A stretch of 64,000 bases of DNA from Pyrinomonadaceae bacterium (GCA_036004125.1 DASYRR010000170.1:15611-79610); one strand, 5' to 3'; positions 1 through 64,000 are shown, counted from the stretch's first letter. Notes: generated by a model not told the origin, from the letters alone. Made by a program: numbers and translations.

Positions 1-995
1 GCGGCAAGGTCGAGTGGAGTAAGGAGTTCCACAACGGCCGACCGCCCGGTGGACGCCACCGCAAAAACAGCTTTGCTTCAGAGAGCCCTGTCACCGATGG
101 ACGGCACGTTTATGTGTATATAGCGAATCTTGGGCTATGGGCATTTGACATGAAGGGCAAGCTGGCCTGGACAACTCCGCTCGAAGCGAATCCGATGTAC
201 CTCGACTTCGGAACAGGGAGTTCGCCGGCGCTGGCCGGGAATCTGCTGGTGATCGTCAGCGACAACGAAAAGCAACAGTACATCGCCGCGTTTGACAAAC
301 AAACAGGTAAGCAAGCCTGGCGCACGAATCGGGACCTTGGCGGCAAAGGACAACCAGTGCTGCGGTCGGGATGGGCCACACCATTTGTTTGGCGGCACGC
401 TTTGCGTACAGAGATCGTTACCATTGGACCAGGGGAGTCTGTTAGTTACGACCTGACGGGAAAAGAGCTGTGGCGTTTGTCTGGAATGGCCTTGAACCCT
501 ATTCCAACGCCCTTTGCTTATGACGGATTACTCTATATTAATGGCGGACGAGGACGTCCATTGTTCGCGCTTAAACCAGGCGCTGCGGGAGACATTTCTC
601 TAGGAAAGGATCAGACAGCAAATGAGTATGTTGTCTGGTCGCAAGCGCGAGCTGGAACATATCTGCCGTCGGCCCTCGCTTATGAAGGAGCTGTGTATAC
701 ACTGACTGAGACCGGCATCCTCACTCGCTTTGACGCCAAGACTGGAAAACAAACTTACAAAACCAGGATTGATCCGGCAGCAACGGCTTTTACGACGTCG
801 CCATGGGCGTCTAACGGCAAGCTGTTCTGCCTGAGTGAGGAAGGACAAACGTTCGTGGTCGGAACGGGCGAGGAGTTCCGATTATTCCACGTGAATGACC
901 TTGACGACATGGCCCAGGCATCGCCAGCATTAGTGGGTGACCGCTTGTTGATACGAACAGAGCATCGGCTTTACTCGTTCCGACAGAAAAGCTAG
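1..995 (+). CDS. PQQ-like / BamB-like beta-propeller repeat protein, 5' end outside window
   Basis: The frame of ORF 114..995 stays open back to base 3 (GKVEWSKEFHNG...), so the gene enters from upstream. It has repeated blade-like segments (LYINGG, VYTLTETGILTRFDAKTGK, LFCLSEEGQTFVV). Confidence 0.65.
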   Translation, partial: GKVEWSKEFHNGRPPGGRHRKNSFASESPVTDGRHVYVYIANLGLWAFDMKGKLAWTTPLEANPMYLDFGTGSSPALAGNLLVIVSDNEKQQYIAAFDKQTGKQAWRTNRDLGGKGQPVLRSGWATPFVWRHALRTEIVTIGPGESVSYDLTGKELWRLSGMALNPIPTPFAYDGLLYINGGRGRPLFALKPGAAGDISLGKDQTANEYVVWSQARAGTYLPSALAYEGAVYTLTETGILTRFDAKTGKQTYKTRIDPAATAFTTSPWASNGKLFCLSEEGQTFVVGTGEEFRLFHVNDLDDMAQASPALVGDRLLIRTEHRLYSFRQKS

Positions 996-1216
996 CGCAC
1001 GAAGGTCGACTGAGAATAGTTAAGAGGATTCAGAGTACTCGAGGGTGGGCGCTACAGTGCGCACCTAAACAAGTAAACTTGGAAAGGCATCAGAGAGGTG
1101 TCATGCCTTTCACGAGAAATGCGAAAACTATCAGAATCTAACACGCTTAGCGTACTTAGATGACGTTCTTTCGTCTAATAACTAGTTAGCTGGCGCTGAA
1201 GCTAGGAGGTTAAATC

Positions 1217-1897
1217 ATGAAGACCGTATTTCGCCTCAAGTGGACCGCGGCAAACGCGCTCGGGCTCGGGGTGGCTTTCGTCGCCTACCTGCAGATCGGC
1301 ATGTTGGCCAAGTACGGGCTCGACTTCGAGCGGTACTGGCAGTGGCAGGAGCAGGCGGTCGGGCACAGTATTGTCTACTATGCCGGCATCCTGCTCTCGC
1401 TCTCCATGGCGGGCGCCATCCTCGGTGCGTCCCAGGCCCTGGTCCTTCGCTCCCACCGCCTGCGGGTCATTTCCTGGGTGCTCGCAACCGCCCTGGGATT
1501 CGCCCTCCTCGCGGCCGTTTTCTGGCCACTCATGGCCAATGGAGTGCTGGGTATCATCCCGGGCCCCGTGGAGCCAATCCTCTTCACGGTCGGGGGCTGC
1601 ATTTTGGCCGGGATCTGCCAATATCTGGTGCTGCGCCGACAGGGGATTGCCGCTTCCCGGTGGCTGTTGGTTTGGGTCGTAGGCGTCATCGGGGGCCTCG
1701 CGCTCACTGCCGCCTTCTTCATGTCTATCGAGGGACTCGGGGTTTCCTTGGGGTGGCTCCTTGACGTCTTCTTCAGCGGTTTCTGGGTGGCCGGCGTGGC
1801 GGCGCTCGTCAGTGGAAGCACCCTATTCAGCGCCCTTTTGTCCGCGCGGCCCGAGCCGGCGCTTAGCGACACACCAGTCGCTGAAGGTACGCGATGA
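1217..1897 (+). CDS. polytopic membrane protein, function unknown (cassette-borne?)
   Basis: AGGAGG lies 7 nt upstream of the ATG. The product is 226 aa with about 6 hydrophobic helices. The gene is visibly GC-rich versus its neighbours and is followed by an attC-like site. Confidence 0.6.
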   Translation: MKTVFRLKWTAANALGLGVAFVAYLQIGMLAKYGLDFERYWQWQEQAVGHSIVYYAGILLSLSMAGAILGASQALVLRSHRLRVISWVLATALGFALLAAVFWPLMANGVLGIIPGPVEPILFTVGGCILAGICQYLVLRRQGIAASRWLLVWVVGVIGGLALTAAFFMSIEGLGVSLGWLLDVFFSGFWVAGVAALVSGSTLFSALLSARPEPALSDTPVAEGTR

Positions 1898-1926
1898 TTG
1901 GGACATGAGGAGGTACGATCCGCGCC

Positions 1927-1990
1927 AGCTAACACTTCGCTGCAGCGGACGGTCCGCTGCGCGGCCCGCCGCTGAGCTCAAACGTTGGGC
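1927..1990 (+). repeat. attC-like site (divergent type)
   Basis: AGCTAAC...GTTGGGC cores. The arms AACACTTCGCTGCAGCGG and CCGCTGAGCTCAAACGTT form an imperfect inverted repeat with one extra G in the left arm. Confidence 0.5.
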
Positions 1991-2006
1991 GTTCTGTCGC
2001 AAAATA

Positions 2007-2468
2007 ATGAAGCTAGCCACGTTCATACTGATGTCCTTGCTAATCGGCTCGGCATTCGTCGGTGCTTCTAGCGGGCAGAAGCCTGATCCATTTGCGAACG
2101 TGCCCGCGTCTCAGCGGGATCGACTGAAATCGCGTTTGACCGAATTCGTCGACTATCATCGAACAAAGCAGTGGGAGAGAGTCTATGATTTGCTCGCTGA
2201 ACGGAGCAAACAGGCTGTAGAAGGAGGCTTACCCAAGGATCTTTTCCTTAAAAAGAAACTCTACTCTGAGGCGAAGAAATTCACCCCAACATCTATCCAG
2301 AAAATGGATGATGACTGGTGGATGATTTGGGGTTGTGCGACTTATCAACGCGGCGGCGCCATGGAATCTGCATTGGAAGCCTATTTCCAGGATGGTAATT
2401 GGTTCTTCTCGGATATATGGAGTTCGCCTCCCTGTATTGATTGCACACCTCGCAGTTGTAAGCATTAA
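2007..2468 (+). CDS. secreted hypothetical protein (cassette-borne)
   Basis: Internal ATG of ORF 1761..2468 with signal peptide MKLATFILMSLLIGSAFVGASSG. It starts 17 nt after the preceding GTT core. Confidence 0.6.
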   Translation: MKLATFILMSLLIGSAFVGASSGQKPDPFANVPASQRDRLKSRLTEFVDYHRTKQWERVYDLLAERSKQAVEGGLPKDLFLKKKLYSEAKKFTPTSIQKMDDDWWMIWGCATYQRGGAMESALEAYFQDGNWFFSDIWSSPPCIDCTPRSCKH

Positions 2469-2480
2469 TGTATGGCGAAC

Positions 2481-2566
2481 GCCCAACGTATTAAGAATTA
2501 GTGTGGCGCGCTGTGCGAATGAGAGTACTGAGAGAAGAGGAAGCCGCCACACAATTCTGTGTTGAA
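2481..2566 (+). repeat. attC-like site (type 2)
   Basis: GCCCAAC (RYYYAAC) ... GTTGAAC (GTTRRRY). The arms AGAATT-A-GTGTGGCG and CGCCACACAATTCT pair with one extrahelical A in the left arm. Confidence 0.55.
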
Positions 2567-2694
2567 CTAAGCCGGTTTAGAGACTACTTGGAGTTTGCGT
2601 AGTCAACTTGAGGAGAGGAGAAGTGCGTGAAGCTTGGCGGTCTGGAAGAGAATGAGTGAGGAGGCGAGGGAAGTCGCAGCTGAAGGAGAGGAAG

Positions 2695-2719
2695 CCAGCC
2701 ACAGAGGCTGGTTTTTTTG
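2695..2719 (+). terminator. hairpin plus T7 run (intrinsic-terminator-like, or IS91 end-associated hairpin)
   Basis: CCAGCC-ACAGAG-GGCTGG followed by TTTTTTT, about 130 bp inside the IS end. Confidence 0.35.
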
Positions 2720-2812
2720 CGTTCACAGACAGAGTTCGGCAGTGACGGCGAGAGCAGTTTGCCGCCGAGGCGGGCAGGATCGAGGAAAGAGCCTTAGGCA
2801 GCGGCCAGAGTT

Positions 2813-3890
2813 TCATGGGGCACGACCTCTGGGAGGGAGTGGCGCGAGCAGCGTGAGTGGCCCGCCGCAGTGCGGACAAGTTAGCACCGTCAGCGGCTCG
2901 GAGGTTTTTACAGCAGCTGACTTTAGTTTGCTGGTGGTGAGAGAGAGCAGTTGTCTGGCCTTCTGTAGCAGTTGCCGATGGGCCGGGCTGAGCAGGCCGT
3001 AATAACGGACCTTGATGAACCTATTTGGGGAGCACGTGTTGGAGGAAGCGACGAATGAACTCTTCGGCAGTGATGGTGCAAGGCTGGAGTTGGTCAGTGG
3101 CCGACTCTTTGTAAGTGAAAGTGACCGTGCCCTGCGCCAATGAACGGAGGCGGTGGTTACTGAGAGCGACGCGAAAGATGTAAGGGGCGAGATATTTGAA
3201 GGCTTGCTCGCCGGAGCCCACCGCTTCGGTATGCACCACCCAGTCTTTCTGCCAGACTCGGGCCTCGACCAGGGCAAACAGTCCAGTCTTTTTCAGCTGA
3301 TCACGAAACTTGGCACGGAAGATCCTGGAGAGTGCTTTGACGGGCACGAGAAAGTCTTTCCGGGCAGCACGCCAGCGGCCGTCAGCAGTCAGGCCACCAC
3401 CGGTGACGAGGTAATGAACGTGGGGATGATAGAGCAACTGTCTGGTCCAGGTGTGAAGTACGCCGACCATACCGAGGCGAGCACCGACGAAGCGCGGGTC
3501 CTGGGCCAGTTGCAGTAAGGCCGCGGCAGAGGCACGAAAGAGCAGGTTGTAGATCGTCTTCTGCTGGCTGCGGGCCAGGGCGCGCAACTCGGCGGGCAGG
3601 GTGAAGGTGACGAGGAAGTGAGGAGTGGCCAGCAGCAGCTGCTTTTGCTGCTGGAGCCATTCATGGGCCTGCTCGTTCTGGCACTTGGGGCAGTGGCGGT
3701 TCTTGCAGGAGTGATAGCTGTAACGTTGTTCGTCGCAGTGGGCGCAATAATAGAGTTGGCCGCCGCGGGTGGCGGTGCGACAGGTTTCGATGTCCTGCAT
3801 GGTCCGCAGATGTGAGGGCAGCATCCGGTCGTTGAACTTGGCTCGATACGCAGGCCCATGCAGCCCAAAGATCTCGGCCACTTCCAGCAT
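2813..3890 (-). pseudogene. IS91-family HUH/Y2 rolling-circle transposase, interrupted by a 1-nt frameshift near 3022
   Basis: Zn-binding N-terminus (CAHCDEQRYSYHSCKNRHCPKC), HUH-type HPHVHYLV, and a YLAPY tyrosine pair. The main ORF stops at ...FLQHVLPK*. The expected continuation FIKVRYYGLLS...CPHCGG is in ORF 2813..3277, one frame over. Confidence 0.85.
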
Positions 3891-3897
3891 CAGCGGC

Positions 3898-4764
3898 TCA
3901 GAGATCGCTCATGAGCTGGTTGATGGCCGCGGCACCGAGTTGTTCGGCTTTCGCGGTCAGGTGCGTATAGACGCTGGTGGTGGCCGGCGAAGAATGCCCG
4001 AGCCACTCCTGAATCAGCCGCAGGTTAACGCCAGCTTCCAACAGATGCGTGGCCCAGGAGTGGCGCAGCGTGTGCACCGAAGCGCGTTTGTGGTTGCCGC
4101 TCTCTTTCAACGCCACGTGGAAAGCGTCCTGCACGCTGCTCTTGGACATCGGCTCGGTAGCGCGCGCCAAGTCGATATGGTTACGGCCTGCTGCGGGAAA
4201 CAGCAGTACCGGATTGTGATGCTCTTTCCAATACTGGCGCAGCAACTGCAGGGTTCGTTCCGGCAGCGGGACATAACGGTCTTTGGCGCCCTTGCCGTGG
4301 CGCACGTGAATCATCAGGCGCGCGCTGTCAATGTCGGCGACTTGCAGATGGGTACCTTCCTGGAGCCGCAAGCCGCAGGAGTAGATGGTGCTGAGACAAA
4401 CCTCGTAGCGCGGCAGTCTTACGCGCTCGAGAATCTGGCGCACTTCCGCACGGCTGAGGATGACCGGCAGTTTCTTTTCCGGCGCTGGACGCACCAGGTT
4501 GAAGATGGTCCATTCTTTTTCCAGCGTGCGCTCGAAGAAGAACTTGATGCCACAGATGGCGATGGTCGCAGTGTTGCGTGAGTAATGCTTGACGTTCTTG
4601 AGATAAAGGAAGTACTGACGCAGCTCTTCTTCGCTGATCAAGTCCGGTGACTTGTGATAGTGTTCCGCCAGTTGGCGCACGGCCCGCACGTAATTCTCTT
4701 GCGTGCGTTCGGCCAAGCCTCTAAGCTGGAGACACTCGATCATTCTCTGACGCAGTTCAGTCAT
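3898..4764 (-). CDS. tyrosine site-specific recombinase (IS91-associated type, not IntI)
   Basis: SAM-like N-terminal domain. Catalytic signature is R (GLRLQE), HTLRHSWAT, LLGHSSPATTSVYTH. The stop lies 7 nt before the transposase start. The IntI-specific insertion between box I and HxLRH is absent. Confidence 0.9.
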   Translation of the reverse strand: MTELRQRMIECLQLRGLAERTQENYVRAVRQLAEHYHKSPDLISEEELRQYFLYLKNVKHYSRNTATIAICGIKFFFERTLEKEWTIFNLVRPAPEKKLPVILSRAEVRQILERVRLPRYEVCLSTIYSCGLRLQEGTHLQVADIDSARLMIHVRHGKGAKDRYVPLPERTLQLLRQYWKEHHNPVLLFPAAGRNHIDLARATEPMSKSSVQDAFHVALKESGNHKRASVHTLRHSWATHLLEAGVNLRLIQEWLGHSSPATTSVYTHLTAKAEQLGAAAINQLMSDL

Positions 4765-4880
4765 GGTTACACCTCCCGATAGAAATTGAATCTTTCATCA
4801 GGAAGTGTAGAGCAGGCAGTCTTGCGATTGAGGATGATCGGGTTACTACCAGGGTTGCTCTCGGCTGCGCGCAGCGCTTA

Positions 4881-4966
4881 GTTCAACAAGCGCTTGCAGC
4901 GGACTCGCCGGTGAGTAGCCTTTATTCGTAGTTGCGTGGGCGAGTCGCTCAAGCGCAGCGTTATGC
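4881..4966 (+). repeat. attC-like site, main family
   Basis: GTTCAAC-AAGCGCTTGCAGCGGACTCGCC-loop-GGCGAGTCGCTCAAGCGCAGC-GTTATGC. Confidence 0.7.
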
Positions 4967-5009
4967 TGATCCTTTTTTACACCAAGTTTGTTTAAGGCTG
5001 GTGGCCTAC

Positions 5010-5897
5010 ATGAAAGTTTGTTCGCTAATACTAATATTCTTGGCTTTTGGTTTTGATACTGTCCTTCCACTTGCAGGTGATTCCGAAAAACTGGAGGGGG
5101 TCAGTGATTACACTTGGAGAAAGTGCACTGGCAAAGATGAGGAGTTTTCTGTGCTTATGCCGGGCGAGCCATCGCTGTACCTAGGCGTCATCACAAACAA
5201 GGGCAAGCGTTCATTTGAGCGAATCTACAGTACGTATGCTAACGGCTCAGTTTACCTAGTCGTCTCTTACGATGTGACCTCCATCAAGGGCACGCTGGAG
5301 AACTTTAAGGCACATCATCTTTATGACGGTGATATTACTTATGAGCGTGATATTAGTGTTTCCGGCTTCTCCGGCAAAGAGTACAAACTGAAGTTCAATA
5401 AGATTGGTGGGGTTGTTCAGATTTGGGTGACAAAAAAACATGGCTATGCAGTAGCAGTGATTCAGGCGATCGAGCAGTCAGAGCTAAAAGACTTTTTCCT
5501 TTCATCCTTTTTATTAACACCCAACAGCGATGAGTCAAAAGTCGCCCCTGCTCAGACTCAACCTCCTGCGGTAAATCAAGTTTTTCGCAAGACCGATCAG
5601 GACCAATCGCCTACAACGGTCAAATTAGTGGATCGCAAACAAGTCATTATTTCAAAGCCCGAGCCTTGGTATACGGAGGATGCGAGGCAGGCGGGCATCA
5701 CTGGAACAGTCGTTTTGCGAGTAGTGTTATCTTCGACGGGTGAAGTAACAAACATACGGGTAGATAGAGGACTGCCAAAGGGATTGACAGAAAATGCAAT
5801 CGAAGCGGCTCGACATCTCAGATTCATTCCAGGAGTCAAGGACGATCGCTTTGTCTCCTATTGGGTTCACCTAGAATACAACTTCAGTCTGTATTGA
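5010..5897 (+). CDS. TonB C-terminal domain protein with N-terminal signal/anchor (cassette)
   Basis: The C-terminus KPEPWYTEDARQAGITGTVVLRVVLSSTGEVTNIRVDRGLPKGLTENAIEAARHLRFIPG is a TonB_C fold signature. The internal ATG lies 44 nt after the GTT core. Confidence 0.75.
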   Translation: MKVCSLILIFLAFGFDTVLPLAGDSEKLEGVSDYTWRKCTGKDEEFSVLMPGEPSLYLGVITNKGKRSFERIYSTYANGSVYLVVSYDVTSIKGTLENFKAHHLYDGDITYERDISVSGFSGKEYKLKFNKIGGVVQIWVTKKHGYAVAVIQAIEQSELKDFFLSSFLLTPNSDESKVAPAQTQPPAVNQVFRKTDQDQSPTTVKLVDRKQVIISKPEPWYTEDARQAGITGTVVLRVVLSSTGEVTNIRVDRGLPKGLTENAIEAARHLRFIPGVKDDRFVSYWVHLEYNFSLY

Positions 5898-5909
5898 GGT
5901 TCAGATTCA

Positions 5910-5998
5910 GTTCAACAAGCGCTTGGAGCGGACTCGCCTGTAAGCGGCCTTTATTCGTAGTTGCGTGGGCGAGCCGCTCAAGCGCATCAGCGTTGGCC
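5910..5998 (+). repeat. attC-like site, main family
   Basis: GTTCAAC-AAGCGCTTGGAGCGGACTCGCC...GGCGAGCCGCTCAAGCGCATCAGC-GTTGGCC. Confidence 0.7.
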
Positions 5999-6030
5999 GA
6001 TCACGCGTTGGATTTAACGAAGACTTCCTC

Positions 6031-6504
6031 ATGAAACTTCAAATCGATACTGAAGACGCTGATCTTTTCGATGGTTTTGGAAATGGTTCTCTCCATCTTT
6101 ATCTGGTTCAAGATCCTAGAAACTGGCGTGGTGAAGACCGGTACGACGCTTTCTATTTGTAGTTGGATTTCCATTTTAGAGATTGGGAGGCTCTCTTTAT
6201 TGGGATCTTAAAGGTTCCAGATTGCGACCGCTATGTTGAAGGTGATGACATCAATGAACTTCATGAACGTAATCGGAAGAAGTTCGACAAGTCGATCCCC
6301 GATTGTCCAATGCTCTCACGACTATTTGATATGTATGAAGATTATGAATTCAGCCCGGAGGAGCTCCCGAAGCTCCGAGAAGAATGTGAAATGTTGAAAT
6401 CTAGGGCCACAAATGCTGAAGGGCTTAAGGCTCTGCGCAAGTTAATCCTGGCCGCTGATGAAGGCTCTCAGCGAGGATTCCACTTAATGTTCGTATGTGA
6501 CTAG
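6031..6504 (+). pseudogene. acidic cytosolic hypothetical protein, single in-frame TAG at 6160..6162 (cassette)
   Basis: ORFs 5965..6162 and 6163..6504 share one frame and are separated only by TAG (...RYDAFYL*LDFHFRDWE...). ATG at 6031 lies 33 nt after the GTT core. Confidence 0.55.
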
Positions 6505-6509
6505 GCCGG

Positions 6510-6566
6510 ATCCAACAAGCGCCTGGAGCGGACTCGCCATGAGCGGGCCTCTTTGCTAAGTTGCGT
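6510..6566 (+). repeat. truncated attC-like site (left arm and loop only)
   Basis: ATCCAAC-AAGCGCCTGGAGCGGACTCGCC-ATGAGCGGGCCTCTTTGCTAAGTTGCGT. The family right arm and GTT core are then missing. Confidence 0.55.
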
Positions 6567-6686
6567 TGCAGAAATCGCGGAGGCAGGACAACTAACGATC
6601 AATGCAGGCCATCCTAACCGCAATGCCTGCCGCTCGCCGACTTATTGAGAAAATTGTTTCTTACGACTTAGATGGAGGAAAGTCAG

Positions 6687-7079
6687 ATGCAAAAGACGCA
6701 ATGGTTCGCAGCTGGCCTCATTCTGGCCTGCATTTCTTCTGTCCTTGCCGCGCCAACAGTCGACATCAAGACTTCTGAACGGCAGAACGAGAAAGTCTAC
6801 AAATCCACCGAAGTTTCCCGAAAAGTTACGCTTACTGCTAAACCGGAAGCTGAGTACACAGAAGACGCGAGGGAGAATAAGATTGAGGGCAACGTCATTC
6901 TCCACATGGTTCTTCGGTCTAATGGAGAAGTTAGTGATATCGCGGTGTTGAAGGGATTGCCTCATGGTCTGAACGACAAAGCCATCGAAGCGGCGCGGAA
7001 CATCAAATTTGAGCCGGCAATAAAGGATGGACATCCTGTGTCTCAGTATCTCAGAGTTGAATACGTCTTCACTCTCTAG
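6687..7079 (+). CDS. small periplasmic TonB C-terminal domain protein (cassette)
   Basis: GGAGGA lies upstream of ATG 6687. Signal peptide MQKTQWFAAGLILACISSVLA, then KPEAEYTEDARENKIEGNVILHMVLRSNGEVSDIAVLKGLPHGLNDKAIEAARNIKFEPA. Confidence 0.75.
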   Translation: MQKTQWFAAGLILACISSVLAAPTVDIKTSERQNEKVYKSTEVSRKVTLTAKPEAEYTEDARENKIEGNVILHMVLRSNGEVSDIAVLKGLPHGLNDKAIEAARNIKFEPAIKDGHPVSQYLRVEYVFTL

Positions 7080-7164
7080 AATCAGGAGCGTGATTGGACA
7101 CAGTCAATATCCTGAACTGTCGCTCATTTTGAATCCATAGGTCGATCGCCGGTATCAACGCTGC

Positions 7165-7251
7165 AATCCTATAAGCGCTTGGAGCGGACTCGCCGGTGAG
7201 TAGCCTTTATTCGTAGTAGCGTGGGCGAGCCGCTCAAGCGCACGGTTCGGC
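7165..7251 (+). repeat. attC-like site, main family (degenerate R'')
   Basis: ...CCTATAAGCGCTTGGAGCGGACTCGCC...GGCGAGCCGCTCAAGCGCACG-GTTCGGC. Confidence 0.6.
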
Positions 7252-7309
7252 GTCTTTGCTTCACTATTGTTGAACGACAGTGCGCACAGACCAGATACAC
7301 CAAGCAAGC

Positions 7310-7738
7310 ATGTGGGGGTACGCCGCAGCGTTCTGGGCTTTGATCTTCGGCGTCTTCCACCTGATCTGGGCAGCCGGGTGGTATCCGCTGTTGGATGCCG
7401 AGGGGGCGCGCATTGCATTCGCGACTTCGTGGAAATGGACTTTCGATGTGGTGGTAGCCGCCATGTGTGTCATCGCGGTACCGGTGGCTCTGGCTCCTGT
7501 GATGTCATGGGGCCAGCGTGCGCCGCGGCGTCTCATCTACACGCTTGCATGTATTGGCACGACGCTTCTGTTGCTCCGATTGGCAGCGGCTCTGGTTCAG
7601 ACGTGCTATCTGCTCGCGGCAGGCCGGTTTCGTTTCGCCATCATCGGAATCTGGGATTGGTGGTTTCTCGTCGGTACCATTTTGTTCACGTTGAGCACGT
7701 GGCGTTCCAGGCACTGGCGTAATAATCGCCGCACCTAA
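7310..7738 (+). CDS. small integral membrane protein (DUF3995-like, from memory)
   Basis: MWGYAAAFWALIFGVFHLIWAAGW... with 4 hydrophobic helices. Starts 59 nt after the GTT core. Confidence 0.55.
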   Translation: MWGYAAAFWALIFGVFHLIWAAGWYPLLDAEGARIAFATSWKWTFDVVVAAMCVIAVPVALAPVMSWGQRAPRRLIYTLACIGTTLLLLRLAAALVQTCYLLAAGRFRFAIIGIWDWWFLVGTILFTLSTWRSRHWRNNRRT

Positions 7739-7833
7739 CTAAAAGAATGCTGATAAAGAGTTGAGGCAGTTAGAGGAGAATAGCGAAAAGCAAACGAGAA
7801 TCATTAAAACATTACAAAGGGATAATCGACGAC

Positions 7834-7907
7834 GCCGAACAAGCGCTTGGAGCGGCCTCGCCATGAGCGGGCTTCTTCGTTGAGTTGCGTGGGCGAGCCG
7901 CTCAAGC
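7834..7907 (+). repeat. attC-like site, main family, right end disrupted
   Basis: GCCGAAC-AAGCGCTTGGAGCGGCCTCGCC...GGGCGAGCCGCTCAAGC, then unrelated sequence instead of GC(A)GCGTT. Confidence 0.6.
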
Positions 7908-7959
7908 ACATCTATAAAGCGAGTCAAGTGAAAAAAGAGAATAGTTCTCCCAGGGGTGC

Positions 7960-8332
7960 CGCATGGTTTTGTTTTTCTACCTCACCGCACCCAGTAGTGT
8001 GTTTCAATACAACTACCTGACCTACGCGCTTGGCCGGACAAGCCGACAGCCCACTGCCGCATTACTCCGTCTCTGCTTTCTGACCGCGACGGAGAAACTC
8101 GACATAATCAATCTCTGCTCGGCCCATGATGAAACATCTGATTAGCAGCTCCAACAACAGGTCGGCGTCGCGCTGATCGTTCTTCTGCCGACGTCGCGCC
8201 AACCTCCGGATCTCAGCTGTATCACCCACCAGTAGTTAGTGCCCCAACTGTTCCAGCAGTTCCTCGAACCAGTTTGTCTAACCACAGGGGTTGTTGTCGC
8301 GCGTGAATGTCTACTCCGATATATAATGTCAT
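7960..8332 (-). pseudogene. IS110-family (DEDD) transposase, N-terminal remnant with stops and frameshifts
   Basis: Minus-strand reads give MTLYIGVDIHARQQ..., then in other frames FEELLEQLGH* and LVGDTAEIRRLARRRQKNDQRDADLLLELL. This is the classic IS110 N-domain. The C-terminal two thirds are absent. Confidence 0.7.
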
Positions 8333-8388
8333 CGCGGGTGCCTCCTTTTGCGATTACACACCCGGGAGTTTAACTGCTTCCGGTTCGC

Positions 8389-8419
8389 GGGCGCCCGCTT
8401 TATAGCATCAGCGTTGGGC
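8389..8419 (+). repeat. attC right-arm half-site with R' core
   Basis: GGGCGCCCGCTTTATAGCATCAGC-GTTGGGC compared with family GGGCGAGCCGCTCAAGCGCATCAGC-GTTGGCC. Confidence 0.55.
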
Positions 8420-8453
8420 GGACATCGAAGGGTGTCATCCTCAGGAGGGTAGA

Positions 8454-9737
8454 ATGCTTCGTCGCGCCTTTTTGCGACTCGCAGGCTGCGTCGGTTTGGG
8501 CGTAGGCAGCACAGGGGCGGTAGTGCCGCCGCCTTCACGCAGCCCCGAAAGCGCGACCCGAGCTCGCACTCCGCCTGACCCGCAGCGCGCACAGCCCACC
8601 GCGCCGAGCGCGCCGACATTGAAGCAGAGCGCGCAGGGCTTGAAGCAGGTTTCCTGGTTCGATTGTCCCGGTGGGGGACAGGTCTCGGTCGATGGCACTA
8701 TCGCCTACATCGGGCACATGAACGCGCCGCACGGAACGAGCATCGTGGACGTCAGCGATCCGGCCCGGCCACGACTGCTTGCATCGCTCGAGGTGTCTGG
8801 GCAGATCCATTCCCACAAGGTGCGCGTCGCCAACGGCCTGATGCTTGTGAACCACGAGGCGCAGCCTGCCGACCAACCGCCGAGGGGCGCGCGCGGGGGG
8901 CTAGCGATCTATGACGTATCCCAACCGGGCCGGCCACGCTCGATAGGCTTTTGGCAGTGCGGCGGCGCGGGTGTGCATCGGTTCACCTTCGACGGGCGCT
9001 ATGCCTACATCTCTCCTGAGATGGATGGCTACATCGGCAACATCGTGATGATCCTCGACCTTCAGGACCCAAGCCACCCGAAGGAGATTGGACGCTGGTG
9101 GATGCCCGGGCAGAAGGAAAACGAGAGACGGCAGCGGCGGTGGACCGGGCGCCAGTACCGCTGCCATCATCCCATCCGTCTGGGCAATCGCTTGTACGTG
9201 AGCTACTGGCACGGGGGTTTCGTCATCCTCGACATCGAAGACATGACGCGCCCCCGATTCATCTCGGGCCTCGACTGGAGCCCGCCCTACGCTTCGCCGA
9301 CGCATACCGTTCTGCCCTTGCCGTTTCCGCTGCGCGGACGGCGCTTCATGCTTGCGGCGGATGAAGACGTGCAGAAGACCTCGCGTGCAGCGCCGGCATT
9401 CCTGTGGTTGGTCGACATCACAGAAGAGCGGCATCCAGTTCCGATATCCACATTCCAGGTGCCAGGCGTGACCGGAGAGCCGCAGCCCGAGTTCACCGGC
9501 TGCCATCAACCTTGCGAGCGGATCACCGGCCCCGAGATCCCTGTGGCTTGGTTCACGTACGGCCTCCGCATCGTCGACGTTGCCAATCCCCACGCCCCGC
9601 GCGAGATCGCCCATTTCGTGCCGGAGCCACCGACTGGTCAAGCTCGCGTGTTGAGCAACGACGTGGATGTTGACAATCGTGGCCTTATCTACGTGATTGA
9701 CCGGGACCGAGGACTGCACATCTTGGAGCGAGCCTAA
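8454..9737 (+). CDS. LVIVD-repeat beta-propeller protein with twin-arginine-type signal (cassette)
   Basis: MLRRAFLRLAG leader. Six repeats of the hydrophobic-D-x-s-x-P-x-x-P type: SIVDVSDPARP, LAIYDVSQPGRP, MILDLQDPSHP, VILDIEDMTRP, LWLVDITEERHP, LRIVDVANPHAP. GGAGGG RBS. Visibly GC-rich. Confidence 0.7.
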   Translation: MLRRAFLRLAGCVGLGVGSTGAVVPPPSRSPESATRARTPPDPQRAQPTAPSAPTLKQSAQGLKQVSWFDCPGGGQVSVDGTIAYIGHMNAPHGTSIVDVSDPARPRLLASLEVSGQIHSHKVRVANGLMLVNHEAQPADQPPRGARGGLAIYDVSQPGRPRSIGFWQCGGAGVHRFTFDGRYAYISPEMDGYIGNIVMILDLQDPSHPKEIGRWWMPGQKENERRQRRWTGRQYRCHHPIRLGNRLYVSYWHGGFVILDIEDMTRPRFISGLDWSPPYASPTHTVLPLPFPLRGRRFMLAADEDVQKTSRAAPAFLWLVDITEERHPVPISTFQVPGVTGEPQPEFTGCHQPCERITGPEIPVAWFTYGLRIVDVANPHAPREIAHFVPEPPTGQARVLSNDVDVDNRGLIYVIDRDRGLHILERA

Positions 9738-9890
9738 GCTCGGTGGCTCCCTCGTGCTGACGACCATCGCGCCAACCGGTGGACGGTTCGGTTGTACAGA
9801 TGTACTACAATCCACAAGATGATATCGTCTATCGTGCAGATGACGCGGTAGAAGCTACGCGGAGTGATTTGAGTTCAATCTGACCGTGCC

Positions 9891-9976
9891 GCCGAACAAG
9901 CGCTTTGTGCGGACTCGCCATGAGCGGGCTTCTTTGTTAAGTTGCATGGGCGAGCCGCTCAAGCGCAGCGTTATAT
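9891..9976 (+). repeat. attC-like site, main family
   Basis: GCCGAAC-AAGCGCTTTGTGCGGACTCGCC...GGCGAGCCGCTCAAGCGCAGC-GTTATAT. Confidence 0.7.
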
Positions 9977-10020
9977 GGAGCGGCTTCCCGAGTAATGCGA
10001 AAAAACCTATCATCCTCACC

Positions 10021-10224
10021 GTGAAAGTTAAGGAAGTCATCAAACTCCTCGAACAACATGGATGGTATCTAGCGAGAACGAAGGGCAGTCATCGCCAGTT
10101 CAAGCATCCCGTGAAGGCTGGGGCTGTTACCGTTGCGGGTAAGGAAAGGCTTGACGTACCACGTGGCACCTTGAATAGTATTCTGAAGCAAGCTGGCTTG
10201 AAGGATCGAGAGGACCAAGAATGA
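10021..10224 (+). CDS. hicA: HicA-family toxin (mRNA interferase)
   Basis: (V/M)KVKEVIKLLEQHGWYLARTKGSHRQFKHP... GTG is the first start after the cassette boundary. Overlaps hicB by ATGA. Confidence 0.8.
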   Translation: MKVKEVIKLLEQHGWYLARTKGSHRQFKHPVKAGAVTVAGKERLDVPRGTLNSILKQAGLKDREDQE

Positions 10225-10436
10225 GATACGCAGTTATTGTCGAAGAAGGTGAAAGCAGTTTTGGCGCACATGTGCCAGATTTGCCTGGATGCGTTGCAGT
10301 TGCAGATTCAAAATCAGAAGTGTTGAAGCTAATTCAGGAAGCCATCGAATTTCATTTGGAGGGATTGCGGCAAGATGGCCAACCTATTCCTCCAGCGTCT
10401 TCAAGCATCGAGTATGTAGACGTACGCGCCGCATAA
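10221..10436 (+). CDS. hicB: HicB-family antitoxin
   Basis: MRYAVIVEEGESSFGAHVPDLPGCVAVADSKSEVLKLIQEAIEFHLEGL is the typical HicB N-domain. Confidence 0.8.
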   Translation: MRYAVIVEEGESSFGAHVPDLPGCVAVADSKSEVLKLIQEAIEFHLEGLRQDGQPIPPASSSIEYVDVRAA

Positions 10437-10518
10437 AATGAGCGCTTGGAGCGGACTCGCCATGAGCGGGCTTCTTTGTTAAGTTGCGTGCGCGAGCCGC
10501 TGAAGCGCAGCGTTATGC
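10434..10518 (+). repeat. attC-like site, main family (degenerate R'')
   Basis: AAAATGAGCGCTTGGAGCGGACTCGCC...GCGAGCCGCTGAAGCGCAGC-GTTATGC. Confidence 0.65.
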
Positions 10519-10550
10519 GGCTAATCTAGATCTCTAGTAAGCTCCTCACA

Positions 10551-10793
10551 ATGGACTTTGAAATCGTCAGCGAGATAACGGCAATTGAAACGATTGCTAG
10601 TGGCAAAGGAGTTCGCCACCGCAATCGTCTTCGAAAACTCTATGGTGGCAGCCGTTGGCGAAAGTTGAAGGGAGTTGCTCAAGTACGGCTCTTGAATGGT
10701 AGGATACGAAGGGCCGAGATTCATTGGTATGAAGCACACGGAGTTGGCAGGCGAGAATTCAAATTAAAGTTACCGTTCTTAGATAAGCGATGA
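10551..10793 (+). CDS. basic 80-aa hypothetical protein (first gene of a two-gene cassette)
   Basis: Arg/Lys-rich (RHRNRLRKLYGGSRWRKLKG...IHWYEAHGVGRREFKLK). Its stop overlaps the next start (ATGA). Confidence 0.55.
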   Translation: MDFEIVSEITAIETIASGKGVRHRNRLRKLYGGSRWRKLKGVAQVRLLNGRIRRAEIHWYEAHGVGRREFKLKLPFLDKR

Positions 10794-11026
10794 AAAAGAG
10801 GGAACCAGTTCATTTTGCAGTCTGTCTGGATAATGAAGGCTATCGAGCCTCATTAGAGGTTGGAAAGCTTTACCGTTTCGTCCCGGATGACGAGGCTGAA
10901 GCCGAAGGTTTGCTTCGAGTTGTTGACGAGAGCGGTGAAGATTATGCTTTTGAAGCAAAACGTTTCCATGAAATCACGGTCCCGCCTGTGGTAGAGAAGG
11001 CGCTCTTAGAGGCAAATCGTTCTTAA
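10790..11026 (+). CDS. acidic 78-aa hypothetical protein (second gene of a two-gene cassette)
   Basis: Acidic (VPDDEAEAEGLLRVVDESGEDYAFEAKRFHEI). Translationally coupled to 10551..10793. Confidence 0.55.
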   Translation: MKKREPVHFAVCLDNEGYRASLEVGKLYRFVPDDEAEAEGLLRVVDESGEDYAFEAKRFHEITVPPVVEKALLEANRS

Positions 11027-11035
11027 TCGGCCGCC

Positions 11036-11095
11036 GCCGAACGAATTAAAGGTTGTCGCGCGAGTCTGCGAGCCGCACAAAATCCGGGGTTGAAC
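11036..11095 (+). repeat. degenerate attC-like site related to 2481..2566
   Basis: GCCGAAC-GAATTAAAGGTTGTCGCGCG...GCCGCACAAAATCCGGG-GTTGAAC aligns with GCCCAAC...GAATTAGTGTGGCGCGC...GCCGCCACACAATTCTGT-GTTGAAC. Confidence 0.4.
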
Positions 11096-11605
11096 TAAAG
11101 CCGCCGGTGAGTAGCGCGGCTGTTTGGTAAAAGAAGAGGAGTTTTGCGATTAGCTGAGAAGAAAGTTCGGCAGATGGCAGCACGTTTTGGCGCGGTGAGT
11201 GAGTTAGTTGGACCAGAATAGCAATTCTTGTTAGCGGCCGGCGGAGTTCGATTTCCTCACAAAAGCGAATAGCAGACAGAGAAGTAACGAGCGACGACGT
11301 TAAGCAGGCGAGCGCGGGCGGAGCTGTGTCAGGCTGAGTACGCAGTACGGAGGTCAGCGTCATGGCGGACCTTTCTTTGAAGCGGTCGTTGCCGTGGTGG
11401 TTGAGGCGGTCGTTGGCGCGGCAAGACGGTGAGTACTCGCAGTTGGCCCAACTGACAAAAGGACCTGCCGCGCGCAGTGCTCACACTGTTTCAAATGGCC
11501 GCCAAAGTAAGCGGTGCGACACGCCGCAATATCCTGCAGGGCCCGTAACTGACTGGGCAACAGGCGGTGCGTGGCACGATAGACCGCACTATGGAGGCTG
11601 TTCCA
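11096..11605 (-). pseudogene. decayed IS91-family transposase fragment (N-terminal about 40 percent, several frameshifts)
   Basis: SLHSAVYRATHRLLPSQLRALQDIAACRTAYFGGHLKQCEHCARQ matches FGLHGPAYRAKFNDRMLPSHLRTMQDIETCRTATRGGQLYYCAHCDEQ in the full copy. In another frame, VLPSAELSSQLIAKLLFFYQTAALL matches TLPAELRALARSQQKTIYNLLFRASAAALL. Confidence 0.6.
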
Positions 11606-11606
11606 T

Positions 11607-11760
11607 CTGGTTAAAAGGGCCTTCAGTCAATTACCACCAGTCACGGCTTTTACGATTAGTTACTAATTTTCAACAGGTTGCAGCCGCTTCGGATTACAAC
11701 TGTTATCAACCATTTGCGTCCTAGTTCCGGGTAATCACGTCACAAATTTGCCACAACAAA
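11607..11760 (+). repeat. copy A of the tRNA-Lys att core (CTGGTTAAAAG) plus about 145-bp element arm
   Basis: Aligns with 33541..33692, roughly three quarters identical by eye. Shared blocks are CCAGTCACGGCT, CAGGTTGCAGCCGCTTCGGA and CACAAATTTG. Confidence 0.7.
11739..11757 (+). promoter_or_regulatory. GTCACAAATTTGCCACAAC motif copy 1 (possible arm-type recombinase or Xis site)
   Basis: One of four same-strand copies of GCCACAA-ATTT-GCCACAA. Confidence 0.4.
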
Positions 11761-11832
11761 ACTGCGCCGTCCTTTGACGCGACGCTGATGTGTGTTCATC
11801 ACCCTACGCGAGAAAGTAGCGGTGACGAAAGG

Positions 11833-12012
11833 CTATCGTCGTAAGACAAATAGAAGAACGATCGCGGCCGCCACGATCACTGCGAGTATGAATCCGCCCA
11901 GGACGACCTTGTCAATCATTCGCTCCCCATCGAGATTCAGCGCGCAGGTGGTGCAGCCGCGCGAATTCGGATCGATTATATTGCCGCAGTCGCGGCAAGG
12001 GATAAGGTTCAT
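11833..12012 (-). CDS. small zinc-ribbon protein with C-terminal TM helix
   Basis: MNLIPCRDCGNIIDPNSRGCTTCA... then GGFILAVIVAAAIVLLFVL. GAGG lies upstream of the internal ATG. Confidence 0.5.
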   Translation of the reverse strand: MNLIPCRDCGNIIDPNSRGCTTCALNLDGERMIDKVVLGGFILAVIVAAAIVLLFVLRR

Positions 12013-12122
12013 AAGGTCAACCTCAATGCTGGTCCCTCGGAACATTACTCAAGATCAAAACCTATGCAATAATAAATCGAAGCCGTTCCATTGTCGCCTA
12101 ATTCTGAGATCTTTACTTTTGC

Positions 12123-12737
12123 ATGAGCGAACCCCAGCGAACCCCCGTGAGTCAATCCCCGAACTTTAGCGCGTGGGTGGACTTGCATGGAGATTACCTT
12201 TACAAGTACGCAATATTTCGTTTGCGTGACGGCTCAGCGGCCGAAGACTGCGTGCAGGAGACTTTCCTGGCTGCATTGAAGGCTTATCGCGGGTTCGAAG
12301 GCCGAGGATCCGAGCGCACCTGGCTGGTGGGGATTCTTAAACACAAGGTCACGGATCATTTCCGTCGAGTCACCCGCGAAGCGCCGATTGGGGAGACTGA
12401 GGGCGAAGAGTTCGAGCATAATGAATTCTTTGCCAGAACCGATGAGTGGAACAATCATTGGAGCAACGCCTATGCGCCAACTGATTGGCATGCGACCCCG
12501 GCGGAATTGATCGAGCGTAGTGATTTTTGGAAAGTGTTGAACGATTGCCTTTCTCCCCTGCCCGAGCGTACGGCCAGCGCTTTTACTCTTCGTGAAGTTG
12601 ATGGCCTAACTAGTGAACAGATTTGCGAGGCTTTGAACATCACGGTGAACAACCTTTGGGTGATGCTCCATCGGGCTCGACTCCACTTGCGCAACTGTCT
12701 CGAGATTAACTGGTTCACCAAAGAAACAACGGACTGA
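12123..12737 (+). CDS. ECF-type sigma-70 family RNA polymerase sigma factor
   Basis: Region 2 (YLYKYAIFRLRDGSAAEDCVQETFLAAL) and region 4 (LPERTASAFTLREVDGLTSEQICEALNITVNNLWVMLHRARLHLR). Confidence 0.85.
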   Translation: MSEPQRTPVSQSPNFSAWVDLHGDYLYKYAIFRLRDGSAAEDCVQETFLAALKAYRGFEGRGSERTWLVGILKHKVTDHFRRVTREAPIGETEGEEFEHNEFFARTDEWNNHWSNAYAPTDWHATPAELIERSDFWKVLNDCLSPLPERTASAFTLREVDGLTSEQICEALNITVNNLWVMLHRARLHLRNCLEINWFTKETTD

Positions 12738-12739
12738 GA

Positions 12740-13060
12740 ATGGCGTTAAAAGCCTACGACAAACTCAAACATGCGATTAGATGGTGGTTGCTCCGTCGTC
12801 TGCCCACTTGCAAGCAGACAGTGAAGGTCATTTCGGAATCTATGGAGCGAAGACTCTCAGTTTGGGAGCGCATCACCGTTAAACTTCATCTTTGGATCTG
12901 TCTCTGGTGCGTTTGGTATCTCGAGCACTTGCAGCTAATGAGGGAGACGATTCGTACCAAGGCTGCTCAAGAACCAAACCTTGAGTCCTCATCTCTTTCC
13001 CCGCTTTCACCTGAAGCGCGTGAGCGCATCAAATTGAGCCTCACCCAACCCAACGACTAA
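12740..13060 (+). CDS. zinc anti-sigma (ZAS, zf-HC2-like) protein 1, no TM segment
   Basis: Starts 2 nt after the sigma stop. Has an upstream C (PTCKQ) plus HLWICLWC (H-x3-C-x2-C). Confidence 0.7.
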   Translation: MALKAYDKLKHAIRWWLLRRLPTCKQTVKVISESMERRLSVWERITVKLHLWICLWCVWYLEHLQLMRETIRTKAAQEPNLESSSLSPLSPEARERIKLSLTQPND

Positions 13061-13149
13061 AAAACCGCCCACTCTTCGTAAGGTTTTCCTCATTCGTCCG
13101 ACAAACTCCCTGCTAGGGCAGAGTTCGCCTTGAGTTGGGTTGTTCGGAC

Positions 13150-14610
13150 ATGGATAAGAAACCTTCAAACGCAAACGCACACGATCACTCGCACGGCGTG
13201 AATCGGTTTGCGGTCATTCCGACCGCAGATCGGCTCAACGCCGATCCCAGGTTTACGGGTCGAGGCGTCACTATCGCCTTCCTTGATTCTGGATTCCAGC
13301 GGCACCCCGATCTGGTCGAACCTAACAACCGCGTCGTGGCTTTTCACGACATCAACGGTGAAGAGACAGAAACTGATCGTGAGCGACTGGTTCAGCCATG
13401 GCATTGGCATGGCACCCAAACTACGGTAGCTGCGGCAGGTAATGGTCACCTCTGCGATGGGAAATACCGTGGCCTTGCTTCGGACGCGCGACTCGTGCTG
13501 GTGAAAGTCAGTAAAACCGGACGGATCAGTGAAGAGAACATCGCGCGCGGACTCCGCTGGGTTATCAAAAACCGCGAACGTTTCAACATTCGCATACTGA
13601 ACATTTCGCTCGGCGGTGACGAGGACGTTTCCTGTTCCCAAAGCACAATCGATCAACTTGCGGAAGAAGCCATTCGGCAAGGTATCGTCGTTGTTGTCGC
13701 GGCAGGAAATACAACTGATCACGCTCCAATTCCCCCGGCGAACTCACCATCTGTAATCACGGTGGGTGGTTATGACGACGGCAATAACCCAGGACAAAAC
13801 GATCTCGGCCTCTATCACTCGAGTTTTGGGGTGACTGCAGGCGGCACGGTCAAGCCCGAATTAATTGCGCCGGCAATGTGGATAGCGGCGCCCATTCTTC
13901 CCAACACCTCAGTGTACGAACGGGCTGAAGCCTTATCGAAGTTAGCGGCCGCGCCGGACTACCAATTGCGAAGTCTTGCACGTGAACTTGAAGAAACGGC
14001 TGAACTCCCTGAACCGATAGCAGTCGGAGATGTCACAGCAATCCGCAATTTTGTCGAATCGACTTTGGAAAGGGAGAAGATCGTTGCAACCCACTATCAA
14101 CACGTCGATGGCACATCTTTCGCGGCGCCGATTATCAGTTCGATTGTGGCTCAGATGCTTGAAGCGAACCCTAAATTAACGCCGGGCGCCGTTAAGAACA
14201 TCTTGATTTCAACAGCAGACCGCATAACAACAGCGCCAGCTATCCGTCAGGGGTTTGGCGTGGTAAATGCCCGTCGCGCAGTTGAATTGGCCCTACGCGA
14301 AGAGCACGAACTTAAGACTGTCGGTTGCAGTCCGCCGCGAGTTGAGAATGGCCGACTTGTTTTTCTTTTTCACGACGACGCGGCGAATAGCGTTTCGCTG
14401 GTTGGCGACTTCAACAGTTGGAACACGGCGTTAACGCCGCTTCGCAAGGACGAATCTGGACTGTGGTTAGCGGAAGTTGAAGCGCCTAAGGCAGGAAATT
14501 ATCAATACAAATTTATCGTGGATGGTAGCCGGTGGCTTGAAGATCCGAGTAACGGAATGAAAGTGCCCGACAACTATGGAGGACTGAACTCAGTCCTTAC
14601 GATTGATTGA
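13150..14610 (+). CDS. cytoplasmic S8 subtilisin-family serine peptidase with C-terminal CBM48/E-set-like domain
   Basis: Catalytic triad: D (AFLDSGF), H (HWHGTQT), S (DGTSFAAP). No signal peptide. C-terminus is VSLVGDFNSWN...GNYQYKFIVDGSRWLEDP. Confidence 0.8.
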   Translation: MDKKPSNANAHDHSHGVNRFAVIPTADRLNADPRFTGRGVTIAFLDSGFQRHPDLVEPNNRVVAFHDINGEETETDRERLVQPWHWHGTQTTVAAAGNGHLCDGKYRGLASDARLVLVKVSKTGRISEENIARGLRWVIKNRERFNIRILNISLGGDEDVSCSQSTIDQLAEEAIRQGIVVVVAAGNTTDHAPIPPANSPSVITVGGYDDGNNPGQNDLGLYHSSFGVTAGGTVKPELIAPAMWIAAPILPNTSVYERAEALSKLAAAPDYQLRSLARELEETAELPEPIAVGDVTAIRNFVESTLEREKIVATHYQHVDGTSFAAPIISSIVAQMLEANPKLTPGAVKNILISTADRITTAPAIRQGFGVVNARRAVELALREEHELKTVGCSPPRVENGRLVFLFHDDAANSVSLVGDFNSWNTALTPLRKDESGLWLAEVEAPKAGNYQYKFIVDGSRWLEDPSNGMKVPDNYGGLNSVLTID

Positions 14611-14920
14611 AGAGGCACATTTGGAAATCTATACGATCACGAGAAAAGCGGCCAGACGATGGCTCTTGCGCACGCTGCAACCCTGCCAGGTAATTGTTCC
14701 GGTCATGTCCGAATCACTCGAACGGCGGCTCGGTGTAGTTGAACGGACAAAACTGCGGTTACACCTGCTGGTGTGCGCGTGGTGTGCGCGATACCTCAAA
14801 CAGATCAAGTTGCTTAGACAAGCTATTAGCCAACGTGAGTTCACCAGCGCAGACGATAACGCCAGCCCTCTCAAACTCAGTGACGAAGCTCGTCAACGCA
14901 TTTTCCGAATCACTTCGTAA
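14603..14920 (+). CDS. zinc anti-sigma (ZAS-like) protein 2, paralogue of 12740..13060
   Basis: The TTG start overlaps the peptidase stop (TTGATTGA). RRWLLRTLQPCQ...ERRLGVVERTKLRLHLLVCAWCARYL compares with RWWLLRRLPTCK...ERRLSVWERITVKLHLWICLWCVWYL. Confidence 0.65.
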   Translation: MIEEAHLEIYTITRKAARRWLLRTLQPCQVIVPVMSESLERRLGVVERTKLRLHLLVCAWCARYLKQIKLLRQAISQREFTSADDNASPLKLSDEARQRIFRITS

Positions 14921-15323
14921 GTCCATGTAAGGAATCGCGGTTCGCCCCGACTAATGGTTGAACGAGGAAGTTAGTTGAAGCGAGAACAAAAACAATGCGA
15001 CGAAGGTTAAGAATTAAGAAGAGGCTCCAGCGCAGGCGATTACGAATGCTGCGGACCAACGCGAAACAATGGCCAGTCTCAAGCGAGTTCGGTGGAAACG
15101 CCTTCGAGCAAATGAGCGCAAGTCCTGCCGACTTATTTTAAGCAGACGGCGCATCATCGCATCAACAGTTAGCGAGGTTCGCGCGAGTCGCGCGATAAGG
15201 GAAATGGAACTAACAAGTTCTGACAGTATCAGTGTGTTCGATAGTCTGCGCCGGCGAATGATGATGCCGGAACCGTGGACTTTTACGGAACCACTCAAAG
15301 TTTCTAATCGGTGGGGTCAGCAA

Positions 15324-16106
15324 ATGATGGAAGCATTGAAGGCGCATTGGCCGGAGTATTTGATGGAAGCAGGTGAACTTTGTCTTTTCATGATCTCGGC
15401 TTGCGCTTTTACTGTGCTGCTCTATCACCCTACCTCACCGGTTACTCAAGGAATTCAAAATGAAGTTATACGAAGAATATTGATGGGTGTCGCAATGGGC
15501 TCGACAGCCATTGCACTAATCTTTTCACCGTTGGGCAAACGATCCGGAGCCCACTTCAATCCTGCGGTGACTTTAACGTTTTTTCGACTTGGAAAGATCA
15601 AGGCTTGGGATGCGGTCTTCTATATTCTGTTTCAATTTGCCGGCGGTATCGTCGGCGTATTAATCGCCTCACAGCTTCTGGGAATGCTGGTTTCGCACAA
15701 AGCAGTGAATTACGCAGCCACTGTGCCTGGTCCAAAAGGACCGGCGACAGCATTTTTCGCCGAACTAACCATCACATTCATCCTGATGACAGTAATCCTC
15801 GCTGTTTCAAACACGGAGCGGCTGGGTCGCTGGACGGGAATGTTCGCGGGTGCGCTAGTCGCTGTCTACATCAGCATCGAGTCACCCCTTTCCGGTATGA
15901 GCATGAATCCAGCGCGCACCTTTGGTTCAGCGTTTAGCGCGCATGTTTGGACTTCGCTCTGGATCTATTTCACAGCGCCGCCGTTGGGAATGCTCCTGGC
16001 CACCGAGACTTACAAACGAATCAAGGGTAGTCGGGCGGTGGCGTGCGCGAAGCTGCATCACTACAACAACTCACACTGCATCTTCCAATGCAACTTTCAA
16101 GGGTAA
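15324..16106 (+). CDS. MIP/aquaporin-family channel
   Basis: Two NPA boxes (HFNPAVT, SMNPART) and six TM helices. Uses the internal ATG of ORF 15069..16106. Confidence 0.85.
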   Translation: MMEALKAHWPEYLMEAGELCLFMISACAFTVLLYHPTSPVTQGIQNEVIRRILMGVAMGSTAIALIFSPLGKRSGAHFNPAVTLTFFRLGKIKAWDAVFYILFQFAGGIVGVLIASQLLGMLVSHKAVNYAATVPGPKGPATAFFAELTITFILMTVILAVSNTERLGRWTGMFAGALVAVYISIESPLSGMSMNPARTFGSAFSAHVWTSLWIYFTAPPLGMLLATETYKRIKGSRAVACAKLHHYNNSHCIFQCNFQG

Positions 16107-16147
16107 CGCAAGACATCAACCAATTTCTTAGAAGGAGAAATCAAGTC

Positions 16148-16891
16148 ATGAAACACCGTAGACTCGCAATCAACCTGGTACTGCTCGCTGTCGCTATGTG
16201 CGGACAGTTTGCGGTTGCCTCTGCCACACGGAATCGCACCACCAAACAAACCAAGTTCACTGTTCGGGTCGAAAACATCTCGAAGCCCGATAGTCAGACC
16301 GCTTCAGACGGTACAAAGTTTCCCTTCGCGCTTTCACCTGGACTCTGGGTTCTGCACGACAAAAAATCCGGGCTCTTTACTGAAGGAAAGCCCGCAGTTA
16401 AGGGTCTTGAAATGCAGGCTGAAGATGGCGATCCTTCTGGACTCGCTAGCGTGCTCATGATGAGTCATCACGCCTCAGCGCTGCATGGCGTGTTCGATAC
16501 ACCAATAGGAATGATGAGCCCAGGCCCAATTCGCCCAGGCGATAACTACGAATTCAGCTTTATGGCCAGTCCCGGCATGAAACTCTCGCTGACCATGATG
16601 AATGGTCAGTCGAACGACGAGTTCTACGCACCGGACGAAAAGGGTATTGCACTCTTCGATTCCAAGGGCATGCCGGTTAGCGGCGAAATCACTGAGAAGC
16701 TAATCCTCTGGGATGCAGGCACGGAGGTTAACGAAGAGTTGGGCATTGGGCCAAATCAGGGACCGCGACAAAAAGGTATGAACACCGGCCCTGACCAGCA
16801 TGGCGTAGTCACGCGGGCGAAGAATGAGGCGATCTACACAAAGAACGGCGAACTCTTCCGCGTCACGATCACGGACGAACCTGGGATGTAA
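16148..16891 (+). CDS. secreted spondin_N-like domain protein
   Basis: Signal peptide MKHRRLAINLVLLAVAMCGQFAVA. FTVRVENISKP...FALSPGLWVLHD. Confidence 0.6.
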   Translation: MKHRRLAINLVLLAVAMCGQFAVASATRNRTTKQTKFTVRVENISKPDSQTASDGTKFPFALSPGLWVLHDKKSGLFTEGKPAVKGLEMQAEDGDPSGLASVLMMSHHASALHGVFDTPIGMMSPGPIRPGDNYEFSFMASPGMKLSLTMMNGQSNDEFYAPDEKGIALFDSKGMPVSGEITEKLILWDAGTEVNEELGIGPNQGPRQKGMNTGPDQHGVVTRAKNEAIYTKNGELFRVTITDEPGM

Positions 16892-17004
16892 GTCATTAGC
16901 AGTCGGCGCGGACGGGATGTCCGCCCGGTGCCAGTGATTGACGAAAACGGAGCGCAGATTCTGCCCGTGCAAAAACGCTTAGTCGAAAAGCAGGAGAAGC
17001 AATC

Positions 17005-17898
17005 ATGAAGACAACTACAAGATGGATCGCCGCCGCGCTCTTGCTCTCGGCTATCTCGGCAATCGCTGCCGGTCAAACGGTCACTGCAAAGAAATCACTG
17101 ACGATTGAAGGGGCGAGAAAAGTAATCGCGGCTGCGGTCGCTTATGCAAAGAAGAACAACGCACCTGGAGGTGTCATCGCGGTTGTTGATGACGGCGGGA
17201 ATTTGATGGCGCTCGAACGCCTCGATGGCACCTTTGCCGCCGGCGCAACTATTTCTATCGGCAAAGCGCGCACGGCCGTCTTGTTCAAACGTCCGACCAA
17301 AGTCTTTGAGGACATCATCAAGAACGGACGCACTGCGATGGTTGCGCTACCAGACAGCTTCTTCACTCCCTTGCAAGGCGGTATTCCGATCATCGTCGAC
17401 GGCCAGATTGTTGGCGGCGTCGGCGTGAGTGGAGCTTCGAGCGCGGCGCAGGACGAAGAGTTAGCGATCGCCGGCGCGAACGTGTTTGGTGGCGACCCAA
17501 AAATGGGTGACGCAATGCAAATGAGCAAACCGGCAGTGCTTTTCTTTGACAGCAACCAGGTCTCTGCGTCTTTCTCGAAAGGCGCCGTCCTGCTCGACGG
17601 AACTAACCGAAACTACATGGTTAACACGAGCCGTCGCGATAAACCTGGGCTGGCTGAGATTCACAGGCTCGACACTGACATCATTTACGTTGTCGATGGC
17701 ACGGCCACATTCGTAACTGGCGGAACTGCGGTGGAGACAAAAGAGATTGAGCCGAATGAGTTTCGCGGCTCGCGTATTGACGGCGGCGACGTGCGTCAAC
17801 TGTCGCAGGGCGACGTGATTGTCGTTCCCAATAACACACCGCATTGGTTCAAAGAAGTAGGCGGAACGTTTCTATATTACACGATTAAAGTTCGTTAA
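17005..17898 (+). CDS. secreted GlcG/HbpS-like (DUF336) heme-binding domain fused to a cupin-like domain
   Basis: GGVIAVVDDGGNLMALERLDG...GGIPIIVDGQIVGGVGVSGA. C-terminal VIVVPNNTPHWF. Confidence 0.7.
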   Translation: MKTTTRWIAAALLLSAISAIAAGQTVTAKKSLTIEGARKVIAAAVAYAKKNNAPGGVIAVVDDGGNLMALERLDGTFAAGATISIGKARTAVLFKRPTKVFEDIIKNGRTAMVALPDSFFTPLQGGIPIIVDGQIVGGVGVSGASSAAQDEELAIAGANVFGGDPKMGDAMQMSKPAVLFFDSNQVSASFSKGAVLLDGTNRNYMVNTSRRDKPGLAEIHRLDTDIIYVVDGTATFVTGGTAVETKEIEPNEFRGSRIDGGDVRQLSQGDVIVVPNNTPHWFKEVGGTFLYYTIKVR

Positions 17899-17927
17899 TG
17901 CGGCCACATAGTTGAGGAGTAACTGAA

Positions 17928-19670
17928 ATGAAAATCACCAACTTGATTCGCTTAATGAGACTGGCACTTCTGGTCATCATCGCGGTTTCTTTACAGCAGG
18001 GAATGGCAAGTGTTTCCAGTCAGGCCACCCTGACGCCCCTCAAAACCTCCGCTGAAATCCCCAGCGGAAAGCCCAACGCGACAATCGATCTCGCGACGCC
18101 TGATGGCCTTAGCGCAGTGAAAGGCGAATGGCGCTACAGCGACACGAAAATCGTCGAAGCAGATTTTCGCGGTCCGGGAGCGGACAGACAGCCGACCGGG
18201 CCCGCCGTCAAGACTTACGACTACACTCCGCACGCCGGTGGCGCCGAGTTTGATGATTCGAAATGGGAAATCATCGCCCCGACAACTTTGGATCAGCGCC
18301 GTGGTAACGGCCGGCTCGGCTTCAATTGGTATCGCATCAAGCTGACGCTGCCCGAACGCATCGGCGATTTCGATCCGGCCGGCTCGATCGCCGTCTTTGA
18401 TACGTCGCTGGATGACTATGCAGAAATCTGGGTGGATGGTGAATTGTCGCGATCTCTCGGCCAATCGGGCGGTTCAATCATCGCCGGCTGGAATGCCGAG
18501 AACCAACTGGTTGTTGGCCGCAATGTGAAACCTGGTCAGCAGATTCAGCTAGCTATCTTTGGCATCAACGGTCCGCTTTCAAATCCGCCGACAAATTTCA
18601 TCTACCTGCGCTACGCGAAGCTCTCTTTCTACAAAACTGAGCCTGGCCCGGTTGCGTTGACGCCAAGCGAAGTCAACGTCGAAGTCGTGCGAAACGTCCC
18701 GGCAATGAACGAGGTCGTCGGACCAAATCCGAAAGTTTTCAAACTTGCCGATGGGTTCAAGTTCACTGAAGGCCCGATCTGGGTGAACAAGGACGGCGGA
18801 TATTTGCTCTTCAGCGATCCGAATGCGAACACGATCTACAAGTACACTTCGAACGGAAGTCAGGGAAGCAGCCTGGAAATATTTCGTACGCAGAGTGGTT
18901 ACTCCGGCACTGACATCGCGGAATATGGCCAGCCTGGCTCCAATGGATTGACGCTTGATCCCCAAGGTCGCCTGACTATCAACCAGCACGGAAATCATCG
19001 CGTGGTGCGCGACGAGAAGGACGGAACACAAACGATTCTGGCTGACAGTTATCAGGGCAAGCGTTTGAATAGTCCAAACGATCTCGTCTATCGATCTGAC
19101 GGTACGCTCTTCTTTACTGACCCGCCGTTCGGTTTTCCTAAGGCTTTTGAAGACTCGCGTAAGCAGTTGCCATTCAGTGGAATCTTTTCGATTTACAAAG
19201 GCAAACTGCAGCTTATTAGCAAAGACTTGAGCGGTCCAAACGGAATCGCCCTATCTCCGGACGAGAAGTTCTTGTATGTCGGGAACTGGCCGCGTGCGTT
19301 GACAGGTCAACATGCGCCCGCCAGCGACGAGCCGGTGAGTGAGATCGGCGAGCAGCACAAGGCGATCATGCGCTATGAAGTTCAAGCCGATGGCACGCTC
19401 CGCAATGGCAAACTCTTTTTCGATTTCACGAGCGCGGCCGGCGAGGACGGTCTCGACGGCATCAAGGTGGATCAAAAAGGCAACCTGTACGTCTCCGCTC
19501 CCGGCGGACTTTGGGTCATCTCGCCGGAAGGCAAACACCTGGGCACGATCATCAGTCCGCGCCACCCGCACAACATGGCTTGGGGTGATGCGGACGGGAA
19601 GACTCTGTATCTCTGCGCGCGTTCCGGTCTGTATCGCATCCGACTCAATATTGCCGGCGTGCGCCCGTAA
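17928..19670 (+). CDS. secreted SMP-30/gluconolactonase/LRE-family protein with N-terminal sugar-binding-like domain
   Basis: FTEGPIWV, NGLTLDPQGRL, PNDLVYRSDGTLFFTDP, PNGIALSPDEKFLYV. Confidence 0.75.
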   Translation: MKITNLIRLMRLALLVIIAVSLQQGMASVSSQATLTPLKTSAEIPSGKPNATIDLATPDGLSAVKGEWRYSDTKIVEADFRGPGADRQPTGPAVKTYDYTPHAGGAEFDDSKWEIIAPTTLDQRRGNGRLGFNWYRIKLTLPERIGDFDPAGSIAVFDTSLDDYAEIWVDGELSRSLGQSGGSIIAGWNAENQLVVGRNVKPGQQIQLAIFGINGPLSNPPTNFIYLRYAKLSFYKTEPGPVALTPSEVNVEVVRNVPAMNEVVGPNPKVFKLADGFKFTEGPIWVNKDGGYLLFSDPNANTIYKYTSNGSQGSSLEIFRTQSGYSGTDIAEYGQPGSNGLTLDPQGRLTINQHGNHRVVRDEKDGTQTILADSYQGKRLNSPNDLVYRSDGTLFFTDPPFGFPKAFEDSRKQLPFSGIFSIYKGKLQLISKDLSGPNGIALSPDEKFLYVGNWPRALTGQHAPASDEPVSEIGEQHKAIMRYEVQADGTLRNGKLFFDFTSAAGEDGLDGIKVDQKGNLYVSAPGGLWVISPEGKHLGTIISPRHPHNMAWGDADGKTLYLCARSGLYRIRLNIAGVRP

Positions 19671-19715
19671 ATTGAAAAGACTTGGAGCCGATAAGTTTGC
19701 CAGCCCGTTGGAGCC

Positions 19716-19795
19716 AGATGTTTATAGCTCCGAGCCAAACGATGTACCCCGCTCCTTAGGAGCGTGATGTCTTGGCTTTAGTCCTCGACACATTT
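19716..19795. repeat. long imperfect palindrome centred on CGCTCC-TTA-GGAGCG
   Basis: The left arm AGATGTTTATAGCTCCGAGCCAAACGATGTACCCCGCTCC pairs imperfectly with GGAGCGTGATGTCTTGGCTTTAGTCCTCGACACATTT. Confidence 0.5.
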
Positions 19796-20174
19796 CGCCC
19801 CTACGGAGCGGAAGAAAATAAGCAAGGCCCAGCGTTCTATAAATACTGCCGATTACCGCGTACATCTGTCGGCTAGACAGCCCTACTGCAGCAACGACAA
19901 TAAAACCTGAACTACTCGCTACCGCAGACAGAGGTCTAGTGTTCTTGATTGCGCTGCTGATACTCTCAATAGAACTATCATTCGGCCTTAGTGCACCGCG
20001 AGCCAATCAATTGGCCAAGCTTCGAATCGGCGCCGACCTCAGAATCTCCTGGAAAGTATCGTCCAAACCTAAAGTTGTTTTGCTTCCAATATAATTTCCA
20101 CTGTAAGGATCTCCTCGCTGCGGCGACTAACAAGTCGTAAGCAGTTACCTACTAGTCAATTTAAGGAGACCATC

Positions 20175-20678
20175 ATGTCTAGAAAGCTTGTCGTTCTTGT
20201 CGTCCTATTAATCGCAGTCGCCGGCGCCTGGTACGCCTTCCGCCCGGAACGTCTTTTTATCAACCAAAAAGTCAACGAACAGTTTCCGACCGCCTCGGCA
20301 GCCAACATGGAGCCGATGAAGCTTGCGTCCGGTGTGTTTCACGCTAGGGCACACGAAACAAAAGGCACCGCGGCAATCTTCAAGCTCGCTGATGGTAGGA
20401 GGGCGCTACGCCTTACGGACTTTGAGACCTCCAATGGTCCCGACGTGCACGTTTATCTCGTGGCCGCCGCAGATGCAAAGGACAACGACACCGTGAAGAA
20501 CGCCGGCTTTGTTGACCTTGGCTCTCTGAAGGGAAACATCGGCGACCAGAACTACGAGGTTCCCGCGAACGTCGATTTGGCGAAGTATCGCGCCGCTACG
20601 ATTTGGTGCGCCCGATTCAACGTCAACTTCGGTACTGCGCCTTTGGTGACCGACTCCATGCAATCGATGAATCGCTAA
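20175..20678 (+). CDS. DM13 domain protein
   Basis: N-terminal anchor. GTAAIFKLADGRRALRLTDFETSNGPDVHVYL...ATIWCARFNVNFG. Confidence 0.7.
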   Translation: MSRKLVVLVVLLIAVAGAWYAFRPERLFINQKVNEQFPTASAANMEPMKLASGVFHARAHETKGTAAIFKLADGRRALRLTDFETSNGPDVHVYLVAAADAKDNDTVKNAGFVDLGSLKGNIGDQNYEVPANVDLAKYRAATIWCARFNVNFGTAPLVTDSMQSMNR

Positions 20679-20717
20679 ATTTTTGTATTCCTGGCAGCCC
20701 ATCGTCTTGGTGAATGA

Positions 20718-22301
20718 TTGACGGAGCGCATCATGACAACCAACAACCACTACGACGTAATCATTATCGGCACAGGCGCGGGCGGCGGCACTCTGGCTTA
20801 CAAGCTCGCGCCATCCGGTAAAAAGATTCTTCTGCTCGAACGCGGGGACTACGTGCCGCGCGAGAAAGACAACTGGAGCACACGGGCGGTCAACCTCGAC
20901 GCTAAGTACAACACCAAGGAAGCCTGGCGCGATGTTGACGGGAAAGAGCTGCACCCGCATACGAACTATTTCGTCGGCGGCAATACGAAATTCTACGGCG
21001 CAGCGCTGTTTCGTTTGCGTAAAGAAGATTTCGGGGAGATTCGTCATCACGGTGGGAACTCGCCTGCGTGGCCCATCAGCTACGACGAGCTGGAGCCGTA
21101 TTACACCGAAGCTGAACACCTCTATCACGTGCACGGTAACCGCGGTGAAGATCCAACGGAACCATACGCCAGCGCGCCCTACAAATATCCGGCCGTCAGT
21201 CACGAGCAACGGATTCAGCATCTTCACGACGATCTTGAGCGAGCAGGCCTGAAGCCCTTTCACGTTCCGCTTGGGATTCGAATCGATGAAAAGAACCCGC
21301 GCACCAGCGCCTGCATTCGTTGCAACACTTGCGACGGCCATCCATGTTTGATTGGCGCCAAGGCTGATGCACAAACGATCTGTGTCGATCCAGCTCTTCA
21401 GCATAAAAACGTTTCGCTAGTCACCAACGCCAAGGTGATGCGCTTGGAAACTAATGGCAATGCGTGCGAAGTAAGCAAGGTGATTGTTGAGCGCAACGGT
21501 GCGGGCGAAGAATATTCAGGCGACATCGTCGTTGTGTCCTGCGGCGCGGTTAATTCCTCCGCGTTGTTACTGCGATCGGCGAATGACAGTCACGCGAACG
21601 GACTCGCCAACGGCTCAGATGTGGTGGGGCGTCATTACATGGGCCATATCAATTCGGTCTTGATGGCGCTTTCAAAATGTCCGAACCCGACCGTTTTTCA
21701 AAAAACGTTGGCGATCAATGATTTCTATCTCGGCTCGAAAGACTGGGAATATCCCATGGGCCACATCTCGTTTGTCGGCAAGCTCGACGCTGACACTTTG
21801 AAAGCGGGCGCGCCGGCCATTGCGCCCGGCTGGACTCTGGATTTGATGGCCAAGCATAGCCTGGATTTCTGGCTGACTTCAGAGGACTTGCCTGACCCGG
21901 AGAACCGCGTGACTGTCGATCGCGATGGTGAGATCCGCGTGAGCTACAAGCTCAACAACGTCGAAGGCCACGATCGCTTGAAAGCTCATTTGCAAAAAGC
22001 AATGAAGCAAACTAACTGTGATATTCACGGGCACGAATGTCACCAGGGCTTGTTTGCGCGGAATCTGTATCTCGGTCAGCGTTTGCCGTTAGCGGCGGTC
22101 GCACACCAGAACGGCACCGTGCGCTTCGGTAATGATCCGAAGACCTCAGCGCTCGACCGCAACTGCAAAGCTCATGAGGTCGACAATCTCTACGTAGTCG
22201 ATGCGAGTTTCTTCCCATCGAGTGGCGCCGTGAATCCGGCATTGACGATCATGGCTAATGCGCTGCGCGTCGGCGATCACTTGTTGGAGCGAATGAAATG
22301 A
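20718..22301 (+). CDS. GMC-family FAD oxidoreductase
   Basis: YDVIIIGTGAGGGTLA dinucleotide fold. C-terminal NLYVVDASFFPSSGAVNP. Confidence 0.85.
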   Translation: MTERIMTTNNHYDVIIIGTGAGGGTLAYKLAPSGKKILLLERGDYVPREKDNWSTRAVNLDAKYNTKEAWRDVDGKELHPHTNYFVGGNTKFYGAALFRLRKEDFGEIRHHGGNSPAWPISYDELEPYYTEAEHLYHVHGNRGEDPTEPYASAPYKYPAVSHEQRIQHLHDDLERAGLKPFHVPLGIRIDEKNPRTSACIRCNTCDGHPCLIGAKADAQTICVDPALQHKNVSLVTNAKVMRLETNGNACEVSKVIVERNGAGEEYSGDIVVVSCGAVNSSALLLRSANDSHANGLANGSDVVGRHYMGHINSVLMALSKCPNPTVFQKTLAINDFYLGSKDWEYPMGHISFVGKLDADTLKAGAPAIAPGWTLDLMAKHSLDFWLTSEDLPDPENRVTVDRDGEIRVSYKLNNVEGHDRLKAHLQKAMKQTNCDIHGHECHQGLFARNLYLGQRLPLAAVAHQNGTVRFGNDPKTSALDRNCKAHEVDNLYVVDASFFPSSGAVNPALTIMANALRVGDHLLERMK

Positions 22302-23389
22302 AGCGAATCCAAGTCATTACTTTCAGTTTACTGCTTGTGCTGAGCGTCTTTGTTCAGACGACGACGGCTCAGTTCCTGCCGACGGACGCGCGTGCTCTCA
22401 ACAGCTCGCGCGTCCCCTTCCTGCTCGCTACAGACAACCCAAAGACCGTTCCTTTGGTTGAACAGGTTGGCGCCATCGGGATGACCGTTTCCGACATGGA
22501 TGCTTCGATCGATTTCTATTCGCGCGTTCTGTCATTTGAAAAAGTGTCGGATGTCGAAGTAACCGGCGAAGACTACGAACGTCTGCAAGGTGTCTTTGGC
22601 CTGCGCATGCGAGTGGTGCGAATGCAACTGGCCGATGAGTGTATCGAGTTGACTGAATATCTGGCGCCTAAAGGACGTCCGGTGCCGATCGATTCACGCA
22701 GCAACGATCGATGGTTTCAACACATAGCAATTGTCACCAGCGACATGGATCAGGCGTACGCACTGCTGCGCCAAAACAAGGTCGAGCATGCCTCGACCGG
22801 TCCGCAGCGTCTGCCTGACTGGAACAAGAATGCCGGCGGCATAAAGGCATTTTACTTTCGCGATCCCGACAAGCACTGGCTTGAGATCTTGCAGTTTCCC
22901 GAAGGAAAGGGCGATGCGAAGTGGCAGCGAAAAGATCGCCTGTTTCTAGGCATTGACCATACGGCGATTGTCGTCAGCAACACTGAAGCGAGTTTGAGGT
23001 TTTATCGATACGTGCTTGGTCTGCGTGTGGCAGGTACTAGTGAGAATTACGGCACCGAGCAGGAACACCTGAACAACGTCTTCGGCGCAAGGTTGCGCAT
23101 TACGAGTCTCCGAGCCGGCAGCGGGGGGCCAGGCATCGAGTTTCTCGAGTACCTTGCGCCGCGCGACGGGCGACCCGCGCCGAGCGACGCGCGGGCGAGC
23201 GATCTATTCCATTGGCAGACAACACTCATCGTTAATGCGGCGGATATTTTTGCCCGGAATCTGATCGTTGAGAACTTTCGCCTTGTTTCTCCAGGTGTCG
23301 TATCAATTAGCGATGGGCGATTAGGATTCAGCAAAGGTTTGCTCGCGCGCGATCCTGATGGACACGTGATGGCATTGATTGAAAAATAA
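22298..23389 (+). CDS. secreted tandem VOC (glyoxalase/bleomycin-resistance/dioxygenase) domain protein
   Basis: Two VOC modules (IGMTVSDMDASIDFY..., IDHTAIVVSNTEASLRFY...). The start overlaps the GMC stop. Confidence 0.75.
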   Translation: MKRIQVITFSLLLVLSVFVQTTTAQFLPTDARALNSSRVPFLLATDNPKTVPLVEQVGAIGMTVSDMDASIDFYSRVLSFEKVSDVEVTGEDYERLQGVFGLRMRVVRMQLADECIELTEYLAPKGRPVPIDSRSNDRWFQHIAIVTSDMDQAYALLRQNKVEHASTGPQRLPDWNKNAGGIKAFYFRDPDKHWLEILQFPEGKGDAKWQRKDRLFLGIDHTAIVVSNTEASLRFYRYVLGLRVAGTSENYGTEQEHLNNVFGARLRITSLRAGSGGPGIEFLEYLAPRDGRPAPSDARASDLFHWQTTLIVNAADIFARNLIVENFRLVSPGVVSISDGRLGFSKGLLARDPDGHVMALIEK

Positions 23390-23400
23390 CATCTGACTCC

Positions 23401-23967
23401 ATGAGCACACGTCCACTCTTTATTCCGGTAGTCCTGGGTACCTCACGTAAGGGCCGCTCGAGCGAAAACGTCGCCAGGTTTGTCTTCGCCGAAGTTCAAA
23501 AACGTGAAGGCGTCGAGACTGAACTCATCGACATTCGCGATCTCAAATTCGCGATCGACGATGCCGGTGAAGCACTCAAAGACCCAACATTTTCTGCGCA
23601 GATGATGCGCGCTGATGGTCTGGTCATCGTGACTCCTGAATACAACCACGGCTATCCGGGTATGTTGAAGCACGTGATGGACACGAATTTGAAGGAGTAC
23701 ATTCACAAGGCCGTCGGCATCTGCGGAGTCTCCGCGGGAGGCTTTGGCGGCACCCGCGTCATACAAGGCTTACTGCCGGTGCTTAGGGAGCTCGGTTTGG
23801 TAACAATTTTCTGGGATGGGAATTTTTCAGGTGCGCAGGGTTTGTTCGACGAAGCCAGTGAGATCAAGGATCGCGCGACACACGAAAAACGCATCGACAA
23901 GTTCCTGAGCGAGTTGATCTGGATGAGTAGGGTGTTGCGTTACGGGCGAGAGAACTTTTCGATCTAG
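23401..23967 (+). CDS. NADPH-dependent FMN reductase family protein
   Basis: VVLGTSRKGRSS...LVIVTPEYNHGYPGMLK. Confidence 0.8.
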   Translation: MSTRPLFIPVVLGTSRKGRSSENVARFVFAEVQKREGVETELIDIRDLKFAIDDAGEALKDPTFSAQMMRADGLVIVTPEYNHGYPGMLKHVMDTNLKEYIHKAVGICGVSAGGFGGTRVIQGLLPVLRELGLVTIFWDGNFSGAQGLFDEASEIKDRATHEKRIDKFLSELIWMSRVLRYGRENFSI

Positions 23968-23977
23968 TCGGAAGAAT

Positions 23978-24631
23978 TTGAAAATCATTTCACTCAACGT
24001 GGGATTGCCCCGTCTGGTCTTGCGCGGTGACGAGCCGGTTTCGACGGGTATCTTCAAAGTGCCGGTTGCCGGAAGGGTGAGACTGCGTAAGTTGAACCTC
24101 GACGGTGATCTCCAGGCGGACCTGTCTGTTCATGGTGGCCTCGAAAAGGCCGTCTATCTTTACCCATCTGAGCACTACGAATTTTGGCGGCGAGAGTTGC
24201 CGGACATGGATCTGCAATGGGGAATGTTCGGCGAGAACTTCACGACGACGGGCTTCCGGGAAACGGAAACGAACATCGGAGATCGATTCAAAGTGGGGTC
24301 CGCTGAAGTAATGGTCACGCAACCGCGGATGCCTTGTTACAAGCTCGGTATTCGCTTTGGCAGAACGGACATTATCAGAAGATTTCTCGTCAGCGAGCGG
24401 TCGGGTTTTTATCTGTCGGTTGCAAAGGAAGGCGAAGTGGCGGCTGGTGATGAGTTCGAGCTGATCGAGAAAAACGCGTCTGGTGTAAGGGTCGTCGATG
24501 TCACGCGACTATATAGCAGCGACAAAAGCAACGTCGATTTATTGAGACGAGCAATCGCGACTGAAGCATTGCCAGGGAGTTGGCGAAGTTATTTTCAGGA
24601 ACGTTTGGAAAAGCTGACCGATAAGCATTAG
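23978..24631 (+). CDS. MOSC domain protein (YiiM-like)
   Basis: LDGDLQADLSVHGG...GENFTTTG...RMPCYKLGIRF. Confidence 0.8.
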   Translation: MKIISLNVGLPRLVLRGDEPVSTGIFKVPVAGRVRLRKLNLDGDLQADLSVHGGLEKAVYLYPSEHYEFWRRELPDMDLQWGMFGENFTTTGFRETETNIGDRFKVGSAEVMVTQPRMPCYKLGIRFGRTDIIRRFLVSERSGFYLSVAKEGEVAAGDEFELIEKNASGVRVVDVTRLYSSDKSNVDLLRRAIATEALPGSWRSYFQERLEKLTDKH

Positions 24632-24642
24632 GAGGCAGCGGA

Positions 24643-24816
24643 ATGTCGAAACCCAAAATGACTTGCCCGGACTGTGGCGCGGAAATGAATCATCACGCAA
24701 TGAAAATCGATTACGGCGTGGACGATCCTGCGTTTGTCGATGCGGTCTTTGGCGGCGCGTTGAAAGAGGCGCACACCTGTCCTGGATGCGGACGAACTGA
24801 ATTGCGAGCGGCGTAA
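24643..24816 (+). CDS. 57-aa zinc-ribbon protein (below the ORF-track size cutoff)
   Basis: GGAGG lies 8 nt upstream. MSKPKMTCPDCGAEMNHH...HTCPGCGRTELRAA has two CxxC pairs. Confidence 0.5.
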   Translation: MSKPKMTCPDCGAEMNHHAMKIDYGVDDPAFVDAVFGGALKEAHTCPGCGRTELRAA

Positions 24817-24825
24817 CTAACGCTT

Positions 24826-27492
24826 ATGGCCAAAGACACTAACAAAGACAAAAAGCCAACTGCCGAGGAGCAGCGTTTGGAAGAAGCGCGTCAACGCACG
24901 AAGCATTGGAAACGCTGGGGGCCTTATCTCAGCGAGCGAGCGTGGGGGACTGTGCGTGAAGACTATAGTTCGGGCGGCACCGCCTGGGACTATTTCCCTC
25001 ACGATCATGCGCGGTCGCGCGCCTATCGCTGGAATGAAGACGGACTTGCGGGCATCTGCGATCGTCATCAGAAAATCTGTTTCGCACTGGCGTTGTGGAA
25101 CGGCCACGATCCGATCTTGAAAGAACGCATTTTTGGTTTGACCGGTAGTGAAGGCAATCACGGCGAAGACGTTAAGGAATACTACTTCTATCTCGATTCG
25201 ACACCCACACACTCGTACATGAAGTACTTGTACAAGTATCCGCAGGCAGAATTTCCTTACGGACAATTGGTTGAAGAGAACCATCGACGCGGCAAGTCGG
25301 CTTCTGAGTTCGAGCTGATCGACACGGGTATTTTCAATGAAGATCGTTACTTCGACGTCGTAGTCGAATATGCGAAGGCCGATGTCGAAGATATTCTGAT
25401 CAAGATTATTGCGACCAATCACGGGCCGGAAGCGGCCTCGATAAATTTGCTTCCGACGATCTGGTTTCGAAATACCTGGTCATGGAATCAAAACGGCACA
25501 GCCAAACCCAGTCTGCGCAAAGTCCAGGAAGGCACGATCGAACTCGACGTGAGCGGCCTGGGCAAACGCTGGCTGTCTTGCGCCGATTCGCCCGAGTTAC
25601 TCTTCACTGAAAACGACACGAATACACAGCGCCTTTTCAACGCGACGAATGGTTCCCACTTCGTCAAAGACGGCATCAACGATTACATCGTTCACGGCAA
25701 TCAATCGGCAGTGAATCCCGACCAAACAGGAACGAAGGCGGCAGCCAACTACAGACTGATAATCGCGTCCGGCGAGACTGCAACGATCCGCTTGCGGCTA
25801 TCAGACAAATCGCTAAAGAAGAACCAGGACTCATTCGCTGATTTCGATGAGATCTTTGCCGAGCGAATTCGCGAAGCCGACGAGTTCTATCAAACCGTAA
25901 TTCCCAAACACCTTTCGCACGATGCCCGGTCGATTATGCGTCAATCCCTGGGCGGCTTGCTCTGGTCAAAACAGTTCTATCATTACGTAATAGAACAGTG
26001 GCTCGACGGCGATCCCGATACGCCGAAGCCGCCGGTTGAAAGACGGAACGGCCGCAATCACGAATGGAAACACCTTTACAACGCGGACGTCATTTCAATG
26101 CCGGACAAGTGGGAATACCCCTGGTACGCCGCGTGGGATCTCGCTTTCCATTGCGTGCCGCTCGCGCTCGTTGATTCGGAGTTCGCCAAAGAGCAACTTG
26201 TGCTGATGCTGCGAGAGTGGTACATGCATCCGAATGGTCAGTTGCCGGCTTACGAGTGGGCCTTCGGCGACGTCAACCCGCCGGTTCACGCGTGGGCTAC
26301 GTGGCGCGTTTACAAGATTGAGAAGAAGCGACGCGGCGTCGGCGACACGGTTTTTCTCAAACGAGTTTTCCAGAAGCTGCTCCTGAATTTCACCTGGTGG
26401 GTCAATCGCAAAGACGCCGATGGGATGAATATCTTTCAGGGCGGCTTCCTCGGACTCGATAACATCGGCGTGTTCGATCGCAGCGCACCACTGCCGACCG
26501 GCGGACACATCGCGCAATCAGACGGCACGAGTTGGATGGCGATGTACGCGCTGAATCTGTTGGCAATCGCGATGGAGTTGGCCAAGGAAGATCCGTCTTA
26601 CGAAGACGTGGCGAGTAAGTTTTGGGAACACTTTCTCTCCATCGCACACGCGATGAACAATAGTGGCGATGATGAAATTAGATTGTGGGACGAGCAGGAC
26701 GGGTTTTTTTACGATGTGCTGCATCTGCCCGAAGGCAAACCCTATCCGATGAAAGTTCGCTCGATGGTGGGTTTGATTCCGCTGTTTGCCGTCGAGACAT
26801 TGGAGCCGGAGCTGCTCGATCGTCTCCCAGACTTCAAGCGACGGATGGAATGGTTCATTGGTAATCGACCCGACTTGATTCAGAACGTCGCGTGCATGCG
26901 CACACCGGGAAACGGCGAGCGGCGTTTGCTGTCAATTGTCAGCCAGGATCAATTGCGCAGTGTGCTCCGGTATATGCTCGATGAAAACGAATTTCTCTCG
27001 CCTTATGGCATTCGCGCAATCTCGCGATTCCACAAGAACCATCCCTACGTGCTGCCGGTAAATAACACAGAGCATCGAGTGGACTATGAGCCGGCCGAGT
27101 CGAGCACCGGACTGTTTGGCGGCAATTCAAACTGGCGAGGGCCGATCTGGTTTCCGCTAAATTATCTGCTGATCGAGTCGCTCCAGAAGTTCCATCACTA
27201 TCTGGGCGAAGATTTCAAGGTCGAATGTCCGACGGGCTCAGGGCGGATGATGACCCTTTGGGAAGTCGCCGGCGAAATCTCGAAACGGCTTTCGCGAATC
27301 TTTCTTCGGGATAATAACAAGCGACGGCCGGTATTCGGTGCGACGGAAAAGTTTCAGACCGATCCCAACTGGCGCGACCTGGTTCCGTTCCATGAGTACT
27401 TTCATGGTGATAATGGCTCAGGCGTAGGCGCCAGCCATCAGACTGGTTGGACGGGACTGGTTGCGAAGCTCCTGCAACAGAGCGGGGAATGA
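24826..27492 (+). CDS. GH63-like (MGH1-like) glucosidase
   Basis: 888 aa with an (alpha/alpha)6-type C-terminal domain ([43 protein letters not shown]). Confidence 0.7.
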
Positions 27493-27622
27493 CACCGTGG
27501 AGTTCTTAGCCCGCTTCGCAGGCTTCTGGTGAGATCACAAACCTAGAATTGCCCGCCTGTAAGGAATCCCTCTTCAATCCGACTCATGATTGTTCGGCCA
27601 ATCCAGACAAGGACCAACAATC

Positions 27623-28612
27623 ATGAACGCGACGTCACACCAGCAACGATTTTCGAAAAAGCCTTCGAATCATTTACCGGCGAGCCGACTCCACTGCAGC
27701 GAACGCTGGGCAGTAATCCTGGCCGGAGGCGACGGCACGCGTCTGCAATCAATGACGCGCACCATTACCGGCGACGATCGGCCTAAGCAATTTGTTCCTG
27801 TCATCGGCGGCAGCACGCTGCTCGATCAGACTCGCTCTCGCGTAGCGTTGTCAGTTTCGCCGGCCCGCACCTTGTTTGTCGTTACCGAAAAGCATCGACG
27901 CTTTTATCAGTCTTTGACTCGGAGTGTTTCGCAAAGTCTTCTGCTTGAGCAGTCTGCGAATAAAGGAACCGCACCGGCAATTCTTTATGCCTTGATGCGC
28001 GTGGCAGCGAAGTCGCCGAAAGCCATCGTCGCATTGTTTCCTTCAGATCATTACTTTGCTGATGACGAAGCGTTCATGTCGCATGTCGACCTGGCTTTCG
28101 ACGCTGCGCAGGTGCAACCTGAAACGGCAACTCTGCTGGGCATTACGCCGAGTGGCCCTGAAACTGCATATGGATGGATCGAGCCGCAGCGATCGATTCT
28201 CGGCAGTATGCCCCGCTCAATTACTCGCGTGAGTCGTTTTTGGGAAAAGCCTGACGCGAACGTGGCGCGCTCTCTGATGGACCAAGGTTGTCTGTGGAAC
28301 AGCTTTGTGATGGTGGGCCGAGTCGAGGCATTACTGAGAATGACGCGCGAAGCGTTGCCAGAATTGTTCCTGGCCTTTGCTCGCACCGTGCCGATGTTCG
28401 GAGGAGCTTTGGAGCGAAGCGCGATGTGCGATTTGTACCGCAGAATTCCTGATTCAAATTTTTCGCACGAGGTGTTGGCAGAGCGGCCTAACGATCTCGC
28501 GGTCATGAGAGTTGGTGATGTTGGCTGGAGCGATCTTGGCGAGCCGGCCCGCGTACTGGCGACACTGGCGCAAATGGGAGTTCGAACAGAAATGGCGATG
28601 TCAGCAAGTTGA
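27623..28612 (+). CDS. sugar-phosphate nucleotidyltransferase (mannose-1-phosphate guanylyltransferase-like)
   Basis: [18 protein letters not shown]...[10 protein letters not shown]. Confidence 0.7.
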
Positions 28613-28643
28613 ACATATAAGAAACCAAGTTCGAGGAGCAATC

Positions 28644-29750
28644 ATGAAAGCAATTGCAGTCAAACCGGGAATACCAAACACAGTTCATCTGGCGGAACTA
28701 CCGGCACCGAGAGTCACAGACGTGCCGAACGGTCGTGGCGTCCTAGTCAAAGTTTTGCGTGTTGGCGTTGACGGCACCGACAAAGAAATAAATGCGGCGG
28801 AGTATGGGCAGGCGCCCGAGGGTTACGATTATCTGGTGATCGGTCACGAAGGTTTTGGCCAAGTCGAAGCTGTCGGTCCGAACGTGACGGAAGTGAAGCC
28901 GGGCGATTATGTGGTCGCAACGGTGCGCCGTCCGGGGTCGAGCATCTACGACCTAATCGGCACCAACGACATGACTACCGACGATACCTATTTTGAGCGT
29001 GGCATCAATCTGCGCCACGGCTACATGAGTCAATACTACGTCGATGATGCTGAATTTATCGTCAAGATTCCCCAGGGCCTTAAGGAAGTCGGCGTATTGC
29101 TCGAACCAACGACCGTGGTTGAGAAGGGCATCGCTCAGGCCTACGAAATTCAACGCCGTCTGCGGGTTTGGAAACCGAAGCGCGCGGCCGTGATGGGTGC
29201 TGGCACGATCGGTTTGCTCGCGACTTTGGTGCTGCGCTTGAAGGGATTACAGGTAGTAACTTTTGGCAAAACACCAAAACCATATTTGAATTCCGATTTG
29301 ATCGAAGCGATTGGTGCTACCTATCAATCGACGGACCAGCTTTCAATTCTGGACGGCGCAAAGAAGTACGGGCCGTTCGACATCATCTTCGAAGCTACCG
29401 GATTTTCGCCAGTCGTGTTTGACAGCATGCAAGCGCTGGGCAAAAACGGCGTGCTGGTTTTGTCCAGCGTCACAGGCGGCGATCGCAAGATCGAAGTGCC
29501 GGCGGACAAGATTAACCTGGAATTCGTGCTCGGCAATAAGGTAATGGTCGGCACTGTCAACGCGAACCGGGAATACTTCGAGCTGGGCGTCAAGGACTTG
29601 GCGCAGGCCGAAGCCGAATATCCCGGTTGGCTTTCGCGTTTACTGACGCATCCAGTCAAAGGCCTGGAGAATTATCGGGAGTTGTTCGCGAAGCTTACGA
29701 ATCCGAACGGCGCTATCAAAGTCTTCTGTGAAGTTGCGGAGCTGACCTAA
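28644..29750 (+). CDS. zinc-dependent MDR-family glucose 1-dehydrogenase-like protein
   Basis: MKAIAVKPG...[10 protein letters not shown]...[23 protein letters not shown] Rossmann motif. Confidence 0.7.
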
Positions 29751-31090
29751 TGGCCAGCAATTCAAACCGGCCAGGGAGAATCCTGATTCTCGGCAGCGGC
29801 TTCGGCGGCCTCTATACAGCTCTGCATCTTGAGAAGAAGCTTCGTCGCTACACTGATGTTGAACTCACGCTCGTCAATCGCGAGAACTTCTTTCTGTTCA
29901 CGCCGATGTTGCATGAAGTTGCGGCTGGCGATCTGGACTTGACGCACATCGTCAATCCGGTGCGCAAGCTGTTGCGCCGCACACATTTTTTCAATGGCGA
30001 TATCAAGAGAATCGATCTGAAGGAACGCCGCGTGATCGTTGCTCATGCCGATGACCATCACGATCACGAATTGTCCTATGACTATCTGGTCCTGGCGCTC
30101 GGTTCGGTTACGAACTTCTACAATTTGCCGGGCCTGGCCGAAAACGCACTGACAATGAAGTCACTCAGCGACGCGATTCGCTTGCGCAGCCGTCTGATCA
30201 AGAACCTCGAGGATGCAGACTTTGAATGTGCCTGCGAAGATCGTTCGCGGCTATTAACCGTGGTGGTGGCGGGCGGCGGTTTTGCCGGCGTCGAAACGAT
30301 AGCTTCTGTGAATGACTTCGTGCGCGAAGCGATTGAGTTTTATCCGAAGCTCACCGAAGCAGAGCTGCGCATCGTTCTGATCGAAGCAACCGATGTGATC
30401 TTGCCGGAACTGGGTCCGCAACTTGGCGCGTATGCGCGCAAGAAACTCGCCCGTCGCGGGGTCCAGTTTCTCATGAACACGGCAGTCAAGAGTGTTTCGA
30501 ACACTGAAGTTAATCTGAGCGATGGGACATCGCTTAAGACCAACATGCTGGTTTGGACGGCCGGTGTTTCCCCGAACCCACTGCTGAACATGTTGGATTG
30601 TTCCAAGGAACGCGGTCGGTTGGTCACAAATGAATTTCTTGAAGTCACCGATTATCCCGGAGTCTGGGCGCTCGGTGATTGCGCTGCCGTGCCCGATCAG
30701 ACGACGGGCAAATCTTGTCCGCCCACCGCGCAACACGCGATACGCCAGGGGAAGGTCGTGGCTGAAAACCTCGTTGCGGCCATCAATGGTGGCCGGCGGC
30801 GACGTTTCGAATTCAAGACAATCGGCGCGCTTGCTTCGATCGGCAAACGCACAGGTGTGGCTCGCATCATGGGCGTGAATTTCTCCGGCTTCATAGCCTG
30901 GTGGTTATGGCGAACGATTTATCTGAGCAAGCTTCCTCGTTTCGAAAAGAAGGTGCGGGTCGCACTCGATTGGTTCCTGGATCTCTTGTTTTCGAAGGAC
31001 CTTGTCCAGTTCATGGATGTGAGTATGCGAGTTGAAAGGCCAGCACTTATCGAAGCCGCGGCGGATGATTCTGAAAGTCGCGCAGCTTAA
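29750..31090 (+). CDS. type II NADH dehydrogenase-like FAD/NAD(P) oxidoreductase
   Basis: RILILGSGFGGLY, VVVAGGGFAGVE, WALGDCA. Confidence 0.8.
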   Translation: MASNSNRPGRILILGSGFGGLYTALHLEKKLRRYTDVELTLVNRENFFLFTPMLHEVAAGDLDLTHIVNPVRKLLRRTHFFNGDIKRIDLKERRVIVAHADDHHDHELSYDYLVLALGSVTNFYNLPGLAENALTMKSLSDAIRLRSRLIKNLEDADFECACEDRSRLLTVVVAGGGFAGVETIASVNDFVREAIEFYPKLTEAELRIVLIEATDVILPELGPQLGAYARKKLARRGVQFLMNTAVKSVSNTEVNLSDGTSLKTNMLVWTAGVSPNPLLNMLDCSKERGRLVTNEFLEVTDYPGVWALGDCAAVPDQTTGKSCPPTAQHAIRQGKVVAENLVAAINGGRRRRFEFKTIGALASIGKRTGVARIMGVNFSGFIAWWLWRTIYLSKLPRFEKKVRVALDWFLDLLFSKDLVQFMDVSMRVERPALIEAAADDSESRAA

Positions 31091-31115
31091 CTGCGTTCTC
31101 AGAAAGAAGGTAGCA

Positions 31116-33122
31116 ATGATTGAAATAGATCAGGAGAGTTGCCGGAATCCCGAAACGGCACTGTCGCGCGAATGGCTCGAGACTAACGGCATAGGTGGGT
31201 TTTCGTCCTCGACGATCACAGGTCTGAACACACGCCGCTATCACGGCTTGCTGACCGCCGCGACAAAGCCGCCAGTTGGGCGACTAGTCTTACTTTCGAA
31301 ACTCGAAGAGACACTTATTATTGATGGTCGGCGCCACGAACTGTCAGCCAATCAGTATCCGGGCATCGTTCATCCCGAGGGCTTCAAGTATCAAACTGGC
31401 TTCCGTCTCTACCCCTTCCCAGTTTTCACCTACGAAGTTGAGGGAGTTCGTTTGGAAAAGCTTGTGTTCATGGTGCAGGGAGAGAACACAACGGTGGTGC
31501 AGTATGAAGTGTCGGCGCCCCCTGAAGATCGGATTGCTGTCCCGATCGTTCTAGAGGTTCGCCCGCTGATCGCGTTTCGCGATTATCACAGCACGACGCA
31601 TGAAAATGGCGCGCTGATTTCAAACGTGGAAACTCAAGACGGACTGACGACGGTCAAGCCTTACAGCGACTTACCTGCGTTGCATTTTGCACACGATATT
31701 GCTCAGATCGACGTAAACGGCTTTTGGTATCGCAACTTTCAATATACGGTTGAACAGGAACGCGGTCTCGACTTCGCTGAAGATCTCTTCAGTCCTTGCG
31801 TTTTCATTTTCGATCTTAACGCAAGTGCGAAAATCAGCATTATTGTGTCGACCGAGCGCCGCGATGTCGCTAAGGCGGACGCTTACCGCATCGCCGAAAT
31901 GGAACGCCGAGACTTATTAAGCGGGAAGTCGGAGGCTGGTAACGTAATAAGCACACTTACCGCCGCCGCAGATCAATTCATTGTTGCACGCGAACGCTGC
32001 AAAACTGTTATCGCCGGCTATCATTGGTTCGCTGATTGGGGCCGCGACACAATGATTGCGCTGCCGGGTTTGACACTGACGACCGGGCACGCCGAAATTG
32101 CGAAGAGCATTCTGGCTGAGTTTGCCGCGCACGTCGATCAGGGAATGTTACCGAACCGTTTTCCGGATGCGGGCGAGACTCCCGAATACAACACCGTCGA
32201 TGCGACGCTCTGGTTCTTCGAAGCAGTGCGCGCGCTGTTGCAGTACACAAACGACTACGATTTCGTCCGCTCAACTCTATACAGCGTGCTTATTGACATA
32301 ATCGAATGGCATGTGAAAGGTACTCGATACAACATCCACGTTGACTCAGACGGCTTGTTGTTTTCCGGCGAATCCGGCGTACAACTCACCTGGATGGACG
32401 CGAAAGTCGGTGACTGGGTGGTCACGCCACGCACCGGTAAGGCCGTCGAGATTCAAGCGCTATGGTACAACGCACTGCGGGTCATGGAGGGGTTGGCAGA
32501 AAAGTTCGGCGACAAAGCAAATCAAAAGCAGTACAAAGCAATGGCGGCATTTGCGCGCAAGAGTTTCAATGAACAGTTTTGGAACGAGCAGACAGGCTGT
32601 CTCTTCGACGTAGTGAACGGCGACGAGCGCGACGCTTCAATCAGGCCCAATCAGGTCTTCACAATTAGCTTGGCGAATTCGATGGTTTCGACCGCGCGAG
32701 CGAAGAGCATCCTGCGCGTAGTCGAGCGCGAACTACTAACACCACGCGGCCTCCGCACTCTCTCGCCGAACGATTCCCGTTACATCGGTCGTTACGAAGG
32801 CGATCCGCGCAGTCGCGACGGCTCTTATCACCAGGGAACCGTCTGGCCGTGGTTGATGGGACCGTTTATCACCGCTCACGTGAAAACGTTTGGTGTGAAG
32901 GTCGGCGCAAAGTTCGCGATCGAATGGCTCTTAGCTTTTGAGGATCATCTTAGGGAAGCTTGCCTGGGCCAGATCTCGGAAATCTTCGACGGCGATGCCC
33001 CGCATACACCACGTGGTTGCGTTGCACAGGGATGGAGCGTTGCGGAGCTTTTGCGCGCTGCTGTTGAAGAGGTTTATCAGAAGAAGGAGTCGACCCAGGT
33101 TGCGTCCGCTAACGTCGCGTGA
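31116..33122 (+). CDS. glycogen debranching enzyme (amylo-alpha-1,6-glucosidase family)
   Basis: EWLETNGIGGFSSSTITGLNTRRYHGLL N-domain. GYHWFADWGRDTMIALPGL, DATLWF, YHQGTVWPWLMGPF. Confidence 0.8.
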   Translation: MIEIDQESCRNPETALSREWLETNGIGGFSSSTITGLNTRRYHGLLTAATKPPVGRLVLLSKLEETLIIDGRRHELSANQYPGIVHPEGFKYQTGFRLYPFPVFTYEVEGVRLEKLVFMVQGENTTVVQYEVSAPPEDRIAVPIVLEVRPLIAFRDYHSTTHENGALISNVETQDGLTTVKPYSDLPALHFAHDIAQIDVNGFWYRNFQYTVEQERGLDFAEDLFSPCVFIFDLNASAKISIIVSTERRDVAKADAYRIAEMERRDLLSGKSEAGNVISTLTAAADQFIVARERCKTVIAGYHWFADWGRDTMIALPGLTLTTGHAEIAKSILAEFAAHVDQGMLPNRFPDAGETPEYNTVDATLWFFEAVRALLQYTNDYDFVRSTLYSVLIDIIEWHVKGTRYNIHVDSDGLLFSGESGVQLTWMDAKVGDWVVTPRTGKAVEIQALWYNALRVMEGLAEKFGDKANQKQYKAMAAFARKSFNEQFWNEQTGCLFDVVNGDERDASIRPNQVFTISLANSMVSTARAKSILRVVERELLTPRGLRTLSPNDSRYIGRYEGDPRSRDGSYHQGTVWPWLMGPFITAHVKTFGVKVGAKFAIEWLLAFEDHLREACLGQISEIFDGDAPHTPRGCVAQGWSVAELLRAAVEEVYQKKESTQVASANVA

Positions 33123-33260
33123 AGGGAAGGTTAGACGTTCTCATAGGATACTTGGGCTTTCAGCGAAATAGTCTCTGACTCGCTTAATGACAACTGAGCT
33201 GATTTCGTAGTTTCGAGGAAGAGACTTGGCGACTATATGGCGAAGAGGGACGGACAGATT

Positions 33261-33279
33261 GCCACAAATTTGCCACAAG
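33261..33279 (+). promoter_or_regulatory. GCCACAAATTTGCCACAAG motif copy 2
   Basis: Lies 87 bp left of the tRNA-derived remnant at 33348..33361. Confidence 0.4.
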
Positions 33280-33347
33280 CCAAGATCCGGCTCGTAAGTT
33301 TCTACTCTAAACGATTGACTCCATTGTCAAAGGGCAACTTCATTTTT

Positions 33348-33361
33348 GCGACCCACTGGTT
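33348..33361 (-). repeat. 14-bp remnant of the tRNA-Lys 3' half (degenerate att junction)
   Basis: GCGACCCACTGGTT equals tRNA positions 40958..40971. The following CGAGATGAATTGGT resembles CCAGATGAATTGGT at about 40.6 kb. Confidence 0.45.
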
Positions 33362-33510
33362 CGAGATGAATTGGTCGCGGCGAGTGCAGCATGACGGGTC
33401 AAACGTTGTGACGCTGAGAGTTACATAGAGGTGAACCCTCACGCACGTTTCAAGTGGTTCGAGCTTGTTTTCTTATGCGACGGAGTTAAGTTATTGATAG
33501 GATGGGTTAT

Positions 33511-33551
33511 GAGCCGAGCAGGACTCGAACCTGCGACCCACTGGTTAAAAG
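33511..33551 (-). repeat. 41-bp perfect direct repeat of the tRNA-Lys 3' half (distal att site)
   Basis: GAGCCGAGCAGGACTCGAACCTGCGACCCACTGGTTAAAAG is identical to 40936..40976. Confidence 0.9.
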
Positions 33552-33692
33552 AGCGGTAAGCGCGATTCCATCCAGTCACGGCTCTTACGATCTATTAACA
33601 TTTTACACAGGTTGCAGCCGCTTCGGAGTACATCTAGTAACAACCGTTCTCCCCTGTTTGCCGGTATTCACGCCACAAATTTGTCACAGGAG
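33541..33692 (+). repeat. copy B of att core plus element arm (homologue of 11607..11760)
   Basis: See copy A. Contains motif copy 3. Confidence 0.7.
33672..33690 (+). promoter_or_regulatory. GCCACAAATTTGTCACAGG motif copy 3
   Basis: Lies 131 bp from the att core, the same offset as copy 1 in arm A. Confidence 0.4.
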
Positions 33693-33872
33693 TTTAAGGG
33701 TCACAGTCCTTTCTATATAGATCGTCGCACAGAGACATTAGGTGGTAAGGTGACAACTCCGCAGCAGCGATTTCTACTTTTGAACAGTGCCCAAAGTGCA
33801 TCGTCCGACGTTAAGAGGCAGCGCGCCTTCATGACCGCGATCCTCTGGCGTCAGTGAGGAGTTCGAATCGTT

Positions 33873-34088
33873 CTATGATTTATCTAGGAGCGATAGCTCC
33901 TCTAGGACTAGGTTCTCGCCAATCTTCAGTCGAACAGGTCGGCCGAGACCATCTCTGACTTCACAACCGACGGCTGAGGCCGAATCAAAAACTTCGAGTT
34001 CTGTTTCGAGTGATTCCACATCCGTGTAGGATTCGACAGTACCATCCTCAAACCTAACGGAGATTGGAAAGAGTGGTTTAGGATTCAT
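33873..34088 (-). CDS. 71-aa acidic protein, putative cognate immunity protein of the Rhs toxin
   Basis: Starts 4 nt after the Rhs stop on the same strand. Acidic (ESYTDVESLETELEVFD). Position is typical of Rhs immunity genes. Confidence 0.55.
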   Translation of the reverse strand: MNPKPLFPISVRFEDGTVESYTDVESLETELEVFDSASAVGCEVRDGLGRPVRLKIGENLVLEELSLLDKS

Positions 34089-34092
34089 AAGA

Positions 34093-37000
34093 TCATAATT
34101 TCCTACCAGTCCAGAATCCGCGATGCAGCTTAATTGCTTTCTTTGTTAACCCCCAGTGCCAGTGGAGAATCTTGCGTGGACCGAGACTCTTTATATTGTG
34201 CCAATCTAGAGCAAAACGTCGTACTCCAAACCTGTACACATTGATCCCCCCACCTCCGGCATTCGGATAACGCAAGAATCGTATTCCCCAGCCACCTGCC
34301 TTCGCTACTTCCGCACCCGTAACGACATCCCAAACAACACCCGCTGCTTCGCCTCCAGTGTAAAACCAAGACGCTTCTCGCTCAGCATTATCTTGATCCC
34401 ATAACCTCCCTGCGGACTCTCCACCAAGCAGCTTCGCCAACCCTCTCGAAGCATATTTTGAGCCTCCAAATGTTATCCACCCCGAAAACCCTACAACGCT
34501 GGTAAGGGCTTTATCAGTACCAATACTGAGACTTCGACCCAACCTCTCCCAGATCGAATAACCCGCATAAATTGTGATGTCACAAGCACCGGGCGGACAC
34601 GGGCCGGTCAAGCCAGGGACATCACCCGGGCGGTAGGTACCGTCTTGACCCTGCAAACTGAAGCCCAGGCCGCCAGATCGACCGAATGCCCTAATCGCGC
34701 CATAGACATTCCATGCAGTTAATCCGAGACCCGCAATTAGGCCAACTGGGCCAGGCACAAATTGAGCTATGAGGCCCAGGGAGCCCACGGCTATTCCGGT
34801 GATCGCTGCCACCTCAACCGCTAAAGCAGCCGCAGTCGCTCCCGCGACCCCGGTAGCAGACAGAGCCCCTGCAAGAGCGGGGAGCATTACGAGGCTCACT
34901 ATGCCGACGACAATGAGCGCTACCGACACAGCGATTCCAATCCACTTGAATACCTTCTTCAAGAAGCTAAAGAAGCCGAGTCCACTCGGATCGGTGTTGT
35001 TGACTGGATCATTCGTGCAGTAAGCATAGAGATTGAGCGTTTGAGGATCCTCAAGATTTGTCGCATTGATGCCTGCAGGATCAACTTGGGTAAACCTTCC
35101 TTGCTGCGAGTCGTAATGGCGATTGACGGCGTAATCGAGAGTTGTGGTTAAGGATCGATCATAAGAAGTGAATCGTCGGTTGGTTGGTGTTCCCACACCT
35201 TCCGCAGCCAGTACAGTGCCAAAGGGCAAGTTAACTTGTTCGGACCAATTGCCGGTTGAAGGATTCGTCTCTATGCGTGTTCCTAATCGATCTGGGTGAT
35301 GATATTCGACGGCTTCGCCCCCAGTGCCATTCGGCGTCAACGTAGAAAGCAGACGGTTTCCGAGATGAACGTAACTCTTCGACCATGCGGGATTGACGGA
35401 CCCTCCGATCTCAATGTATTCCGCGATGACGGAGAAGCCTTCCGCGATGTAGTAAGTTCGGGTATTCGATTCTTCAGTGATTAATCTCTGATTGTCGTCC
35501 CCGTACGTGTAGCTGGCAACCACCGTTTGATTGTCATCTTTCACCCTGACCAGCCGATTGGCCGCGTCGTACTGAAAACGCTGCCACTGAGGGCTGCTTC
35601 CCGGAACGAAGGTGCGCGTCTGATTGCCCGTTGCGTCGTAATTCCACCCGTCGTTGGCTATGCGGTTCGTCGCTTGGTTGTACGCAATGCCTTGCAAGCC
35701 ATCGCGCGGAATCGTCACGCCCACAGGAGGTGCGTACGGGCTTATGCCTGCAACCTTCGTGTAGAACTCTGGCGCCCAGGCGAAGCCGTTGCGCACCTCA
35801 GCACGGCTCGTCCCATTGTTCAGTGTCGCTTCCCAGGAAGCCCAGCCGCCCGAGTCCGGATCACGATAGAGATAAGCCTTGTATAGGTCGTAAACATAAT
35901 CATGGTTGTTGCGATTTCGAGTGGCGTATTCCTGCGAGCTGAACAGGCTCTCACCCAGATTCTGCATTCCGGAGAGAAATTGCGACTGCCCCTGCGCGTA
36001 GGCTGATTGTAGCGTTGATAACCACGAACTCAGCTCGCTACTGGTAGGCTGGCGGTTCAATGCACCCTGATAGAAGTTCTTAATGTAGTCTTCAAGAATG
36101 AAGGAATAGACATTACGATTGCCAAAGCGATCGTATTCATACCGCTGTGCCCAGATGACGTTCTGCCCTCCAGTGGCTCGAATCAAGCGATCGAGCGCAT
36201 CGTATTCAAAGCCACGGTTTTTTGTGTTATCGAGATTATTGACGATCTTCGTCAGCTGGCCCGTGCGCTTGCCGTTCACGCCTGCGTAATCGTAAGAGAG
36301 ATTCAAAAGCGTCGAGCCGTTGCGCGACACGGTTTGGTTTTCAAGCAGTCCCGTCTGGAAATTGTAACCGTAAGATTCGTTGACTTGGTTCGTGCCAGTT
36401 CCGACGCTGAGCGAAGTCGTCTGGCTGCCAGCGTTGTAAACAATATTTGACGCTTGCGTTTGGCCGTCGAAGGTGAGCCCGCTCAAACGACTTGCAATGT
36501 CGTAACTGTGCTCGACAAACTTGCGGGGAGCGGCGCCATTGCCATATTCCGCTGGGTAAAGCACTCGCCAAACTCGATCAAGCGAGTCGTAATTGTAGTC
36601 CGTGTCAAATGCGAAACCCGGCCGGCTAGTTAGTGTCAATGTCTTCGAATTGATCCGACCTTCTGTATCGAAACCATAACTTTCGGTCGAAACGCCTGCG
36701 GTCGCGACGCTCGCCAGTTGCGTCACATCCAAGAGCTGCGCGCTGTAAGATTTGGTGCGGTAGCCGTAGGTGATCGTGGCCGCAGGTAGAATCGGATTGC
36801 TGGTGTCACCAAAGCCACTCGTGTCCCAGGAAACCGATTGCAAACGATTCAACGGATCGTTATTGTAACTGAAAACAGTCTTCACGCCACGCGCGTCAGT
36901 TCGCGAAATGAGATTCGATCGCTCGTCGTAAGTGAACACATCGCTCCAAGTGCCTGAGCCCACATACGCTCCCGCATCGTTAAGCGTGGGATTCATCTCA

Positions 37001-40000
37001 GCCAACTTCTGCGCGGTCCGTCTTCCCAGTGAATCGTACTTAAACGAGCGCGTTTGCTGGACTTGGTTGCCCGACATTGAATTGATGGTGATCAGGTTAC
37101 CAAGTGTGTTGTAGGCATAGGTCGTTGCCATTCCCGCGCTGACGGAGCCATTGCCCCAAAAGATGGGCTCAACAACTTCGACCAAACGACCGCTAGCATC
37201 GGTGCGTCCCCAACGCTCGCGGCCCCAGGCGTCCTGCACGCGCGTAGTCTCACCTGGTGCAGTGCTGGCCACGTCCGGCCGATTTGGTTCGTTGTAGAAG
37301 CTCTGTGTCAAACTGCCATCAGGTGCTGTCACCGTGGCTGTACGTCCCAGAGCATCATAGGTCGTTATGGTCCACTGTAGAGTATCGCCATTGCGATAAG
37401 GCCGCGTTTGTTGCGTAGCTTGTCCTATGTTGTTGTAAATCGTATCCACGAAATCCCAAACTCCGTTCACCCCTAAAGCCTTTTCCTGACGTACCTGCCC
37501 GCGCCCATTGAGGTACTTCACATTCTGATCGGCAATTGTTGTGTGTGTTGGGTGCACCTCAAGATAGGTTGTCTGGGTTACTGTCAGCGACGAATCATTG
37601 TATTCGTAATCCGTGTGCGCGCCGGTTGGCGAGATGGACCTAATTACACGCAGTGAATTTGGGTCATAGACGGTTTCGGACGTCCGGTTATTGGCATCCG
37701 ACACATATTTTCCCAAGCCAGTATTGAAATCGTAACTCGCGCTAGTGGTCACCTGCGCGTAGGGATCGGTCGCCGAGCCGTGCGTTTTCGACTGCGGGTA
37801 TGCATAATTCGTATCGGTGCTGTAACTAAACGTAGTTTGTTCGCAACAGGAGGTCGAGGCTTTCACCAGATTGCCGGTGACATCGTAGCGCCGGGTTTCG
37901 GCCACTGCACCGGTGAGGTTAAGAGCATCGGCGTAAGTCGTCACCTGGGTGACGTTGCCGCGATAGTCGGTCGAAGCGTCGTAAGGGCAGACCCAGATCT
38001 GGTTGCAGTAACCGTCACAACCACCTTCCCCCCAGGGACAGCCACCAGTACAGTCCGGATCGTTCCAGTCCACATCCCAATAGCAGTAGCCTTCCTCTTC
38101 CGCGTGCGGATTAGCAGCCTGATCGTGCATCACAACGCCGGGGGCGGCCGTGAGCAACTGCCCGTCGTACTGGAATTCCGTGCGCGAAACTCGCGTCACA
38201 TTGTCAGCGGCATAAATTTCAACTGTCAAAGGCAGATTCAAGATGTGACGGCCATAGCAGCCCGTGCTGTAACACGTTCCCGTGTAATTTGCACTGTTTT
38301 GATAAGTCGTCCGAGTTGAGCGGAGGAGTGTTATTCCGCCGTAATCATAATCGCGAAGCTCCGTGACCTGGTTGTAAACGGGACCATAACTGAACTCAGC
38401 CGCAGTTTTTTGGCCGCGTTCATCAAATTTTTCGACGCGCGTCGGACGCGGAGAATTGTAGGCGCCCTGCTCCCAGCTTGACGTGCTCTTCTGAAGCGGA
38501 TTTGCCTCGTCTGTCGTGAAGGTTCTATCTTCATAGATCAAACCGTCATTCCATTGGCCCGGTGCGTTGTAGGAGTATTGCTTACTCTTCGTGAGGTTTG
38601 GCAACGTTATTATAGTGGTGCGTGGATTATCATTGTCATGGACCTCATAACCAGTCACAGCTTGGATCAAGGTGGCCCCTCCGTCCGGTGTCCAGCGCTC
38701 CGTCATCGTCGTGTAAGTAGGAGCATCCGTGAGGTTGTAATCCGGTGTGAGGGGGTAGTTGTATTCTTCTTTTCGCGTGACCGATCCCTGATAGATCGTA
38801 CCCATGTCGGTGAGCGGCGCGCCGGAAAAAGACATCCCGCGTTGTTCGATTACTTTCGCGAGCATGCCGTAGCTGGAATATGAATCGGAGTCGTTGAGCC
38901 AGTAGCCAGTGCCCGTCCCTGGATAGTAGATGCCATCAACAACCCAGGGCGCAGGATTCGGCACTACCGTGCTTTGAATCTGTGGATATGAGAATCCGTA
39001 GTTCAACCCAAGCTGGTGATAGTGCAGACGCACTAACTCGCGCGTCCCGCCGCTCAAGCCAGGTGCGGTCATGGCCGTCAACAGATTGTTGTAGTCGTAA
39101 TGAAAGTTGATGACGCGGCCTAACGTATCCGTAACCGTTTGAATCAGCGGTCCGGAGTTGTTGACGTAGGTGATAGTAATGTAGTTGCCATTAGCGTCTT
39201 CGATGAACGTTGGGAAGACCCCACCACCTAGCTGGGAATATGCGCCATAGTTGATGAGGGTGCCGTTGGGTAACTTTGCTTGCGCCGAAGTGATTACTCC
39301 GTTCGTGCCGGTCCAATATGTGTAATCAATAAACGACCCGTCGGTCGTATGCATCACGCCGTAGGTGCCCCAATTGTAAATGGTGATGTTGCCCGTGTAG
39401 CTGTGTCGGGTTCCGTCGGCATCGACGAGCATGCAACCCGTGTAAACACCTATACCCAGCAGCTTTCCGAAACCCAAATTGAAGCCCGGCGCCGGCCAGC
39501 CGCGATCGTTGTCATAGCTCATTTGCGTGTTCGCCTTGGTCCAGATGCGGGAGTTGTAAGCGAGCCCGAGCGAAATGTTGATGCCGCGACCGGGCGCGCT
39601 ATAGATTGGCGCTGCAAACTGGAAATTGCCGCTGCCTGCGCCGCCATCCGTGTTCGCGCCTGGAGGATCGCCGACGCGATTCTCGGGATCGTCAGCCGAC
39701 CAATAATTGCTGCTGTCCCAACCGCCACCAACCCAGTACGGCATTGGATTCGGGTCAATTATAGTTGGCGCTTCCGAGGCGTGCGACCGCTTAGCTAATT
39801 CGGCTGCCATCGGACGTCTACTCCTCTTCGCTGGTCCTTTTTCAGTGGTTTTCTGTTGCTTGTTAGATGCAACCTTGACTATAGGAACGTCGCGCGACGA
39901 TACGGCTCGCGTGCCCGTCGGCGTCAGATCTAGATTGGGACGAACGCCAGGGCGTACTGTCGCCGTGGTTTGCGCGGACCGCCCAGCGGCCTCACCTCTT

Positions 40001-40089
40001 ATCGTGAATATACCGGGCCGACAGGACGGAATTCTCCGTGCCGCGAGATAGGAGCCCGCTGAGTTGGCGTTGAGGACTCGGCCGTCCAT
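34093..40089 (-). CDS. Rhs/YD-repeat polymorphic toxin, main ORF
   Basis: Dozens of YD-type repeats. RHS core end is YDSQQGRFTQVDP...NLYAYCTNDPVNNTDPSGL, followed by a 294-aa C-terminal region (34096..34977). Confidence 0.9.
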   Translation of the reverse strand: MDGRVLNANSAGSYLAARRIPSCRPGIFTIRGEAAGRSAQTTATVRPGVRPNLDLTPTGTRAVSSRDVPIVKVASNKQQKTTEKGPAKRSRRPMAAELAKRSHASEAPTIIDPNPMPYWVGGGWDSSNYWSADDPENRVGDPPGANTDGGAGSGNFQFAAPIYSAPGRGINISLGLAYNSRIWTKANTQMSYDNDRGWPAPGFNLGFGKLLGIGVYTGCMLVDADGTRHSYTGNITIYNWGTYGVMHTTDGSFIDYTYWTGTNGVITSAQAKLPNGTLINYGAYSQLGGGVFPTFIEDANGNYITITYVNNSGPLIQTVTDTLGRVINFHYDYNNLLTAMTAPGLSGGTRELVRLHYHQLGLNYGFSYPQIQSTVVPNPAPWVVDGIYYPGTGTGYWLNDSDSYSSYGMLAKVIEQRGMSFSGAPLTDMGTIYQGSVTRKEEYNYPLTPDYNLTDAPTYTTMTERWTPDGGATLIQAVTGYEVHDNDNPRTTIITLPNLTKSKQYSYNAPGQWNDGLIYEDRTFTTDEANPLQKSTSSWEQGAYNSPRPTRVEKFDERGQKTAAEFSYGPVYNQVTELRDYDYGGITLLRSTRTTYQNSANYTGTCYSTGCYGRHILNLPLTVEIYAADNVTRVSRTEFQYDGQLLTAAPGVVMHDQAANPHAEEEGYCYWDVDWNDPDCTGGCPWGEGGCDGYCNQIWVCPYDASTDYRGNVTQVTTYADALNLTGAVAETRRYDVTGNLVKASTSCCEQTTFSYSTDTNYAYPQSKTHGSATDPYAQVTTSASYDFNTGLGKYVSDANNRTSETVYDPNSLRVIRSISPTGAHTDYEYNDSSLTVTQTTYLEVHPTHTTIADQNVKYLNGRGQVRQEKALGVNGVWDFVDTIYNNIGQATQQTRPYRNGDTLQWTITTYDALGRTATVTAPDGSLTQSFYNEPNRPDVASTAPGETTRVQDAWGRERWGRTDASGRLVEVVEPIFWGNGSVSAGMATTYAYNTLGNLITINSMSGNQVQQTRSFKYDSLGRRTAQKLAEMNPTLNDAGAYVGSGTWSDVFTYDERSNLISRTDARGVKTVFSYNNDPLNRLQSVSWDTSGFGDTSNPILPAATITYGYRTKSYSAQLLDVTQLASVATAGVSTESYGFDTEGRINSKTLTLTSRPGFAFDTDYNYDSLDRVWRVLYPAEYGNGAAPRKFVEHSYDIASRLSGLTFDGQTQASNIVYNAGSQTTSLSVGTGTNQVNESYGYNFQTGLLENQTVSRNGSTLLNLSYDYAGVNGKRTGQLTKIVNNLDNTKNRGFEYDALDRLIRATGGQNVIWAQRYEYDRFGNRNVYSFILEDYIKNFYQGALNRQPTSSELSSWLSTLQSAYAQGQSQFLSGMQNLGESLFSSQEYATRNRNNHDYVYDLYKAYLYRDPDSGGWASWEATLNNGTSRAEVRNGFAWAPEFYTKVAGISPYAPPVGVTIPRDGLQGIAYNQATNRIANDGWNYDATGNQTRTFVPGSSPQWQRFQYDAANRLVRVKDDNQTVVASYTYGDDNQRLITEESNTRTYYIAEGFSVIAEYIEIGGSVNPAWSKSYVHLGNRLLSTLTPNGTGGEAVEYHHPDRLGTRIETNPSTGNWSEQVNLPFGTVLAAEGVGTPTNRRFTSYDRSLTTTLDYAVNRHYDSQQGRFTQVDPAGINATNLEDPQTLNLYAYCTNDPVNNTDPSGLGFFSFLKKVFKWIGIAVSVALIVVGIVSLVMLPALAGALSATGVAGATAAALAVEVAAITGIAVGSLGLIAQFVPGPVGLIAGLGLTAWNVYGAIRAFGRSGGLGFSLQGQDGTYRPGDVPGLTGPCPPGACDITIYAGYSIWERLGRSLSIGTDKALTSVVGFSGWITFGGSKYASRGLAKLLGGESAGRLWDQDNAEREASWFYTGGEAAGVVWDVVTGAEVAKAGGWGIRFLRYPNAGGGGINVYRFGVRRFALDWHNIKSLGPRKILHWHWGLTKKAIKLHRGFWTGRKL

Positions 40090-40436
40090 CTAACGGTCAC
40101 CCCGCCAACTGCGTTGCCATCGCGATCGTATCCAACAGCAACAAACCTGACGCGCTCGGCTAAATCAACTGTTACATTGCTTGGATAGATTTCCAGCCGA
40201 ACAACTTTAGCATCGCGTTCCGATTGTCTCTCTTGTGGCTGGATCAACGGAACTGCGAGGCCCTGAAGGAATTTGCTCATGCCACTGGAGTGGTACCAGA
40301 ACGCCCAACTTGTTCGCTGCTTTTCAGCGATTACGACGATCGTTTTTGGCGCAGCCGGGGATGAACTCGACAGCAGGCAAATTACCAACACGATGGTCAC
40401 GATGCGATTTAGTGAGACAAGTCTTAGACGGGCCAT
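39999..40436 (-). CDS. signal peptide plus Big_2-like Ig domain ORF, probably the detached N-terminus of the Rhs toxin
   Basis: MARLRLVSLNRIVTIVLVICLLSSSSPAAP signal. VVRLEIYPSNVTVDLAERVRFVAVGYDRDGNAVGGVTVRWTA. Overlaps the Rhs ORF by 91 nt in another frame. Confidence 0.65.
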   Translation of the reverse strand: MARLRLVSLNRIVTIVLVICLLSSSSPAAPKTIVVIAEKQRTSWAFWYHSSGMSKFLQGLAVPLIQPQERQSERDAKVVRLEIYPSNVTVDLAERVRFVAVGYDRDGNAVGGVTVRWTAESSTPTQRAPISRHGEFRPVGPVYSR

Positions 40437-40857
40437 AAGCGTGCTCCTGGTAGGTGAAGACGGTTGGATACATTGAATCCACAAGTGGTCGTCGGTTCAT
40501 CTGACCGTGCCTTGCTGGCACAGCCATCGACACAAATCATGAACCTCTTGCGAAGTATTCGTTTGACGTGAAGCGCCGCACGAAAACGAATGCTACGACT
40601 CCCCGAATTCGATCCCAGATGAATTGGTTTTGGTGATCTTCGCGAGGGATCACCGTTAGAGTTCGAACACTACAACCTTGAGTGACTCAATTACTCAAGG
40701 CTAATTAACTGGGAATTGTGCGTGCTTAAATTAGGCGAAGCGCGACTACAGTGGGGGCTGATGCGCGGCAATCTACGCCCGAGTTGGTCCACTGTCAAAT
40801 GACATTTCTGTTGCGTCTATTTTGCAATCTTGCGACGAAACTATCGCAGGGAGAATT

Positions 40858-40876
40858 GCCACAAATTTGCCACAAC
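40858..40876 (+). promoter_or_regulatory. GCCACAAATTTGCCACAAC motif copy 4
   Basis: Lies 78 bp left of the att core inside tRNA-Lys. Confidence 0.4.
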
Positions 40877-40880
40877 AGAA

Positions 40881-40919
40881 ATGCGGCACGCCTCACAGCG
40901 AACCGCATCTAGTTTTTTT
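40881..40919. terminator. hairpin ATGCGG/CCGCAT followed by T7 (on +), just 3' of tRNA-Lys
   Basis: ATGCGG-16 nt-CCGCAT-CTAG-TTTTTTT. On the minus strand the same hairpin follows the tRNA 3' end and is trailed by TTCTGTTGT. Confidence 0.4.
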
Positions 40920-40931
40920 GCTTAGGAAAAA

Positions 40932-41007
<76 letters not shown>

Positions 41008-41020
41008 ATCTACACGTTGA

Positions 41021-41045
41021 AGAGCACGCATCGCGTGCTCTTTTT
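41021..41045 (+). terminator. strong hairpin AGAGCACGC-ATC-GCGTGCTCT plus T-run
   Basis: A 9-bp perfect stem with a 3-nt loop, followed by TTTTT on the + strand. No + strand gene lies upstream. Confidence 0.45.
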
Positions 41046-41111
41046 CAATTGCGAGGAACTTCGTGCGCGCATTCTAACCGAACGTGAATGCATCTGTCCA
41101 AAGTGCCATTT

Positions 41112-41146
41112 GGCCACAGATGAACACAGATGAAACGGATAAGAAC
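41112..41146. repeat. CCACAGATGAACACAGATGAAACGGATAA-type repeat
   Basis: Related to 43801..43836. The two copies flank the ADOP permease gene. Confidence 0.6.
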
Positions 41147-41178
41147 TCGAGGAAACGAGCGCTCACAAATCGCGCTTC

Positions 41179-43704
41179 TTATTCGTGCCTCAGTGCGTCT
41201 ACGGGATTTGAGTTCGCTGCCAGAATCGCCGGCGACAGACTGGCGCTCAACGCTACGAGGACAAGCAACACGGCCACAGTGAGAAAGACTATTGGATCAA
41301 CCGGGCTAACCCCGTAAAGGAAGCTCGAAACGAAGTGGGTCGTTCCCAAAGTCAGCAACAAGCCAATAGCAATGCCCACCAGCGCCAAACTCACTCCCTC
41401 TTTCATTATCAGTTTTAGAATATCGGCCCGTTGAGCTCCCAATGACATGCGAATGCCAATCTCGCGTCTGCGTTGAGTAAACGCATACGAGGTGACTCCG
41501 TAAATTCCAATTGACGCGACAAGCAAACCGATCAGACTTAATAAACCGAGAAGAGCCGCAGCTGCTTTGACGGGAACCATTTGATTTTTCGAGACCTCGT
41601 CGAGCGTCTTGAAATCGAAAATCGGCAGATTTGCCCCAAGTCCCTTAATCTCTCGTTGGACCGAGGTAATCATTTTTTGGGGTTCAGCGGTCGTCCGTAT
41701 GATAAGCGACACGTTCTTTTCAGGCTCTTGATAGAGCCAGAAGTAGAGGTACGGTTCTGAGGCCTTTCCAAAGTTATGGTATGGACTGTCCTTGGCGACT
41801 CCCACGATCTCGTATGCTGAGTTGTTGCCCCGGTGCAACAACTTACCTAGAGGACTTTCGCCTGGCCAGTAAGTGCGAGCCATCGTTTCGTTAACTATTA
41901 CCACCTTTCGCGACGCGTCGTCATCGGTGGTCCCGAACTCTCTACCCCGCACAATGGGGATCTTAAGGGTTTGAAAATAACCATCCGCGACGCTTGAACA
42001 CTGTAGATGTTGCGGCTCTTTCCCTTCGATCCTGGCCATAACAGTGCTCCGTTCAATCGTAAGCGGGAGCAAGTTGGAAAGCGTAACTGAATCCACGCCT
42101 GGCGTTGCCTTGATTCGCGTCACTAACTCTCGGTAAAAGGTTTTGGTGTAGTTCACAGAGTAACCGTATTTTCTTGGACTGAGGTTAAGCAATAGAATGT
42201 GGTCACTCTTAAAATTCTGACTGATGGCTTGTCCTTTTTGAAAGCTGCGTACGGCAAGTCCGGCTGAGATCAGCAAAACCAACGATGCGACAATTTGCAT
42301 GACCACCAACGCCCGACGTGGATTAATCTTTCGCCCTCCTCTCCCGAGCGACATTGTAGCTGCTCCGAGAGACTTGATCAGATCGACTCGAAAGCTATTC
42401 AGCGCCGGCAACAACCCGAAGATCAACGCTGTCAGCACGGAAATCAAGAACGAAAACCACAACCCTCTTTGATCGATGGCCACGTCAGCCGAGAGTCCGA
42501 CGTCGCCTGGCGGTATCAATCCAAGCACAATGCGCGTGGTCCAATAGGCAAAGACCAAACCGAGAATCCCGCCTATAAGCGAAAGTAGCAGAGCTTCAGT
42601 CAAGAGTTGACGAACGAGTCGGCGGCGGCTGCTTCCGAGAGCGATGCGAATTGCAAATTCTTTCTGGCGCACTGCGGCGCGCGAAAGCATGAGACTCGCG
42701 ACATTGACACAGCAAATCATGAGGATGAGACTCGTCAACCCCAGGATGAACACACCTGAGGGAATTTCCTCACTCACAGCAGGATGTATCGCGCTTGCTG
42801 GCGACAGAGTTACTATCAACTTTCCATCGCGCGCGTCGCTGCTATTCTGCAGACGCGTACCGATTGTAGCCAGCGCTGCTTGAGCGTAGTCGAGCGAGAT
42901 CCCGGGCTTTAAGCGCCCTATCATTTCCAACCAGTTATGATCGCGACCAAGTCTTCCACTCTCCTTCGCTTTCGCTTGAGTGTTTGTTCCTGTGTTGCCA
43001 GGACTTTCCACCTTGCCGGCTGTCTTATCGTCTCCTTGAGCTGGTTGAATGGTTTGAGCGGTGGCATCCGCATTTTGAATTAAGGTGGCCCATTGGGTAA
43101 TGGGAACCCAGACGTCCGTCGAAACCATTGGATCAGTTCCAGTGAAAGTCGCCGGAGCGATCCCAACAACGGGGAAGTTGTTGCCGTTTAGGATAAGCTG
43201 TCTGCCAAGAATCTCCGGCTCCGAGTTAAGACGGCGTCTCCAGAAACTTTCGCTGATCACCACACTCGGCTCAGTGAGGGAGATTTGATCGTCTGCGGCT
43301 GTCAACGTTCGACCGCGTTGGACGTGGACGTCGAGCACCGAGAAAAAGTTACCGGATACGACTTGTGAGTTTATTTCTTCCGTGTGGTCTCCGATTGTTA
43401 TCAGCATGGGCGGAGCTGAATAGGCCGCCAAACCTGAGAAAACGTCGTTCTGTTCAGCGAACTCCCGATAGTTAACATACGAGGCTGATCCATAGGGTTT
43501 GCGCTGGTTACCGGCAAAAAAGTAGACCAGCCTCTCATGGTTGGAAACGGGGAGTGGCTTGAAGAGTATGGCGTTTACAAATCCAAAGACGGTCGAGTTC
43601 ACTCCAATCCCCACAGACAGAGAGAGGACAGCCACAAGTGTGAACCCGGGGCTTTTCAGCAACATCCTAGCGCCGAACAAAAGATCTCGTAAGGGGGAGT
43701 TCAT
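41179..43704 (-). CDS. ADOP-family duplicated MacB/FtsX-like ABC transporter permease
   Basis: 841 aa. The N-terminal TM plus large periplasmic domain plus 4-TM FtsX module occurs twice. Confidence 0.8.
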   Translation of the reverse strand: MNSPLRDLLFGARMLLKSPGFTLVAVLSLSVGIGVNSTVFGFVNAILFKPLPVSNHERLVYFFAGNQRKPYGSASYVNYREFAEQNDVFSGLAAYSAPPMLITIGDHTEEINSQVVSGNFFSVLDVHVQRGRTLTAADDQISLTEPSVVISESFWRRRLNSEPEILGRQLILNGNNFPVVGIAPATFTGTDPMVSTDVWVPITQWATLIQNADATAQTIQPAQGDDKTAGKVESPGNTGTNTQAKAKESGRLGRDHNWLEMIGRLKPGISLDYAQAALATIGTRLQNSSDARDGKLIVTLSPASAIHPAVSEEIPSGVFILGLTSLILMICCVNVASLMLSRAAVRQKEFAIRIALGSSRRRLVRQLLTEALLLSLIGGILGLVFAYWTTRIVLGLIPPGDVGLSADVAIDQRGLWFSFLISVLTALIFGLLPALNSFRVDLIKSLGAATMSLGRGGRKINPRRALVVMQIVASLVLLISAGLAVRSFQKGQAISQNFKSDHILLLNLSPRKYGYSVNYTKTFYRELVTRIKATPGVDSVTLSNLLPLTIERSTVMARIEGKEPQHLQCSSVADGYFQTLKIPIVRGREFGTTDDDASRKVVIVNETMARTYWPGESPLGKLLHRGNNSAYEIVGVAKDSPYHNFGKASEPYLYFWLYQEPEKNVSLIIRTTAEPQKMITSVQREIKGLGANLPIFDFKTLDEVSKNQMVPVKAAAALLGLLSLIGLLVASIGIYGVTSYAFTQRRREIGIRMSLGAQRADILKLIMKEGVSLALVGIAIGLLLTLGTTHFVSSFLYGVSPVDPIVFLTVAVLLVLVALSASLSPAILAANSNPVDALRHE

Positions 43705-43800
43705 GAAGTTACCTCGGCTTCGTCAGGGTGTTGTGAGCCTCTACGGTGGTCTGCACGAATAAGTTCCACACTTAATCGTTGCTGCATGCCAGAGAGAAAT

Positions 43801-43883
43801 CCGCCACAGATGAAAACGGAAGAAACGGATAAAACCAGCACTGACCTATCACCGCTTCCTTTGATCGGTATCGATCTGTGGTT
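43801..43883. repeat. imperfect inverted repeat of the CCACAGATGAA family
   Basis: CCGCCACAGATGAAAACGGAAGAAACGGATAAAACC ... CCGCTTCCTTTGATCGGTATCGATCTGTGGTT. Confidence 0.55.
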
Positions 43884-43892
43884 ATGTGTGTC

Positions 43893-45218
43893 CTATTGCT
43901 CTTCTCTGAGCCAGCTGCCTAACGCCGAGTCGTGCACGATGATGGTCTGGGTTCGTTCCGGACCGGTGGAGACAAGACCGATCTCTGTGCCGATCTGCTC
44001 GGAAAGGAAGTTCACATACGCGCGTGCTTCGGTGGGAAGGGAAGTCATTTCTGTCATCCCCAGCGTTGAACTCTTCCAACCGGGCAGTGTTGCATAAACA
44101 GGTTCGATGCGACGCAGGTCTTGTGAAACCGCGGGAAGGGAGTCGCAGGTTTTGCCGTTCAATTTGTAGCCAACACAAACTTTGATCTCGTCGAGTGTGT
44201 CGAGCACGTCGAGCTTGGTGAGTGCTACTGAAGTGAAGCCGTTGATTTCGGCCGCATAACGTGTGGCGAATGCATCGAACCAACCACAACGACGTGGACG
44301 ACCTGTAGACGCACCGTACTCGCGACCACGCTCGCGAATCATCTGACCTAGTTCCTCCTCGCCCGCGACCATTTCGGTTGGAAAAGGACCTTCACCAACG
44401 CGCGTCGTGTAGGTGCGGACAATGCCGAGGACGCCGCTGAGCCGATGGGGAGCGAGACCGGTTCCAATGATTGCACCGCCGGCAATCGTATTTGAAGAAG
44501 TAACAAAGGGATAAGTGCCGTGGTCAACGTCGAGCAACGTCGCCTGCGCCCCTTCAAGAAGTATTGATCGTCCTTCGGTAGCGGCGACGTTCAGGTAATG
44601 AGTTGTATCAGCAATAAAAGGACCGAGACGCTCGGTAAGCATAGCCATCTCGTCAAAGATCTCATTTGCATTCAAAGGAGAGCCGCCGTAGGCCTCAATG
44701 ATTCGATTGGCGTCTTCCAGATTTCGTTCGATGCGCGAACGAAGAACTTCATGTACGAGTGCATCGGCAGTTCGGATTCCGCGACGTCCGGCTTTGTCCT
44801 CGTAGGCGGGACCAATACCACGCAAGGTTGTGCCGACCTTCTCGTTGCCGAGTCGTTCTTCGCTCGTATGATCGAGCGCGCGGTGATACGGGAGGATCAG
44901 ATGTGCGCGCGAACTAATCTTTACGCGTTCCGGAGAGACTTCAATGCCTTGTTCAGTTAGTCGATCAGCTTCAACAAAAAAGGCCTTGGGATCAATGACC
45001 ATGCCATTGCCGAGCACGCAGATTTTGCCGTGATGGACGATCCCCGAGGGCAGCAGATGAAGTACAAACGATTGATCGCCAACCTGCACCGAGTGGCCCG
45101 CGTTATGACCACCCTGATAACGCACGACGATCGCGAACCGCTCAGCGAGCAAGTCAACGATCTTACCCTTTCCTTCGTCGCCCCACTGGGCGCCGATCAC
45201 TGCGATGACTTTGGACAT
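43893..45218 (-). CDS. purA: adenylosuccinate synthase
   Basis: MSKVIAVIGAQWGDEGKGKIVDLL...YQGGHNAGHSV. Confidence 0.95.
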   Translation of the reverse strand: MSKVIAVIGAQWGDEGKGKIVDLLAERFAIVVRYQGGHNAGHSVQVGDQSFVLHLLPSGIVHHGKICVLGNGMVIDPKAFFVEADRLTEQGIEVSPERVKISSRAHLILPYHRALDHTSEERLGNEKVGTTLRGIGPAYEDKAGRRGIRTADALVHEVLRSRIERNLEDANRIIEAYGGSPLNANEIFDEMAMLTERLGPFIADTTHYLNVAATEGRSILLEGAQATLLDVDHGTYPFVTSSNTIAGGAIIGTGLAPHRLSGVLGIVRTYTTRVGEGPFPTEMVAGEEELGQMIRERGREYGASTGRPRRCGWFDAFATRYAAEINGFTSVALTKLDVLDTLDEIKVCVGYKLNGKTCDSLPAVSQDLRRIEPVYATLPGWKSSTLGMTEMTSLPTEARAYVNFLSEQIGTEIGLVSTGPERTQTIIVHDSALGSWLREEQ

Positions 45219-45224
45219 AAGTTC

Positions 45225-45305
45225 ATTGCCAATTTCCGATTGCCAATTGCCGATTTATAAGAAGGGCCGAAGGGAGCGATTTTCTTCAAATCGGCAATCG
45301 GCAAT
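45225..45305. repeat. inverted repeat ATTGCCAATTTCCGATTGCCAATTGCCGATTT / AAATCGGCAATCGGCAAT
   Basis: Seen directly. Lies between the purA start and the stop of 45309..45713. Confidence 0.6.
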
Positions 45306-45308
45306 AAT

Positions 45309-45713
45309 CTAACTTGCCTTATCTAGCCTGACCGGCTTCTCAATAAAGTAGTAACTACACGTTCCGCGCACTTCCTGAATATCCCGCTGTTCGATCGGAA
45401 AGAGACGACAGGAGTTAGGCCGATTTTCGTAAATGCCGCAAAGCGACGTGCCGTCAGGATTCTTTTTAAGGAACGGGCATTTAAAGACCAGTTCACAGCA
45501 AGCGCCGCAACGATTGCACTCACCCCGTCTTAGAGCGAGCGAGGCGATAGTGTCCTGCTTACGGAAGTTCGTAATGACGAAGCGCCGGATCTTTCCTTGA
45601 GCCTGACGTGCGCGAAGTTTGGCTTCCGAGATCTTTCGGGAACGCATGCGCTGGGCGAGACCCTCTTCGATGGAGCGTTGTTTACCTTTAGTCGTTTTAC
45701 GAACAGTACTCAT
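45309..45713 (-). CDS. YkgJ-family (UPF0153) cysteine-cluster protein
   Basis: CNRCGACCELVFKCPFL...LCGIYENRPNSCRLFP. Confidence 0.75.
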   Translation of the reverse strand: MSTVRKTTKGKQRSIEEGLAQRMRSRKISEAKLRARQAQGKIRRFVITNFRKQDTIASLALRRGECNRCGACCELVFKCPFLKKNPDGTSLCGIYENRPNSCRLFPIEQRDIQEVRGTCSYYFIEKPVRLDKAS

Positions 45714-45753
45714 CTATTTAAGTAACTGCCTAGCCGGAAGATTCTACAGAACC

Positions 45754-45892
45754 AGGAGCGAAGCAACTGCACGCTGGATGTCCGATATGCTTTAGCTGGT
45801 CGTGTCGTTCCCAAGTTGCCCGCTAGTCTTGTGTGCCAACCGACGACAAGCTAAAGCATATCGGACATCCAGCGTGCAGTTGCTTCGCTCCT
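45754..45892. repeat. 139-bp palindromic element, GTCCGATATGC family (subtype TTTAGCTTGTCG)
   Basis: The arms AGGAGCGAAGCAACTGCACGCTGGATGTCCGATATGCTTTAGCT and its reverse complement are identical over 45 nt. Lies just 3' of glgA. Confidence 0.85.
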
Positions 45893-45901
45893 GATGGCGA
45901 C

Positions 45902-47329
45902 TCACACTTTCAACACTTCCTCATACAATTGCACGTACTTCTTCCCAGCAGCGGTCCAGGAATTATCGACTCGCATTCCATTCAGTTGGATCGTAGCCCA
46001 TGCGTCGGGGCGGCCGTAAAAGTAAAGGGCCTCACGTATTTTAGCAAGCAAGGCTCCAGCTTCGTATTGCTGAAACTTGAATCCGTTGCCAGCCCCACTG
46101 CCGGCGTCAAACTGTTGCACTGTGTCGTCGAGTCCGCCCGTTGCCCGCACAATTGGCACAGTTCCATACCGCATGCTGTACATCTGATTCAGACCGCATG
46201 GCTCGTAGAGCGAGGGCATCAGAAACATATCGGCGCCGGCTTCAATCTGATGCGCGAGCGGCTCGCCCGCGTAACCCTTATAGATACCCACTTGCCGCGG
46301 TGCCATGTCGTGCCAGTGCTGCAGAAAGTCTTCATATTCCGTAGCTCCTGCGCCGAGTGCGATGAAGAACGAACCTGTTTGCAAGATCGCGCGGGATAAT
46401 TCCCGGATCAAGTCGTAACCCTTCTGTCCGACAAGACGCGAAATGATCGCGAGAATTGGACGCTTGGCGTCTTCGGGCAGGTCAAACCGGCGCAGTAGAT
46501 CGAGTTTACATGTCTGCTTGCCTGATAAGTCTTCAGCAGAAAAATTTGCGGCAATGTGTGGGTCGGTTTCTGGATTCCAAACTGAGTAGTCGACGCCATT
46601 GGTTATTCCCGCGAGGCGATCTTTCCGGGAGCGCAATAACCAATCCAGACCATGACCGTGGTCAGGGGTTTGAATCTCGCGCGAGTAGCGAGGGCTAACG
46701 GTGGAAAGCGCATCCGCTGCAATGATTCCCGCTTTCAGTGCCGACGCCGTCCGACTCAACATGAAATCATTACTATCTGGCGGGTCACCGAAACCGAGCC
46801 ACCATAGATCTCGTGGATCGAAGAGACCCTGGTAACCAACATTGTGGAGGGAGAACAAAGTTCGGGTTGCCTGAAAGAACGGATCATGGCGACGGCGAGC
46901 TCGCAATTCAGCGATAGCAAACCCACAGGGCCAGTCGTTTCCGTGGACCACATCTGCACGCCATTCCAGATGTTTTAGAAGCGCAAGCGCCGCCCGTGAA
47001 AAGAAGGCAAACCTGATGTGGTCATCGCTATATCCGTAGATGTTGGGACGGGCAAAGAATTCTGGAGCTTCGATCAAATAAGTCGGCGCGCCCGCCGCAT
47101 CACTCTGACGCGCACGAATGGGATGTACTTGACCGCGCCACTCGACGCGAATGCCGTCAATTACTTCGTCGGTGAGTAAGCTTCGTTCAATTTGATCGAA
47201 AAGTGGAAGGATTAACTTGACGTCTACCTTATGTTCGAGCAGCGCTTTGGGCAGGGCACCTGACACATCAGCGAGTCCGCCGGTTTTGGCGAAAGGCATT
47301 GCTTCGGATGTCAGGATTGCCACACGCAT
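45902..47329 (-). CDS. glgA: glycogen synthase (ADP-glucose type)
   Basis: MRVAILTSEAMPFAKTGGLADVSGALPKAL... Confidence 0.9.
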   Translation of the reverse strand: MRVAILTSEAMPFAKTGGLADVSGALPKALLEHKVDVKLILPLFDQIERSLLTDEVIDGIRVEWRGQVHPIRARQSDAAGAPTYLIEAPEFFARPNIYGYSDDHIRFAFFSRAALALLKHLEWRADVVHGNDWPCGFAIAELRARRRHDPFFQATRTLFSLHNVGYQGLFDPRDLWWLGFGDPPDSNDFMLSRTASALKAGIIAADALSTVSPRYSREIQTPDHGHGLDWLLRSRKDRLAGITNGVDYSVWNPETDPHIAANFSAEDLSGKQTCKLDLLRRFDLPEDAKRPILAIISRLVGQKGYDLIRELSRAILQTGSFFIALGAGATEYEDFLQHWHDMAPRQVGIYKGYAGEPLAHQIEAGADMFLMPSLYEPCGLNQMYSMRYGTVPIVRATGGLDDTVQQFDAGSGAGNGFKFQQYEAGALLAKIREALYFYGRPDAWATIQLNGMRVDNSWTAAGKKYVQLYEEVLKV

Positions 47330-47345
47330 TTGGATTTCATCTTAT

Positions 47346-47432
47346 CTCTGTGAAACTCTGAGTCTCCGTGTCTCTGTGGTTATCGAGGCCTTACTTCACC
47401 ACAGAGACACGGAGACACAGAGTTTCACAGAG
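47346..47432. repeat. palindromic element, CACAGAGACAC family
   Basis: CTCTGTGAAACTCTGAGTCTCCGTGTCTCTGTGG ... CCACAGAGACACGGAGACACAGAGTTTCACAGAG. Lies between rho and glgA. Confidence 0.85.
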
Positions 47433-47540
47433 GAGAAGAGCGCAATCAGACGTAAAGGCGAAAGGATCAATTTGATTGTCCTTTCGCCTTTTATTCGAAA
47501 GTACTGATTTCGAAAGGAACACAGACTGAGGTCTGTGCCA

Positions 47541-48959
47541 CTAACTCTGCATCGAAGCCAGAAACTCGGCGTTCGACTTCGTCTTTTCCAGCCGCTCGAG
47601 CACAACTTCCATCTGCTCAACAGGTGACAGCGGATTTAAAACACGTCGCATCACCCAGATACGATTCAAGTCTTCCTTGCTGATCAGCAACTCTTCCTTG
47701 CGTGTTCCTGAACGCTGCAAATCTATTGCTGGGAACAGGCGCTTATCGCTCAAGCGTCTATCGAGGTGGATTTCAGAGTTACCGGTACCTTTAAATTCTT
47801 CGAAAATAACGTCGTCCATGCGTGAACCAGTATCAATCAAAGCGGTGGCGATGATGGTTAATGATCCGCCTTCTTCGATATTTCGCGCGGCGCCGAAAAA
47901 CCGTTTCGGTCGTTGCAAGGCGTTGGAATCAATACCACCAGAAAGGATCTTGCCGCTAGGCGGGACGACAGCGTTGTGGGCTCGGGCCAGACGAGTAATC
48001 GAGTCGAGGAGGATGACCACGTCGCGTTTGTGCTCGACCAGGCGCTTGGCTTTTTCGATCACCATGTCGGCAACCTGAACGTGGCGTGTCGGAGGTTCGT
48101 CAAACGTCGAGGAGATCACCTCGCCGTTTACCGAGCGCTGCATATCAGTAACTTCTTCCGGGCGTTCATCGATCAACAAGACGATCAAAGTGGTTTCCGG
48201 ATGGTTTTGGGTCACCGAATTCGCGATGGTCTGCAACAACATCGTTTTTCCGGTGCGCGGTGGTGCGACAATCAATCCGCGTTGTCCCTTTCCGAGCGGT
48301 GTTACCAGATCGATGACACGTGCCGACAGATTTTCGTTTGACGTCTCCATCTTCAGTTGTTCTTCAGGATAGAGCGGTGTCAGGTTGTCGAAGAAGACTT
48401 TCTCGCGAGCCTGATCGGGAGATTCAAAGTTGATAGCCTCGACCTTGATCAGCGCGAAGTAGCGTTCACCTTCTTTCGGTGGACGAATTTGTCCGCTAAC
48501 CGTATCGCCGGTACGCAGGTCAAATTTTCGGATCTGGGATGGGGAAACGTATATATCGTCCGGCCCTGGCAAATAGTTGTACTCCGGTGCGCGCAAAAAG
48601 CCGAAGCCGTCTGGTAGGGTTTCCAGCACCCCCTCTGAAAATATGAGACCGCTCTTTTCGGTCTGGGCGGCCAATACTTTGAAGATGAGCTCCTGCTTCC
48701 GCATGCCGGTTGCGCCAGGAACGTCCATGGTTTTCGCAATTGACGTGAGCTTGGAGATCGACATCTCCTTCAAATCGGCGAGATTATGAAAGCCTTCGTT
48801 CTTGCCATCTCGAGATTCTCGAGCGTCGCGTTCGGGGGCTTCCGCAGTTGCTACAGTTCCGCCGGTATCTTCACCATTGGCTTCGTTGTTCGCGCTCGAT
48901 GCGCGTGAACGTGTTCTTTGTGACATGTCAGTGTTCTCTAACGATCTCTGCTGCAACAA
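47541..48959 (-). CDS. rho: transcription termination factor Rho (with about 60-aa polar N-terminal extension)
   Basis: [17 protein letters not shown] Walker A. Rho_N motif [16 protein letters not shown]. The start may be the internal MSQRTRS (48926). Confidence 0.9.
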
Positions 48960-49257
48960 GTCGTGCAGCTTAAATTACCTGGGCGTTGGAAGTGACTATT
49001 GAGTGGTTATGGCGATGATGGGTTGCGAGTTACCTCTCACTTCATTCACGAGGCGTAACGCAATTCTCCTCAACGGTGTTATTCAAGTTTACTCGGGTGG
49101 CAAATTCAGCATCGTTTTTGATGCCACCGACTCAGCGCGCGTGGCCCAAAAAACTCAGATTGACCAAAAGGGGGCTTATGAGATTTTCGAATTGCCGATT
49201 TCTTTCAGGATACTAGCTAGCCAACACAAAGCGCAAACGTCAAACAGAACTAAACCG

Positions 49258-49833
49258 TCACGATATTGCACTTTTTATCGCACGCCAAAGTTCGTCACGA
49301 CCGCGGCCGGTCTTGGCGGAATAGGCCAATATGCTGTCATCTTCGAGCACGGATCCTATGTGCTCCAGGTTCTTTCTCAACTCGTTGTTAGAAAGCTTAT
49401 CGGATTTTGTGGCAACCAATAGTCGCGGCTTGTTACTGTGTTCAAGCCATTCGTGAAGTTGCAAATCCTGTTTTGTGGGTTCGTGGCGCGAATCTACGAT
49501 TTGAATTGATAGCACAAGCTGGCGGCGCTTGGCAAGGTAGCTTGTGACCATCTCTCCCCAGGTGGATCTGATGTCTTGGGGTACGCGTGCATAGCCAAAA
49601 CCCGGCAAATCCACGAACCGAAAGCGATCATTAATCGAGAAAAAATTCAACGACTGAGTCCTGCCCGGCGTTGACGATGTGCGCGCCAGACCACGCACCG
49701 AAAGCAGGGAGTTGATCAGGCTCGACTTACCCACGTTCGAACGACCCAGAAAAGCTATTTCCGGCTTCGCATCTGGTGGCCAATCGCTCTCTTTGAAGGC
49801 GCTTTTGACAAACTCGGCACTGCTAACCTTCAT
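49258..49833 (-). CDS. engB: ribosome biogenesis GTP-binding protein YihA/EngB
   Basis: IAFLGRSNVGKSSLINSLL, DLPGFGYA, ATKSDKL. Uses the internal ATG of ORF 49258..50031. Confidence 0.85.
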   Translation of the reverse strand: MKVSSAEFVKSAFKESDWPPDAKPEIAFLGRSNVGKSSLINSLLSVRGLARTSSTPGRTQSLNFFSINDRFRFVDLPGFGYARVPQDIRSTWGEMVTSYLAKRRQLVLSIQIVDSRHEPTKQDLQLHEWLEHSNKPRLLVATKSDKLSNNELRKNLEHIGSVLEDDSILAYSAKTGRGRDELWRAIKSAIS

Positions 49834-49897
49834 CCTGTTTGTCGATTGAATTTGAGCGGGTCCTCGGCTAAAAGACGAGGACCCACAAGCGTGAACT

Positions 49898-50350
49898 TCA
49901 GTTGCCAACCGCAGCGGCCTGGGCATTGCGCTGCTGCCAGGCGGCGATGAGTTTCTGAATGCGATCTCGAACAGCCGCGAGCCTCTCCTCGTAGTCGGGA
50001 AGGGCTTTAACGGTCTTTTCGAGGTGAGCAAGAAACTGGGGAAGTCCCATCTGTTCTCTCAGCACTGGAATCCACGGTTCCATCTTGGCGTAAACAAAGA
50101 TGTGCTCTCCATTGGCATCATTGAACATTTGAGCGTCGATAGCTCCATTATTTACGAGTGAGCACGCCATATCCCAGTATGAAATCACCATGCGATAGTG
50201 ACCGCTCTTATCGCTGGTCAGTACGTCCAGAAAATCTTGCGGACCTTGCGGGTTAAAAGTGAAAAACCAATTGCGGGCCTCGCGCATGAGCGATTCACGC
50301 CGCAGGTCGTATAGTTTAAGAATCAGGTCAGCTTCTTCTTGTTTACTCAT
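49898..50350 (-). CDS. conserved hypothetical protein
   Basis: 150-aa ORF, co-directional between lon and engB. No motif recognised. Confidence 0.5.
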   Translation of the reverse strand: MSKQEEADLILKLYDLRRESLMREARNWFFTFNPQGPQDFLDVLTSDKSGHYRMVISYWDMACSLVNNGAIDAQMFNDANGEHIFVYAKMEPWIPVLREQMGLPQFLAHLEKTVKALPDYEERLAAVRDRIQKLIAAWQQRNAQAAAVGN

Positions 50351-50575
50351 TTAGCTCTCCTAGCTTGGTAGTTTTTCCACATTCCAGAAATAGAACTCTC
50401 ACGACTGACCGCGAGAATTCTCGATGAAAACAGGGGAAACGTTAACTACGCCGTATATTGGTTTCAATCTGAAGCGTAGACAAGAACTCCAATTAGGGCG
50501 TTACTAGTCTCGTCACCAATTGGCGTGAAGAGACTCCTCCCCCGAGACTGAGTCGATATTTGACTCGATGGATTC

Positions 50576-52993
50576 TTAGCTGGTTTGAATACCTTGCGAT
50601 GGCTGCTCAGTTGTCCACAACGGAGGAGCCTCGGTTGCTGCATCAGTCGGACAAGCGTCCTCGAGTGCAATCGCCAGCACCTCATCGATCGTGTCGACGA
50701 TATGGATGCAAAGGGCGTTGCGAACCTCTTCGGGGACTTCGACCAAGTCCTTTTCGTTGTCCTTCGGCAGAATGATTGTGTCGATGCCGAAGCGGTGAGC
50801 AGCAAGTAACTTTTCTTTGACGCCGCCAATTGGCAACACCCGGCCGCGCAATGTGATCTCTCCCGTCATGGCAACATTCCTTTTAACTGGAGCGCGCGAC
50901 AGGGCTGATGCCATTGCGGTGGCCATAGTGATACCAGCTGAAGGACCGTCCTTAGGAATGGCACCTTCAGGAATGTGTATGTGCAAGTCGCGTTTGCGTA
51001 TGAAGTCTAAACTCATTCCCAGGCGTTCAGCGCGGGCCTTGATACAGGTCAGAGCCGCTTGTGCTGACTCCTGCATGACTTCACCCAGTTTGCCAGTCAG
51101 AGTGACACCGCCTCGGCCCTTAATGAGCGTGGCTTCGATTTGCAGAACCTCGCCGCCAACTTCCGTCCAGGCCAATCCCGTTGCCAGACCGATTTCACTT
51201 TCGGCAGCAATGCCTTGTTGACGAAACTTGATGGGTCCAAGCATTTCGCGAACGCGTTCGGCATCGATGGTTGCTTTGGCCCCTTCGCCGCTTTGCTCGG
51301 AGACAAACTTGCGCGCAACTTTTCGGCAGCAGGATCCGATTTCACGTTCCAGATTCCTAACACCGGATTCACGTGTGTAATGTCGTATGACTTCGAGAAT
51401 GCCTTCGTCGGTGAACTCGAGTTGCTCGGTTTTTAACCCGTTGCCATCAGCCTGCTTTGGAACCAGGTGACGTTTGGCGATCTCCAGCTTTTCGCGCTCG
51501 GTGTAACCAGACAGACGCAGAATCTCGAGACGATCCTGTAGCGCAGGGGGAATTGTGTGGAGCACATTCCCAGTTGCGATAAAGAAAACCTTTGATAAGT
51601 CGTATTCGACGTCGAGGTAGTGATCCTGGAACGTATGGTTCTGTTCGGGATCGAGCACCTCAAGTAACGCCGCACTCGGGTCGCCCCGGAAATCGGCCCC
51701 GAGTTTGTCGACCTCATCAAGCAGGAGCACAGGGTTAACCGTGCCTGCTTTCTTCATCATCTGAATTATTTGGCCCGGCAAGGCGCCGATGTAAGTTCGC
51801 CGATGACCACGAATCTCAGCTTCGTCGCGCACTCCGCCAAGTGACAAACGAACAAATTTTCTGCCAGTAGCGCGAGCGATAGACTTGCCCAGGCTCGTTT
51901 TACCAACTCCCGGCGGCCCTACGAAGCAGAGAATAGAACCGCGGGGGTTTTTCACGAGCTGACGAACGGCGAGATATTCAAGAATTCGTTCTTTGATTTT
52001 CTCGAGACCGAAATGATCCTCGTTCAGAACCTCTTCCGCCTTTGTTAGATCCTTGATCTCTTTTGACTTTGGCTTCCAGGGTACACTTATCAGCCAATCA
52101 ATATAAGTTCGAGAAACAGTGCCCTCGGCAGACATTGGCGGCATGGCTTCAAGACGATGCAGTTCCTGCATAGCCTTCTCTTTCGCCTCATCAGTCATGC
52201 CAGCTTCTTCGATCTTCTTCTTCAGTTCCTCGAGTTCAGCTTTCTCGTCCTTACGGCCAAGTTCTTTGTGAATCGCCTTTATTTGCTCGTTGAGGTAGTA
52301 CTCCTTTTGAGCCTTTTCCATCTGACGCTTCACACGAGTCTGGATTGTGCGATCCAATTGACGTTTCTCGATCTCTGTCTCGAGCAACTCAATCAGTCTT
52401 TGCAAACGTGCCTGAGTCGAGAAGATTTCAAGTAGTCCTTGCTTGTCCTCAACCGAGATCTTTAGTTGTGACGCAAGAGCATCTGCGAGGTGCGAAGGTT
52501 CTTGATTCCGCAGCGCAGTCTGTAAGGCATCGGTTTGAGTGTCAGGAGCTAGACGGAGATGTTGCTCGACGAGTTGACCGACTTTTTGGATAAGTGCGTC
52601 TAAACGAGTTCCTTCTTCATTTACCGCCGGTGCACGACGAACGAGAGCCATGAAAGCTCCGTCCGTGTTCTCAACTCGAACAGTAGTTGCCCGCTCACGT
52701 CCTTCAACGACGACCTTGATTTGGCCGTTGTCTTGTTTTTGAGACTGAAGAATCTTTCCGAGTGTTCCTACTCCGTAAATCTGTTCGGGAGACGGCTCGT
52801 CGACGGTTGCGTCGTGCTGAGTTGCTAGGAAAATTGTACGGTCAGTGGCTAGGGCTTGTTCGAGTGCGCGAACGGAACCAGACCGACCTATTTTGAAAGC
52901 GACTTTTGTAAAGGGAAAGATAACGACGTCCCGGATTGGTACCATCGGATACCAGGCGACATCGGCGGGGGTTCTGTCTGAATATTCTTCCAT
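50576..52993 (-). CDS. lon: ATP-dependent Lon protease
   Basis: [15 protein letters not shown] Walker [18 protein letters not shown] catalytic Ser region. Confidence 0.95.
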
Positions 52994-53135
52994 GGTTGTG
53001 AATGCTATTTTTAGGCCTTTGCAACAAAGGCGAGCCGCTAAACTGCCGTCTCGCCTTAATCTAAAAGATGGCTAATTGTAAATCATTTCCGGTAGGTTCG
53101 CTACTTTGTTGCAGGAAAAGCTTTTGATTGGTCGT

Positions 53136-54380
53136 TCAGGCAGCCGCACCGTCGATACCGGTTAGCCCTTCGCCAGGAACCGCGCGCCGGCGTTCAACCA
53201 TTTCGCTGGTTATGACGAATTCTTTGACGCGCTTCTGCGAGGGCAGGGTGTACATCGCGTCGAGTAGGAGTTCCTCAAGGATCATCATCAGTCCACGGGC
53301 CCCAACCTTACGTTCAACAGCCTGTCGGGCGACTGATTTGAGCGCATCTTCCGTGAACTTCAACTTTACATTGTCGAAGTCAAACTTTTTCTGGTACTGC
53401 TTGACGAGAGCGTTTTTCGGTTCGGTCAGGATCTTTATGAGGGCGCCTTCATCGAGCTCATGAAGGACTCCAGCCACGGGCAGGCGTCCAACAAATTCGG
53501 GAATTAAGCCAAAACGAATCAAATCCTCCGGCTGCACTGCCGCTAGCGCCTCCGCATGACGGTGCATTCCAGATTTTACTTCGGCGTGAAAACCCAGTGA
53601 TTTATTCCGGAGACGTCGCTCAATGACCTTTTCGAGGCCAACAAAAGCGCCCCCACAGATGAACAGGATATTCGTTGTATCAACTGGGAAAAACTCCTGA
53701 TGTGGGTGTTTGCGTCCGCCCTGGGGAGGCACATTTGCAACCGTTCCCTCGAGAATCTTCAAAAGGGCTTGCTGAACGCCTTCACCCGACACGTCACGCG
53801 TAATCGATGGGTTTTCGTCTTTGCGACAGATCTTGTCGACTTCGTCGATATAAATAATGCCTTGTTGAGCGCGTTCGACATCACCATTCGCGGCCTGAAG
53901 AAGTTTGAGAATGATGTTCTCAACGTCCTCACCGACATACCCAGCCTCCGTCAATGTTGTCGCGTCGACGATGGTAAAGGGAACGCTAAGCATGCGGGCC
54001 AGCGTCTGTGCCAGTAACGTCTTGCCGGTACCGGTCGGGCCGATCAGCAGGATGTTCGCTTTTTGGATTTCAACATCGGAACGGCGACGACCCAGCTCGA
54101 TCCTTTTGTAGTGTTGATACACAGCAACGGCCAGGCGCTTCTTGGTTTCATCCTGGCCGATCACGTATTCATCTAGAAAGTTTTTGATCTCCCCTGGCTT
54201 AGGTAGGGGAGGACGAGTAGCTACTGACTCCGCCTGTTGATCATCAGTAATGATCTCGTTGCAAATGTCGATGCATTCGTTACAAATGTAGACGGTAGGA
54301 CCCGCGATGAGCTTCTTGACTTCATTCTGCGATTTACCGCAGAACGAACAACGTAGGGTGTCGTCGGTTCGTCTCACCAT
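53136..54380 (-). CDS. clpX: ATP-dependent Clp protease ATP-binding subunit ClpX
   Basis: [18 protein letters not shown] zinc finger. [15 protein letters not shown]. Confidence 0.95.
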
Positions 54381-54418
54381 AATCTACCGAAAGATTGCTC
54401 CTTGGGGAATTTCGCGCT

Positions 54419-55003
54419 CTACTCGCGGTGCGCAATGACCTCGTCTATTAAACCATATTCTTTGGCTTGCTTGGCAGACATTATTTTGTCGCGTTCAACA
54501 TCGCGCTCGACGTTCTCGTACGACTGGCCGGTATGCTTTGCGATAATCTGCGAAGTGAGTTCGCGCATGCGGAGGATTTCTTCGGCTTGGATGCGGATGT
54601 CAGTAGCTTGACCCTGCGATCCGCCTGAGGGCTGGTGAATTAGAATTCGGGAATTCGGCAGGGCAAATCGTTTTCCTTTGGCGCCAGCTGCAAGCAGGAG
54701 CGCACCCATTGAAGCGCACTGCCCGACACAGATTGTGGTCACGTCTGGTCGAATAAACTGCATCGTATCGTAGATGGCCATTCCAGCTGTGATCGATCCG
54801 CCCGGCGAATTAATGTAGACGTTGATGTCTTTTTCCGGATCCTCAGCTTCCAGGAATAGCAGCTGAGCCACGATCAGGTTGGCAATCTGATCATCGATCG
54901 GAGTACCAAGGAAGATGATGTTGTCTTTCAGTAGTCGCGAGTAGATATCGAAGGCGCGTTCGCCTCGCGAAGTTTGCTCGACTACCATCGGGACTAAAGC
55001 CAT
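54419..55003 (-). CDS. clpP: ATP-dependent Clp protease proteolytic subunit
   Basis: [22 protein letters not shown]...[14 protein letters not shown]. Confidence 0.95.
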
Positions 55004-55075
55004 AAAAGTCTAACCTCGTTCAAAAGCAGATTAATGAGAAGGGCGATGAGTTAAACTCACTTCGCGTGGAAGAAG

Positions 55076-55160
55076 AATGTCCGATATGCGTCTGTCTTGT
55101 CAGTCTGTCCAACGCATCTCTAGCGAGTCATCACGACAAGACAGACGCATATCGGACATT
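55076..55160. repeat. palindromic element, GTCCGATATGC family (subtype GTCTGTCTTGTC)
   Basis: AATGTCCGATATGCGTCTGTCTTGTC ... GACAAGACAGACGCATATCGGACATT. Abuts the tig stop codon. Confidence 0.85.
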
Positions 55161-56475
55161 AACTATCGCTCCACTCTTCTTCAGTCACGCTTGCATTAGC
55201 AATCAAAAGATCAAGCGCTTTACGGTTGCGCAATCTGTGCGCGATGCTACGTTCGCCTCCATCCTTTGTCAAGGCAGCACGCACTTGCTCTTTTGCTTGT
55301 CGTGAGGCCGTCGAAATCGCGTCGATCTCAGCTTCAATCTCATCATCTGAGACACTGATCTTTTCCTCATCGGCGATCTGTTCGAGCAACATACTCGCAC
55401 GTACATCTTCCTCGGCTTGCACTTTCAACTCCTCGCGCGCGCCCTCCCAATCAACGTCGCGGCTTCGTGGATCGATACCCCGTCCGATCATATCGCGCAC
55501 CACACTTTCGAGTCGGTGACCAGCTTGTTGTTCTACCAGACTCTGGGGCACTTCAAACTTGTGGGCTTCGAGAAGTTTGCGCATCACCTCAGCGCGGAGT
55601 CGATGATCAGATTCTGATGCGGATCGCTTTTCGAGGTCTTCGCGAATCTTTGTGCGCAGGGTTTCAACGGAATCAAAGTCGTCTCCTAGACTCTTCGCCC
55701 ATTCGTCATCGACATCAGGCAATTCCTTGCGGCGGACTGCGGTTACTTGTGCCTCGTACTGTACCTTTTTTCCGGCCAGACCTTTTGAGGTGAAGTCCTC
55801 AGGGTAATCGACGAGAAAACTCTTGGTGTCGTCGGGCTTTGCGCCTTGAAGATTGTCAGTGAACTCGTTCTGTACGCCTTCGCCACCTAGTACGACTTCA
55901 ACATCGTCAGCTTTGATGTCTTCTTCTTCAGGTGCATCAATGAACTTGCCCTGGACATTGATAGTTACTGTATCGCCCACTTCCGCGCCGCGATCTTCAA
56001 CTGGCTGCAACGAAGCTGAAGCATCGCGGAGTCCCTCGATCATTTTTTCGACGTCAGCTTCAGTGACTGGTCGCGTCCGTCGAACCGCTTCGAGGCCTTT
56101 GTACTTGTCGAGTTTGACTTCAGGGAAGACTTCGACACCTACTTTGAAAGTGATCGGTTCTTCACCAAGTCGCTCGAGAGCTTCGGTGTTATCCAGCTGG
56201 ACGTCTGGCTCGCCGATCGTGGCCAGGGAGTGTTCACCAATGGCGTTGTTGACTGCCTCGGGTAGCAGTTCACGCAAGACTTCGCTTCTGATTTCACTCT
56301 TGAACCGATTACGGACGACTGATTGGGGTGCGTGGCCTCGACGAAAGCCGGGAACGTTCGCGCCCTTTGCGTAACGCTCACTAACGCGGTCATAGGCCGT
56401 GCGTATCTGTGCCGGCTCGATTTCGATTTTGATTTCCTTGCGGGTTGGGGAGAGATCTGTAAGTTCGGTCTTCAT
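55159..56475 (-). CDS. tig: trigger factor
   Basis: MKTELTDLSPTRKEIKIEIEP...GFRRGHAP. The ORF-track N-terminal extension runs into a repeat. Confidence 0.9.
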   Translation of the reverse strand: MKTELTDLSPTRKEIKIEIEPAQIRTAYDRVSERYAKGANVPGFRRGHAPQSVVRNRFKSEIRSEVLRELLPEAVNNAIGEHSLATIGEPDVQLDNTEALERLGEEPITFKVGVEVFPEVKLDKYKGLEAVRRTRPVTEADVEKMIEGLRDASASLQPVEDRGAEVGDTVTINVQGKFIDAPEEEDIKADDVEVVLGGEGVQNEFTDNLQGAKPDDTKSFLVDYPEDFTSKGLAGKKVQYEAQVTAVRRKELPDVDDEWAKSLGDDFDSVETLRTKIREDLEKRSASESDHRLRAEVMRKLLEAHKFEVPQSLVEQQAGHRLESVVRDMIGRGIDPRSRDVDWEGAREELKVQAEEDVRASMLLEQIADEEKISVSDDEIEAEIDAISTASRQAKEQVRAALTKDGGERSIAHRLRNRKALDLLIANASVTEEEWSDS

Positions 56476-56560
56476 TGTTCTTTGAGCTTTGTACTTTGAT
56501 CTTTGTGCTTTGTGCCTTGGGTGAGCGAACAAAGAACAAAGCACAGAGTTCCAAGCTCAT
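56476..56560. repeat. low-complexity inverted repeat (CTTTGTGCTTTGT / ACAAAGCACAG type)
   Basis: Lies between tRNA-Leu and the tig start. The arms are imperfect. Confidence 0.5.
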
Positions 56561-56565
56561 CTCGT

Positions 56566-56662
<97 letters not shown>

Positions 56663-56787
56663 CAAAATCGCCATCGTCGGCCAGGGCTCGGCAAGAATAG
56701 CATGCGCTACTCATGTTAGTCACAAGGGGGTCACTCTGCTATTCTCCCGGCGTTATTCTGCTCTACACAAACTGTCAGGAGCCACTC

Positions 56788-57228
56788 ATGTTTGCTACTC
56801 CTCGCACGTTCCCGTGTCCCAACTGCAAAGAGATAATCAACGATTCCATGACAACCTGCCGTTTTTGTTCGGTTGCGATCGATCCGGGCATCGCCGCCCA
56901 GGTAGCCGAGAACCAAGCCAAAGCAAACCAGGCTTACAGCGACGCTAGTTTTTTGCGCACTGCGGCCGTAGCGATGTTCGTGTTTCTGGGATTGAGCTTG
57001 ATCCCGTTGGTACCTTTCGTGTATTGGGGCTTCCTGGCTACGTTTCTAGTAACGGTTGTTTTGTTGGTGCGGTGGCAGATCCGTTTTGCCAGTTTGAATA
57101 CGAGCGACCCTGATTATCAGAAGGCTAAGCGATCACGCAATGTGGCGGTGCTACTGATAATTCTTGCGATCCCAGTGGGGTTCATTCTTAGACCTTTGCT
57201 GAGTTTGTTGCTGTCACAGATGTTTTAG
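56788..57228 (+). CDS. zinc-ribbon membrane protein
   Basis: FPCPNCKEIINDSMTTCRFCSV, then three hydrophobic helices. Confidence 0.55.
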   Translation: MFATPRTFPCPNCKEIINDSMTTCRFCSVAIDPGIAAQVAENQAKANQAYSDASFLRTAAVAMFVFLGLSLIPLVPFVYWGFLATFLVTVVLLVRWQIRFASLNTSDPDYQKAKRSRNVAVLLIILAIPVGFILRPLLSLLLSQMF

Positions 57229-57229
57229 G

Positions 57230-57496
57230 TTAGGCGATGCTGTAGGTCACCTTAGGCTTGCCCAGAAAGTCTTTGCCGGTTTGCTTCTTCACCAGCCCGC
57301 TCCGTTCCAATTCAAAATAGGCGCGCAGAATCTCACCTTTGTCTACTGACAATTTCTGGGCCAGTGCAGCAGGTGTTGGCAGCCAATCACCTGAGTTTAG
57401 TACTTTGCTTTTGATCTGCGCTTCGATCTGTTCGCGGACTTGAAGGTAGACGGGATTGTGGGACAAGTCTTTGAGTTCGATGTTCATCGGGTTCAC
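57230..57496 (-). CDS. GntR-type winged-helix DNA-binding domain protein (88 aa, no effector domain)
   Basis: YLQVREQIEAQIKSKVLNSGDWLPTPAALAQKLSVDKGEILRAYFELERSGLV. Confidence 0.6.
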   Translation of the reverse strand: MNPMNIELKDLSHNPVYLQVREQIEAQIKSKVLNSGDWLPTPAALAQKLSVDKGEILRAYFELERSGLVKKQTGKDFLGKPKVTYSIA

Positions 57497-57498
57497 CT

Positions 57499-57605
57499 GT
57501 CCGATATGCTTTAGCTTGTCGCACTCGAGATCATTTAAGCGTTGTTAGAAAGGGGCGACAAGCTAAAGCATATCGGACACCCGACAAGCTAAAGCATATC
57601 GGACA
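57499..57605. repeat. GTCCGATATGC-family element with one left arm and two tandem right arms
   Basis: GTCCGATATGCTTTAGCTTGTCG ... CGACAAGCTAAAGCATATCGGACA (57556-57579), repeated at 57582-57605. Confidence 0.85.
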
Positions 57606-57608
57606 TTC

Positions 57609-58670
57609 CTATAGCGTCCGCGTAACCTTTGATAACGACCGCGGCGAGTCGGGATCGAGTCCCTTTGCTTCCGCCAACAATGCTGCGAAGAGTTGACCGG
57701 GCACGATGTAAGGAATCGGTGCCAGAAACTCATCAATCTCCCGCGGCATGATAATCGAACGAGTACACAGCCCCGCAGCTTCTATGTCGCTCGTAATTGC
57801 CAACGTATCAGCGTGCAATTCACGAAGTCGTTCAATCAGACTCTTCACTCCGGGCAACATCTCACCCGGCGGTGCAAATAAGAATACTGGGAAGTGACGC
57901 TCAACCATCGCGAGCGGACCGTGCAGAAAATCTGCTGATGAGAAACGCTCCGCAACGACGTAGCAAGTTTCCATCAACTTCAACGCCAACTCATAAGCAT
58001 TTGCGTAAGCGAGTCCGCGACCGACAACGACGCAGTTTTCCATGAACACATATCGCTGCACCAGTTCGAGGATGGCAGGCTTTTGTTCCAGGGCCTTGGA
58101 TACAAACTCCGGAATCGCTTCATAACTAATGGACGATTGCTGATCCGACAGTGCCTCAGCGACCATATAAAAAAGGAGCATCTGGGAGGTGAACGTCTTG
58201 GTAGCAGCAACAGACCGCTCGCGACCGCCATGGGTTAACAACGTCTGGTCCACCAGGGTCGTCATCGAGGAATTCGGTTCGTTGGTAATGCCAACGGTAT
58301 ACGCACCACACTGGCGAGCATTCTCCAGCACACGATTGATGTCTTCACCTTCGCCAGATTGGGAGACACCAACAACGAGAGCGCGGTCAAGTTTTAGTTT
58401 GGCCTTGTAGATTGTGTGAATCGAGGGTGCCGACAGCGAAACCGGAATTCCGGTAGTGATCTCGAGCAGGTAACGACCGAAGAGAGCGGCATTGTCCGAG
58501 CTGCCCCTTGCAACCAGCACTATGAGATCTATATTGCGCGCTCTGATCGTCTGACCCAGTTTTGCAATCTTGCTGCGCTCTTCTTTAATAGTCAGCGCGA
58601 GCGCAGCTGGTTGCTCGGCGATTTCAGCAAGCATCAGTGACAAGGAAATCTCCTGGATAGGAATCGGCAA
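57609..58670 (-). CDS. SIS-domain sugar-phosphate isomerase/deaminase (GlmS-C/AgaS-like)
   Basis: Two SIS modules (LVARGSSDNAALFG..., VVGRGLAYANAYELALKLME...). Confidence 0.75.
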   Translation of the reverse strand: MPIPIQEISLSLMLAEIAEQPAALALTIKEERSKIAKLGQTIRARNIDLIVLVARGSSDNAALFGRYLLEITTGIPVSLSAPSIHTIYKAKLKLDRALVVGVSQSGEGEDINRVLENARQCGAYTVGITNEPNSSMTTLVDQTLLTHGGRERSVAATKTFTSQMLLFYMVAEALSDQQSSISYEAIPEFVSKALEQKPAILELVQRYVFMENCVVVGRGLAYANAYELALKLMETCYVVAERFSSADFLHGPLAMVERHFPVFLFAPPGEMLPGVKSLIERLRELHADTLAITSDIEAAGLCTRSIIMPREIDEFLAPIPYIVPGQLFAALLAEAKGLDPDSPRSLSKVTRTL

Positions 58671-58754
58671 TATCGGTTGTAATCCCCGCAGATTTCAGTT
58701 AAATACTCGTCCGATCTTTCCAACCGCGAGTTATATACGGCAAACGACAACTCT

Positions 58755-60884
58755 TTGCTGATGCCCAACACTCTAACACGAACGCCTAGTACTCGTCTGA
58801 CTCTTCTAACACTCGCGCTGGTTTCGTTATTCACATTTGCTAACGGTCAGCAAACGCAAGAGATCCCTCGCATCTCTGTAATCCCTCAACCTCGTGAGCT
58901 GAAGAGCTCTAGTGAGGTGTTTCGCCTTGACCGAAGTGCACACATTACGCTTGCCGATCCACGTTCTGACGAAGACCAGTTCGCTGCCAAGGATTTCATT
59001 GATGATTTGAAGCAGACCACAGGTGTGTCGCTGAAGATTAGTCGTAATCGAGGCCGCCAGACGATCCTGGTCGGCAAGCTAAGTCTACCTGCGATTGCAA
59101 ATGCCCTGCAGAGGTCCGCAGTCTCGACGCCGGCATCGCTTAATGAGGAGGGATACATTTTGAGCGTGGGCCCCGACGCCGTGGTCGTCGCAGGCGCAAG
59201 TGCCGCCGGCGTGTTCTATGGTCTGCAAACTCTCAAACAGCTCGTTCGCGGCAATAACGCCGATGTCTACATTCAGGGTGTGCGGATTGTTGATTGGCCA
59301 GCCATGCGTTGGCGTGGAGTTTCGGACGATATCAGTCGTGGGCCAGTGCCAACCGTCGAGTACATAAAACGACAATTACGAACGCTTGCGTCGTTCAAAC
59401 TAAACATGCATTCGTTCTACATGGAGCACACGTTTGCCAGTAAGGCTCATCCGCTAATAGGACCTGAAGGCGGCTCACTTACGCCGGAAGAAATTCGCGA
59501 GCTGGTTGCTTATGCCAAGTCGTACCACATCGAGATGGTTCCCGAGCAGCAAACCTTTGGTCATTTGCACAAAGCACTCCGGTTCGAAAAGTACAATCCA
59601 CTTGCTGAGACTCCTTACGGCGATGTTCTGTCGCCCCAGCAAGACGGAACATACAAACTGATTGCTGATTGGTATCGCGAATTGAATGAATTGTTCCCCG
59701 GCAAGTTCTTTCACATTGGTGAAGACGAGACGTTTGAGTTGGGAGAGGGACAGAGTCGCGAAGCAGCGCGTGCGAAGGGAGTCGGCGCGGTTTACTTCGA
59801 ACACCTGAACCGCGTTCGGGACATCTTGAAACAATACGATCGCAAGCTGATGTTTTGGGGGGACATTGCGCTTAACCATCCTGATCTAATCGGCAACATT
59901 CCGAAAGAGATTATCGTTGCCAACTGGGATTACGGTCCGAAAGACGATTACACGAATCGCATCAAGCCATTCAAGGACGCGGGACTCGAGCAGTTTGTTT
60001 GTCCCGGTGTCTGGGGATGGAATCAGATCTTTCCCAACGTCGACTCTTCGTCGAAGAACATCGTCAACTTTGTTCGCGATGGACAGGTTGCCGGCGCTAT
60101 GGGGATGCTCAATACGACGTGGGATGACGATGGAGAGTCGCTGTTTGAGATGACCTGGTATGGCATCGTGCTTGGTGCAGCAGCGTCATGGCAATTTCAA
60201 GCGGTCGATCAGAAGAAGTTTGATGTAGACTTCGATTGGGCCTTCTTTCGTAATGATGGTGATCAATTTGTCGGTGTGATTCATGCGCTTGGTAGCGTGA
60301 ATACAGTTATGGGATTTGGTACGAGCGACGAGGCGTTCTGGCGCGATCCGTTTACCACCAATTACCAAAACAGCGCACGAGCAAGCGCCGAAAAGATTAG
60401 ACAGATGCGTTTGCAGGTTGAAGCGGCTGAGGAGACGTTGCTCGCTCACCGTCACCGCGCACAGCGTAACCGTTCGATGGTCTCGTCGATGCTTTTTGCC
60501 GCACGGCGTTTTGATCACCTTGGCAGGCGAGCGGAAACAGTTGCGAAACTCAGTCGCGAATACTGGGATGCCTATCTTAATTTGGGAGATCGCACGAAGG
60601 TTCGCAGGTTACGTCGTTACGCGAGTCCGATTTACAACCAGCTGCGTGAGATGGCAGAGGAGTTGGCAATCTTGAAAGCTGGTTATCGCGAACAGTGGCT
60701 GGCGGAAAATCGACCCTATTGGTTGGACAGTGTGCTAGCTCGTTATGATCAGGCGATAGCGACCTGGTTGGCAAAAAGTCGCGCGATTGAAGAAGCGATG
60801 CGAGCGTATGATGCAACATCGATTCTGCCTAACCCGGAAGAATTTGGTTTGGGTGTACGATTTCAAGCACCGCAACAACGGTGA
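58755..60884 (+). CDS. GH20 beta-N-acetylhexosaminidase-like glycoside hydrolase
   Basis: Signal peptide. IVDWPAMRWRGVSDDISRG...FHIGEDETFELG. Confidence 0.75.
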   Translation: MLMPNTLTRTPSTRLTLLTLALVSLFTFANGQQTQEIPRISVIPQPRELKSSSEVFRLDRSAHITLADPRSDEDQFAAKDFIDDLKQTTGVSLKISRNRGRQTILVGKLSLPAIANALQRSAVSTPASLNEEGYILSVGPDAVVVAGASAAGVFYGLQTLKQLVRGNNADVYIQGVRIVDWPAMRWRGVSDDISRGPVPTVEYIKRQLRTLASFKLNMHSFYMEHTFASKAHPLIGPEGGSLTPEEIRELVAYAKSYHIEMVPEQQTFGHLHKALRFEKYNPLAETPYGDVLSPQQDGTYKLIADWYRELNELFPGKFFHIGEDETFELGEGQSREAARAKGVGAVYFEHLNRVRDILKQYDRKLMFWGDIALNHPDLIGNIPKEIIVANWDYGPKDDYTNRIKPFKDAGLEQFVCPGVWGWNQIFPNVDSSSKNIVNFVRDGQVAGAMGMLNTTWDDDGESLFEMTWYGIVLGAAASWQFQAVDQKKFDVDFDWAFFRNDGDQFVGVIHALGSVNTVMGFGTSDEAFWRDPFTTNYQNSARASAEKIRQMRLQVEAAEETLLAHRHRAQRNRSMVSSMLFAARRFDHLGRRAETVAKLSREYWDAYLNLGDRTKVRRLRRYASPIYNQLREMAEELAILKAGYREQWLAENRPYWLDSVLARYDQAIATWLAKSRAIEEAMRAYDATSILPNPEEFGLGVRFQAPQQR

Positions 60885-60908
60885 TGTCTAACAGCACACT
60901 GTTTTATT

Positions 60909-60994
60909 CTCAGTGCTCCTCTGTGTCTCTGTGCGTCTGCGGTTAGACAGGATTTCATCACCACAGAGGCACAGAGACACAGAGGAGCACTGAG
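60909..60994. repeat. palindromic element, CACAGAGACAC family
   Basis: CTCAGTGCTCCTCTGTGTCTCTGTGCGTCTGCGG ... CCACAGAGGCACAGAGACACAGAGGAGCACTGAG. Confidence 0.85.
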
Positions 60995-61020
60995 AAACCA
61001 CGAAACAAAGGCAAACAAAA

Positions 61021-62139
61021 ATGTCTACCTCAACCCCCAACCGTCTTGTATCCCTTGACGTCTTTCGCGGTCTAACGATCGCCGGCATGACGCTGGTAAA
61101 CAACCCCGGCACATGGAGCAGCATTTATTGGCCACTCGAACACGCGGAGTGGAATGGTTGGACGCCTACAGATTTAGTCTTCCCTTTTTTCGTCTTCATC
61201 GTTGGCGTTTCGATAGGGCTTGCCTTAGGACGTCGGTTAGAAGAAGGTGCACCCCTCAGGCCGCAGTATTTAAAAGTGATCAGGCGTTCACTGATCATCT
61301 TCGGACTGGGTCTCTTTCTAAACGGATTTCCATTCTTTCATCTTTCCGAAATTCGGATTCCAGGCGTTTTGCAACGCCTCGCAGTGTGTTACCTGATAGC
61401 AGCCTTGATTTTTCTATCAACCAAAGTTCGAACGCAGTTCATCATTGCGGTGCTGCTGTTACTGGTCTATTGGATTGTGATGACCAAGATTGCCGCGCCT
61501 GGCTTCGCCGCCGGTGATTTAACGAAGGAAGGAAGTTTGGCCTCGTATGTCGATCGAGTGGTTTTTGGCCCACACATTTGGAAACAGGGCAAGGTTTATG
61601 ATCCTGAAGGAATACTGAGTACCATACCAGCGATCTCGACATGTCTGCTGGGAGTTTTAACCGGTCACTGGTTGCGAAGTGAGCGGTCGCAATTTGAAAA
61701 GGTCGCGGGTTTGTTTGTGGCTGGAGCAGTTTGCGTAATGATCGGTTGGGCATGGAATCCGTTCTTTCCAATTAACAAGGCGTTATGGACCAGTTCCTAT
61801 GTAATGTTCACTGGAGGGTTAGCACTGCAATTACTGGCACTCTGTTACTGGCTGATCGACATCAAGGGGTATCGTCGCTGGGCATGGCCTTTCATAGTTT
61901 TTGGAGTGAACGCTATTGCATTGTTTGTTGGATCAGGACTGATGGTTAAGTTGATGGGACTGATCAAATTACCGTGGGGAGACCGCAGGATTTCATCGCA
62001 AGGGTGGATCTTCAATAAACTATTTCTGACCTGGGCTTCCCCAATCAACGCCTCACTAGCGTACGCGATCGCGTTTATCTTGTTTTGGCTTTTCTTGATG
62101 TGGCTGTTGTATAGGAAGAGAATCTACATAAGAGTGTAA
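61021..62139 (+). CDS. HGSNAT/DUF5009-like transmembrane acetyltransferase
   Basis: [23 protein letters not shown]...[25 protein letters not shown]. Multi-TM. Confidence 0.7.
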
Positions 62140-62144
62140 GAAAT

Positions 62145-62243
62145 GGTCTTTGGTGTCCGATATGCGTCTGTCTTGTCGTGATGAGCGGAACGGACTCTTC
62201 AGGATCCACGACAAGACAGACGCATATCGGACATCAAAGACCC
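62145..62243. repeat. palindromic element, GTCCGATATGC family (subtype GTCTGTCTTGTCG)
   Basis: GGTCTTTGGTGTCCGATATGCGTCTGTCTTGTCGTG ... CACGACAAGACAGACGCATATCGGACATCAAAGACCC. Confidence 0.85.
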
Positions 62244-62277
62244 AAGACCAAATCTCCCAAACGAAAGGATCACAGTT

Positions 62278-62568
62278 ATGCCAACTTATATCGCGCTTCT
62301 AAAATGGACTGAACAGGGAATCGGCAATATTAAGGACAGCCCGGGCCGACTTGACGCTGGTCGCAAGGCGTTCAAGAAGATGGGTGTGAAGATTAAAGAC
62401 ACCTACCTGACAATGGGCCGCTATGATCTCGTTTGTGTCATCGATGCGCCCGATGATGAAGCTTACGCAACAGCGATACTTACGCTCGGTTCACAGGGCA
62501 ACGTGTCAACTGAAACGTTAAAGGCTTTCTCTGAAGCCGACTACCGCAAGATCATAGGATCAATCTGA
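62278..62568 (+). CDS. GYD domain protein
   Basis: MPTYIALLKWTEQG...MGRYDLVCVIDAPDDEAY. Confidence 0.75.
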   Translation: MPTYIALLKWTEQGIGNIKDSPGRLDAGRKAFKKMGVKIKDTYLTMGRYDLVCVIDAPDDEAYATAILTLGSQGNVSTETLKAFSEADYRKIIGSI

Positions 62569-62611
62569 AAAGTACCCCTTTAGTAGCAAGCTGAATGGGC
62601 CAGGGGCCGTC

Positions 62612-62722
62612 ATACTGGGACCGCAGGCGTCCTCGCCTGCTACGTTAGTGTGCGAGTGGTTTGGATATTCCGTTGGGGCCAATCGCCGACCTGGCAGGCG
62701 AGGACGCATGCGGTCCCAGCAT
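62612..62722. repeat. inverted repeat ATACTGGGACCGCAGGCGTCCTCGCCTGC / GCAGGCGAGGACGCATGCGGTCCCAGCAT
   Basis: 29-nt arms with 2 mismatches and a 53-nt spacer, between convergent genes. Confidence 0.8.
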
Positions 62723-62762
62723 AATGGCTAATTATTCGCCCGGCGCTACTACTAAAGGGAAA

Positions 62763-64000
62763 CTACTTTCGATAACCAGGACCACGGACAACCTGCCCTG
62801 CCAGCGCTGCTGTTCGTTCACCTTTATCAACGCTTATTTGTCCATTCACCAGGACGTATTCGATCCCAACCGGATATTGATTGGGTAATTCAAACGTCGC
62901 GCGATCTATAACAGTGCGCGGATTGAAAACGGTGATGTCGGCAAACATGCCGATGCGCAGTAATCCGCGATCCTTTATTCCAACTCGAGCAGCTGGTCCG
63001 CCAGTCATCTTGTGAATCGCAGTCTCAATCGAAAGCAAGTGTTCGTCGCGGACGTACCGTCCAAGTATTCGTGGATAACTGCCCCAGCCACGCGGATGTG
63101 ACTTTGACCCGGCAAGGGGCCCATCGGTGGCGCGAGAACCGCTGTCGGTGCAGAAACTGACAAATGATGCACGCATCGCGGCGCGCATATCGCCTTCACT
63201 CATCATGAAGTAAATCGCCCCAGTTTGCGCGTGGTCAGCCAGAATGAAATCCAATAGAGCGTCCAAAGGGTCCTTCTTTTGTTCCGCGGCAATCTCGGAG
63301 ACGCGTTTCCCCTGCATCGACTCCAAATCGCGATTGACAACTGCTCCAATCAAGATGCCACCAGGACCTCCGCTACCCAGATAGATGTTTTCCCAGTCTT
63401 TGTGATCTTCCGAAATTTCCTTCTTAATCCGTTCTCGCGTTGCCTGATCACGAAGACGACTGAGCATCTTTTCAGTGCCACCCTCCTGAGCCCAAGGTGG
63501 CAAACACGCGCTCAACGCGGTGGAACCGGCAACGTAAGGATAGATGTCGGCAGTAACGTCGAGACCGCGCGCCCGAGCCTGTTTGATCTTGGCGAGGATC
63601 TCTGGCATACGTCCCCAGTTCTTTTTATAAGCGGTCTTGAGATGCCAGATTTCAACCGGGATGCGAGCGCGTCGCGCTATCTCAAAGACTTCGCTAAGCG
63701 ATTCGTCAAGCGCGTTGGCTTCGCTACGCTGATGCGTTGCATAAATGCCTCCGTATTGGCGGGCCACTTTGGCAAGCTCCACGAGTTCATCCGTCGTCGC
63801 AAAACGCGCGGGAATGTACTGCAGCGAAGTCGATAGACCGAGTGCTCCTTCTTGCATCGACGCAGCCACCAGGTTCTTCATACTTTCGAGTTCAGCGGAA
63901 GTCGGTGCGCGATTGTCATAGCCTACGACATACTCACGAACCTGCGTGGCGCCAACGAAGGTTCCCAGATTCAAACCCGTTCCCTGTTTTTCCAGCCGCT
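62763..64000 (-). CDS. N-acyl-D-amino-acid deacylase (D-aminoacylase) family amidohydrolase, N-terminus outside window
   Basis: GLDVTADIYPYVAGST, HPRGWGSYPRILG. The frame stays open to the window edge. Confidence 0.75.
   Translation of the reverse strand, partial: RLEKQGTGLNLGTFVGATQVREYVVGYDNRAPTSAELESMKNLVAASMQEGALGLSTSLQYIPARFATTDELVELAKVARQYGGIYATHQRSEANALDESLSEVFEIARRARIPVEIWHLKTAYKKNWGRMPEILAKIKQARARGLDVTADIYPYVAGSTALSACLPPWAQEGGTEKMLSRLRDQATRERIKKEISEDHKDWENIYLGSGGPGGILIGAVVNRDLESMQGKRVSEIAAEQKKDPLDALLDFILADHAQTGAIYFMMSEGDMRAAMRASFVSFCTDSGSRATDGPLAGSKSHPRGWGSYPRILGRYVRDEHLLSIETAIHKMTGGPAARVGIKDRGLLRIGMFADITVFNPRTVIDRATFELPNQYPVGIEYVLVNGQISVDKGERTAALAGQVVRGPGYRK

Follow-up and report, generated by a model that had tools for sequence, protein, structure and literature searches.

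Introduction

Clusters of attC sites without an integron integrase are known as CALINs (IntegronFinder, PMC4889954), and taxon-specific attC families have been described, including one for Acidobacteria (PMC8352920). attC sites carry extrahelical bases at about positions 16 and 23/24, opposite the bottom-strand AAC and separated by a 6-bp stem; in the aadA1 and aadA7 sites of class 1 integrons these are G16 and T23 (PMC5027507). Some mobile elements target attC sites, among them the group IIC-attC introns (PMC9229058, PMC3001079). In addition, ISShvi3, an IS91-family element with an upstream tyrosine-recombinase gene, is reported to lie beside an attC in a Shewanella integron (PMC9229058), and the recombinases of such IS91 elements fall in an "Integron-like" subgroup (10.1101/542381).

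We analyzed a stretch of 64,000 nucleotides, hereafter the window. The host is a soil acidobacterium of the family Pyrinomonadaceae. We read positions 1186-11095 as an integron gene-cassette array in a Pyrinomonadaceae (Acidobacteriota) chromosome, a CALIN with an orphan attI-like start, and give this reading a probability of about 0.93. The array is an ordinary element of its type, save for its invasion by a transposon with its own cassette-type site and an integrase-like gene. As in sedentary chromosomal integrons and CALINs, the attC sites are co-oriented, are spaced by less than 4 kb and accompany one or two promoterless ORFs apiece, they are homogeneous and taxon-specific, the cassettes are of unknown function and mixed GC content, a toxin-antitoxin cassette (hicAB) is present, and there is no IntI nearby. 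Unlike those systems, the array has C rather than the usual G at position 16 (bottom strand), a largely paired central spacer, an apparent orphan attI at its start, and an IS91-type invasion. Its sites share with the aadA1 attC (read in locus L120) the extrahelical positions 16 and 23, the 6-bp stem between them, their location on the same arm and a conserved T23. However, they are 85-90 nt long with a 29-nt terminal loop, whereas the aadA1 site is 60 nt; they have C for G at position 16, and sequence similarity is limited to AAC/GTT.

Results and Discussion

Organization of the array

The features of the array are listed below in window coordinates; a slash within a sequence marks the crossover point.

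1125..1191, + strand: orphan attI-like junction (moderate confidence); conserved ~60 nt ending ...TCTAATAACTAG/TTAGCT, crossover between 1185 and 1186
1186..1984, + strand: cassette 1; ORF 1217-1897 and attC 1927-1990
1985..2487, + strand: cassette 2, first part; ORF 2007-2468 and R'' box GCCCAAC 2481-2487
2488..2567, + strand: element-borne attC-like hairpin; R' GTTGAAC 2561-2567; with 2481-2487 makes up hybrid site a2
2568..4880, - strand: IS91-family element body; tnpA 2813-3890 and tyrosine recombinase 3898-4764
4881..4966, + strand: hybrid attC a3; element R'' GTTCAAC 4881-4887, family body and R' GTTATGC 4960-4966 (cassette 2)
4961..5998, + strand: cassette 3; ORF 5010-5897 (295 aa, TonB_C domain, GC ~46%) and attC 5910-5998
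5993..6566, + strand: cassette 4; ORF 6031-6504 with in-frame stop 6160-6162; attC 6510-6566 truncated after its loop
6567..7251, + strand: cassette 5; ORF 6687-7079 (130 aa, TonB_C) and attC 7165-7251
7246..8419, + strand: cassette 6; ORF 7310-7738 (142 aa, hydrophobic) and split attC
7910..8406, - strand: 497-bp insertion within that attC; imperfect terminal inverted repeats TATAAAGCG / CGCTTTATA; ATC at both junctions
8414..9976, + strand: cassette 7; ORF 8454-9737 (427 aa, LVIVD repeats, GC 64%) and attC 9891-9976
9971..10518, + strand: cassette 8; hicA 9997-10224, hicB 10221-10436 and attC 10434-10518
10513..11095, + strand: cassette 9; overlapping ORFs 10551-10793 (80 aa) and 10790-11026 (78 aa); hybrid site 11036-11095
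11096..11640 (approximate extent), - strand: degraded second IS91-type element; tnpA N-terminus fragment 11360-11560

Each unit of the array is an attC site preceded by one promoterless ORF or by a pair of them. In the proposed scheme, the bottom strand of the site is predicted to form a hairpin in which two bases are extrahelical. This hairpin would be cleaved by an integron integrase at the AAC of the R' box (G/TT on the top strand), and the cassette could then be excised as a circle or inserted at attI or at another attC. We infer both that the cassettes of the window continue to be mobile and which enzyme would move them.

IntegronFinder defines a CALIN as a cluster with no integron integrase in which two or more attC sites share a strand and are spaced by less than 4 kb. 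The array has at least 10 attC sites, all on the + strand and never more than 2.4 kb from the next, and no IntI. A complete integron would have an intI gene (PF00589 plus the IntI-specific domain) adjoining attI and the array; neither the 64-kb window nor the 8.8 kb upstream of it contains such a gene, and the label "CALIN-like" given in an earlier note on this DNA is therefore apt. A tblastn search of the window and of locus L001 with the IntI of locus L075 (see below) returned the IS91-linked recombinase as its sole match. Because the 8.8 kb upstream and the 53 kb downstream encode no integron integrase, the array is a CALIN and would be mobilizable only in trans, by an IntI from elsewhere.

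The earlier note proposed a search for intI and attI upstream of the window. The 8.8 kb upstream hold no IntI, but an attI-like junction, 1185/1186, lies inside the window, where it forms the array start. This junction was absent from the earlier note, as were two further family attCs that lie upstream of the window at a distance of ~4-5 kb. A five-gene block stands between these and the array, whose left boundary is thus uncertain. The junction is 84% homologous to L029:769-831 up to G/TT and divergent beyond it, and its end aligns with a resemblance to the attI ends beside intI in L060, L076 and L017. GTTAGCT(GGCGCTGA) at 1185-1199 has its complement in the R'' side of the first attC, at 1919-1933. 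That attC (1927-1990) forms a hairpin; its boxes are R'' AGCTAAC, complementary (7/7) to junction positions 1185-1191, and R' GTTGGGC. The junction folds weakly when treated as an attC, and we identify it as an orphan attI with moderate confidence. On the right, the recognizable array ends at the degraded second IS91-type element.

A repeat family with the anatomy of attC sites

A ~85-nt imperfect palindrome recurs in seven co-oriented copies at 4881-10518. The left arm, AAGCGCTTGGAGCGGACTCGCC, has seven matches with up to three mismatches (4888, 5917, 6517, 7173, 7841, 9898 and 10440), all on the + strand, where shuffled sequences lead one to expect 0; this agrees with the seven-copy family of about 85 bp described earlier. 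The right arm accompanies six of the seven, and the 6510 copy has lost it after the loop, as the earlier note had recognized in calling that site truncated. An arm search finds no further family copy in the 64-kb window, and those present are confined to 5.6 kb. Folding of the full copies, whichever strand is used, gives an 18-bp stem with two single-base bulges on the R'' arm, in keeping with the two unpaired bases that the earlier note placed on the left arm. A search of Rfam, which includes no attC family, gives no match to the palindromes.

To the window's sites we added those of public Pyrinomonadaceae genomes, for a total of 172 unique sites. Over the 18 stem pairs, 92.6% of cells are Watson-Crick, with compensatory flips (for example, C-G in 74 and G-C in 65 sites at one pair). 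The two unpaired left-arm bases reported from the window are near-invariant: read on the top strand, the first is G in 166/172 sites and the second A in 169/172 (bottom strand, C and T). With the first R'' base as position 1, they occupy positions 16 and 23; they flank a 6-bp stem and lie on the arm opposite the bottom-strand AAC, as in attC sites. An attC is an imperfect palindrome R''-L''...L'-R' of 57-141 nt with 5'-RYYYAAC and GTTRRRY-3' boxes. The sites are 60-110 nt long and 128 of the 172 have AAC where expected. Moreover, the commonest R'' boxes (GCCGAAC, ATCCAAC and GCATAAC) fit RYYYAAC and the commonest R' boxes (GTTCGGC, GTTATGC and GTTGGGC) fit GTTRRRY, in keeping with the cores first noted in the window. 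Other details depart from the usual pattern. The spacer between R and L boxes, 5-6 unpaired nt in attC sites, has only 2 nt (AA) and 3 nt (AGC) unpaired, the remainder (GCGCTT/AAGCGC) being paired; the bottom strand has C instead of the usual G as its first extrahelical base; and G-T wobble pairs show no bottom-strand bias (48 versus 44 in the 172 sites).

If crossover occurs at G/TT, each cassette should begin with TTRRRY able to pair with its own R''. The four variable R' bases perfectly match the complement of the next site's R'' in 29 of 84 neighboring pairs (binomial P = 2e-15); the figure is 9 of 153 when R' is set against the R'' of its own site, and 5.9% when pairs are drawn at random. 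Crossover at G/TT leaves just such a footprint, an R' that agrees with the following site's R'' and not with that of its own site. The window contains four perfect (7/7) cases and two breaks in the rule, one between R' GTTATGC (4960-4966) and the next R'', GTTCAAC, and one between 10512-10518 and 11036-11042.

Integron integrases beside the same family in relatives

Locus L075 encodes a 317-aa IntI that scores 455.7 bits on TIGR02249 (cut-off 265) and can be aligned with VchIntIA (PDB 2A3V) over its whole length, the IntI-specific domain included. This same IntI is found divergently next to family attCs in L060 (eight copies), L076 and L106, and a true IntI also adjoins family attCs in L017. 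L060 and L076 have intI and attI in common and diverge exactly at ...GATAG/TT; their first cassettes follow the R'/R'' complementarity rule, which is also obeyed at the attI junctions of L060, L076 and L017. The family repeats are attC sites that an integron integrase would recombine; what these loci show is their linkage to a true IntI. Boxes, bulges, co-oriented arrays, G/TT footprint and IntI/attI linkage all agree with the earlier note's proposal of an integron-type cassette array; site anatomy, array organization, the crossover footprint and the association of the family with true IntI and attI in relatives are direct observations.

An IS91-recombinase unit within an attC site

The element body at 2568-4880 belongs to the IS91 family, with ends TAAGCC... 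and ...GCGCTTA. Its tnpA encodes a Y2 HUH transposase with a zinc-binding N-terminus (NF033538 IS91 transposase, 356 bits, cut-off 125; Pfam Y2_Tnp, 177 bits; Zn_Tnp_IS91, 97 bits). An extra T near 3023-3025 shifts its reading frame; metagenome contigs of 99.9% identity carry the gene in intact form (358 aa). The adjacent 288-aa recombinase (3898-4764, - strand) is IntI-like but is not an IntI. It scores 184.9 bits on TIGR02249, in two stretches and below the cut-off of 265, and at the IntI-specific domain it has 31 residues against 65 in VchIntIA (PDB 2A3V), which makes it ~34 aa shorter there. Thus, the earlier statement that the interval holds no integrase with the IntI-specific insertion stands, but it had overlooked this IS91-linked tyrosine recombinase.

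The unit is lodged in the R'' box of a host attC, and the sites at its two ends, 2481-2567 and 4881-4966, are hybrids as a result. The host R'' at 2481-2487 (GCCCAAC) is complementary (7/7) to the preceding R', GTTGGGC, and the remainder of the cassette 2 attC lies beyond the unit at 4888-4966. The 2481-2567 site folds into a hairpin with one bulge (z = -3.0). In L018:3812-3842 its element-borne left arm is attached to another host R'', GCATAAC, and equivalent hairpins follow tnpA in L117, L118, L120 and L121. Likewise, the junction TTA/GTTCAAC followed by the family body recurs in L054 and L021. GTTCAAC flanks both element ends in inverted orientation. In IS91, IS801 and IS1294, one end abuts a GTTC or CTTG target, and there is no target duplication. 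RCS41_p has no duplication, and its target lacked GTTC at the insertion point. Site-specific exchange fits the element junctions better than IS91-type insertion does.

The second element is represented by its tnpA fragment (11360-11560; NF033538, 26 bits, profile positions 21-52) and by 84% identity of 11462-11598 to L017:5615-5751. The site before it, 11036-11095, joins host R'' GCCGAAC to the hairpin and R' GTTGAAC of this element; it folds poorly, and the homologous site L017:6974-7030, directly after an intact IS91 tnpA, folds well. Each IS91 element arrived with an attC-like site of its own and recombined with a host R'' box. The IS91-plus-recombinase unit accounts for two of the three sites that the earlier note had set apart as divergent. 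All three are real junctions, but the 2481 site ends at 2567, and 2481-2567 and 11036-11095 are IS91 hybrids.

The unit has the gene order of ISShvi3-type elements, recombinase and then Y2 transposase, a recombinase without the IntI insertion, and a place inside cassette arrays. The descriptions of those elements (PMC9229058, 10.1101/542381) do not include the junction anatomy seen here: an attC of the element's own, an exchange in the R'' box of the host, and an antisense orientation of its genes relative to the array.

Alternative explanations

The 288-aa recombinase might itself be the array's integrase, in which case the locus would be a complete, non-canonical integron whose enzyme lacks the IntI insertion. 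Its gene points away from the attC at 4881, in the way that an intI gene points away from its array, VchIntIA and the integron integrase model are its best solved-structure and NCBIfam matches, and IS91-linked recombinases have been reported as the closest homologues of IntI (10.1101/542381). Nonetheless, we consider this very unlikely. The score falls short (185 versus 265 bits) and the domain that reads the extrahelical bases is missing; the gene is always paired with an IS91 transposase, and the pair is known outside integrons, among other places in Herpetosiphon and Sinorhizobium plasmids. Furthermore, the unit splits an attC with cassettes on both sides instead of heading the array, and L017 has the unit together with true intI and attI.

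Two other explanations would deny the repeats a role as attC sites. The proposal that they are REP/MITE-type extragenic palindromes, clustered by chance and with no link to site-specific recombination, draws on their intergenic location, imperfect palindromy and uniform length, and on the many contigs that carry them in several MAGs. Such elements are dispersed genome-wide in both orientations and independently of gene-cassette structure. The family occurs at 68 genome loci, nearly all from Pyrinomonadaceae or Blastocatellia, and all 48 of the 48 multi-site loci are co-oriented (P ~1e-38 under random orientation), with a median spacing of 803 bp and 96% of spacings below 4 kb. Contigs of 0.26-3.6 Mb hold the repeat in only one or two 8-kb chunks each, and the genome-wide scatter that the earlier note named as a sign of REP/MITE elements is thus not seen. 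Complementarity between R' and the next R'' cannot come from transposing a fixed element, and IntI and attI adjoin the repeats in related contigs; chance clustering of such elements is extremely improbable. There is even less reason to regard the palindromes as mainly transcription terminators or RNA stability elements of co-directional genes that only incidentally look like attC sites. In a terminator scan, four copies have a small stem (CTCGCC ATGAG CGGG) followed by a sense-strand T-rich run, but the region has 12 matches against 11.2 in shuffles, which is no excess, and there is no Rfam match. Invariant bulges, AAC/GTT boxes, crossover footprint and IntI linkage would all be left unexplained. 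A terminator role could, however, coexist with attC function.

Cassette contents and secondary decay

The gene-cassette array carries short, co-oriented ORFs, as first described; they start 23-65 nt past the preceding G/TT. Cassette GC content is uneven, as the earlier note had observed, at 64-66% for 1217-1897 and 8454-9737 and 43-50% for 5010-7079. The hydrophobic product of ORF 1217-1897 (226 aa, GC 64%) is probably membrane-bound, as is that of ORF 7310-7738. Neither ORF 1217-1897 nor ORF 2007-2468 (153 aa) has a family match. Pfam matches to HicA_toxin (79 bits) and HicB_lk_antitox (52 bits) confirm the hicAB pair, which probably stabilizes the array.

The array has also undergone secondary decay: an attC has been truncated, an ORF contains an internal stop, a small insertion interrupts another attC, and two IS91-family elements are present. 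The attC of cassette 5 has a degenerate R'', ATCCTAT, and R' GTTCGGC, to which the next R'' (GCCGAAC, 7834) is complementary (7/7). The latter belongs to the cassette 6 attC, which had been taken for a short site at 7834-7907; it actually runs to 7909, is interrupted by the 497-bp insertion, and resumes at 8407, with R' GTTGGGC at 8413-8419. Positions 8395-8420 match the 3' end of the 5910 site.

The insertion may be a degraded IS110-family element; its sole family match is a weak one to DEDD_Tnp_IS110 (E = 0.18), and its right end recurs in L014 and L026. The IS1111-attC group of the IS110 family consists of attC-targeting mobile elements. Like such elements, the 2488-4887 unit and the 7910-8406 insertion are both located within attC sites, and their orientation with respect to the array is fixed. 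Unlike IS1111-attC elements and IIC-attC introns, the IS91 unit carries its own attC-like site and an IntI-like recombinase, and its junctions look like site-specific exchange at the R'' box rather than DEDD transposition or retrohoming.

The overlapping gene pair of cassette 9 (10551-10793 and 10790-11026) has no family match. A homologous pair is found at L001:4581-5122, and there, too, an attC follows it.

Seven attC-like repeats and their relatives

The window contains seven copies of an imperfect palindrome of about 85 nt, at 4881-10518. Its 22-nt left arm, AAGCGCTTGGAGCGGACTCGCC, occurs seven times with up to three mismatches allowed, always on the + strand (starts at 4888, 5917, 6517, 7173, 7841, 9898 and 10440), while shuffled sequences lead us to expect none; the repeat family proposed in the earlier note is thus borne out. 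The right arm, GGCGAGCCGCTCAAGCGC, accompanies six of the seven left arms and is missing from the copy at 6510, which ends past the loop. No further family copies turned up when all 64 kb were searched with a profile. As had been predicted, full copies fold on either strand into three 6-bp helices with two single-base bulges between them, both on the arm adjoining RYYYAAC.

We examined whether these repeats are attC sites through the defining properties of such sites, namely distribution, structure, bulge positions, crossover footprint and linkage to a true integron. We scanned one genome from each species for the two arms and obtained 68 loci, almost all of them in Pyrinomonadaceae or Blastocatellia metagenome-assembled genomes; a profile made from the copies in the window then recovered 199 sites in the window and the fetched loci. 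In every locus with at least two sites (48/48), all sites lie on the same strand. The spacing between sites has a median of 803 bp and is below 4 kb in 96% of cases, and on contigs of 0.26-3.6 Mb the family is confined to one or two 8-kb chunks per contig. Thus, the family is arrayed and not dispersed, which answers the earlier note's question about genome-wide scatter. Three loci binned as Nitrospirales, Verrucomicrobiota and an unclassified "bacterium" (L008, L018 and L063) carry the same family, pointing to binning errors or to cassette transfer across phyla.

Tabulated over the 18 stem pairs, 172 unique sites show Watson-Crick pairing in 92.6% of cells, and compensatory changes are two-sided (one pair, for example, is C-G in 74 sites and G-C in 65). 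The bulged bases of the top strand are G in 166/172 and A in 169/172, corresponding to C and T on the bottom strand. Numbered along the arm from the start of the left box, R'', they occupy positions 16 and 23, with a 6-bp stem between. According to PMC5027507, the extrahelical bases of attC sites comprise one at position 16, usually G, and a conserved T at position 23 or 24, and the stem that separates the outermost of them must be 6 bp long. Under the same numbering, the aadA1 attC of locus L120 also has bulges at 16 and 23, and the geometry of the family is therefore canonical. However, family sites differ from the usual attC in having C rather than G at position 16 and a mostly paired central spacer.

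In the right box, R', the integron integrase, IntI, performs strand exchange at G|TT, such that a resident cassette starts with TTRRRY of its own attC. The R' of one site should consequently complement the R'' of the following site and not its own. The four variable bases of R' match the next site's R'' perfectly in 29/84 neighboring pairs (mean 2.57 of 4), compared with 9/153 for the site's own R'' (mean 1.74) and 5.9% for random pairs (P = 2e-15). Four junctions in the window match in full.

Perfect 7/7 R'/R'' junctions in the window
1185-1191 with 1927-1933, + strand
1984-1990 with 2481-2487, + strand
2561-2567 with 4881-4887, + strand
7245-7251 with 7834-7840, + strand

A G|TT footprint of this kind can serve to validate attC sites from sequence with no covariance model. 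G-T wobbles, counted as a sign of bottom-strand selection, show no bias (48 versus 44), and Rfam gave no match in window 1-12500 at the gathering threshold or at E <= 1. Promoter and terminator scans performed the same as on shuffles. In the second of the two loop subtypes, a small stem (CTCGCC ATGAG CGGG) precedes a T-rich run on the sense strand, a feature detected by the terminator scan at 6533-6557, 7857-7881, 9914-9938 and 10456-10480; attC sites of this subtype might also terminate transcripts.

Linkage to a true integron

The same sites occur beside an integrase. In L060, an eight-site array, the divergently transcribed neighbor matches the first 181 profile positions of the integron integrase model TIGR02249 (233 bits). 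A full-length, near-identical copy of 317 aa in L075 reaches 455.7 bits, above the cut-off of 265, and its alignment with VchIntIA (PDB 2A3V) runs from end to end, IntI-specific segment included. This intI recurs in two further contigs, L076 and L106, where family attCs lie on the strand opposite to it. L060 and L076 share intI plus ~130 nt; ...AATTAGATAG|TT marks the exact point at which they diverge. The first cassette of L060 starts TTAGAT and has an attC R'' of ATCTAAC, while that of L076 starts TTCGGT and has ACCGAAC. On this comparison, the divergence point is an attI junction, occupied by two different first cassettes.

Taken together, distribution, structure, bulge positions, crossover footprint and IntI linkage make the identification of the family repeats as attC sites very secure. 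Acidobacterial attC families and CALINs, which are attC clusters without an integron integrase, were previously known (PMC8352920, PMC4889954), and the array in the window therefore belongs to a known kind. What it adds is an attC family and an attI junction, both well supported, from the Pyrinomonadaceae, which are common in soil but seldom cultured.

Cassettes and borders of the array

Cassette genes in the window
1217-1897, + strand, hydrophobic protein with no family match, probably membrane
2007-2468, + strand, protein with no family match
5010-5897 and 6687-7079, + strand, two TonB_C proteins (domain match)
7310-7738, + strand, hydrophobic protein, probably membrane
8454-9737, + strand, LVIVD-repeat protein (domain match)
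9997-10436, + strand, hicA and hicB (domain match)
10551-11026, + strand, overlapping gene pair with no family match

The open reading frame (ORF) map agrees with the description of one + strand ORF or ORF pair ahead of each site, and the claimed hicAB pair and differences in GC content are both present, the latter with values for single cassettes between 43% and 66%. Look-ups of the LVIVD protein and of the downstream sigma factor brought up only contigs shorter than 2 kb and thus did not show how cassettes differ among samples. The pair at 10551-11026, encoding 80 and 78 aa, has no Pfam or NCBIfam match. Overlapping pairs of ~80 aa occur in two cassettes, this one and one at L001:4581-5052, on a metagenome contig reaching upstream of the window, again with no family match; their layout suggests an unclassified toxin-antitoxin-like pair.

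A tblastn search with the L075 IntI found no integron integrase in the 64-kb window or in 8.8 kb of upstream sequence, taken from a 99.9%-identical metagenome contig, in agreement with the claim that no IntI with the specific insertion is present. The upstream inspection that had been proposed for intI and attI therefore yielded no intI within 8.8 kb, but an attI-like junction lies inside the window. The first junction there is 1185|1186. The ~60 nt to its left (within segment 1125-1191) are homologous to L029:769-831, with homology stopping at G|TT and different cassettes downstream in the two genomes. The end of 1125-1185, TAAT..TAG|TT, resembles the attI ends that adjoin intI in L060, L076 and L017. 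With moderate confidence, we consider 1185|1186 a putative orphan attI; a short attC at 1134-1191 was rejected, as this segment folds weakly and aligns better with attI ends.

Two further family attCs lie upstream, at L001:4466-4536 and 5058-5122, ~4.3 and 3.7 kb before window position 1. One is preceded by a metallo-beta-lactamase-fold gene and the other by a 77-aa and 76-aa gene pair homologous to that at 10551-11026. Between them and the array in the window is a block of five genes (MOSC, sulfatase, unknown, glyoxalase and PQQ propeller). Given the absence of an integrase, the orphan attI-like junction and the separation of the upstream attCs by this block, the locus is one CALIN or two, and the CALIN-like reading of the earlier note, a cassette array lacking a local integrase, is upheld. 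Two tRNA genes (40935-41007 and 56569-56650, - strand) are distant from the array.

An IS91-type unit with an IntI-like recombinase

The array is interrupted at 2568-4880 (- strand) by a gene for an IS91-family Y2 transposase, tnpA (NF033538, 356 bits), and a gene, int, for a 288-aa tyrosine recombinase. In the window tnpA is frameshifted by one extra T in a T-run at 3023-3025, while 99.9%-identical metagenome contigs have it intact (358 aa); the extra T is either a genuine mutation that inactivates the gene or an error in sequencing the homopolymer.

The best structural and family matches of the recombinase are integron integrases, and it was considered as the array's own integrase. This candidate was rejected. 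The protein reaches 185 bits against the TIGR02249 cut-off of 265, and has 31 residues versus the 65-residue IntI-specific region of VchIntIA. IS91-linked recombinases have been placed as the closest IntI homologs, without the IntI insertion (10.1101/542381), a placement with which the window protein agrees. The same two-gene unit occurs in L017 (a complete integron) and L054, on plasmids of Herpetosiphon, Photobacterium, Salinivibrio and Sinorhizobium, and on the IncC plasmid RCS41_p of E. coli, where it lies inside a class 1 integron with aadA1 on one side and qacEdelta1 on the other.

Hybrid attC sites at the ends of the unit

Read in gene sense, the unit runs from ...GTTGAAC|(G/T)AAGC-hairpin through int and tnpA to GGCTT|GTTCAAC, a ~45-nt hairpin and GTTRRRY; its genes are antisense to the array. 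In RCS41_p, the int side is the aadA1 attC body with R'' altered from GTCTAAC to GTTCAAC, and the tnpA side is the aadA1 R'' followed by a hairpin conserved among Vibrionaceae copies. An intact aadA1 attC, as expected for the empty site, is found as a 100% contiguous match in many plasmids. Accordingly, the element has its own attC-like site (R'' GTTCAAC, R' GTTGAAC) and has exchanged with the host attC at R'', not at R'. Units with hybrid junctions are found at window 2488-4887, L017:4532-7030, L054:672-1711, L118:3379-5650 and L120:3333-5668.

Hybrid sites in the window
2481-2567, host R'' GCCCAAC joined to the element hairpin
4881-4966, element R'' joined to a family-type host body
11036-11095, the equivalent for a second, degraded element, with a hairpin homologous to the one after the L017 tnpA

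Three sites had been set apart as divergent. They are indeed junction sites, but 2481-2567 and 11036-11095 are hybrids with IS91-type elements. In L018 the same element arm stands on another host R'', GCATAAC|GTATTAAGAATTAGTGTGGCGCG. Orientation relative to the array is identical in all embedded cases examined (two in the window, L017, L054, L021, L026, L118 and L120), and junction anatomy matches among Pyrinomonadaceae, an array on a Salinivibrio plasmid and a clinical class 1 integron, there in the aadA1 attC. The empty site for the window unit, which would read GCCCAAC-AAGCGCTTGCAGCGG, was not found; all contigs with the 145-aa cassette protein also carry the unit.

These units may be widespread integron parasites with their own attC-like site that enter by site-specific exchange at the host R'' box, a reading to which we assign a probability of about one half. 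The recombinase is IntI-like yet devoid of the domain that reads extrahelical bases, and exchange at R'' would take place at the end opposite the canonical IntI crossover. Such integration would equal a backward cassette insertion via the "wrong" strand, with the IS91 rolling-circle transposase possibly providing the single-stranded circle required. We infer that the element's own recombinase carries out the exchange. Of specialist interest is this element, which apparently enters attC sites on the R'' side. If its IntI-like enzyme does exchange DNA there, it would be a natural counterpart of IntI with the opposite choice of end, from IntI's closest known relatives, and would bear on how integron integrases gained strand selectivity and on the invasion and rearrangement of arrays, clinical class 1 integrons included. 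Literature searches brought up no report of IS91-recombinase units inserting at the R'' box of attC sites, but coverage was incomplete and this does not prove novelty; the nearest mention is of ISShvi3 adjoining an attC in a Shewanella integron (PMC9229058).

The attC at 5910 has GTTCAAC as its R'' (5910-5916), the box typical of the element, while the preceding R', GTTATGC, predicts GCATAAC; this may be the scar of an earlier insertion and loss. In the complete integron L017, the hybrid attC downstream of the unit contains a 21-nt tandem duplication (two copies of GACAACAATCCTTAATTTGTT, 7010-7051).

Other decay in the array

The site described as ending at 7907 is a family attC starting at 7834, but it does not end there: it is split by a 497-bp insertion (7910-8406), and its R' lies at 8413-8419. 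The insertion has short terminal inverted repeats TATAAAGCG and CGCTTTATA, ATC at each junction and a degraded reading frame. It may be an IS110 remnant, but the similarity is weak, with a single faint match (E = 0.18), no NCBIfam match and no intact copy in the fetched loci. Its right end is found again in L014 and L026. The cassette ORF at 6031-6504 is broken by an in-frame TAG (6160-6162) and is followed by the attC at 6510-6566, without a right arm; this cassette, together with its attC, looks decayed.

Follow-up and report, generated by a model that had tools for sequence, protein, structure and literature searches.

A cassette array within the 64,000-nucleotide stretch of Pyrinomonadaceae DNA analysed here (the window) is interrupted by two genes that both run against the cassettes, coding for a tyrosine recombinase and for an IS91-family HUH/Y2 transposase. 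The first-pass annotation assigned both genes to a 2314-bp insertion sequence lying exactly between two attC core sites. The locus raises the question of where the mobile unit ends, what it selects as a target, and which of its two enzymes joins it to that target. As judged from comparison with related sequences, it is a recombinase-carrying IS91-family element of about 2.4 kb, inserted antisense to the cassettes and inside the R'' core (RYYYAA/C; the slash marks the junction or crossover throughout) of one resident attC.

The recombinase gene stands as first annotated, with PF13495 and PF00589 domains. The transposase gene, tnpA, indeed starts 7 nt downstream of it on the minus strand, at position 3890 (PF14319 and PF04986), but it is not intact in the assembly: an extra A at 3026 (AAA instead of AA) cuts it into frames of 289 and 154 amino acids. 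A Logan contig of the same locus (L001) contains tnpA uninterrupted, coding for 358 amino acids, and the repaired 358-aa protein scores 395.8 bits against NF033538 (transpos_IS91; cutoff 125). Programmed frameshifting at CCC-AAA-TAG was considered and rejected, because this contig and relatives carry the unbroken 358-aa gene. All close TnpA relatives examined retain the recombinase gene, tightly coupled to tnpA or overlapping it.

The best NCBIfam match of the recombinase is TIGR02249 (IntI), with 184.9 bits, under the family cutoff of 265. Its best match among solved structures is VchIntIA (2a3v), aligned in two stretches with about 35 IntI residues skipped: the IntI-specific insert, located between catalytic patches, is missing, residues 175-239 of IntI facing 173-203 here. 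By the unreached cutoff and the missing insert the protein is not an IntI. IS91 recombinases have been classed in the integron-like (IntI) subgroup (Smyshlyaev et al.), and the present one resembles this subgroup in that it groups with IntI and lacks the insert. The sole match of an exact-protein look-up was a 2363-nt Logan contig from this very locus, and no independent copy was obtained by this route. A tblastn search of the 64-kb window with the recombinase revealed no second IntI-like gene below E=1.9. The array may extend beyond the window. In two relatives with the same element, an intI gene adjoins the array (L005, 323.7 bits against the cutoff of 265, and L002), and by this gene context the arrays hosting the element are real integrons.

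The limits of the unit are best seen where it occurs repeatedly. Contig CAVYEB010000002.1 of a deltaproteobacterial metagenome-assembled genome (MAG) contains 10 copies, 99.8-99.96% identical to each other, in a region without arrays and with unrelated, non-attC flanks. Their common block of 2.45 kb begins with N/TTGAACTAAGC and extends across the hairpin that the first-pass annotation had taken for the left attC, as far as ...CTTT. The flanks diverge only outside this hairpin; there is no target-site duplication, the flanks having only the crossover TT in common. Four independent close relatives likewise keep the whole palindrome, similarity ending at GTT/RRRY, in the part corresponding to 2481-2486 of the window. 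Unit boundaries agree in relatives L002-L016, and in one of these, L006, the attC beyond the other end of the element is a different one. This architecture recurs in Chloroflexota, Bacillota and Proteobacteria. The supposed left attC is therefore the element's own hairpin end, and the unit measures about 2400 bp (about 2487-4886), not 2314 bp. Since AA is common to both junctions, these limits can slide by up to 2 nt. The element lies inside the R'' core of a single attC, and the description "exactly between two attC core sites" has to be abandoned (Table 1).

Table 1. Features of the element and of its insertion site (positions counted from the first letter of the window)
Feature	Position	Strand	Basis or remark
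attC of preceding cassette, R''=AGCTAAC, R'=GTTGGGC	1927..1990	+	palindrome finder; R1 1931-1990, 52.3 bits
ORF of cassette with interrupted attC	2007..2468	+	ORF list and start-codon scan
GCCCAA, 5' part of interrupted R'' core (target DNA)	2481..2486	+	
Mobile unit, 2400 bp	~2487..4886	-	common block of 10 copies in one MAG
Terminal attC-like hairpin of element	2487..2567	-	downstream of tnpA
Inner 11-bp inverted repeat TTGAACTAAGC (GCTTAGTTCAA gene-sense)	2562..2572	+	
Second subterminal palindrome GACTAC...GTAGTC, tnpA-distal, oriIS-type side	2582..2604	.	
IS91-family HUH/Y2 transposase gene, frameshifted in assembly	2813..3890	-	PF14319 and PF04986
Tyrosine recombinase, integron-like subgroup, 288 aa	3898..4764	-	PF13495 and PF00589
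Subterminal palindrome GCTGCGCGCAGC, recombinase-proximal, terIS-type side	4864..4875	.	conserved in relatives
Terminal 11-bp arm GCTTAGTTCAA (TTGAACTAAGC gene-sense)	4876..4886	+	adjoins recombinase gene
Rest of interrupted main-family attC: C of R'', L'', loop, L', R'=GTTATGC	4887..4966	+	

Deletion of the 2400 bp (2487-4886) restores an 86-bp attC with normal spacing. The joined pieces, 2481-2486 and 4887-4966, read GCCCAAC-AAGCGCTTGCAGCGG..., and the distance from R'' to AAGCGC equals that of the sites at 5910, 7834 and 9891; the predicted empty site is ...GGCGAACGCCCAAC/AAGCGCTTGCAG.... The cassette following the preceding attC begins at TTGGGC (1985), which exactly complements R'' GCCCAAC (2481-2487). 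R1, a covariance model of the local attC family built from 30 resident sites, gives its best match of the whole window at 4885-4966 (65.9 bits), and the interrupted attC has two single-base bulges on the bottom-strand 3' arm. A search of JGI metagenome contigs for the empty site GCATTAATGTATGGCGAACGCCCAAC returned no match, and an exact-protein look-up of the ORF in the upstream cassette found nothing on record.

The element has unlike ends in the style of IS91, with GCTGCGCGCAGC upstream of tnpA and with GACTAC...GTAGTC plus the 87-bp hairpin downstream; the oriIS regions of IS91 and IS801 also contain two palindromes (PMC13181058). All right-end motifs named in the first-pass annotation are present (GCTTA 4876-4880, GTTCAAC 4881-4887 and GCTGCGCGCAGC 4864-4875), and its left-end coordinates, which were off by one, become 2561-2567 for GTTGAAC, 2568-2572 for TAAGC, 2582-2587 for GACTAC and 2599-2604 for GTAGTC. 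No other non-coding motif of the family is as conserved as the arm at 4876-4886, which is present with at most one mismatch in loci of Acidobacteriota, Chloroflexota, Desulfobacterota, Bacillota and others. The inverted copy of this arm is followed by a structured hairpin of about 75 nt which ends with TAATAC-G. On the gene-sense strand the whole end reads GTTCAAC-AC-AGAATTGTGTGGCGGC-loop-GCGCCACAC(T)AATTCT-TAATAC-G, and a conserved single-stranded TTAATAC adjoins the junction.

This hairpin belongs to the element by several lines of evidence. Of 39 full-length relatives whose inner repeat could be identified, 36 have it after tnpA, and the palindrome accompanies the recombinase and transposase genes in more than 30 further loci from several phyla, with compensatory changes. 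In the covariation analysis 93% of cells are paired and 6 of 18 pairs show double changes, while none of 500 shuffles is as good; the z-score of the DNA fold is -6.7. Covariation also links the last base of the inner repeat to the N in the NTT of the hairpin end (C-G, T-A, A-T). In length and cores, 87 nt with GCCCAAC...GTTGAAC, positions 2481-2567 conform to an attC (57-141 nt, RYYYAAC and GTTRRRY). It is not the attC of a cassette, being tied to the recombinase-tnpA pair, including in the 10 copies at non-attC sites. R1, which recovers all 8 array sites, scores it at 7.1 bits, against 37.6-65.9 bits for 7 resident sites and 11.4 bits for a degenerate one (6514-6589); on this score, which refers to the local covariance model only, membership in the local attC family was rejected. 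Its fold has one bulged T and a 2/6-nt loop and does not match the two extrahelical bases on the '' arm typical of the array. The weak R1 match falls on the other strand. Strand polarity of the hairpin was dropped as an argument, because it would be read one way from the bulged T and the other way from the asymmetric spacer.

Junctions of relatives reveal a strong target preference. Among 114 unique left junctions, 96 have G at position -1 (G/TTGAAC), and in 78 the flank ends with TTG. Most of the G/TTGAAC flanks are bottom strands of attC sites of many sequence types: in 64 of the 96 GTT flanks the AAC...GTT palindrome scores above the 95th percentile of controls, and the median fold energy of flanks is -18.7 vs -8.5 kcal/mol (p=1e-15). 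The flanking attCs covary strongly and bear their bulges in the element-proximal arm in 30 of 40 cases and in the distal arm in 5. Part of the junction sample was retrieved by a pattern containing TTGAAC; the protein-retrieved set gives the same picture. On the right, TT is present in all 76 unique junctions and is followed by RRRY-like bases; read in gene sense, the hairpin end abuts G (64/76) or T (11/76), then the invariant TT, then any base. At attCs the element is always antisense to the cassettes and always at R'', so that one position and one orientation recur in unrelated attC sequences from many families, and elements of this group have entered this target many times in soil bacteria. 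Its enzymes evidently recognise the attC R'' for their own insertion.

The 10 deltaproteobacterial targets are plain A/T-rich W/TTTWY sites with no hairpin, so the element can do without a folded target. Their folds are no better than those of shuffles (z about -2 to +1), and hairpins were rejected on this ground as a general rule for targets. In Clostridium, one insertion site is situated in a terminator-like palindrome (z -3.4). The first-pass annotation had suggested that IS91-type elements colonise attC cores and had ascribed this to IS91 target tetranucleotides in the attC arms. The former applies to the recombinase-carrying lineage at R'', the latter does not. The motifs themselves are abundant as claimed (AACAAGCGC occurs 5 times in the window vs 1.06 expected, a count reached by 1 of 100 shuffles, and 4 of 7 right arms contain GCTCAAGCGC without mismatch), but 0 attC-flanked junctions lie at CAAG, CTTG or GAAC of the arms, all being at AAC of R''. 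The first-pass annotation also offered a more speculative reading, in which the recombinase and the transposase act on the attC palindromes in place of a missing IntI; this would extend their action from the element's own insertion to the movement of cassettes. We regard the anatomy and the target preference, as deduced from these comparisons, as firm.

How the element reaches its target is suggested by its joined ends. Head-to-tail junctions were found in a 2586-nt contig with a 120-nt terminal repeat (L116) and in two further contigs (L144, L189). They read hairpin-TAATACG/TTGAACTAAGC, with a single GTT; such contigs could be tandem copies instead of circles. For the present element, the predicted circle junction is ...AATTCTTAATACG/TTGAACTAAGCGC.... 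As a single strand it is predicted to fold into an attC-like hairpin with R-box, spacer and L-box, in which the inner repeat pairs with the opposite element end: a perfect 12-bp R stem (arm plus inner arm), a 2/6-nt internal loop and an L stem with the bulged T. The crossover lies within TT of NTT (AA of AAC; G/TT), at the edge of the conserved 11-bp arm, and this is the position where IntI cuts attC. At the hairpin end, N covaries with the inner arm, and all 10 copies have the same base there; at the other end, N varies.

The active intermediate of IS91 is a single-stranded circle, and no target duplication is made. As in IS91, the HUH transposase would supply a single-stranded circular copy, and the IntI-like recombinase would carry out the strand exchange, with the folded junction as one partner and an NTT site as the other, by preference the R'' of a folded attC. 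An element of the IS91 subgroup with an attC-like hairpin end, moved by an HUH circle and IntI-like strand exchange, is our best overall explanation, to which we give a probability of about one half. The division of labour between the enzymes, circle formation by the transposase and crossover by the recombinase, is tentative, falling a little short of even odds. In IntI, the insert missing here reads extrahelical bases, and this counts against a role of the recombinase. A more far-reaching reading, which we hold to be unlikely, takes recombinase-carrying IS91 elements for self-mobilising "cassettes", whose HUH-generated single-stranded circle with its attC-like folded junction would recombine, by the IntI-like recombinase, at AA/C with R'' of folded attC sites; this would be the mirror image of integron recombination, on the strand unused by IntI.

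The most serious competitor leaves everything to the transposase; we lean against it, without considering it far-fetched. According to it, the element is a rolling-circle IS91, nicked on the antisense strand beside oriIS (hairpin plus GACTAC) and after terIS plus GTTC(AA), whose single-stranded circle would insert beside YAA or NTT, a motif that the attC R'' would happen to offer in accessible single-stranded or extruded form. The recombinase would be an accessory, for example for multimer resolution, regulation or stabilisation. TnpA is clearly an equivalog of the IS91 transposases, the bottom-strand circles of IS91 are inserted by its TnpA alone, and the terIS palindrome with GTTC and the two oriIS palindromes are arranged as in IS801 and IS91. 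No target is duplicated, and the short target with invariant T's recalls CTTG and GTTC, in which T at position 2 is constant. The conserved single-stranded TTAATAC beside the junction resembles a sequence-specific nick site, and the non-attC targets of the deltaproteobacterial MAG are unstructured. However, the crossover in the predicted fold comes to lie where a perfect 12-bp duplex ends, a poor HUH substrate and the usual place for a tyrosine recombinase, and the putative antisense nick AA/C comes one base before the GTTC/ expected of IS91. The 11-bp inverted arms are conserved across phyla along with the recombinase gene, itself kept in all close TnpA relatives examined, and canonical IS91 lacks a hairpin beyond its terminal repeat. 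All sequence features also fit an HUH transposase performing both cleavages alone.

Comparison with IS91, IS801 and IS1294 bears on the same choice. The element shares with them the HUH/Y2 transposase with N-terminal zinc domain, one subterminal palindrome upstream and two downstream of tnpA, absence of target duplication, a short T-containing target at the tnpA-distal end, and putative circle junctions. It differs in its extra recombinase gene and in its tnpA-distal 11-bp repeat, which is not terminal, as the mobile hairpin of about 75 nt lies beyond it. Three copies of IS91 itself were examined; in their predicted junction, CCTATCGAT/TCGAGTAGG, one terminal repeat directly adjoins the other, with no hairpin-spanning stem. 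The element's target is NTT (G/TT), mostly of attC R'', whereas theirs is GTTC or CTTG; IS91 copies read GAAC or CAAG at the hairpin-end position on the gene-sense strand, and the motif of the element is thus related in kind, not identical.

The element also has much in common with the attC-IntI system, namely the folded imperfect palindrome with RYYYAAC and GTTRRRY cores, unpaired spacer, L stem and bulged base, the G/TT (AA/C) crossover, the putative circular intermediate and a recombinase of the same subgroup. One might go further and see in the unit an ordinary gene cassette carrying an insertion sequence, with its attC at 2481-2567 and moved by the host IntI. Its gene-sense layout, TTGAAC...genes...R''=GTTCAAC...hairpin...G/TT, is formally that of a cassette, R'' is perfectly complementary to G+TTGAAC, and intI is near the array in L005 and L002; in Shewanella, ISShvi3 beside an attC has been called "a new gene cassette structure" (PMC9229058). 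This is nevertheless very improbable. The unit is opposite in orientation to the ORFs of all other cassettes and is joined at the resident R'' and not at the R' used by IntI; it has 10 copies in a region without arrays, enters unstructured TT sites, and encodes its own HUH transposase and a recombinase without the IntI insert. The local attC model does not accept its hairpin (7.1 bits), which has a single bulge, a 2/6-nt loop and an R stem of 12 bp. The original anatomy, a 2.3-kb insertion sequence (2568-4880) placed between two attCs by the GTTC rule of IS91, looks canonical in its TAAGC...GCTTA terminal inverted repeats, GTTG at the tnpA-distal end and own end GTTC, but it is refuted almost completely by the hairpin in 36 of 39 copies, by flanks of the 10 near-identical copies that diverge only past it, and by the two abutting attCs with no cassette between them that deletion of 2568-4880 would leave.

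The lineage is very abundant. Of 8000 scored candidates, 7994 matched at E<=1e-30, and the integrase and IS91 transposase pair is present in Herpetosiphon, Clostridium estertheticum, Roseobacter, Novosphingobium and many MAGs. The same gene pair characterises the recombinase-carrying IS91 subgroup, to which ISShvi3, listed in ISfinder, presumably belongs. In the literature searched we found no description of a hairpin end, a folded junction or R'' targeting for this subgroup; the report on ISShvi3 notes the adjacent attC only (PMC9229058). Two other kinds of elements, IS1111-attC and group IIC-attC introns, specifically invade attC near its 5' end, antisense to cassettes (PMC3001079), that is, at the same position and in the same orientation as the present element. 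Their enzymes are unrelated to those of the element, a DEDD transposase with guide RNA in IS1111-attC and a reverse transcriptase with ribozyme in the introns, and neither carries its own attC-like site or an IntI-like recombinase.

Besides IS1111-attC and the group IIC-attC introns, the element thus makes a third, unrelated class of mobile elements that home to the 5' end of attC in antisense orientation. Where one inserts, a cassette is severed from its recombination site, and arrays can be reshaped. Because the hairpin resembles attC and the recombinase resembles IntI, copies can be miscounted as attCs, as "new cassettes" or as array-less integron integrases. A permafrost study reports that a complete integron was missing from 97% of the contigs in which an "integron-type" recombinase occurred, a figure to which this lineage may contribute. 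Recombinases that the published classification places with IntI here adjoin a structured, attC-like site with a GTT crossover, which makes the origin of IntI and attC experimentally approachable. If recombinase-carrying IS91 elements really were self-mobilising cassettes, they would stand beside the IntI/attC machinery as its sister system, or would be a source of it, and would provide a concrete route to the origin of attC sites.

The attC-type sites of the window, found by direct-repeat and palindrome searches and later with a covariance model, are listed in the table together with the genes and motifs of a recombinase-carrying IS91-family element located on the minus strand at about 2487-4886. 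Every site comes after a plus-strand ORF, so the plus strand is the cassette (top) strand. Excision of 2487-4886 (2400 bp) joins GCCCAA to C-AAGCGCTTGCAGCGG..., with limits that may slide by up to 2 bases because AA is present at both junctions. The restored site is 86 bp long, and the spacing between its R'' (the 5' core, RYYYAAC) and AAGCGC equals that of other main-family sites. The restored R'' (GCCCAAC) complements G+TTGGGC exactly; this sequence opens the cassette starting in attC 1927-1990. This restored site and its complementarity to the cassette start indicate that the element has split one attC at the R'' core, antisense to the cassettes. R'' of another resident site, 5910-5998 (window 5900-5916), reads GTTCAAC, the same heptamer as the arm end of the element; it could be a natural core variant, found also in the related locus L008, or the trace of a previous visit. 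The array further contains the decayed N-terminal part of an IS110-type transposase (MTLYIGVDIHARQQ..., 8140-8332, minus strand), and in L148, another locus with a relative, the recombinase-IS91 copy is inserted in an IS110-type gene resembling this remnant.

Positions of attC-type sites and of the genes and motifs of the element in the window
Feature	Position	Strand	Remarks
attC-type site	1927-1990	+	
attC-type site	4881-4966	+	
attC-type site	5910-5998	+	
attC-type site	6510-6589	+	degenerate; covariance hit 6514-6589 at 11.4 bits, right arm lost
attC-type site	7166-7251	+	decayed; R'' degenerate (CCTAT instead of ..AAC)
attC-type site	7834-7915	+	
attC-type site	9891-9976	+	
attC-type site	10433-10518	+	
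tyrosine recombinase, 288 aa	3898-4764	-	Phage_int_SAM_4 + Phage_integrase domains
IS91-type transposase gene (tnpA)	2813-3890	-	Zn_Tnp_IS91 + Y2_Tnp domains; starts 7 nt downstream of recombinase gene
GTTGAAC	2561-2567		left side
TAAGC	2568-2572		left side
GACTAC; GTAGTC	2582-2587; 2599-2604		left side
palindrome GCTGCGCGCAGC	4864-4875		right side
GCTTA; GTTCAAC	4876-4880; 4881-4887		right side

Both genes of the pair proposed by the first-pass annotation were found, with matching domains, and all of its motifs exist, those on the left side lying one base higher than it had placed them. The tnpA reading frame is broken in the window: the ORF from 3890 stops at 3021 and another frame runs to 2813. 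L001, a Logan contig of 2363 nt that covers this locus and shares its flanks, has a one-base difference (AA for AAA at 3026) and encodes an intact 358-aa transposase; tnpA of the relatives is likewise intact. The break in the window is therefore a homopolymer error or else a private mutation. Once repaired, the transposase matches the NCBIfam model for IS91 family transposases, NF033538, at 395.8 bits (cutoff 125). For the recombinase, the top NCBIfam family is integron integrase TIGR02249 (184.9 bits, under the cutoff of 265) and the top solved structure is VchIntIA (2a3v, E=8e-35), matched in two stretches with about 35 IntI residues skipped. This agrees with the assignment of recombinases of IS91 and IS3 elements to an integron-like subgroup in which the IntI insert is absent (Smyshlyaev et al., 10.1101/542381). 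Some relatives are labelled 'site-specific tyrosine recombinase/integron integrase' by PGAP. Relatives are very numerous (7994 of 8000 scored candidates match at E<=1e-30) and many lie on contigs of 1-3 kb, as expected of a repeat; in the 64-kb window itself, tblastn detected no second homologue (best other match E=1.9).

Elsewhere in the window, 42 nt from the 3' portion of tRNA-Lys (gene 40932-41007) are repeated exactly and in direct orientation at 33510-33551 and 40935-40976, on either side of a 7.4-kb segment whose sole large ORF (34093-40089, minus strand, 1998 aa) encodes DUF4214 and RHS repeats. No integrase was seen in this segment, which looks like an island or island remnant. An 85-nt repeat links 11630-11714 with 33565-33648.

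The palindrome at 2481-2567 had been taken for a second, resident attC bordering a 2.3-kb element. In four independent loci (L002, L003, L005 and L006, 82-84% DNA identity), the alignment covers 2568-4880 and this whole palindrome, with stems kept, loop variable and divergence from GTT/RRRY onward; at the opposite end, a different attC flanks the element in L006, where similarity is lost at ...TTG/TTGAAC. A scan of species-representative genomes yielded 80 loci, ten of them copies on one 5.3-Mb deltaproteobacterial MAG contig, 99.8-99.96% identical across 2450-2461 nt. Their common block starts, after A or T, with TTGAACTAAGCC and ends with ...GCTGAGTTCAA-ACC-GAATTTGTGTAGCGGC-loop-GCGCCACACAAATTC-TTAACTCTTT; the flanks are unrelated to one another, are not attC and show no target duplication. 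A common block spanning the hairpin between unrelated flanks places the homologue of 2481-2567, on sequence grounds, inside the mobile unit. The layout of terminal arm (an 11-bp inverted repeat), recombinase, tnpA, inverted arm, hairpin and NTT recurs across Acidobacteriota, Chloroflexota, Bacillota (Clostridium estertheticum plasmids, Heliomicrobium), Desulfobacterota and Proteobacteria. The hairpin is present in 36 of the 39 full-length copies whose inner arm could be identified, and no copy lacks it cleanly. In an alignment of 20 diverse hairpins, 93% of cells are paired, against 37-47% with partner columns slid, and both-sided changes occur in 6 of 18 pairs; the observed values were reached in 0 of 500 shuffles. 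A covariance model built from 30 attC sites flanking such elements recovers all 8 resident sites of the window, seven at 37.6-65.9 bits and the degenerate one at 11.4, and gives the hairpin of the element 7.1 bits only. The ten-copy block, the relatives and the hairpin conservation thus assign 2481-2567 to the element, and the 2.3-kb limits are contradicted by the multi-copy evidence, the junction position and the orientation.

Two loci show irregular hairpin ends. In L016, at about 6270-6310, the hairpin end contains a 20-nt tandem duplication (ACACTAATTCTTAATACGTT twice), which may be a scar of aberrant cleavage-joining at GTT. In Herpetosiphon aurantiacus pHAU01 (L210), downstream of tnpA, a second, partial hairpin copy directly follows the hairpin end (TTAAGATATT).

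A pattern scan of metagenome contigs for the terminal arm added 120 loci, and across all loci 114 unique junctions on the left side have 100 nt or more of flanking sequence. The base before TTGAAC is G in 96 of them and 78 end in TTG (consensus TSCAASSANTTG/TTGAAC). When scored for an AAC...GTT palindrome, 64 of these 96 flanks with GTT lie above the 95th percentile set by 1236 GTT control positions. Folding under a forced AAC-GTT pair gives the GTT flanks a median energy of -18.7 kcal/mol; the figure for 400 GTT positions drawn at random from the same loci is -8.5 (Mann-Whitney p=1e-15). The flanking sites represent many sequence families and show strong covariation (93 double-change cells where 37 were expected; none of 500 shuffles did as well), and single-base bulges in 40 well-folded flanks fall in the element-proximal arm in 30 and in the distal arm in 5. 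These flanks are attC bottom strands, and the element always lies at their R'' end. At the 76 unique right junctions, TAATAC is followed by G (64), T (11) or A (1), then by TT in all 76 and by RRRY-like bases; the unbiased, protein-retrieved subset again has the invariant TT after a variable base. The arrays with the element are real integrons: in L005 an intI stands one cassette away, divergent from the array (323.7 bits, TIGR02249, cutoff 265), and L002 has an N-terminal intI fragment (238.5 bits, TIGR02249). Both genes (L005 4666-5445, L002 9511-10278), divergent from the element-holding arrays, look truncated, covering 243 and 183 of 315 profile positions; the L005 assembly is rich in frameshifts.

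Targeting of attC is not obligatory. Deltaproteobacterial, Chloroflexota and some other copies occupy plain T-rich sites, folding no better than shuffles, and for one Clostridium copy the site is the loop of a terminator-like palindrome. The C. estertheticum plasmid copies (L207-L209) retain both the arm TTGAACTAAAC and a long hairpin end, and lie in or beside terminator-like palindromes (AAAACGACGTGA...TCACGTCGTTTT) in either orientation. The proposed preference for attC cores holds for R'', used recurrently in many families, but not by way of the tetranucleotides suggested earlier: no attC-flanked junction falls at CAAG, CTTG or GAAC of attC arms, therefore their density in the array does not drive the choice.

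In canonical IS91 elements, tnpA has terIS on its upstream and oriIS on its downstream side; two palindromes lie in the oriIS of IS91 and IS801 and one in terIS, beside the cleavage site; insertion is at CTTG or GTTC, in which the T at position 2 is constant, no target duplication arises and the active intermediate is a bottom-strand circle (PMC13181058). Three IS91 copies on E. coli plasmids extend, on the gene-sense strand, from TCGAGTAGG... to ...CCTATCGAT, followed by GAAC or CAAG; in a circle, their short terminal repeats would meet with nothing in between, and no stem spans a hairpin. The element of the window shares with IS91 the palindrome layout and GTTC near the upstream end, but differs in three respects: the inverted arm distal to tnpA is internal, beyond it comes a covarying hairpin, and NTT serves as the target. 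Other attC-specific invaders with the same position and orientation are IS1111-attC elements and group IIC-attC introns (PMC3001079). The recombinase-transposase gene pair and the IntI kinship of its recombinase were already known (10.1101/542381); the searched literature gave no description of an attC-like hairpin end, folded junction or R'' targeting in this IS91 subgroup. The attC reported beside ISShvi3 (PMC9229058) is probably the same hairpin, picked by an attC finder.

The hairpin end is joined to the arm end with a single GTT (...AATTCTTAATACG/TTGAACTAAGCGC) in three contigs. L116 is a circularly permuted contig of 2586 nt with a 120-nt terminal direct repeat and a unit length of 2466, hence either circular or tandem; L144 has the head-to-tail junction in mid-contig, and in L189 one attC is followed by two different copies in head-to-tail order (about 613 and 3056, minus strand). 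Folded as ssDNA, the junction predicted for the window reaches -22.6 kcal/mol (z=-6.7), the complementary strand folding equally well, and forms a perfect 12-bp stem (GCTTAGTTCAAC paired with GTTGAACTAAGC) followed by an internal loop of 2/6 nt and by two further stems, of 6 bp and 8-10 bp, separated by a bulged T. The final inner-arm base and the N of the hairpin-end NTT covary (C-G, T-A, A-T), and this N is constant across the ten copies, while N at the other end varies. This pattern places the crossover between N and the variable bases, within N/T/T/, which on the antisense strand is the AA of AAC. One of these three allowed positions, AA/C, is the edge of the 11-bp arm and the position at which IntI cleaves attC.

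Sequence comparison shows the unit limits, the head-to-tail junction, the target preference, the orientation, the crossover window and the conserved structure. For the mechanism, we favour, with a probability of roughly 0.4-0.45, a shared task, the roles of the two enzymes being what we infer: the HUH transposase would supply a single-stranded circular copy, and the IntI-like recombinase would carry out strand exchange at the edge of the arm in this junction once folded. This model is preferred because the crossover lies at the end of a perfect duplex arm, beside an unpaired spacer, because the recombinase gene and the 11-bp inverted arms are retained jointly in different phyla, and because the two genes are tightly coupled. 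Only somewhat less likely is that IS91 rules account for the same sequences with the transposase alone, as the use of unstructured targets and a recombinase lacking the IntI insert suggest. A passive cassette moved by IntI is contradicted by the orientation, the junction position and the multi-copy evidence. Repeated insertion at one attC would regenerate the target, yielding tandems like those in L189, L116 and L144.

Follow-up and report, generated by a model that had tools for sequence, protein, structure and literature searches.

Evidence for a 22-kb genomic island without a recombinase gene, adjoining a second such island at tRNA-Lys in Pyrinomonadaceae

How does a 22-kb run of apparently metabolic genes come to share its end sequences with a neighboring Rhs element beside a tRNA gene? 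In the stretch of Pyrinomonadaceae DNA analyzed here (64 kb, hereafter the window), an earlier note had read both as integrase-less islands accreted in tandem at tRNA-Lys, and the sequence features on which it drew were all recovered at their positions. Our results support horizontal acquisition of the 22-kb block as a genomic island that has no recombinase gene and adjoins a second such island at tRNA-Lys. Positions 11607-40976 probably represent a two-unit genomic-island array that arose in this Pyrinomonadaceae genome by successive integrations into the 3' part of tRNA-Lys(UUU). The repeat architecture, a relative with one island only, the block's horizontal history and the wide occurrence of the arm family were observed directly; we infer the recombinase, its point of crossover and any mobility that the islands have at present.

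The intact integration target, tRNA-Lys(UUU), lies on the minus strand at 40932-41007 (ARAGORN; Rfam, 75 bits). The 42 nt at its 3' end (40935-40976) serve as the right direct repeat of the Rhs element, here called island 2, and recur perfectly as the left direct repeat at 33510-33551 (plus strand), a displaced tRNA-Lys 3' part reaching from the anticodon loop to the acceptor end. The distal arm next to this displaced core (armX, 33552-33692, plus strand) ends in GCCACAAATTTGTCACA (33672-33688) and is 91% identical to the consensus of its family. The tRNA-proximal arm (armY, 40855-40934, plus strand) is of a short type that contains the ATTGCCACAAATTTGCCACAA repeat together with a hairpin which, downstream of the tRNA, reads as a terminator; the same arm also adjoins cores in L099 and L149, and L118 and L120 have arms of like layout beside their cores. 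Island 2 carries as its cargo a minus-strand gene for a 1998-aa Rhs-repeat protein with DUF4214 (34093-40089; Pfam) and a minus-strand ORF of 161 aa without a functional call (39999-40484), which occupies the classical place of an integrase and showed no Pfam match and no integrase similarity. Both cores and both arms of island 2 are intact in sequence.

The 22-kb block, here island 1, shares this end architecture. From CTGGTTAAAAG onwards, the left arms at 11607-11760 and 33541-33692 align with 78% mean column identity, have CCAGTCACGGCT and CAGGTTGCAGCCGCTTCGGA in common, and gave a blastn match of 120 bp at ~79% identity (E 3e-22), which bears out the likeness claimed for them. The motif GCCACAAATTTGYCACA, with up to 2 mismatches allowed, has four copies in the window, all on the plus strand (11739, 33261, 33672, and 40858), against an expectation of 0.01; four copies were reached in 0 of 100 shuffles. 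At the right ends, ATTGCCACAAATTTGCCACAA is identical over 21 bp (33258-33278 and 40855-40875) and is followed after 68-80 bp by TGCGACCCACTGGTT (33347-33361 and 40956-40970), so the end motif said to precede a tRNA-derived core at both places is present.

At the left end of island 1, the displaced tRNA-Lys 3' core is reduced to its anticodon-loop end, CTGGTTAAAAG (11607-11617, plus strand). It is cut short by an adjoining N-terminal Zn-binding fragment of an IS91-family transposase (11460-11606, minus strand; translation; Pfam Zn_Tnp_IS91, E 8e-9), which is only distant kin of a fuller IS91 copy at 3021-3890. The armX of island 1 (11618-11760, plus strand), a decayed copy ending in the GTCACAAATTTGCCACA repeat (11739-11755), shares 75% identity with the consensus built from 40 distinct copies. 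At the right end, the arm-type repeat ATTGCCACAAATTTGCCACAA (33258-33278, plus strand) of armY is followed by a pseudo-site, TGC-GACCCACTGG-TTCGAGA-TGAATTGGTC (33347-33376, plus strand), whose first 15 nt equal the core and which resembles a tRNA anticodon stem-loop as an inverted repeat. This pseudo-site recurs 83 or 160-177 nt to the left of full cores in many loci. A spacer within armY (33377-33509, plus strand) leads from it to the core, and pseudo-site and spacer together make up the right site of island 1 in the window. Of the att sites of island 1, only core remnants of 11 bp and 15 bp are left here. Because its left core was mostly lost to the IS91-type remnant and its armX has decayed, island 1 is, judging from the sequence, probably immobile and fixed in the window.

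Island 1 carries 18-19 genes on the plus strand, from an ECF sigma factor through a glycogen debranching enzyme (GDE), close to the 19 that had been counted before (12123-33122; Pfam). Their order is ECF sigma factor, S8 peptidase with CBM48, MIP channel, HbpS-cupin, SGL gluconolactonase-like protein, DM13, GMC oxidoreductase, glyoxalase-fold protein, FMN reductase, MOSC, GH63-like hydrolase, NTP transferase, glucose dehydrogenase-like protein, NDH-2 and GDE. The small minus-strand zinc-ribbon ORF described in the earlier note was found at 11836-12048; it also has a transmembrane part, has no match in Pfam, and opens the conserved part of the cargo block (conserved in L107, L180, L181, and L182). 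Homology shared by all copies of the block starts at 11857-11912, and the synteny of the cargo is kept at 84-90% nucleotide identity in a relative, R, and in at least five other contigs. Neither Pfam nor tblastn with seven integrases found a recombinase in the block, in agreement with its claimed absence.

Comparison of the tRNA-Lys locus among relatives, which the earlier note had proposed, revealed a one-island state without the Rhs element. Relative R is a Pyrinomonadaceae contig (ena:ERZ27251176:k141_728548; L187, L186, and L169, 100% identical to L107). In its left part, a Cas3-like gene is followed by the motif, a pseudo-site, a full core and armX, and then by the genes from ECF sigma factor to GDE. 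In its right part, the GDE gene is followed by a half-motif, at the place equivalent to that in the window (L169 12072), and by a second pseudo-site, a spacer and tRNA-Lys, and then by purA-trx-glgA-rho; the Rhs gene is absent. R holds the full 42-bp core at the position equivalent to 11607-11617, and its copy of armX is 95% identical to the consensus. The island in R is bounded, on a single contig, by a 42-bp direct repeat at 100% identity, so that the direct repeat typical of tRNA-integrated islands is perfect at island 2 in the window and at island 1 in R. In eleven relatives that keep purA-tRNA-Lys (L008, L009, L010, L021, L097, L133, L140, L150, L146, L161, and L162), the several kb visible next to the tRNA gene are occupied by other DNA. 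Occupancy of the same locus thus varies among relatives, with island 1 only in R and other DNA in these eleven.

The layout in R also bears on the short stretch between the two islands, 33362-33510, which the earlier note had taken for the leftover of a third event. Since the same arrangement of motif, pseudo-site and spacer links the GDE gene directly to an intact tRNA-Lys in R, 33362-33509 is assigned to island 1 as its own tRNA-proximal arm, and a third event finds no support. The resemblance of CGAGATGAATTGGT to sequence at 40.6 kb amounts to a 12-nt match only; it was the weakest item of the earlier note, and no significance could be shown for it.

The history of the block is discordant with that of the flanking core genes. 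Between the window and R, dS was 0.33-0.65 for most block genes, compared with 2.2 for purA and saturation for CxxC, glgA and rho in the flank; nucleotide identity was 85-90% over most of the block and 68-78% in the flank. Over the cargo, dS lay mostly at 0.25-0.7, with a more diverged center. The block dS is low relative to that of adjacent core genes, and the block was therefore exchanged horizontally. This result argues against the block being native chromosome, with the Rhs element as the only island and the arm at 11607-11760 as the end of an older, mostly deleted element. The block genes are indeed common and well conserved in Pyrinomonadaceae (GDE matches at 75-89% identity; GMC clusters of 288 and 1323 members), no mobility gene lies inside the block, and its base composition does not deviate, GC being indistinguishable from that of the flanks (block 0.51-0.56, flank 0.50-0.55; overall 0.51-0.56 inside and outside). 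However, the 11 relatives with rho-glgA-purA-tRNA-Lys show no copy of the block over the several kb visible next to the tRNA gene, its neighbors differ in almost every genome, and core and armX are oriented such that the interior of the island extends rightward across the block. A native origin is therefore very unlikely in our view.

Alternatively, the block could have spread by homologous recombination via conserved flanks (transformation or transduction), the att-like ends being left over from small elements that have no connection with it and integrated beside it by chance. At least five different left flanks and several right ones were seen for the block, its center is mosaic (dS of at least 1 for o16043, HbpS, SGL, and DM13, saturation for MOSC, and 0.3-0.6 elsewhere), and the insertion point between SGL and DM13 is variable, which is typical of such exchange. 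The window and R also share a diverged left Cas3-like region (53-57% amino acid identity), so flank homology for allelic replacement exists. However, the low-divergence segment in R is bounded by core and armX on the left and by the armY-tRNA junction on the right, and homology between R and the window begins exactly at 11607, the first base past the core truncation. In ERZ25039516 the block again lies between an att-like repeat pair, of another type, and in ~60 other contigs the tRNA-Lys core and its arm border cargo of unrelated kinds. We regard homologous exchange as an improbable explanation, though one with some claim to attention, and prefer integration at tRNA-Lys.

The block was also found without arms of the tRNA-Lys type (L180/L168, L181, L182/L183, and L184). 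The repeats that bracket it in ERZ25039516 are ~440 bp long, and a second genome carries this att-like module beside the GDE gene. According to the earlier note, copies of the block at non-tRNA loci without arms would count against its reading; taken literally, the present copies answer to that description, yet they are more in keeping with a module of mobile cargo than with a native locus. As the block lacks tRNA-Lys arms in several genomes, the cargo may also have moved by other routes.

The arm itself belongs to a widespread family. A 20-mer from armX matched 73 metagenome stretches, and in ~60 soil metagenome contigs the tRNA-Lys core and a conserved ~135-bp arm are followed by unrelated cargo, which argues that the arm marks the edge of the mobile unit. 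Many of these contigs carry two to three cores in direct order beside tRNA-Lys-purA. The number of 20-mer matches, together with weak tRNA-like calls by ARAGORN and Rfam over the core and the first part of the arm, would also suit a small dispersed repeat (MITE-like or a non-coding RNA gene) that came to lie at both places by chance. Yet nearly all copies are fused in one direction to the tRNA-Lys 3' core, in tRNA-Lys-purA arrays where the flank is visible, only two copies occur in the 64-kb window, and the arm shows neither terminal inverted repeats nor covariation, lacks a conserved hairpin, and matched no Rfam family above threshold. Its attachment to the core in ~60 contigs means that the arm is not dispersed in the way the earlier note had considered, and a chance placement of this kind is extremely improbable. 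Arm columns are >90% conserved in 40 distinct copies, and the arm is a signal at the DNA level.

In the two-unit array, island 1 (11607-33509) would be the earlier arrival, with its ECF-sigma-headed cluster for stress, redox and glycan metabolism, and the Rhs island (33552-40934) would have entered the regenerated tRNA later, displacing island 1 outward. A tyrosine integrase encoded outside both islands would cross over within the core, at its anticodon-loop end; the tRNA would be completed by the copy that the element brings, and the old 3' half would stay at the far end beside the distal arm. The proposed att site would consist of a tRNA-proximal arm (a tandem TTGCCACAA repeat, then a terminator-like hairpin or a pseudo-site with spacer), a 42-44-nt tRNA copy that starts in the anticodon loop and reaches the 3' end, and a ~135-bp distal arm ending in the same tandem TTGCCACAA repeat. 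The one-island relative, the discordant dS and the arm family support the tandem stacking of integrase-less islands with metabolic cargo at tRNA-Lys.

Genomic islands and prophages enter the 3' parts of tRNA genes via tyrosine integrases with arm-type sites, as in lambda-like attP. An anticodon-loop class of tRNA sublocations was reportedly distinguished by Williams in 2002. The present islands resemble such elements in the identity block from anticodon loop to tRNA 3' end, the tandem direct-repeat motifs on both arms and the displaced tRNA 3' half at the far end. The identical core also occurs in phage-like contigs (L171, L173, L175, L177, and L179), where a 165-190-nt arm with terminal tandem repeats is directly followed by the start of an integrase gene. 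Unlike in those phages, the integrase gene is missing here, the arms share no sequence with the phage arms, and there is a long variant of the tRNA-proximal arm with a second anticodon-stem-like pseudo-site.

No integrase accompanies the att sites within 11607-40934 (Phage_integrase domain, tblastn), and the 64-kb window holds no integrase, excisionase or transfer gene besides an Xer/IntI-like recombinase (3898-4764), which has an IS91 transposase as its partner and lies 7 kb from the array. In the soil contigs of the arm family, integrase occurs as fragments only: C-terminal remnants adjoin cores in L117/L108 and L156/L159, and other fragments were found in L102/L110 and L165. None of eight complete islands beside tRNA-Lys carries an integrase. 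The suggested search for an integrase whose attP has these arms yielded no intact one, nor an intact parent element, in the 73 metagenome loci or IMG/VR.

Cis-mobilisable elements (CIMEs) are islands without integration genes that have kept their att sites (PMC5704250). Both islands look CIME-like because they are without integration genes, Pfam and tblastn having found no integrase in them. The claim that tandem integrase-less derivatives are known in other bacteria agrees with CIME accretion as reviewed in PMC5704250 (citing Pavlovic 2004 and Bellanger 2011), examples being ICESt1-related elements of Streptococcus thermophilus and the S. agalactiae tRNA-Lys composite island. The architecture is already known in kind, and the present case lies in the little-studied phylum Acidobacteriota. 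The likeness to CIMEs extends to the lack of integration and transfer genes, att-type repeats as bounds and stacking by successive integration at a regenerated site, and the S. agalactiae island likewise has the tRNA-Lys 3' end as its target. The present case differs in its phylum, in that no parental ICE or IME of the family was found, in the truncation of one att site in the window, and in that all complete islands seen are without integrase yet the ~135-bp distal arm is highly conserved. This conservation is not obviously explained by simple decay of self-mobile elements.

A more speculative possibility, which we hold to be doubtful, is that the tRNA-Lys locus of Pyrinomonadaceae is an open cassette array, in which integrase-less islands are stacked and exchanged in trans by a recombinase encoded elsewhere. 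A helper phage, an ICE or the chromosome might encode the recombinase, each island perhaps keeping the integrase-proximal ~135-bp arm and the tRNA 3' copy. If so, the arm would be kept by selection for recombination competence (95% of consensus where the site is intact, 75% where it is cut), and large metabolic and regulatory modules, the 21-kb ECF-to-GDE block among them, would pass between soil acidobacteria as passive cargo able even to switch att systems. Integron cassette arrays are similar in possible working only, with recombinase-less units in one orientation, one conserved site each, unrelated cargo, and stacking at a fixed chromosomal site. In contrast to integrons, the linked integrase, attI and promoter platform are absent here, the sites are tRNA-derived with lambda-type arms instead of folded attC hairpins, and the units are multi-gene, at 3 to 29 kb. 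Membership among integrons was rejected: the sole Xer/IntI-like recombinase is the IS91-paired one, and the arm has no conserved hairpin or covariation.

Excised circles, also suggested for search, left no excision or circle joints in contigs of four soil runs, in which rare events cannot appear. Depth over the islands equaled depth over the flank in the same contigs. A variant of the Rhs gene with a 2197-bp internal deletion occurs in soil runs.

The tRNA-Lys locus of the window carries islands that lie between direct repeats of the 3' part of the tRNA gene and are stacked in one orientation, with horizontally exchanged cargo. The 3' 42 nt of the tRNA-Lys(UUU) gene (40932-41007, minus strand), which lie at 40935-40976, span the anticodon loop through the acceptor end, and are termed the core here, had a perfect second copy at 33510-33551. 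Between both core copies lay a minus-strand Rhs gene (34093-40089) together with a 161-aa ORF, and the ~140-bp distal arm of this Rhs island was located to the right of the displaced copy (33552-33692). From CTGGTTAAAAG on, the two left arms (11607-11760 and 33541-33692) showed 78% mean column identity, and blastn aligned them at ~79% over 120 bp (E 3e-22). The motif GCCACAAATTTGYCACA, with up to two mismatches, was found in four copies in the window (expected 0.01), all on the + strand: one at the inner end of each left arm and one 68-80 bp ahead of each tRNA-derived right end. The cargo block of the first island (12123-33122) contained 18-19 genes on the + strand, the first for an ECF sigma factor and the last for a glycogen debranching enzyme (GDE), and no recombinase was found in it. 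A minus-strand N-terminal Zn-binding fragment of an IS91-family transposase directly adjoins 11607 on the left, and the left core of the block is therefore reduced to its last 11 bp. The GC and composition profile of the window gave no island signal. Since the arms, motif, core repeat, and recombinase-free gene block were all re-found, the description of the arms, right ends, motif, and block in the earlier note was accurate.

The one-island state of this locus is represented by a relative, R, on a 53-kb Pyrinomonadaceae contig (ENA ERZ27251176 k141_728548; loci L187, L186, and L169). The JGI locus L107 is identical to R, and its link to L169 was made by walking the ENA contig via the GMC and SGL proteins. 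On its left side, R has a Cas3-like helicase as the neighbour of the island, followed by the TTGCCACAA motif, a pseudo-site, a spacer, the full 42-bp core, and the arm. The cargo then runs from a Zn-ribbon ORF and the ECF sigma factor to GDE, after which come a half-motif, a pseudo-site, a spacer, tRNA-Lys, purA, thioredoxin, glgA, and rho. The two cores of R are 100% identical over 42 bp, and neither the Rhs element nor the MacB gene is present on its contig. Homology between R and the window starts exactly at 11607, and window positions 33258-33509 are the counterpart of the R segment that links the GDE gene to the intact tRNA. A third integration event had previously been proposed for 33362-33510. 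We rejected a third-island remnant at 33362-33509 because the same arrangement separates the GDE gene from the intact tRNA in R; this stretch is therefore the tRNA-proximal arm of the first island itself. The first island had supplied the tRNA end that now forms the core at 33510-33551 and that was later displaced by the Rhs island.

The comparison of the tRNA-Lys locus among relatives, which the earlier note had proposed, thus yielded one island in R and no block next to the tRNA in the other relatives. The order rho-glgA-purA-tRNA-Lys was kept in four comparison loci (L008, L009, L010, and L021) and six metagenome loci, and the several kb visible past the tRNA contained no block genes in any of these ten. 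Two of them carry direct repeats of their own, made of the 3' part of the tRNA, at 0.9 kb (L008) and 4.7 kb (L009), so tRNA-Lys is an integration hot spot in the family. The repeat pair of L009 encloses an island with an intact 378-aa integrase, and that of L008 encloses a toxin-antitoxin islet. In L008, the closest GTDB relative, this islet (9680-10700) is flanked by repeated tRNA 3' sequence that spans at least 52 bp, and its arms are unrelated to those of the window; as read from the translation, its product looks like a BrnT/BrnA-type toxin-antitoxin pair. In L008, L009, L010, L021, and L169, the tRNA lies ~100-550 bp after purA.

Synonymous divergence between the window and R was estimated by the Nei-Gojobori method. 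Most block genes had dS values of 0.33-0.65 (85-90% nucleotide identity), compared with 2.2 for purA and saturation for the CxxC gene, glgA, and rho in the flank (68-78% nucleotide identity). By purA, L008, L150, and L162 are at least as close to the window as R is, and in all three the block is absent at tRNA-Lys. The common ancestor of the block is therefore much more recent than that of the surrounding genomes. The block itself is a mosaic. Its centre (o16043, HbpS, SGL, and DM13) and MOSC had dS values from 1 to saturated between genomes, and the rest 0.25-0.7; the diverged stretches correspond to window positions 16043-20678 and 23978-24631. A variable insertion point separates SGL from DM13; it spans 0.5 kb in the window, but in L180-L183 and L186 it is filled by other genes over 2-7.5 kb.

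The 21-kb synteny recurred beside other neighbours at 84-90% nucleotide identity, with flanks that differed in almost every genome. In ERZ25039516 contig_1969, from another Pyrinomonadaceae genome, the block lies between two ~440-bp direct repeats that are ~90% identical to each other, each with a fragment resembling a tRNA/tmRNA 3' end and tandem TGGCCAATA-type repeats on its flanks, and in GCA_036507195.1 the GDE gene is followed by the same module. Since the block is also found beside these modules of a second type, the cargo is associated with at least two different att systems. The second att-like module was located at 12000-12440 of L168, 7930-8365 of L180, and 12000-12400 of L184, with tandem TGGCCAATAYSTGGCCAGAA repeats on both sides of the tRNA/tmRNA-like fragment GGAGGCCAGGAGTTCGACCCTCCTMTGCTCCACCA; the fragment beside the block in L168 was called by neither Rfam nor ARAGORN. 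No att-like sequence was found at the block in L181 and L182/L183.

The exact arm 20-mer CAGGTTGCAGCCGCTTCGGA matched 73 metagenome stretches, in ~60 of which the tRNA-Lys core was joined to a ~135-bp arm with GTCACAAATTTGCCACAA as its end. Past the arm end the cargo was unrelated, including ECF sigma factors with Ser/Thr kinases, CadC-like regulators, cupins, and haloperoxidase-like proteins, and no shared ORF followed the arm across copies. Many of these loci had two or three cores in direct order, and some lay beside tRNA-Lys-purA. Among 40 distinct copies, the arm was >90% conserved per column with no covariation. A structured RNA in the arm was rejected, as RNAalifold on these copies, run on both strands, gave -8 kcal/mol with no compensatory pairs, and Rfam returned tRNA alone at the gathering threshold and weak, chance-level matches to the arm. 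The tRNA-proximal arm comes in at least two types with different tandem repeats of 11-bp period, TTGCCACAA or YCGCACAC, followed in each type by a hairpin that reads as a tRNA terminator. It should be noted that a pseudo-site, GACCCACTGG-N7-NNNNTTGGTC in the window, also recurs. In the form GACCCACTGG-N7-(CCAG/TGAA)TTGGTC it was found at window 33350-33376, L187 3023, L169 12161, and many of the loci L095-L166, 83 nt or 160-177 nt from full cores, true tRNA-Lys genes included. It resembles the tRNA-Lys anticodon stem-loop.

Integrases were searched with phmmer and tblastn using the Xer-like protein of the window, two Firmicutes phage integrases, two remnants, and seven acidobacterial phage integrases as queries. 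The 73 loci gave fragments only, and the islands of the window gave nothing; none was found in six other complete islands adjoining the tRNA either. The traces were C-terminal remnants, some abutting cores. The arm 20-mer and the arm-end 18-mer had no match in IMG/VR. In phage-like IMG/VR contigs, an identical core is followed by a 165-190-nt arm with terminal tandem repeats and, after it, by the beginning of a Phage_integrase gene; by analogy, the arm conserved among the islands would correspond to the integrase-proximal arm of an attP that has lost its integrase gene. Another exact 20-mer, TTGCCACAAATTTGCCACAA, was found in seven IMG/VR contigs (L088-L094), apparently Firmicutes-type prophages only. 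In the two examined (L088 12003-12022 and L089 7165-7184), it lies just past the stop codon of a tyrosine integrase with the N-terminus MASIKQQ.NGKWR, which appears AP2-like in our own reading. This match may reflect shared arm-site specificity or coincidence, and we treat it as a lead rather than as evidence.

We propose that a tyrosine integrase would bind the tandem 9-mer repeats on both arms, with the crossover probably at the end of the core that corresponds to the anticodon loop. The tRNA would be restored by the copy that the element brings, and repeated entry would build an array. The arm of the first island is 75% identical to the consensus in the window and 95% in its R ortholog, and that of the Rhs island 91%. 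The distal core of the first island is truncated in the window, and the decay of its arm fits a loss of constraint after the site was destroyed.

The same architecture, with cis-mobilisable elements (CIMEs, islands without integration genes that keep their att sites) and tandem accretion, has been described in streptococci, including a tRNA-Lys composite island (PMC5704250). The window array is also a general match to tRNA-targeting islands with lambda-type arms. Its islands have the repeats, the presence/absence pattern among relatives, and the discordant history of tRNA-integrated islands, lack an integrase of their own, and are putative CIMEs by gene loss; an integron was rejected. The tRNA 3' repeats, the one-island relative, and the discordant dS bear out, in essence, the proposal of integrase-less islands in tandem at tRNA-Lys with metabolic cargo. 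This is a known kind of architecture in a poorly studied phylum. Three features are unusual: integrases are consistently lacking yet the arm is strongly conserved in dozens of soil contigs, the pseudo-site recurs in the tRNA-proximal arm, and a single large metabolic block occurs between two different att systems. Together they leave room for a cassette-like system mobilised in trans, which would represent a cassette-like exchange mode for large gene clusters; we consider such a system unlikely.

Acidobacteriota are among the most abundant bacteria of soil, and to our knowledge there is almost no experimental knowledge of gene exchange in them. Here a regulon-sized module of 21 kb, encoding an ECF sigma factor, a protease, an aquaporin, redox enzymes, and glycogen or compatible-solute glycosidases, travels between lineages and is part of an island stack at one tRNA gene, with an attachment module seen in dozens of soil metagenome contigs. 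Its defined core, two arms, and tandem 9-mer repeat provide a concrete, testable integration system for an uncultured group. Annotation of these genomes calls for caution, as genes that resemble those of core metabolism can belong to the cargo of islands.

The region left of the first island is a patchwork of TonB_C fragments, an LVIVD-repeat protein, a HicA toxin ORF (9886-10224, Pfam E 1e-21), and, on the minus strand at 3021-4764, a fuller IS91 transposase with an upstream Xer/IntI-like recombinase. The latter (288 aa, Phage_int_SAM_4 and Phage_integrase domains) is the only recombinase in the window, directly followed by the Y2 transposase (289 aa, possibly truncated), and its position is unsuited to serving the tRNA-Lys array. 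A remnant at 10734-11008 matched sequence surrounding the N-terminus of R's Cas3-like helicase (53-57% amino acid identity, tblastx), so this diverged left context is common to the window and R. The tRNA is followed on its right by a MacB-type permease, purA, glgA, rho, lon, clpX, clpP, and tig. The MacB/FtsX-type permease gene (41179-43704), between tRNA-Lys and purA, is confined to the lineage of the window. The best purA match among GTDB species representatives had 89% amino acid identity, and the host belongs to Pyrinomonadaceae (Acidobacteriota).

In contigs of four soil runs (X1-X4), no excision or circle joints were found, and depth was equal over the islands and the flank. The contigs break at the repeated core, with loose ends that belong to other species with the same tRNA. 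The sole joint in them was a 2197-bp deletion inside the Rhs gene (36080-38276). The deleted form had the higher depth in X1, X2, and X3 and was the sole one seen at this place in X4. The JGI contig L001 has it too, with the Rhs ORF broken into pieces of 496 and 624 aa; the window carries the long intact form of 1998 aa.
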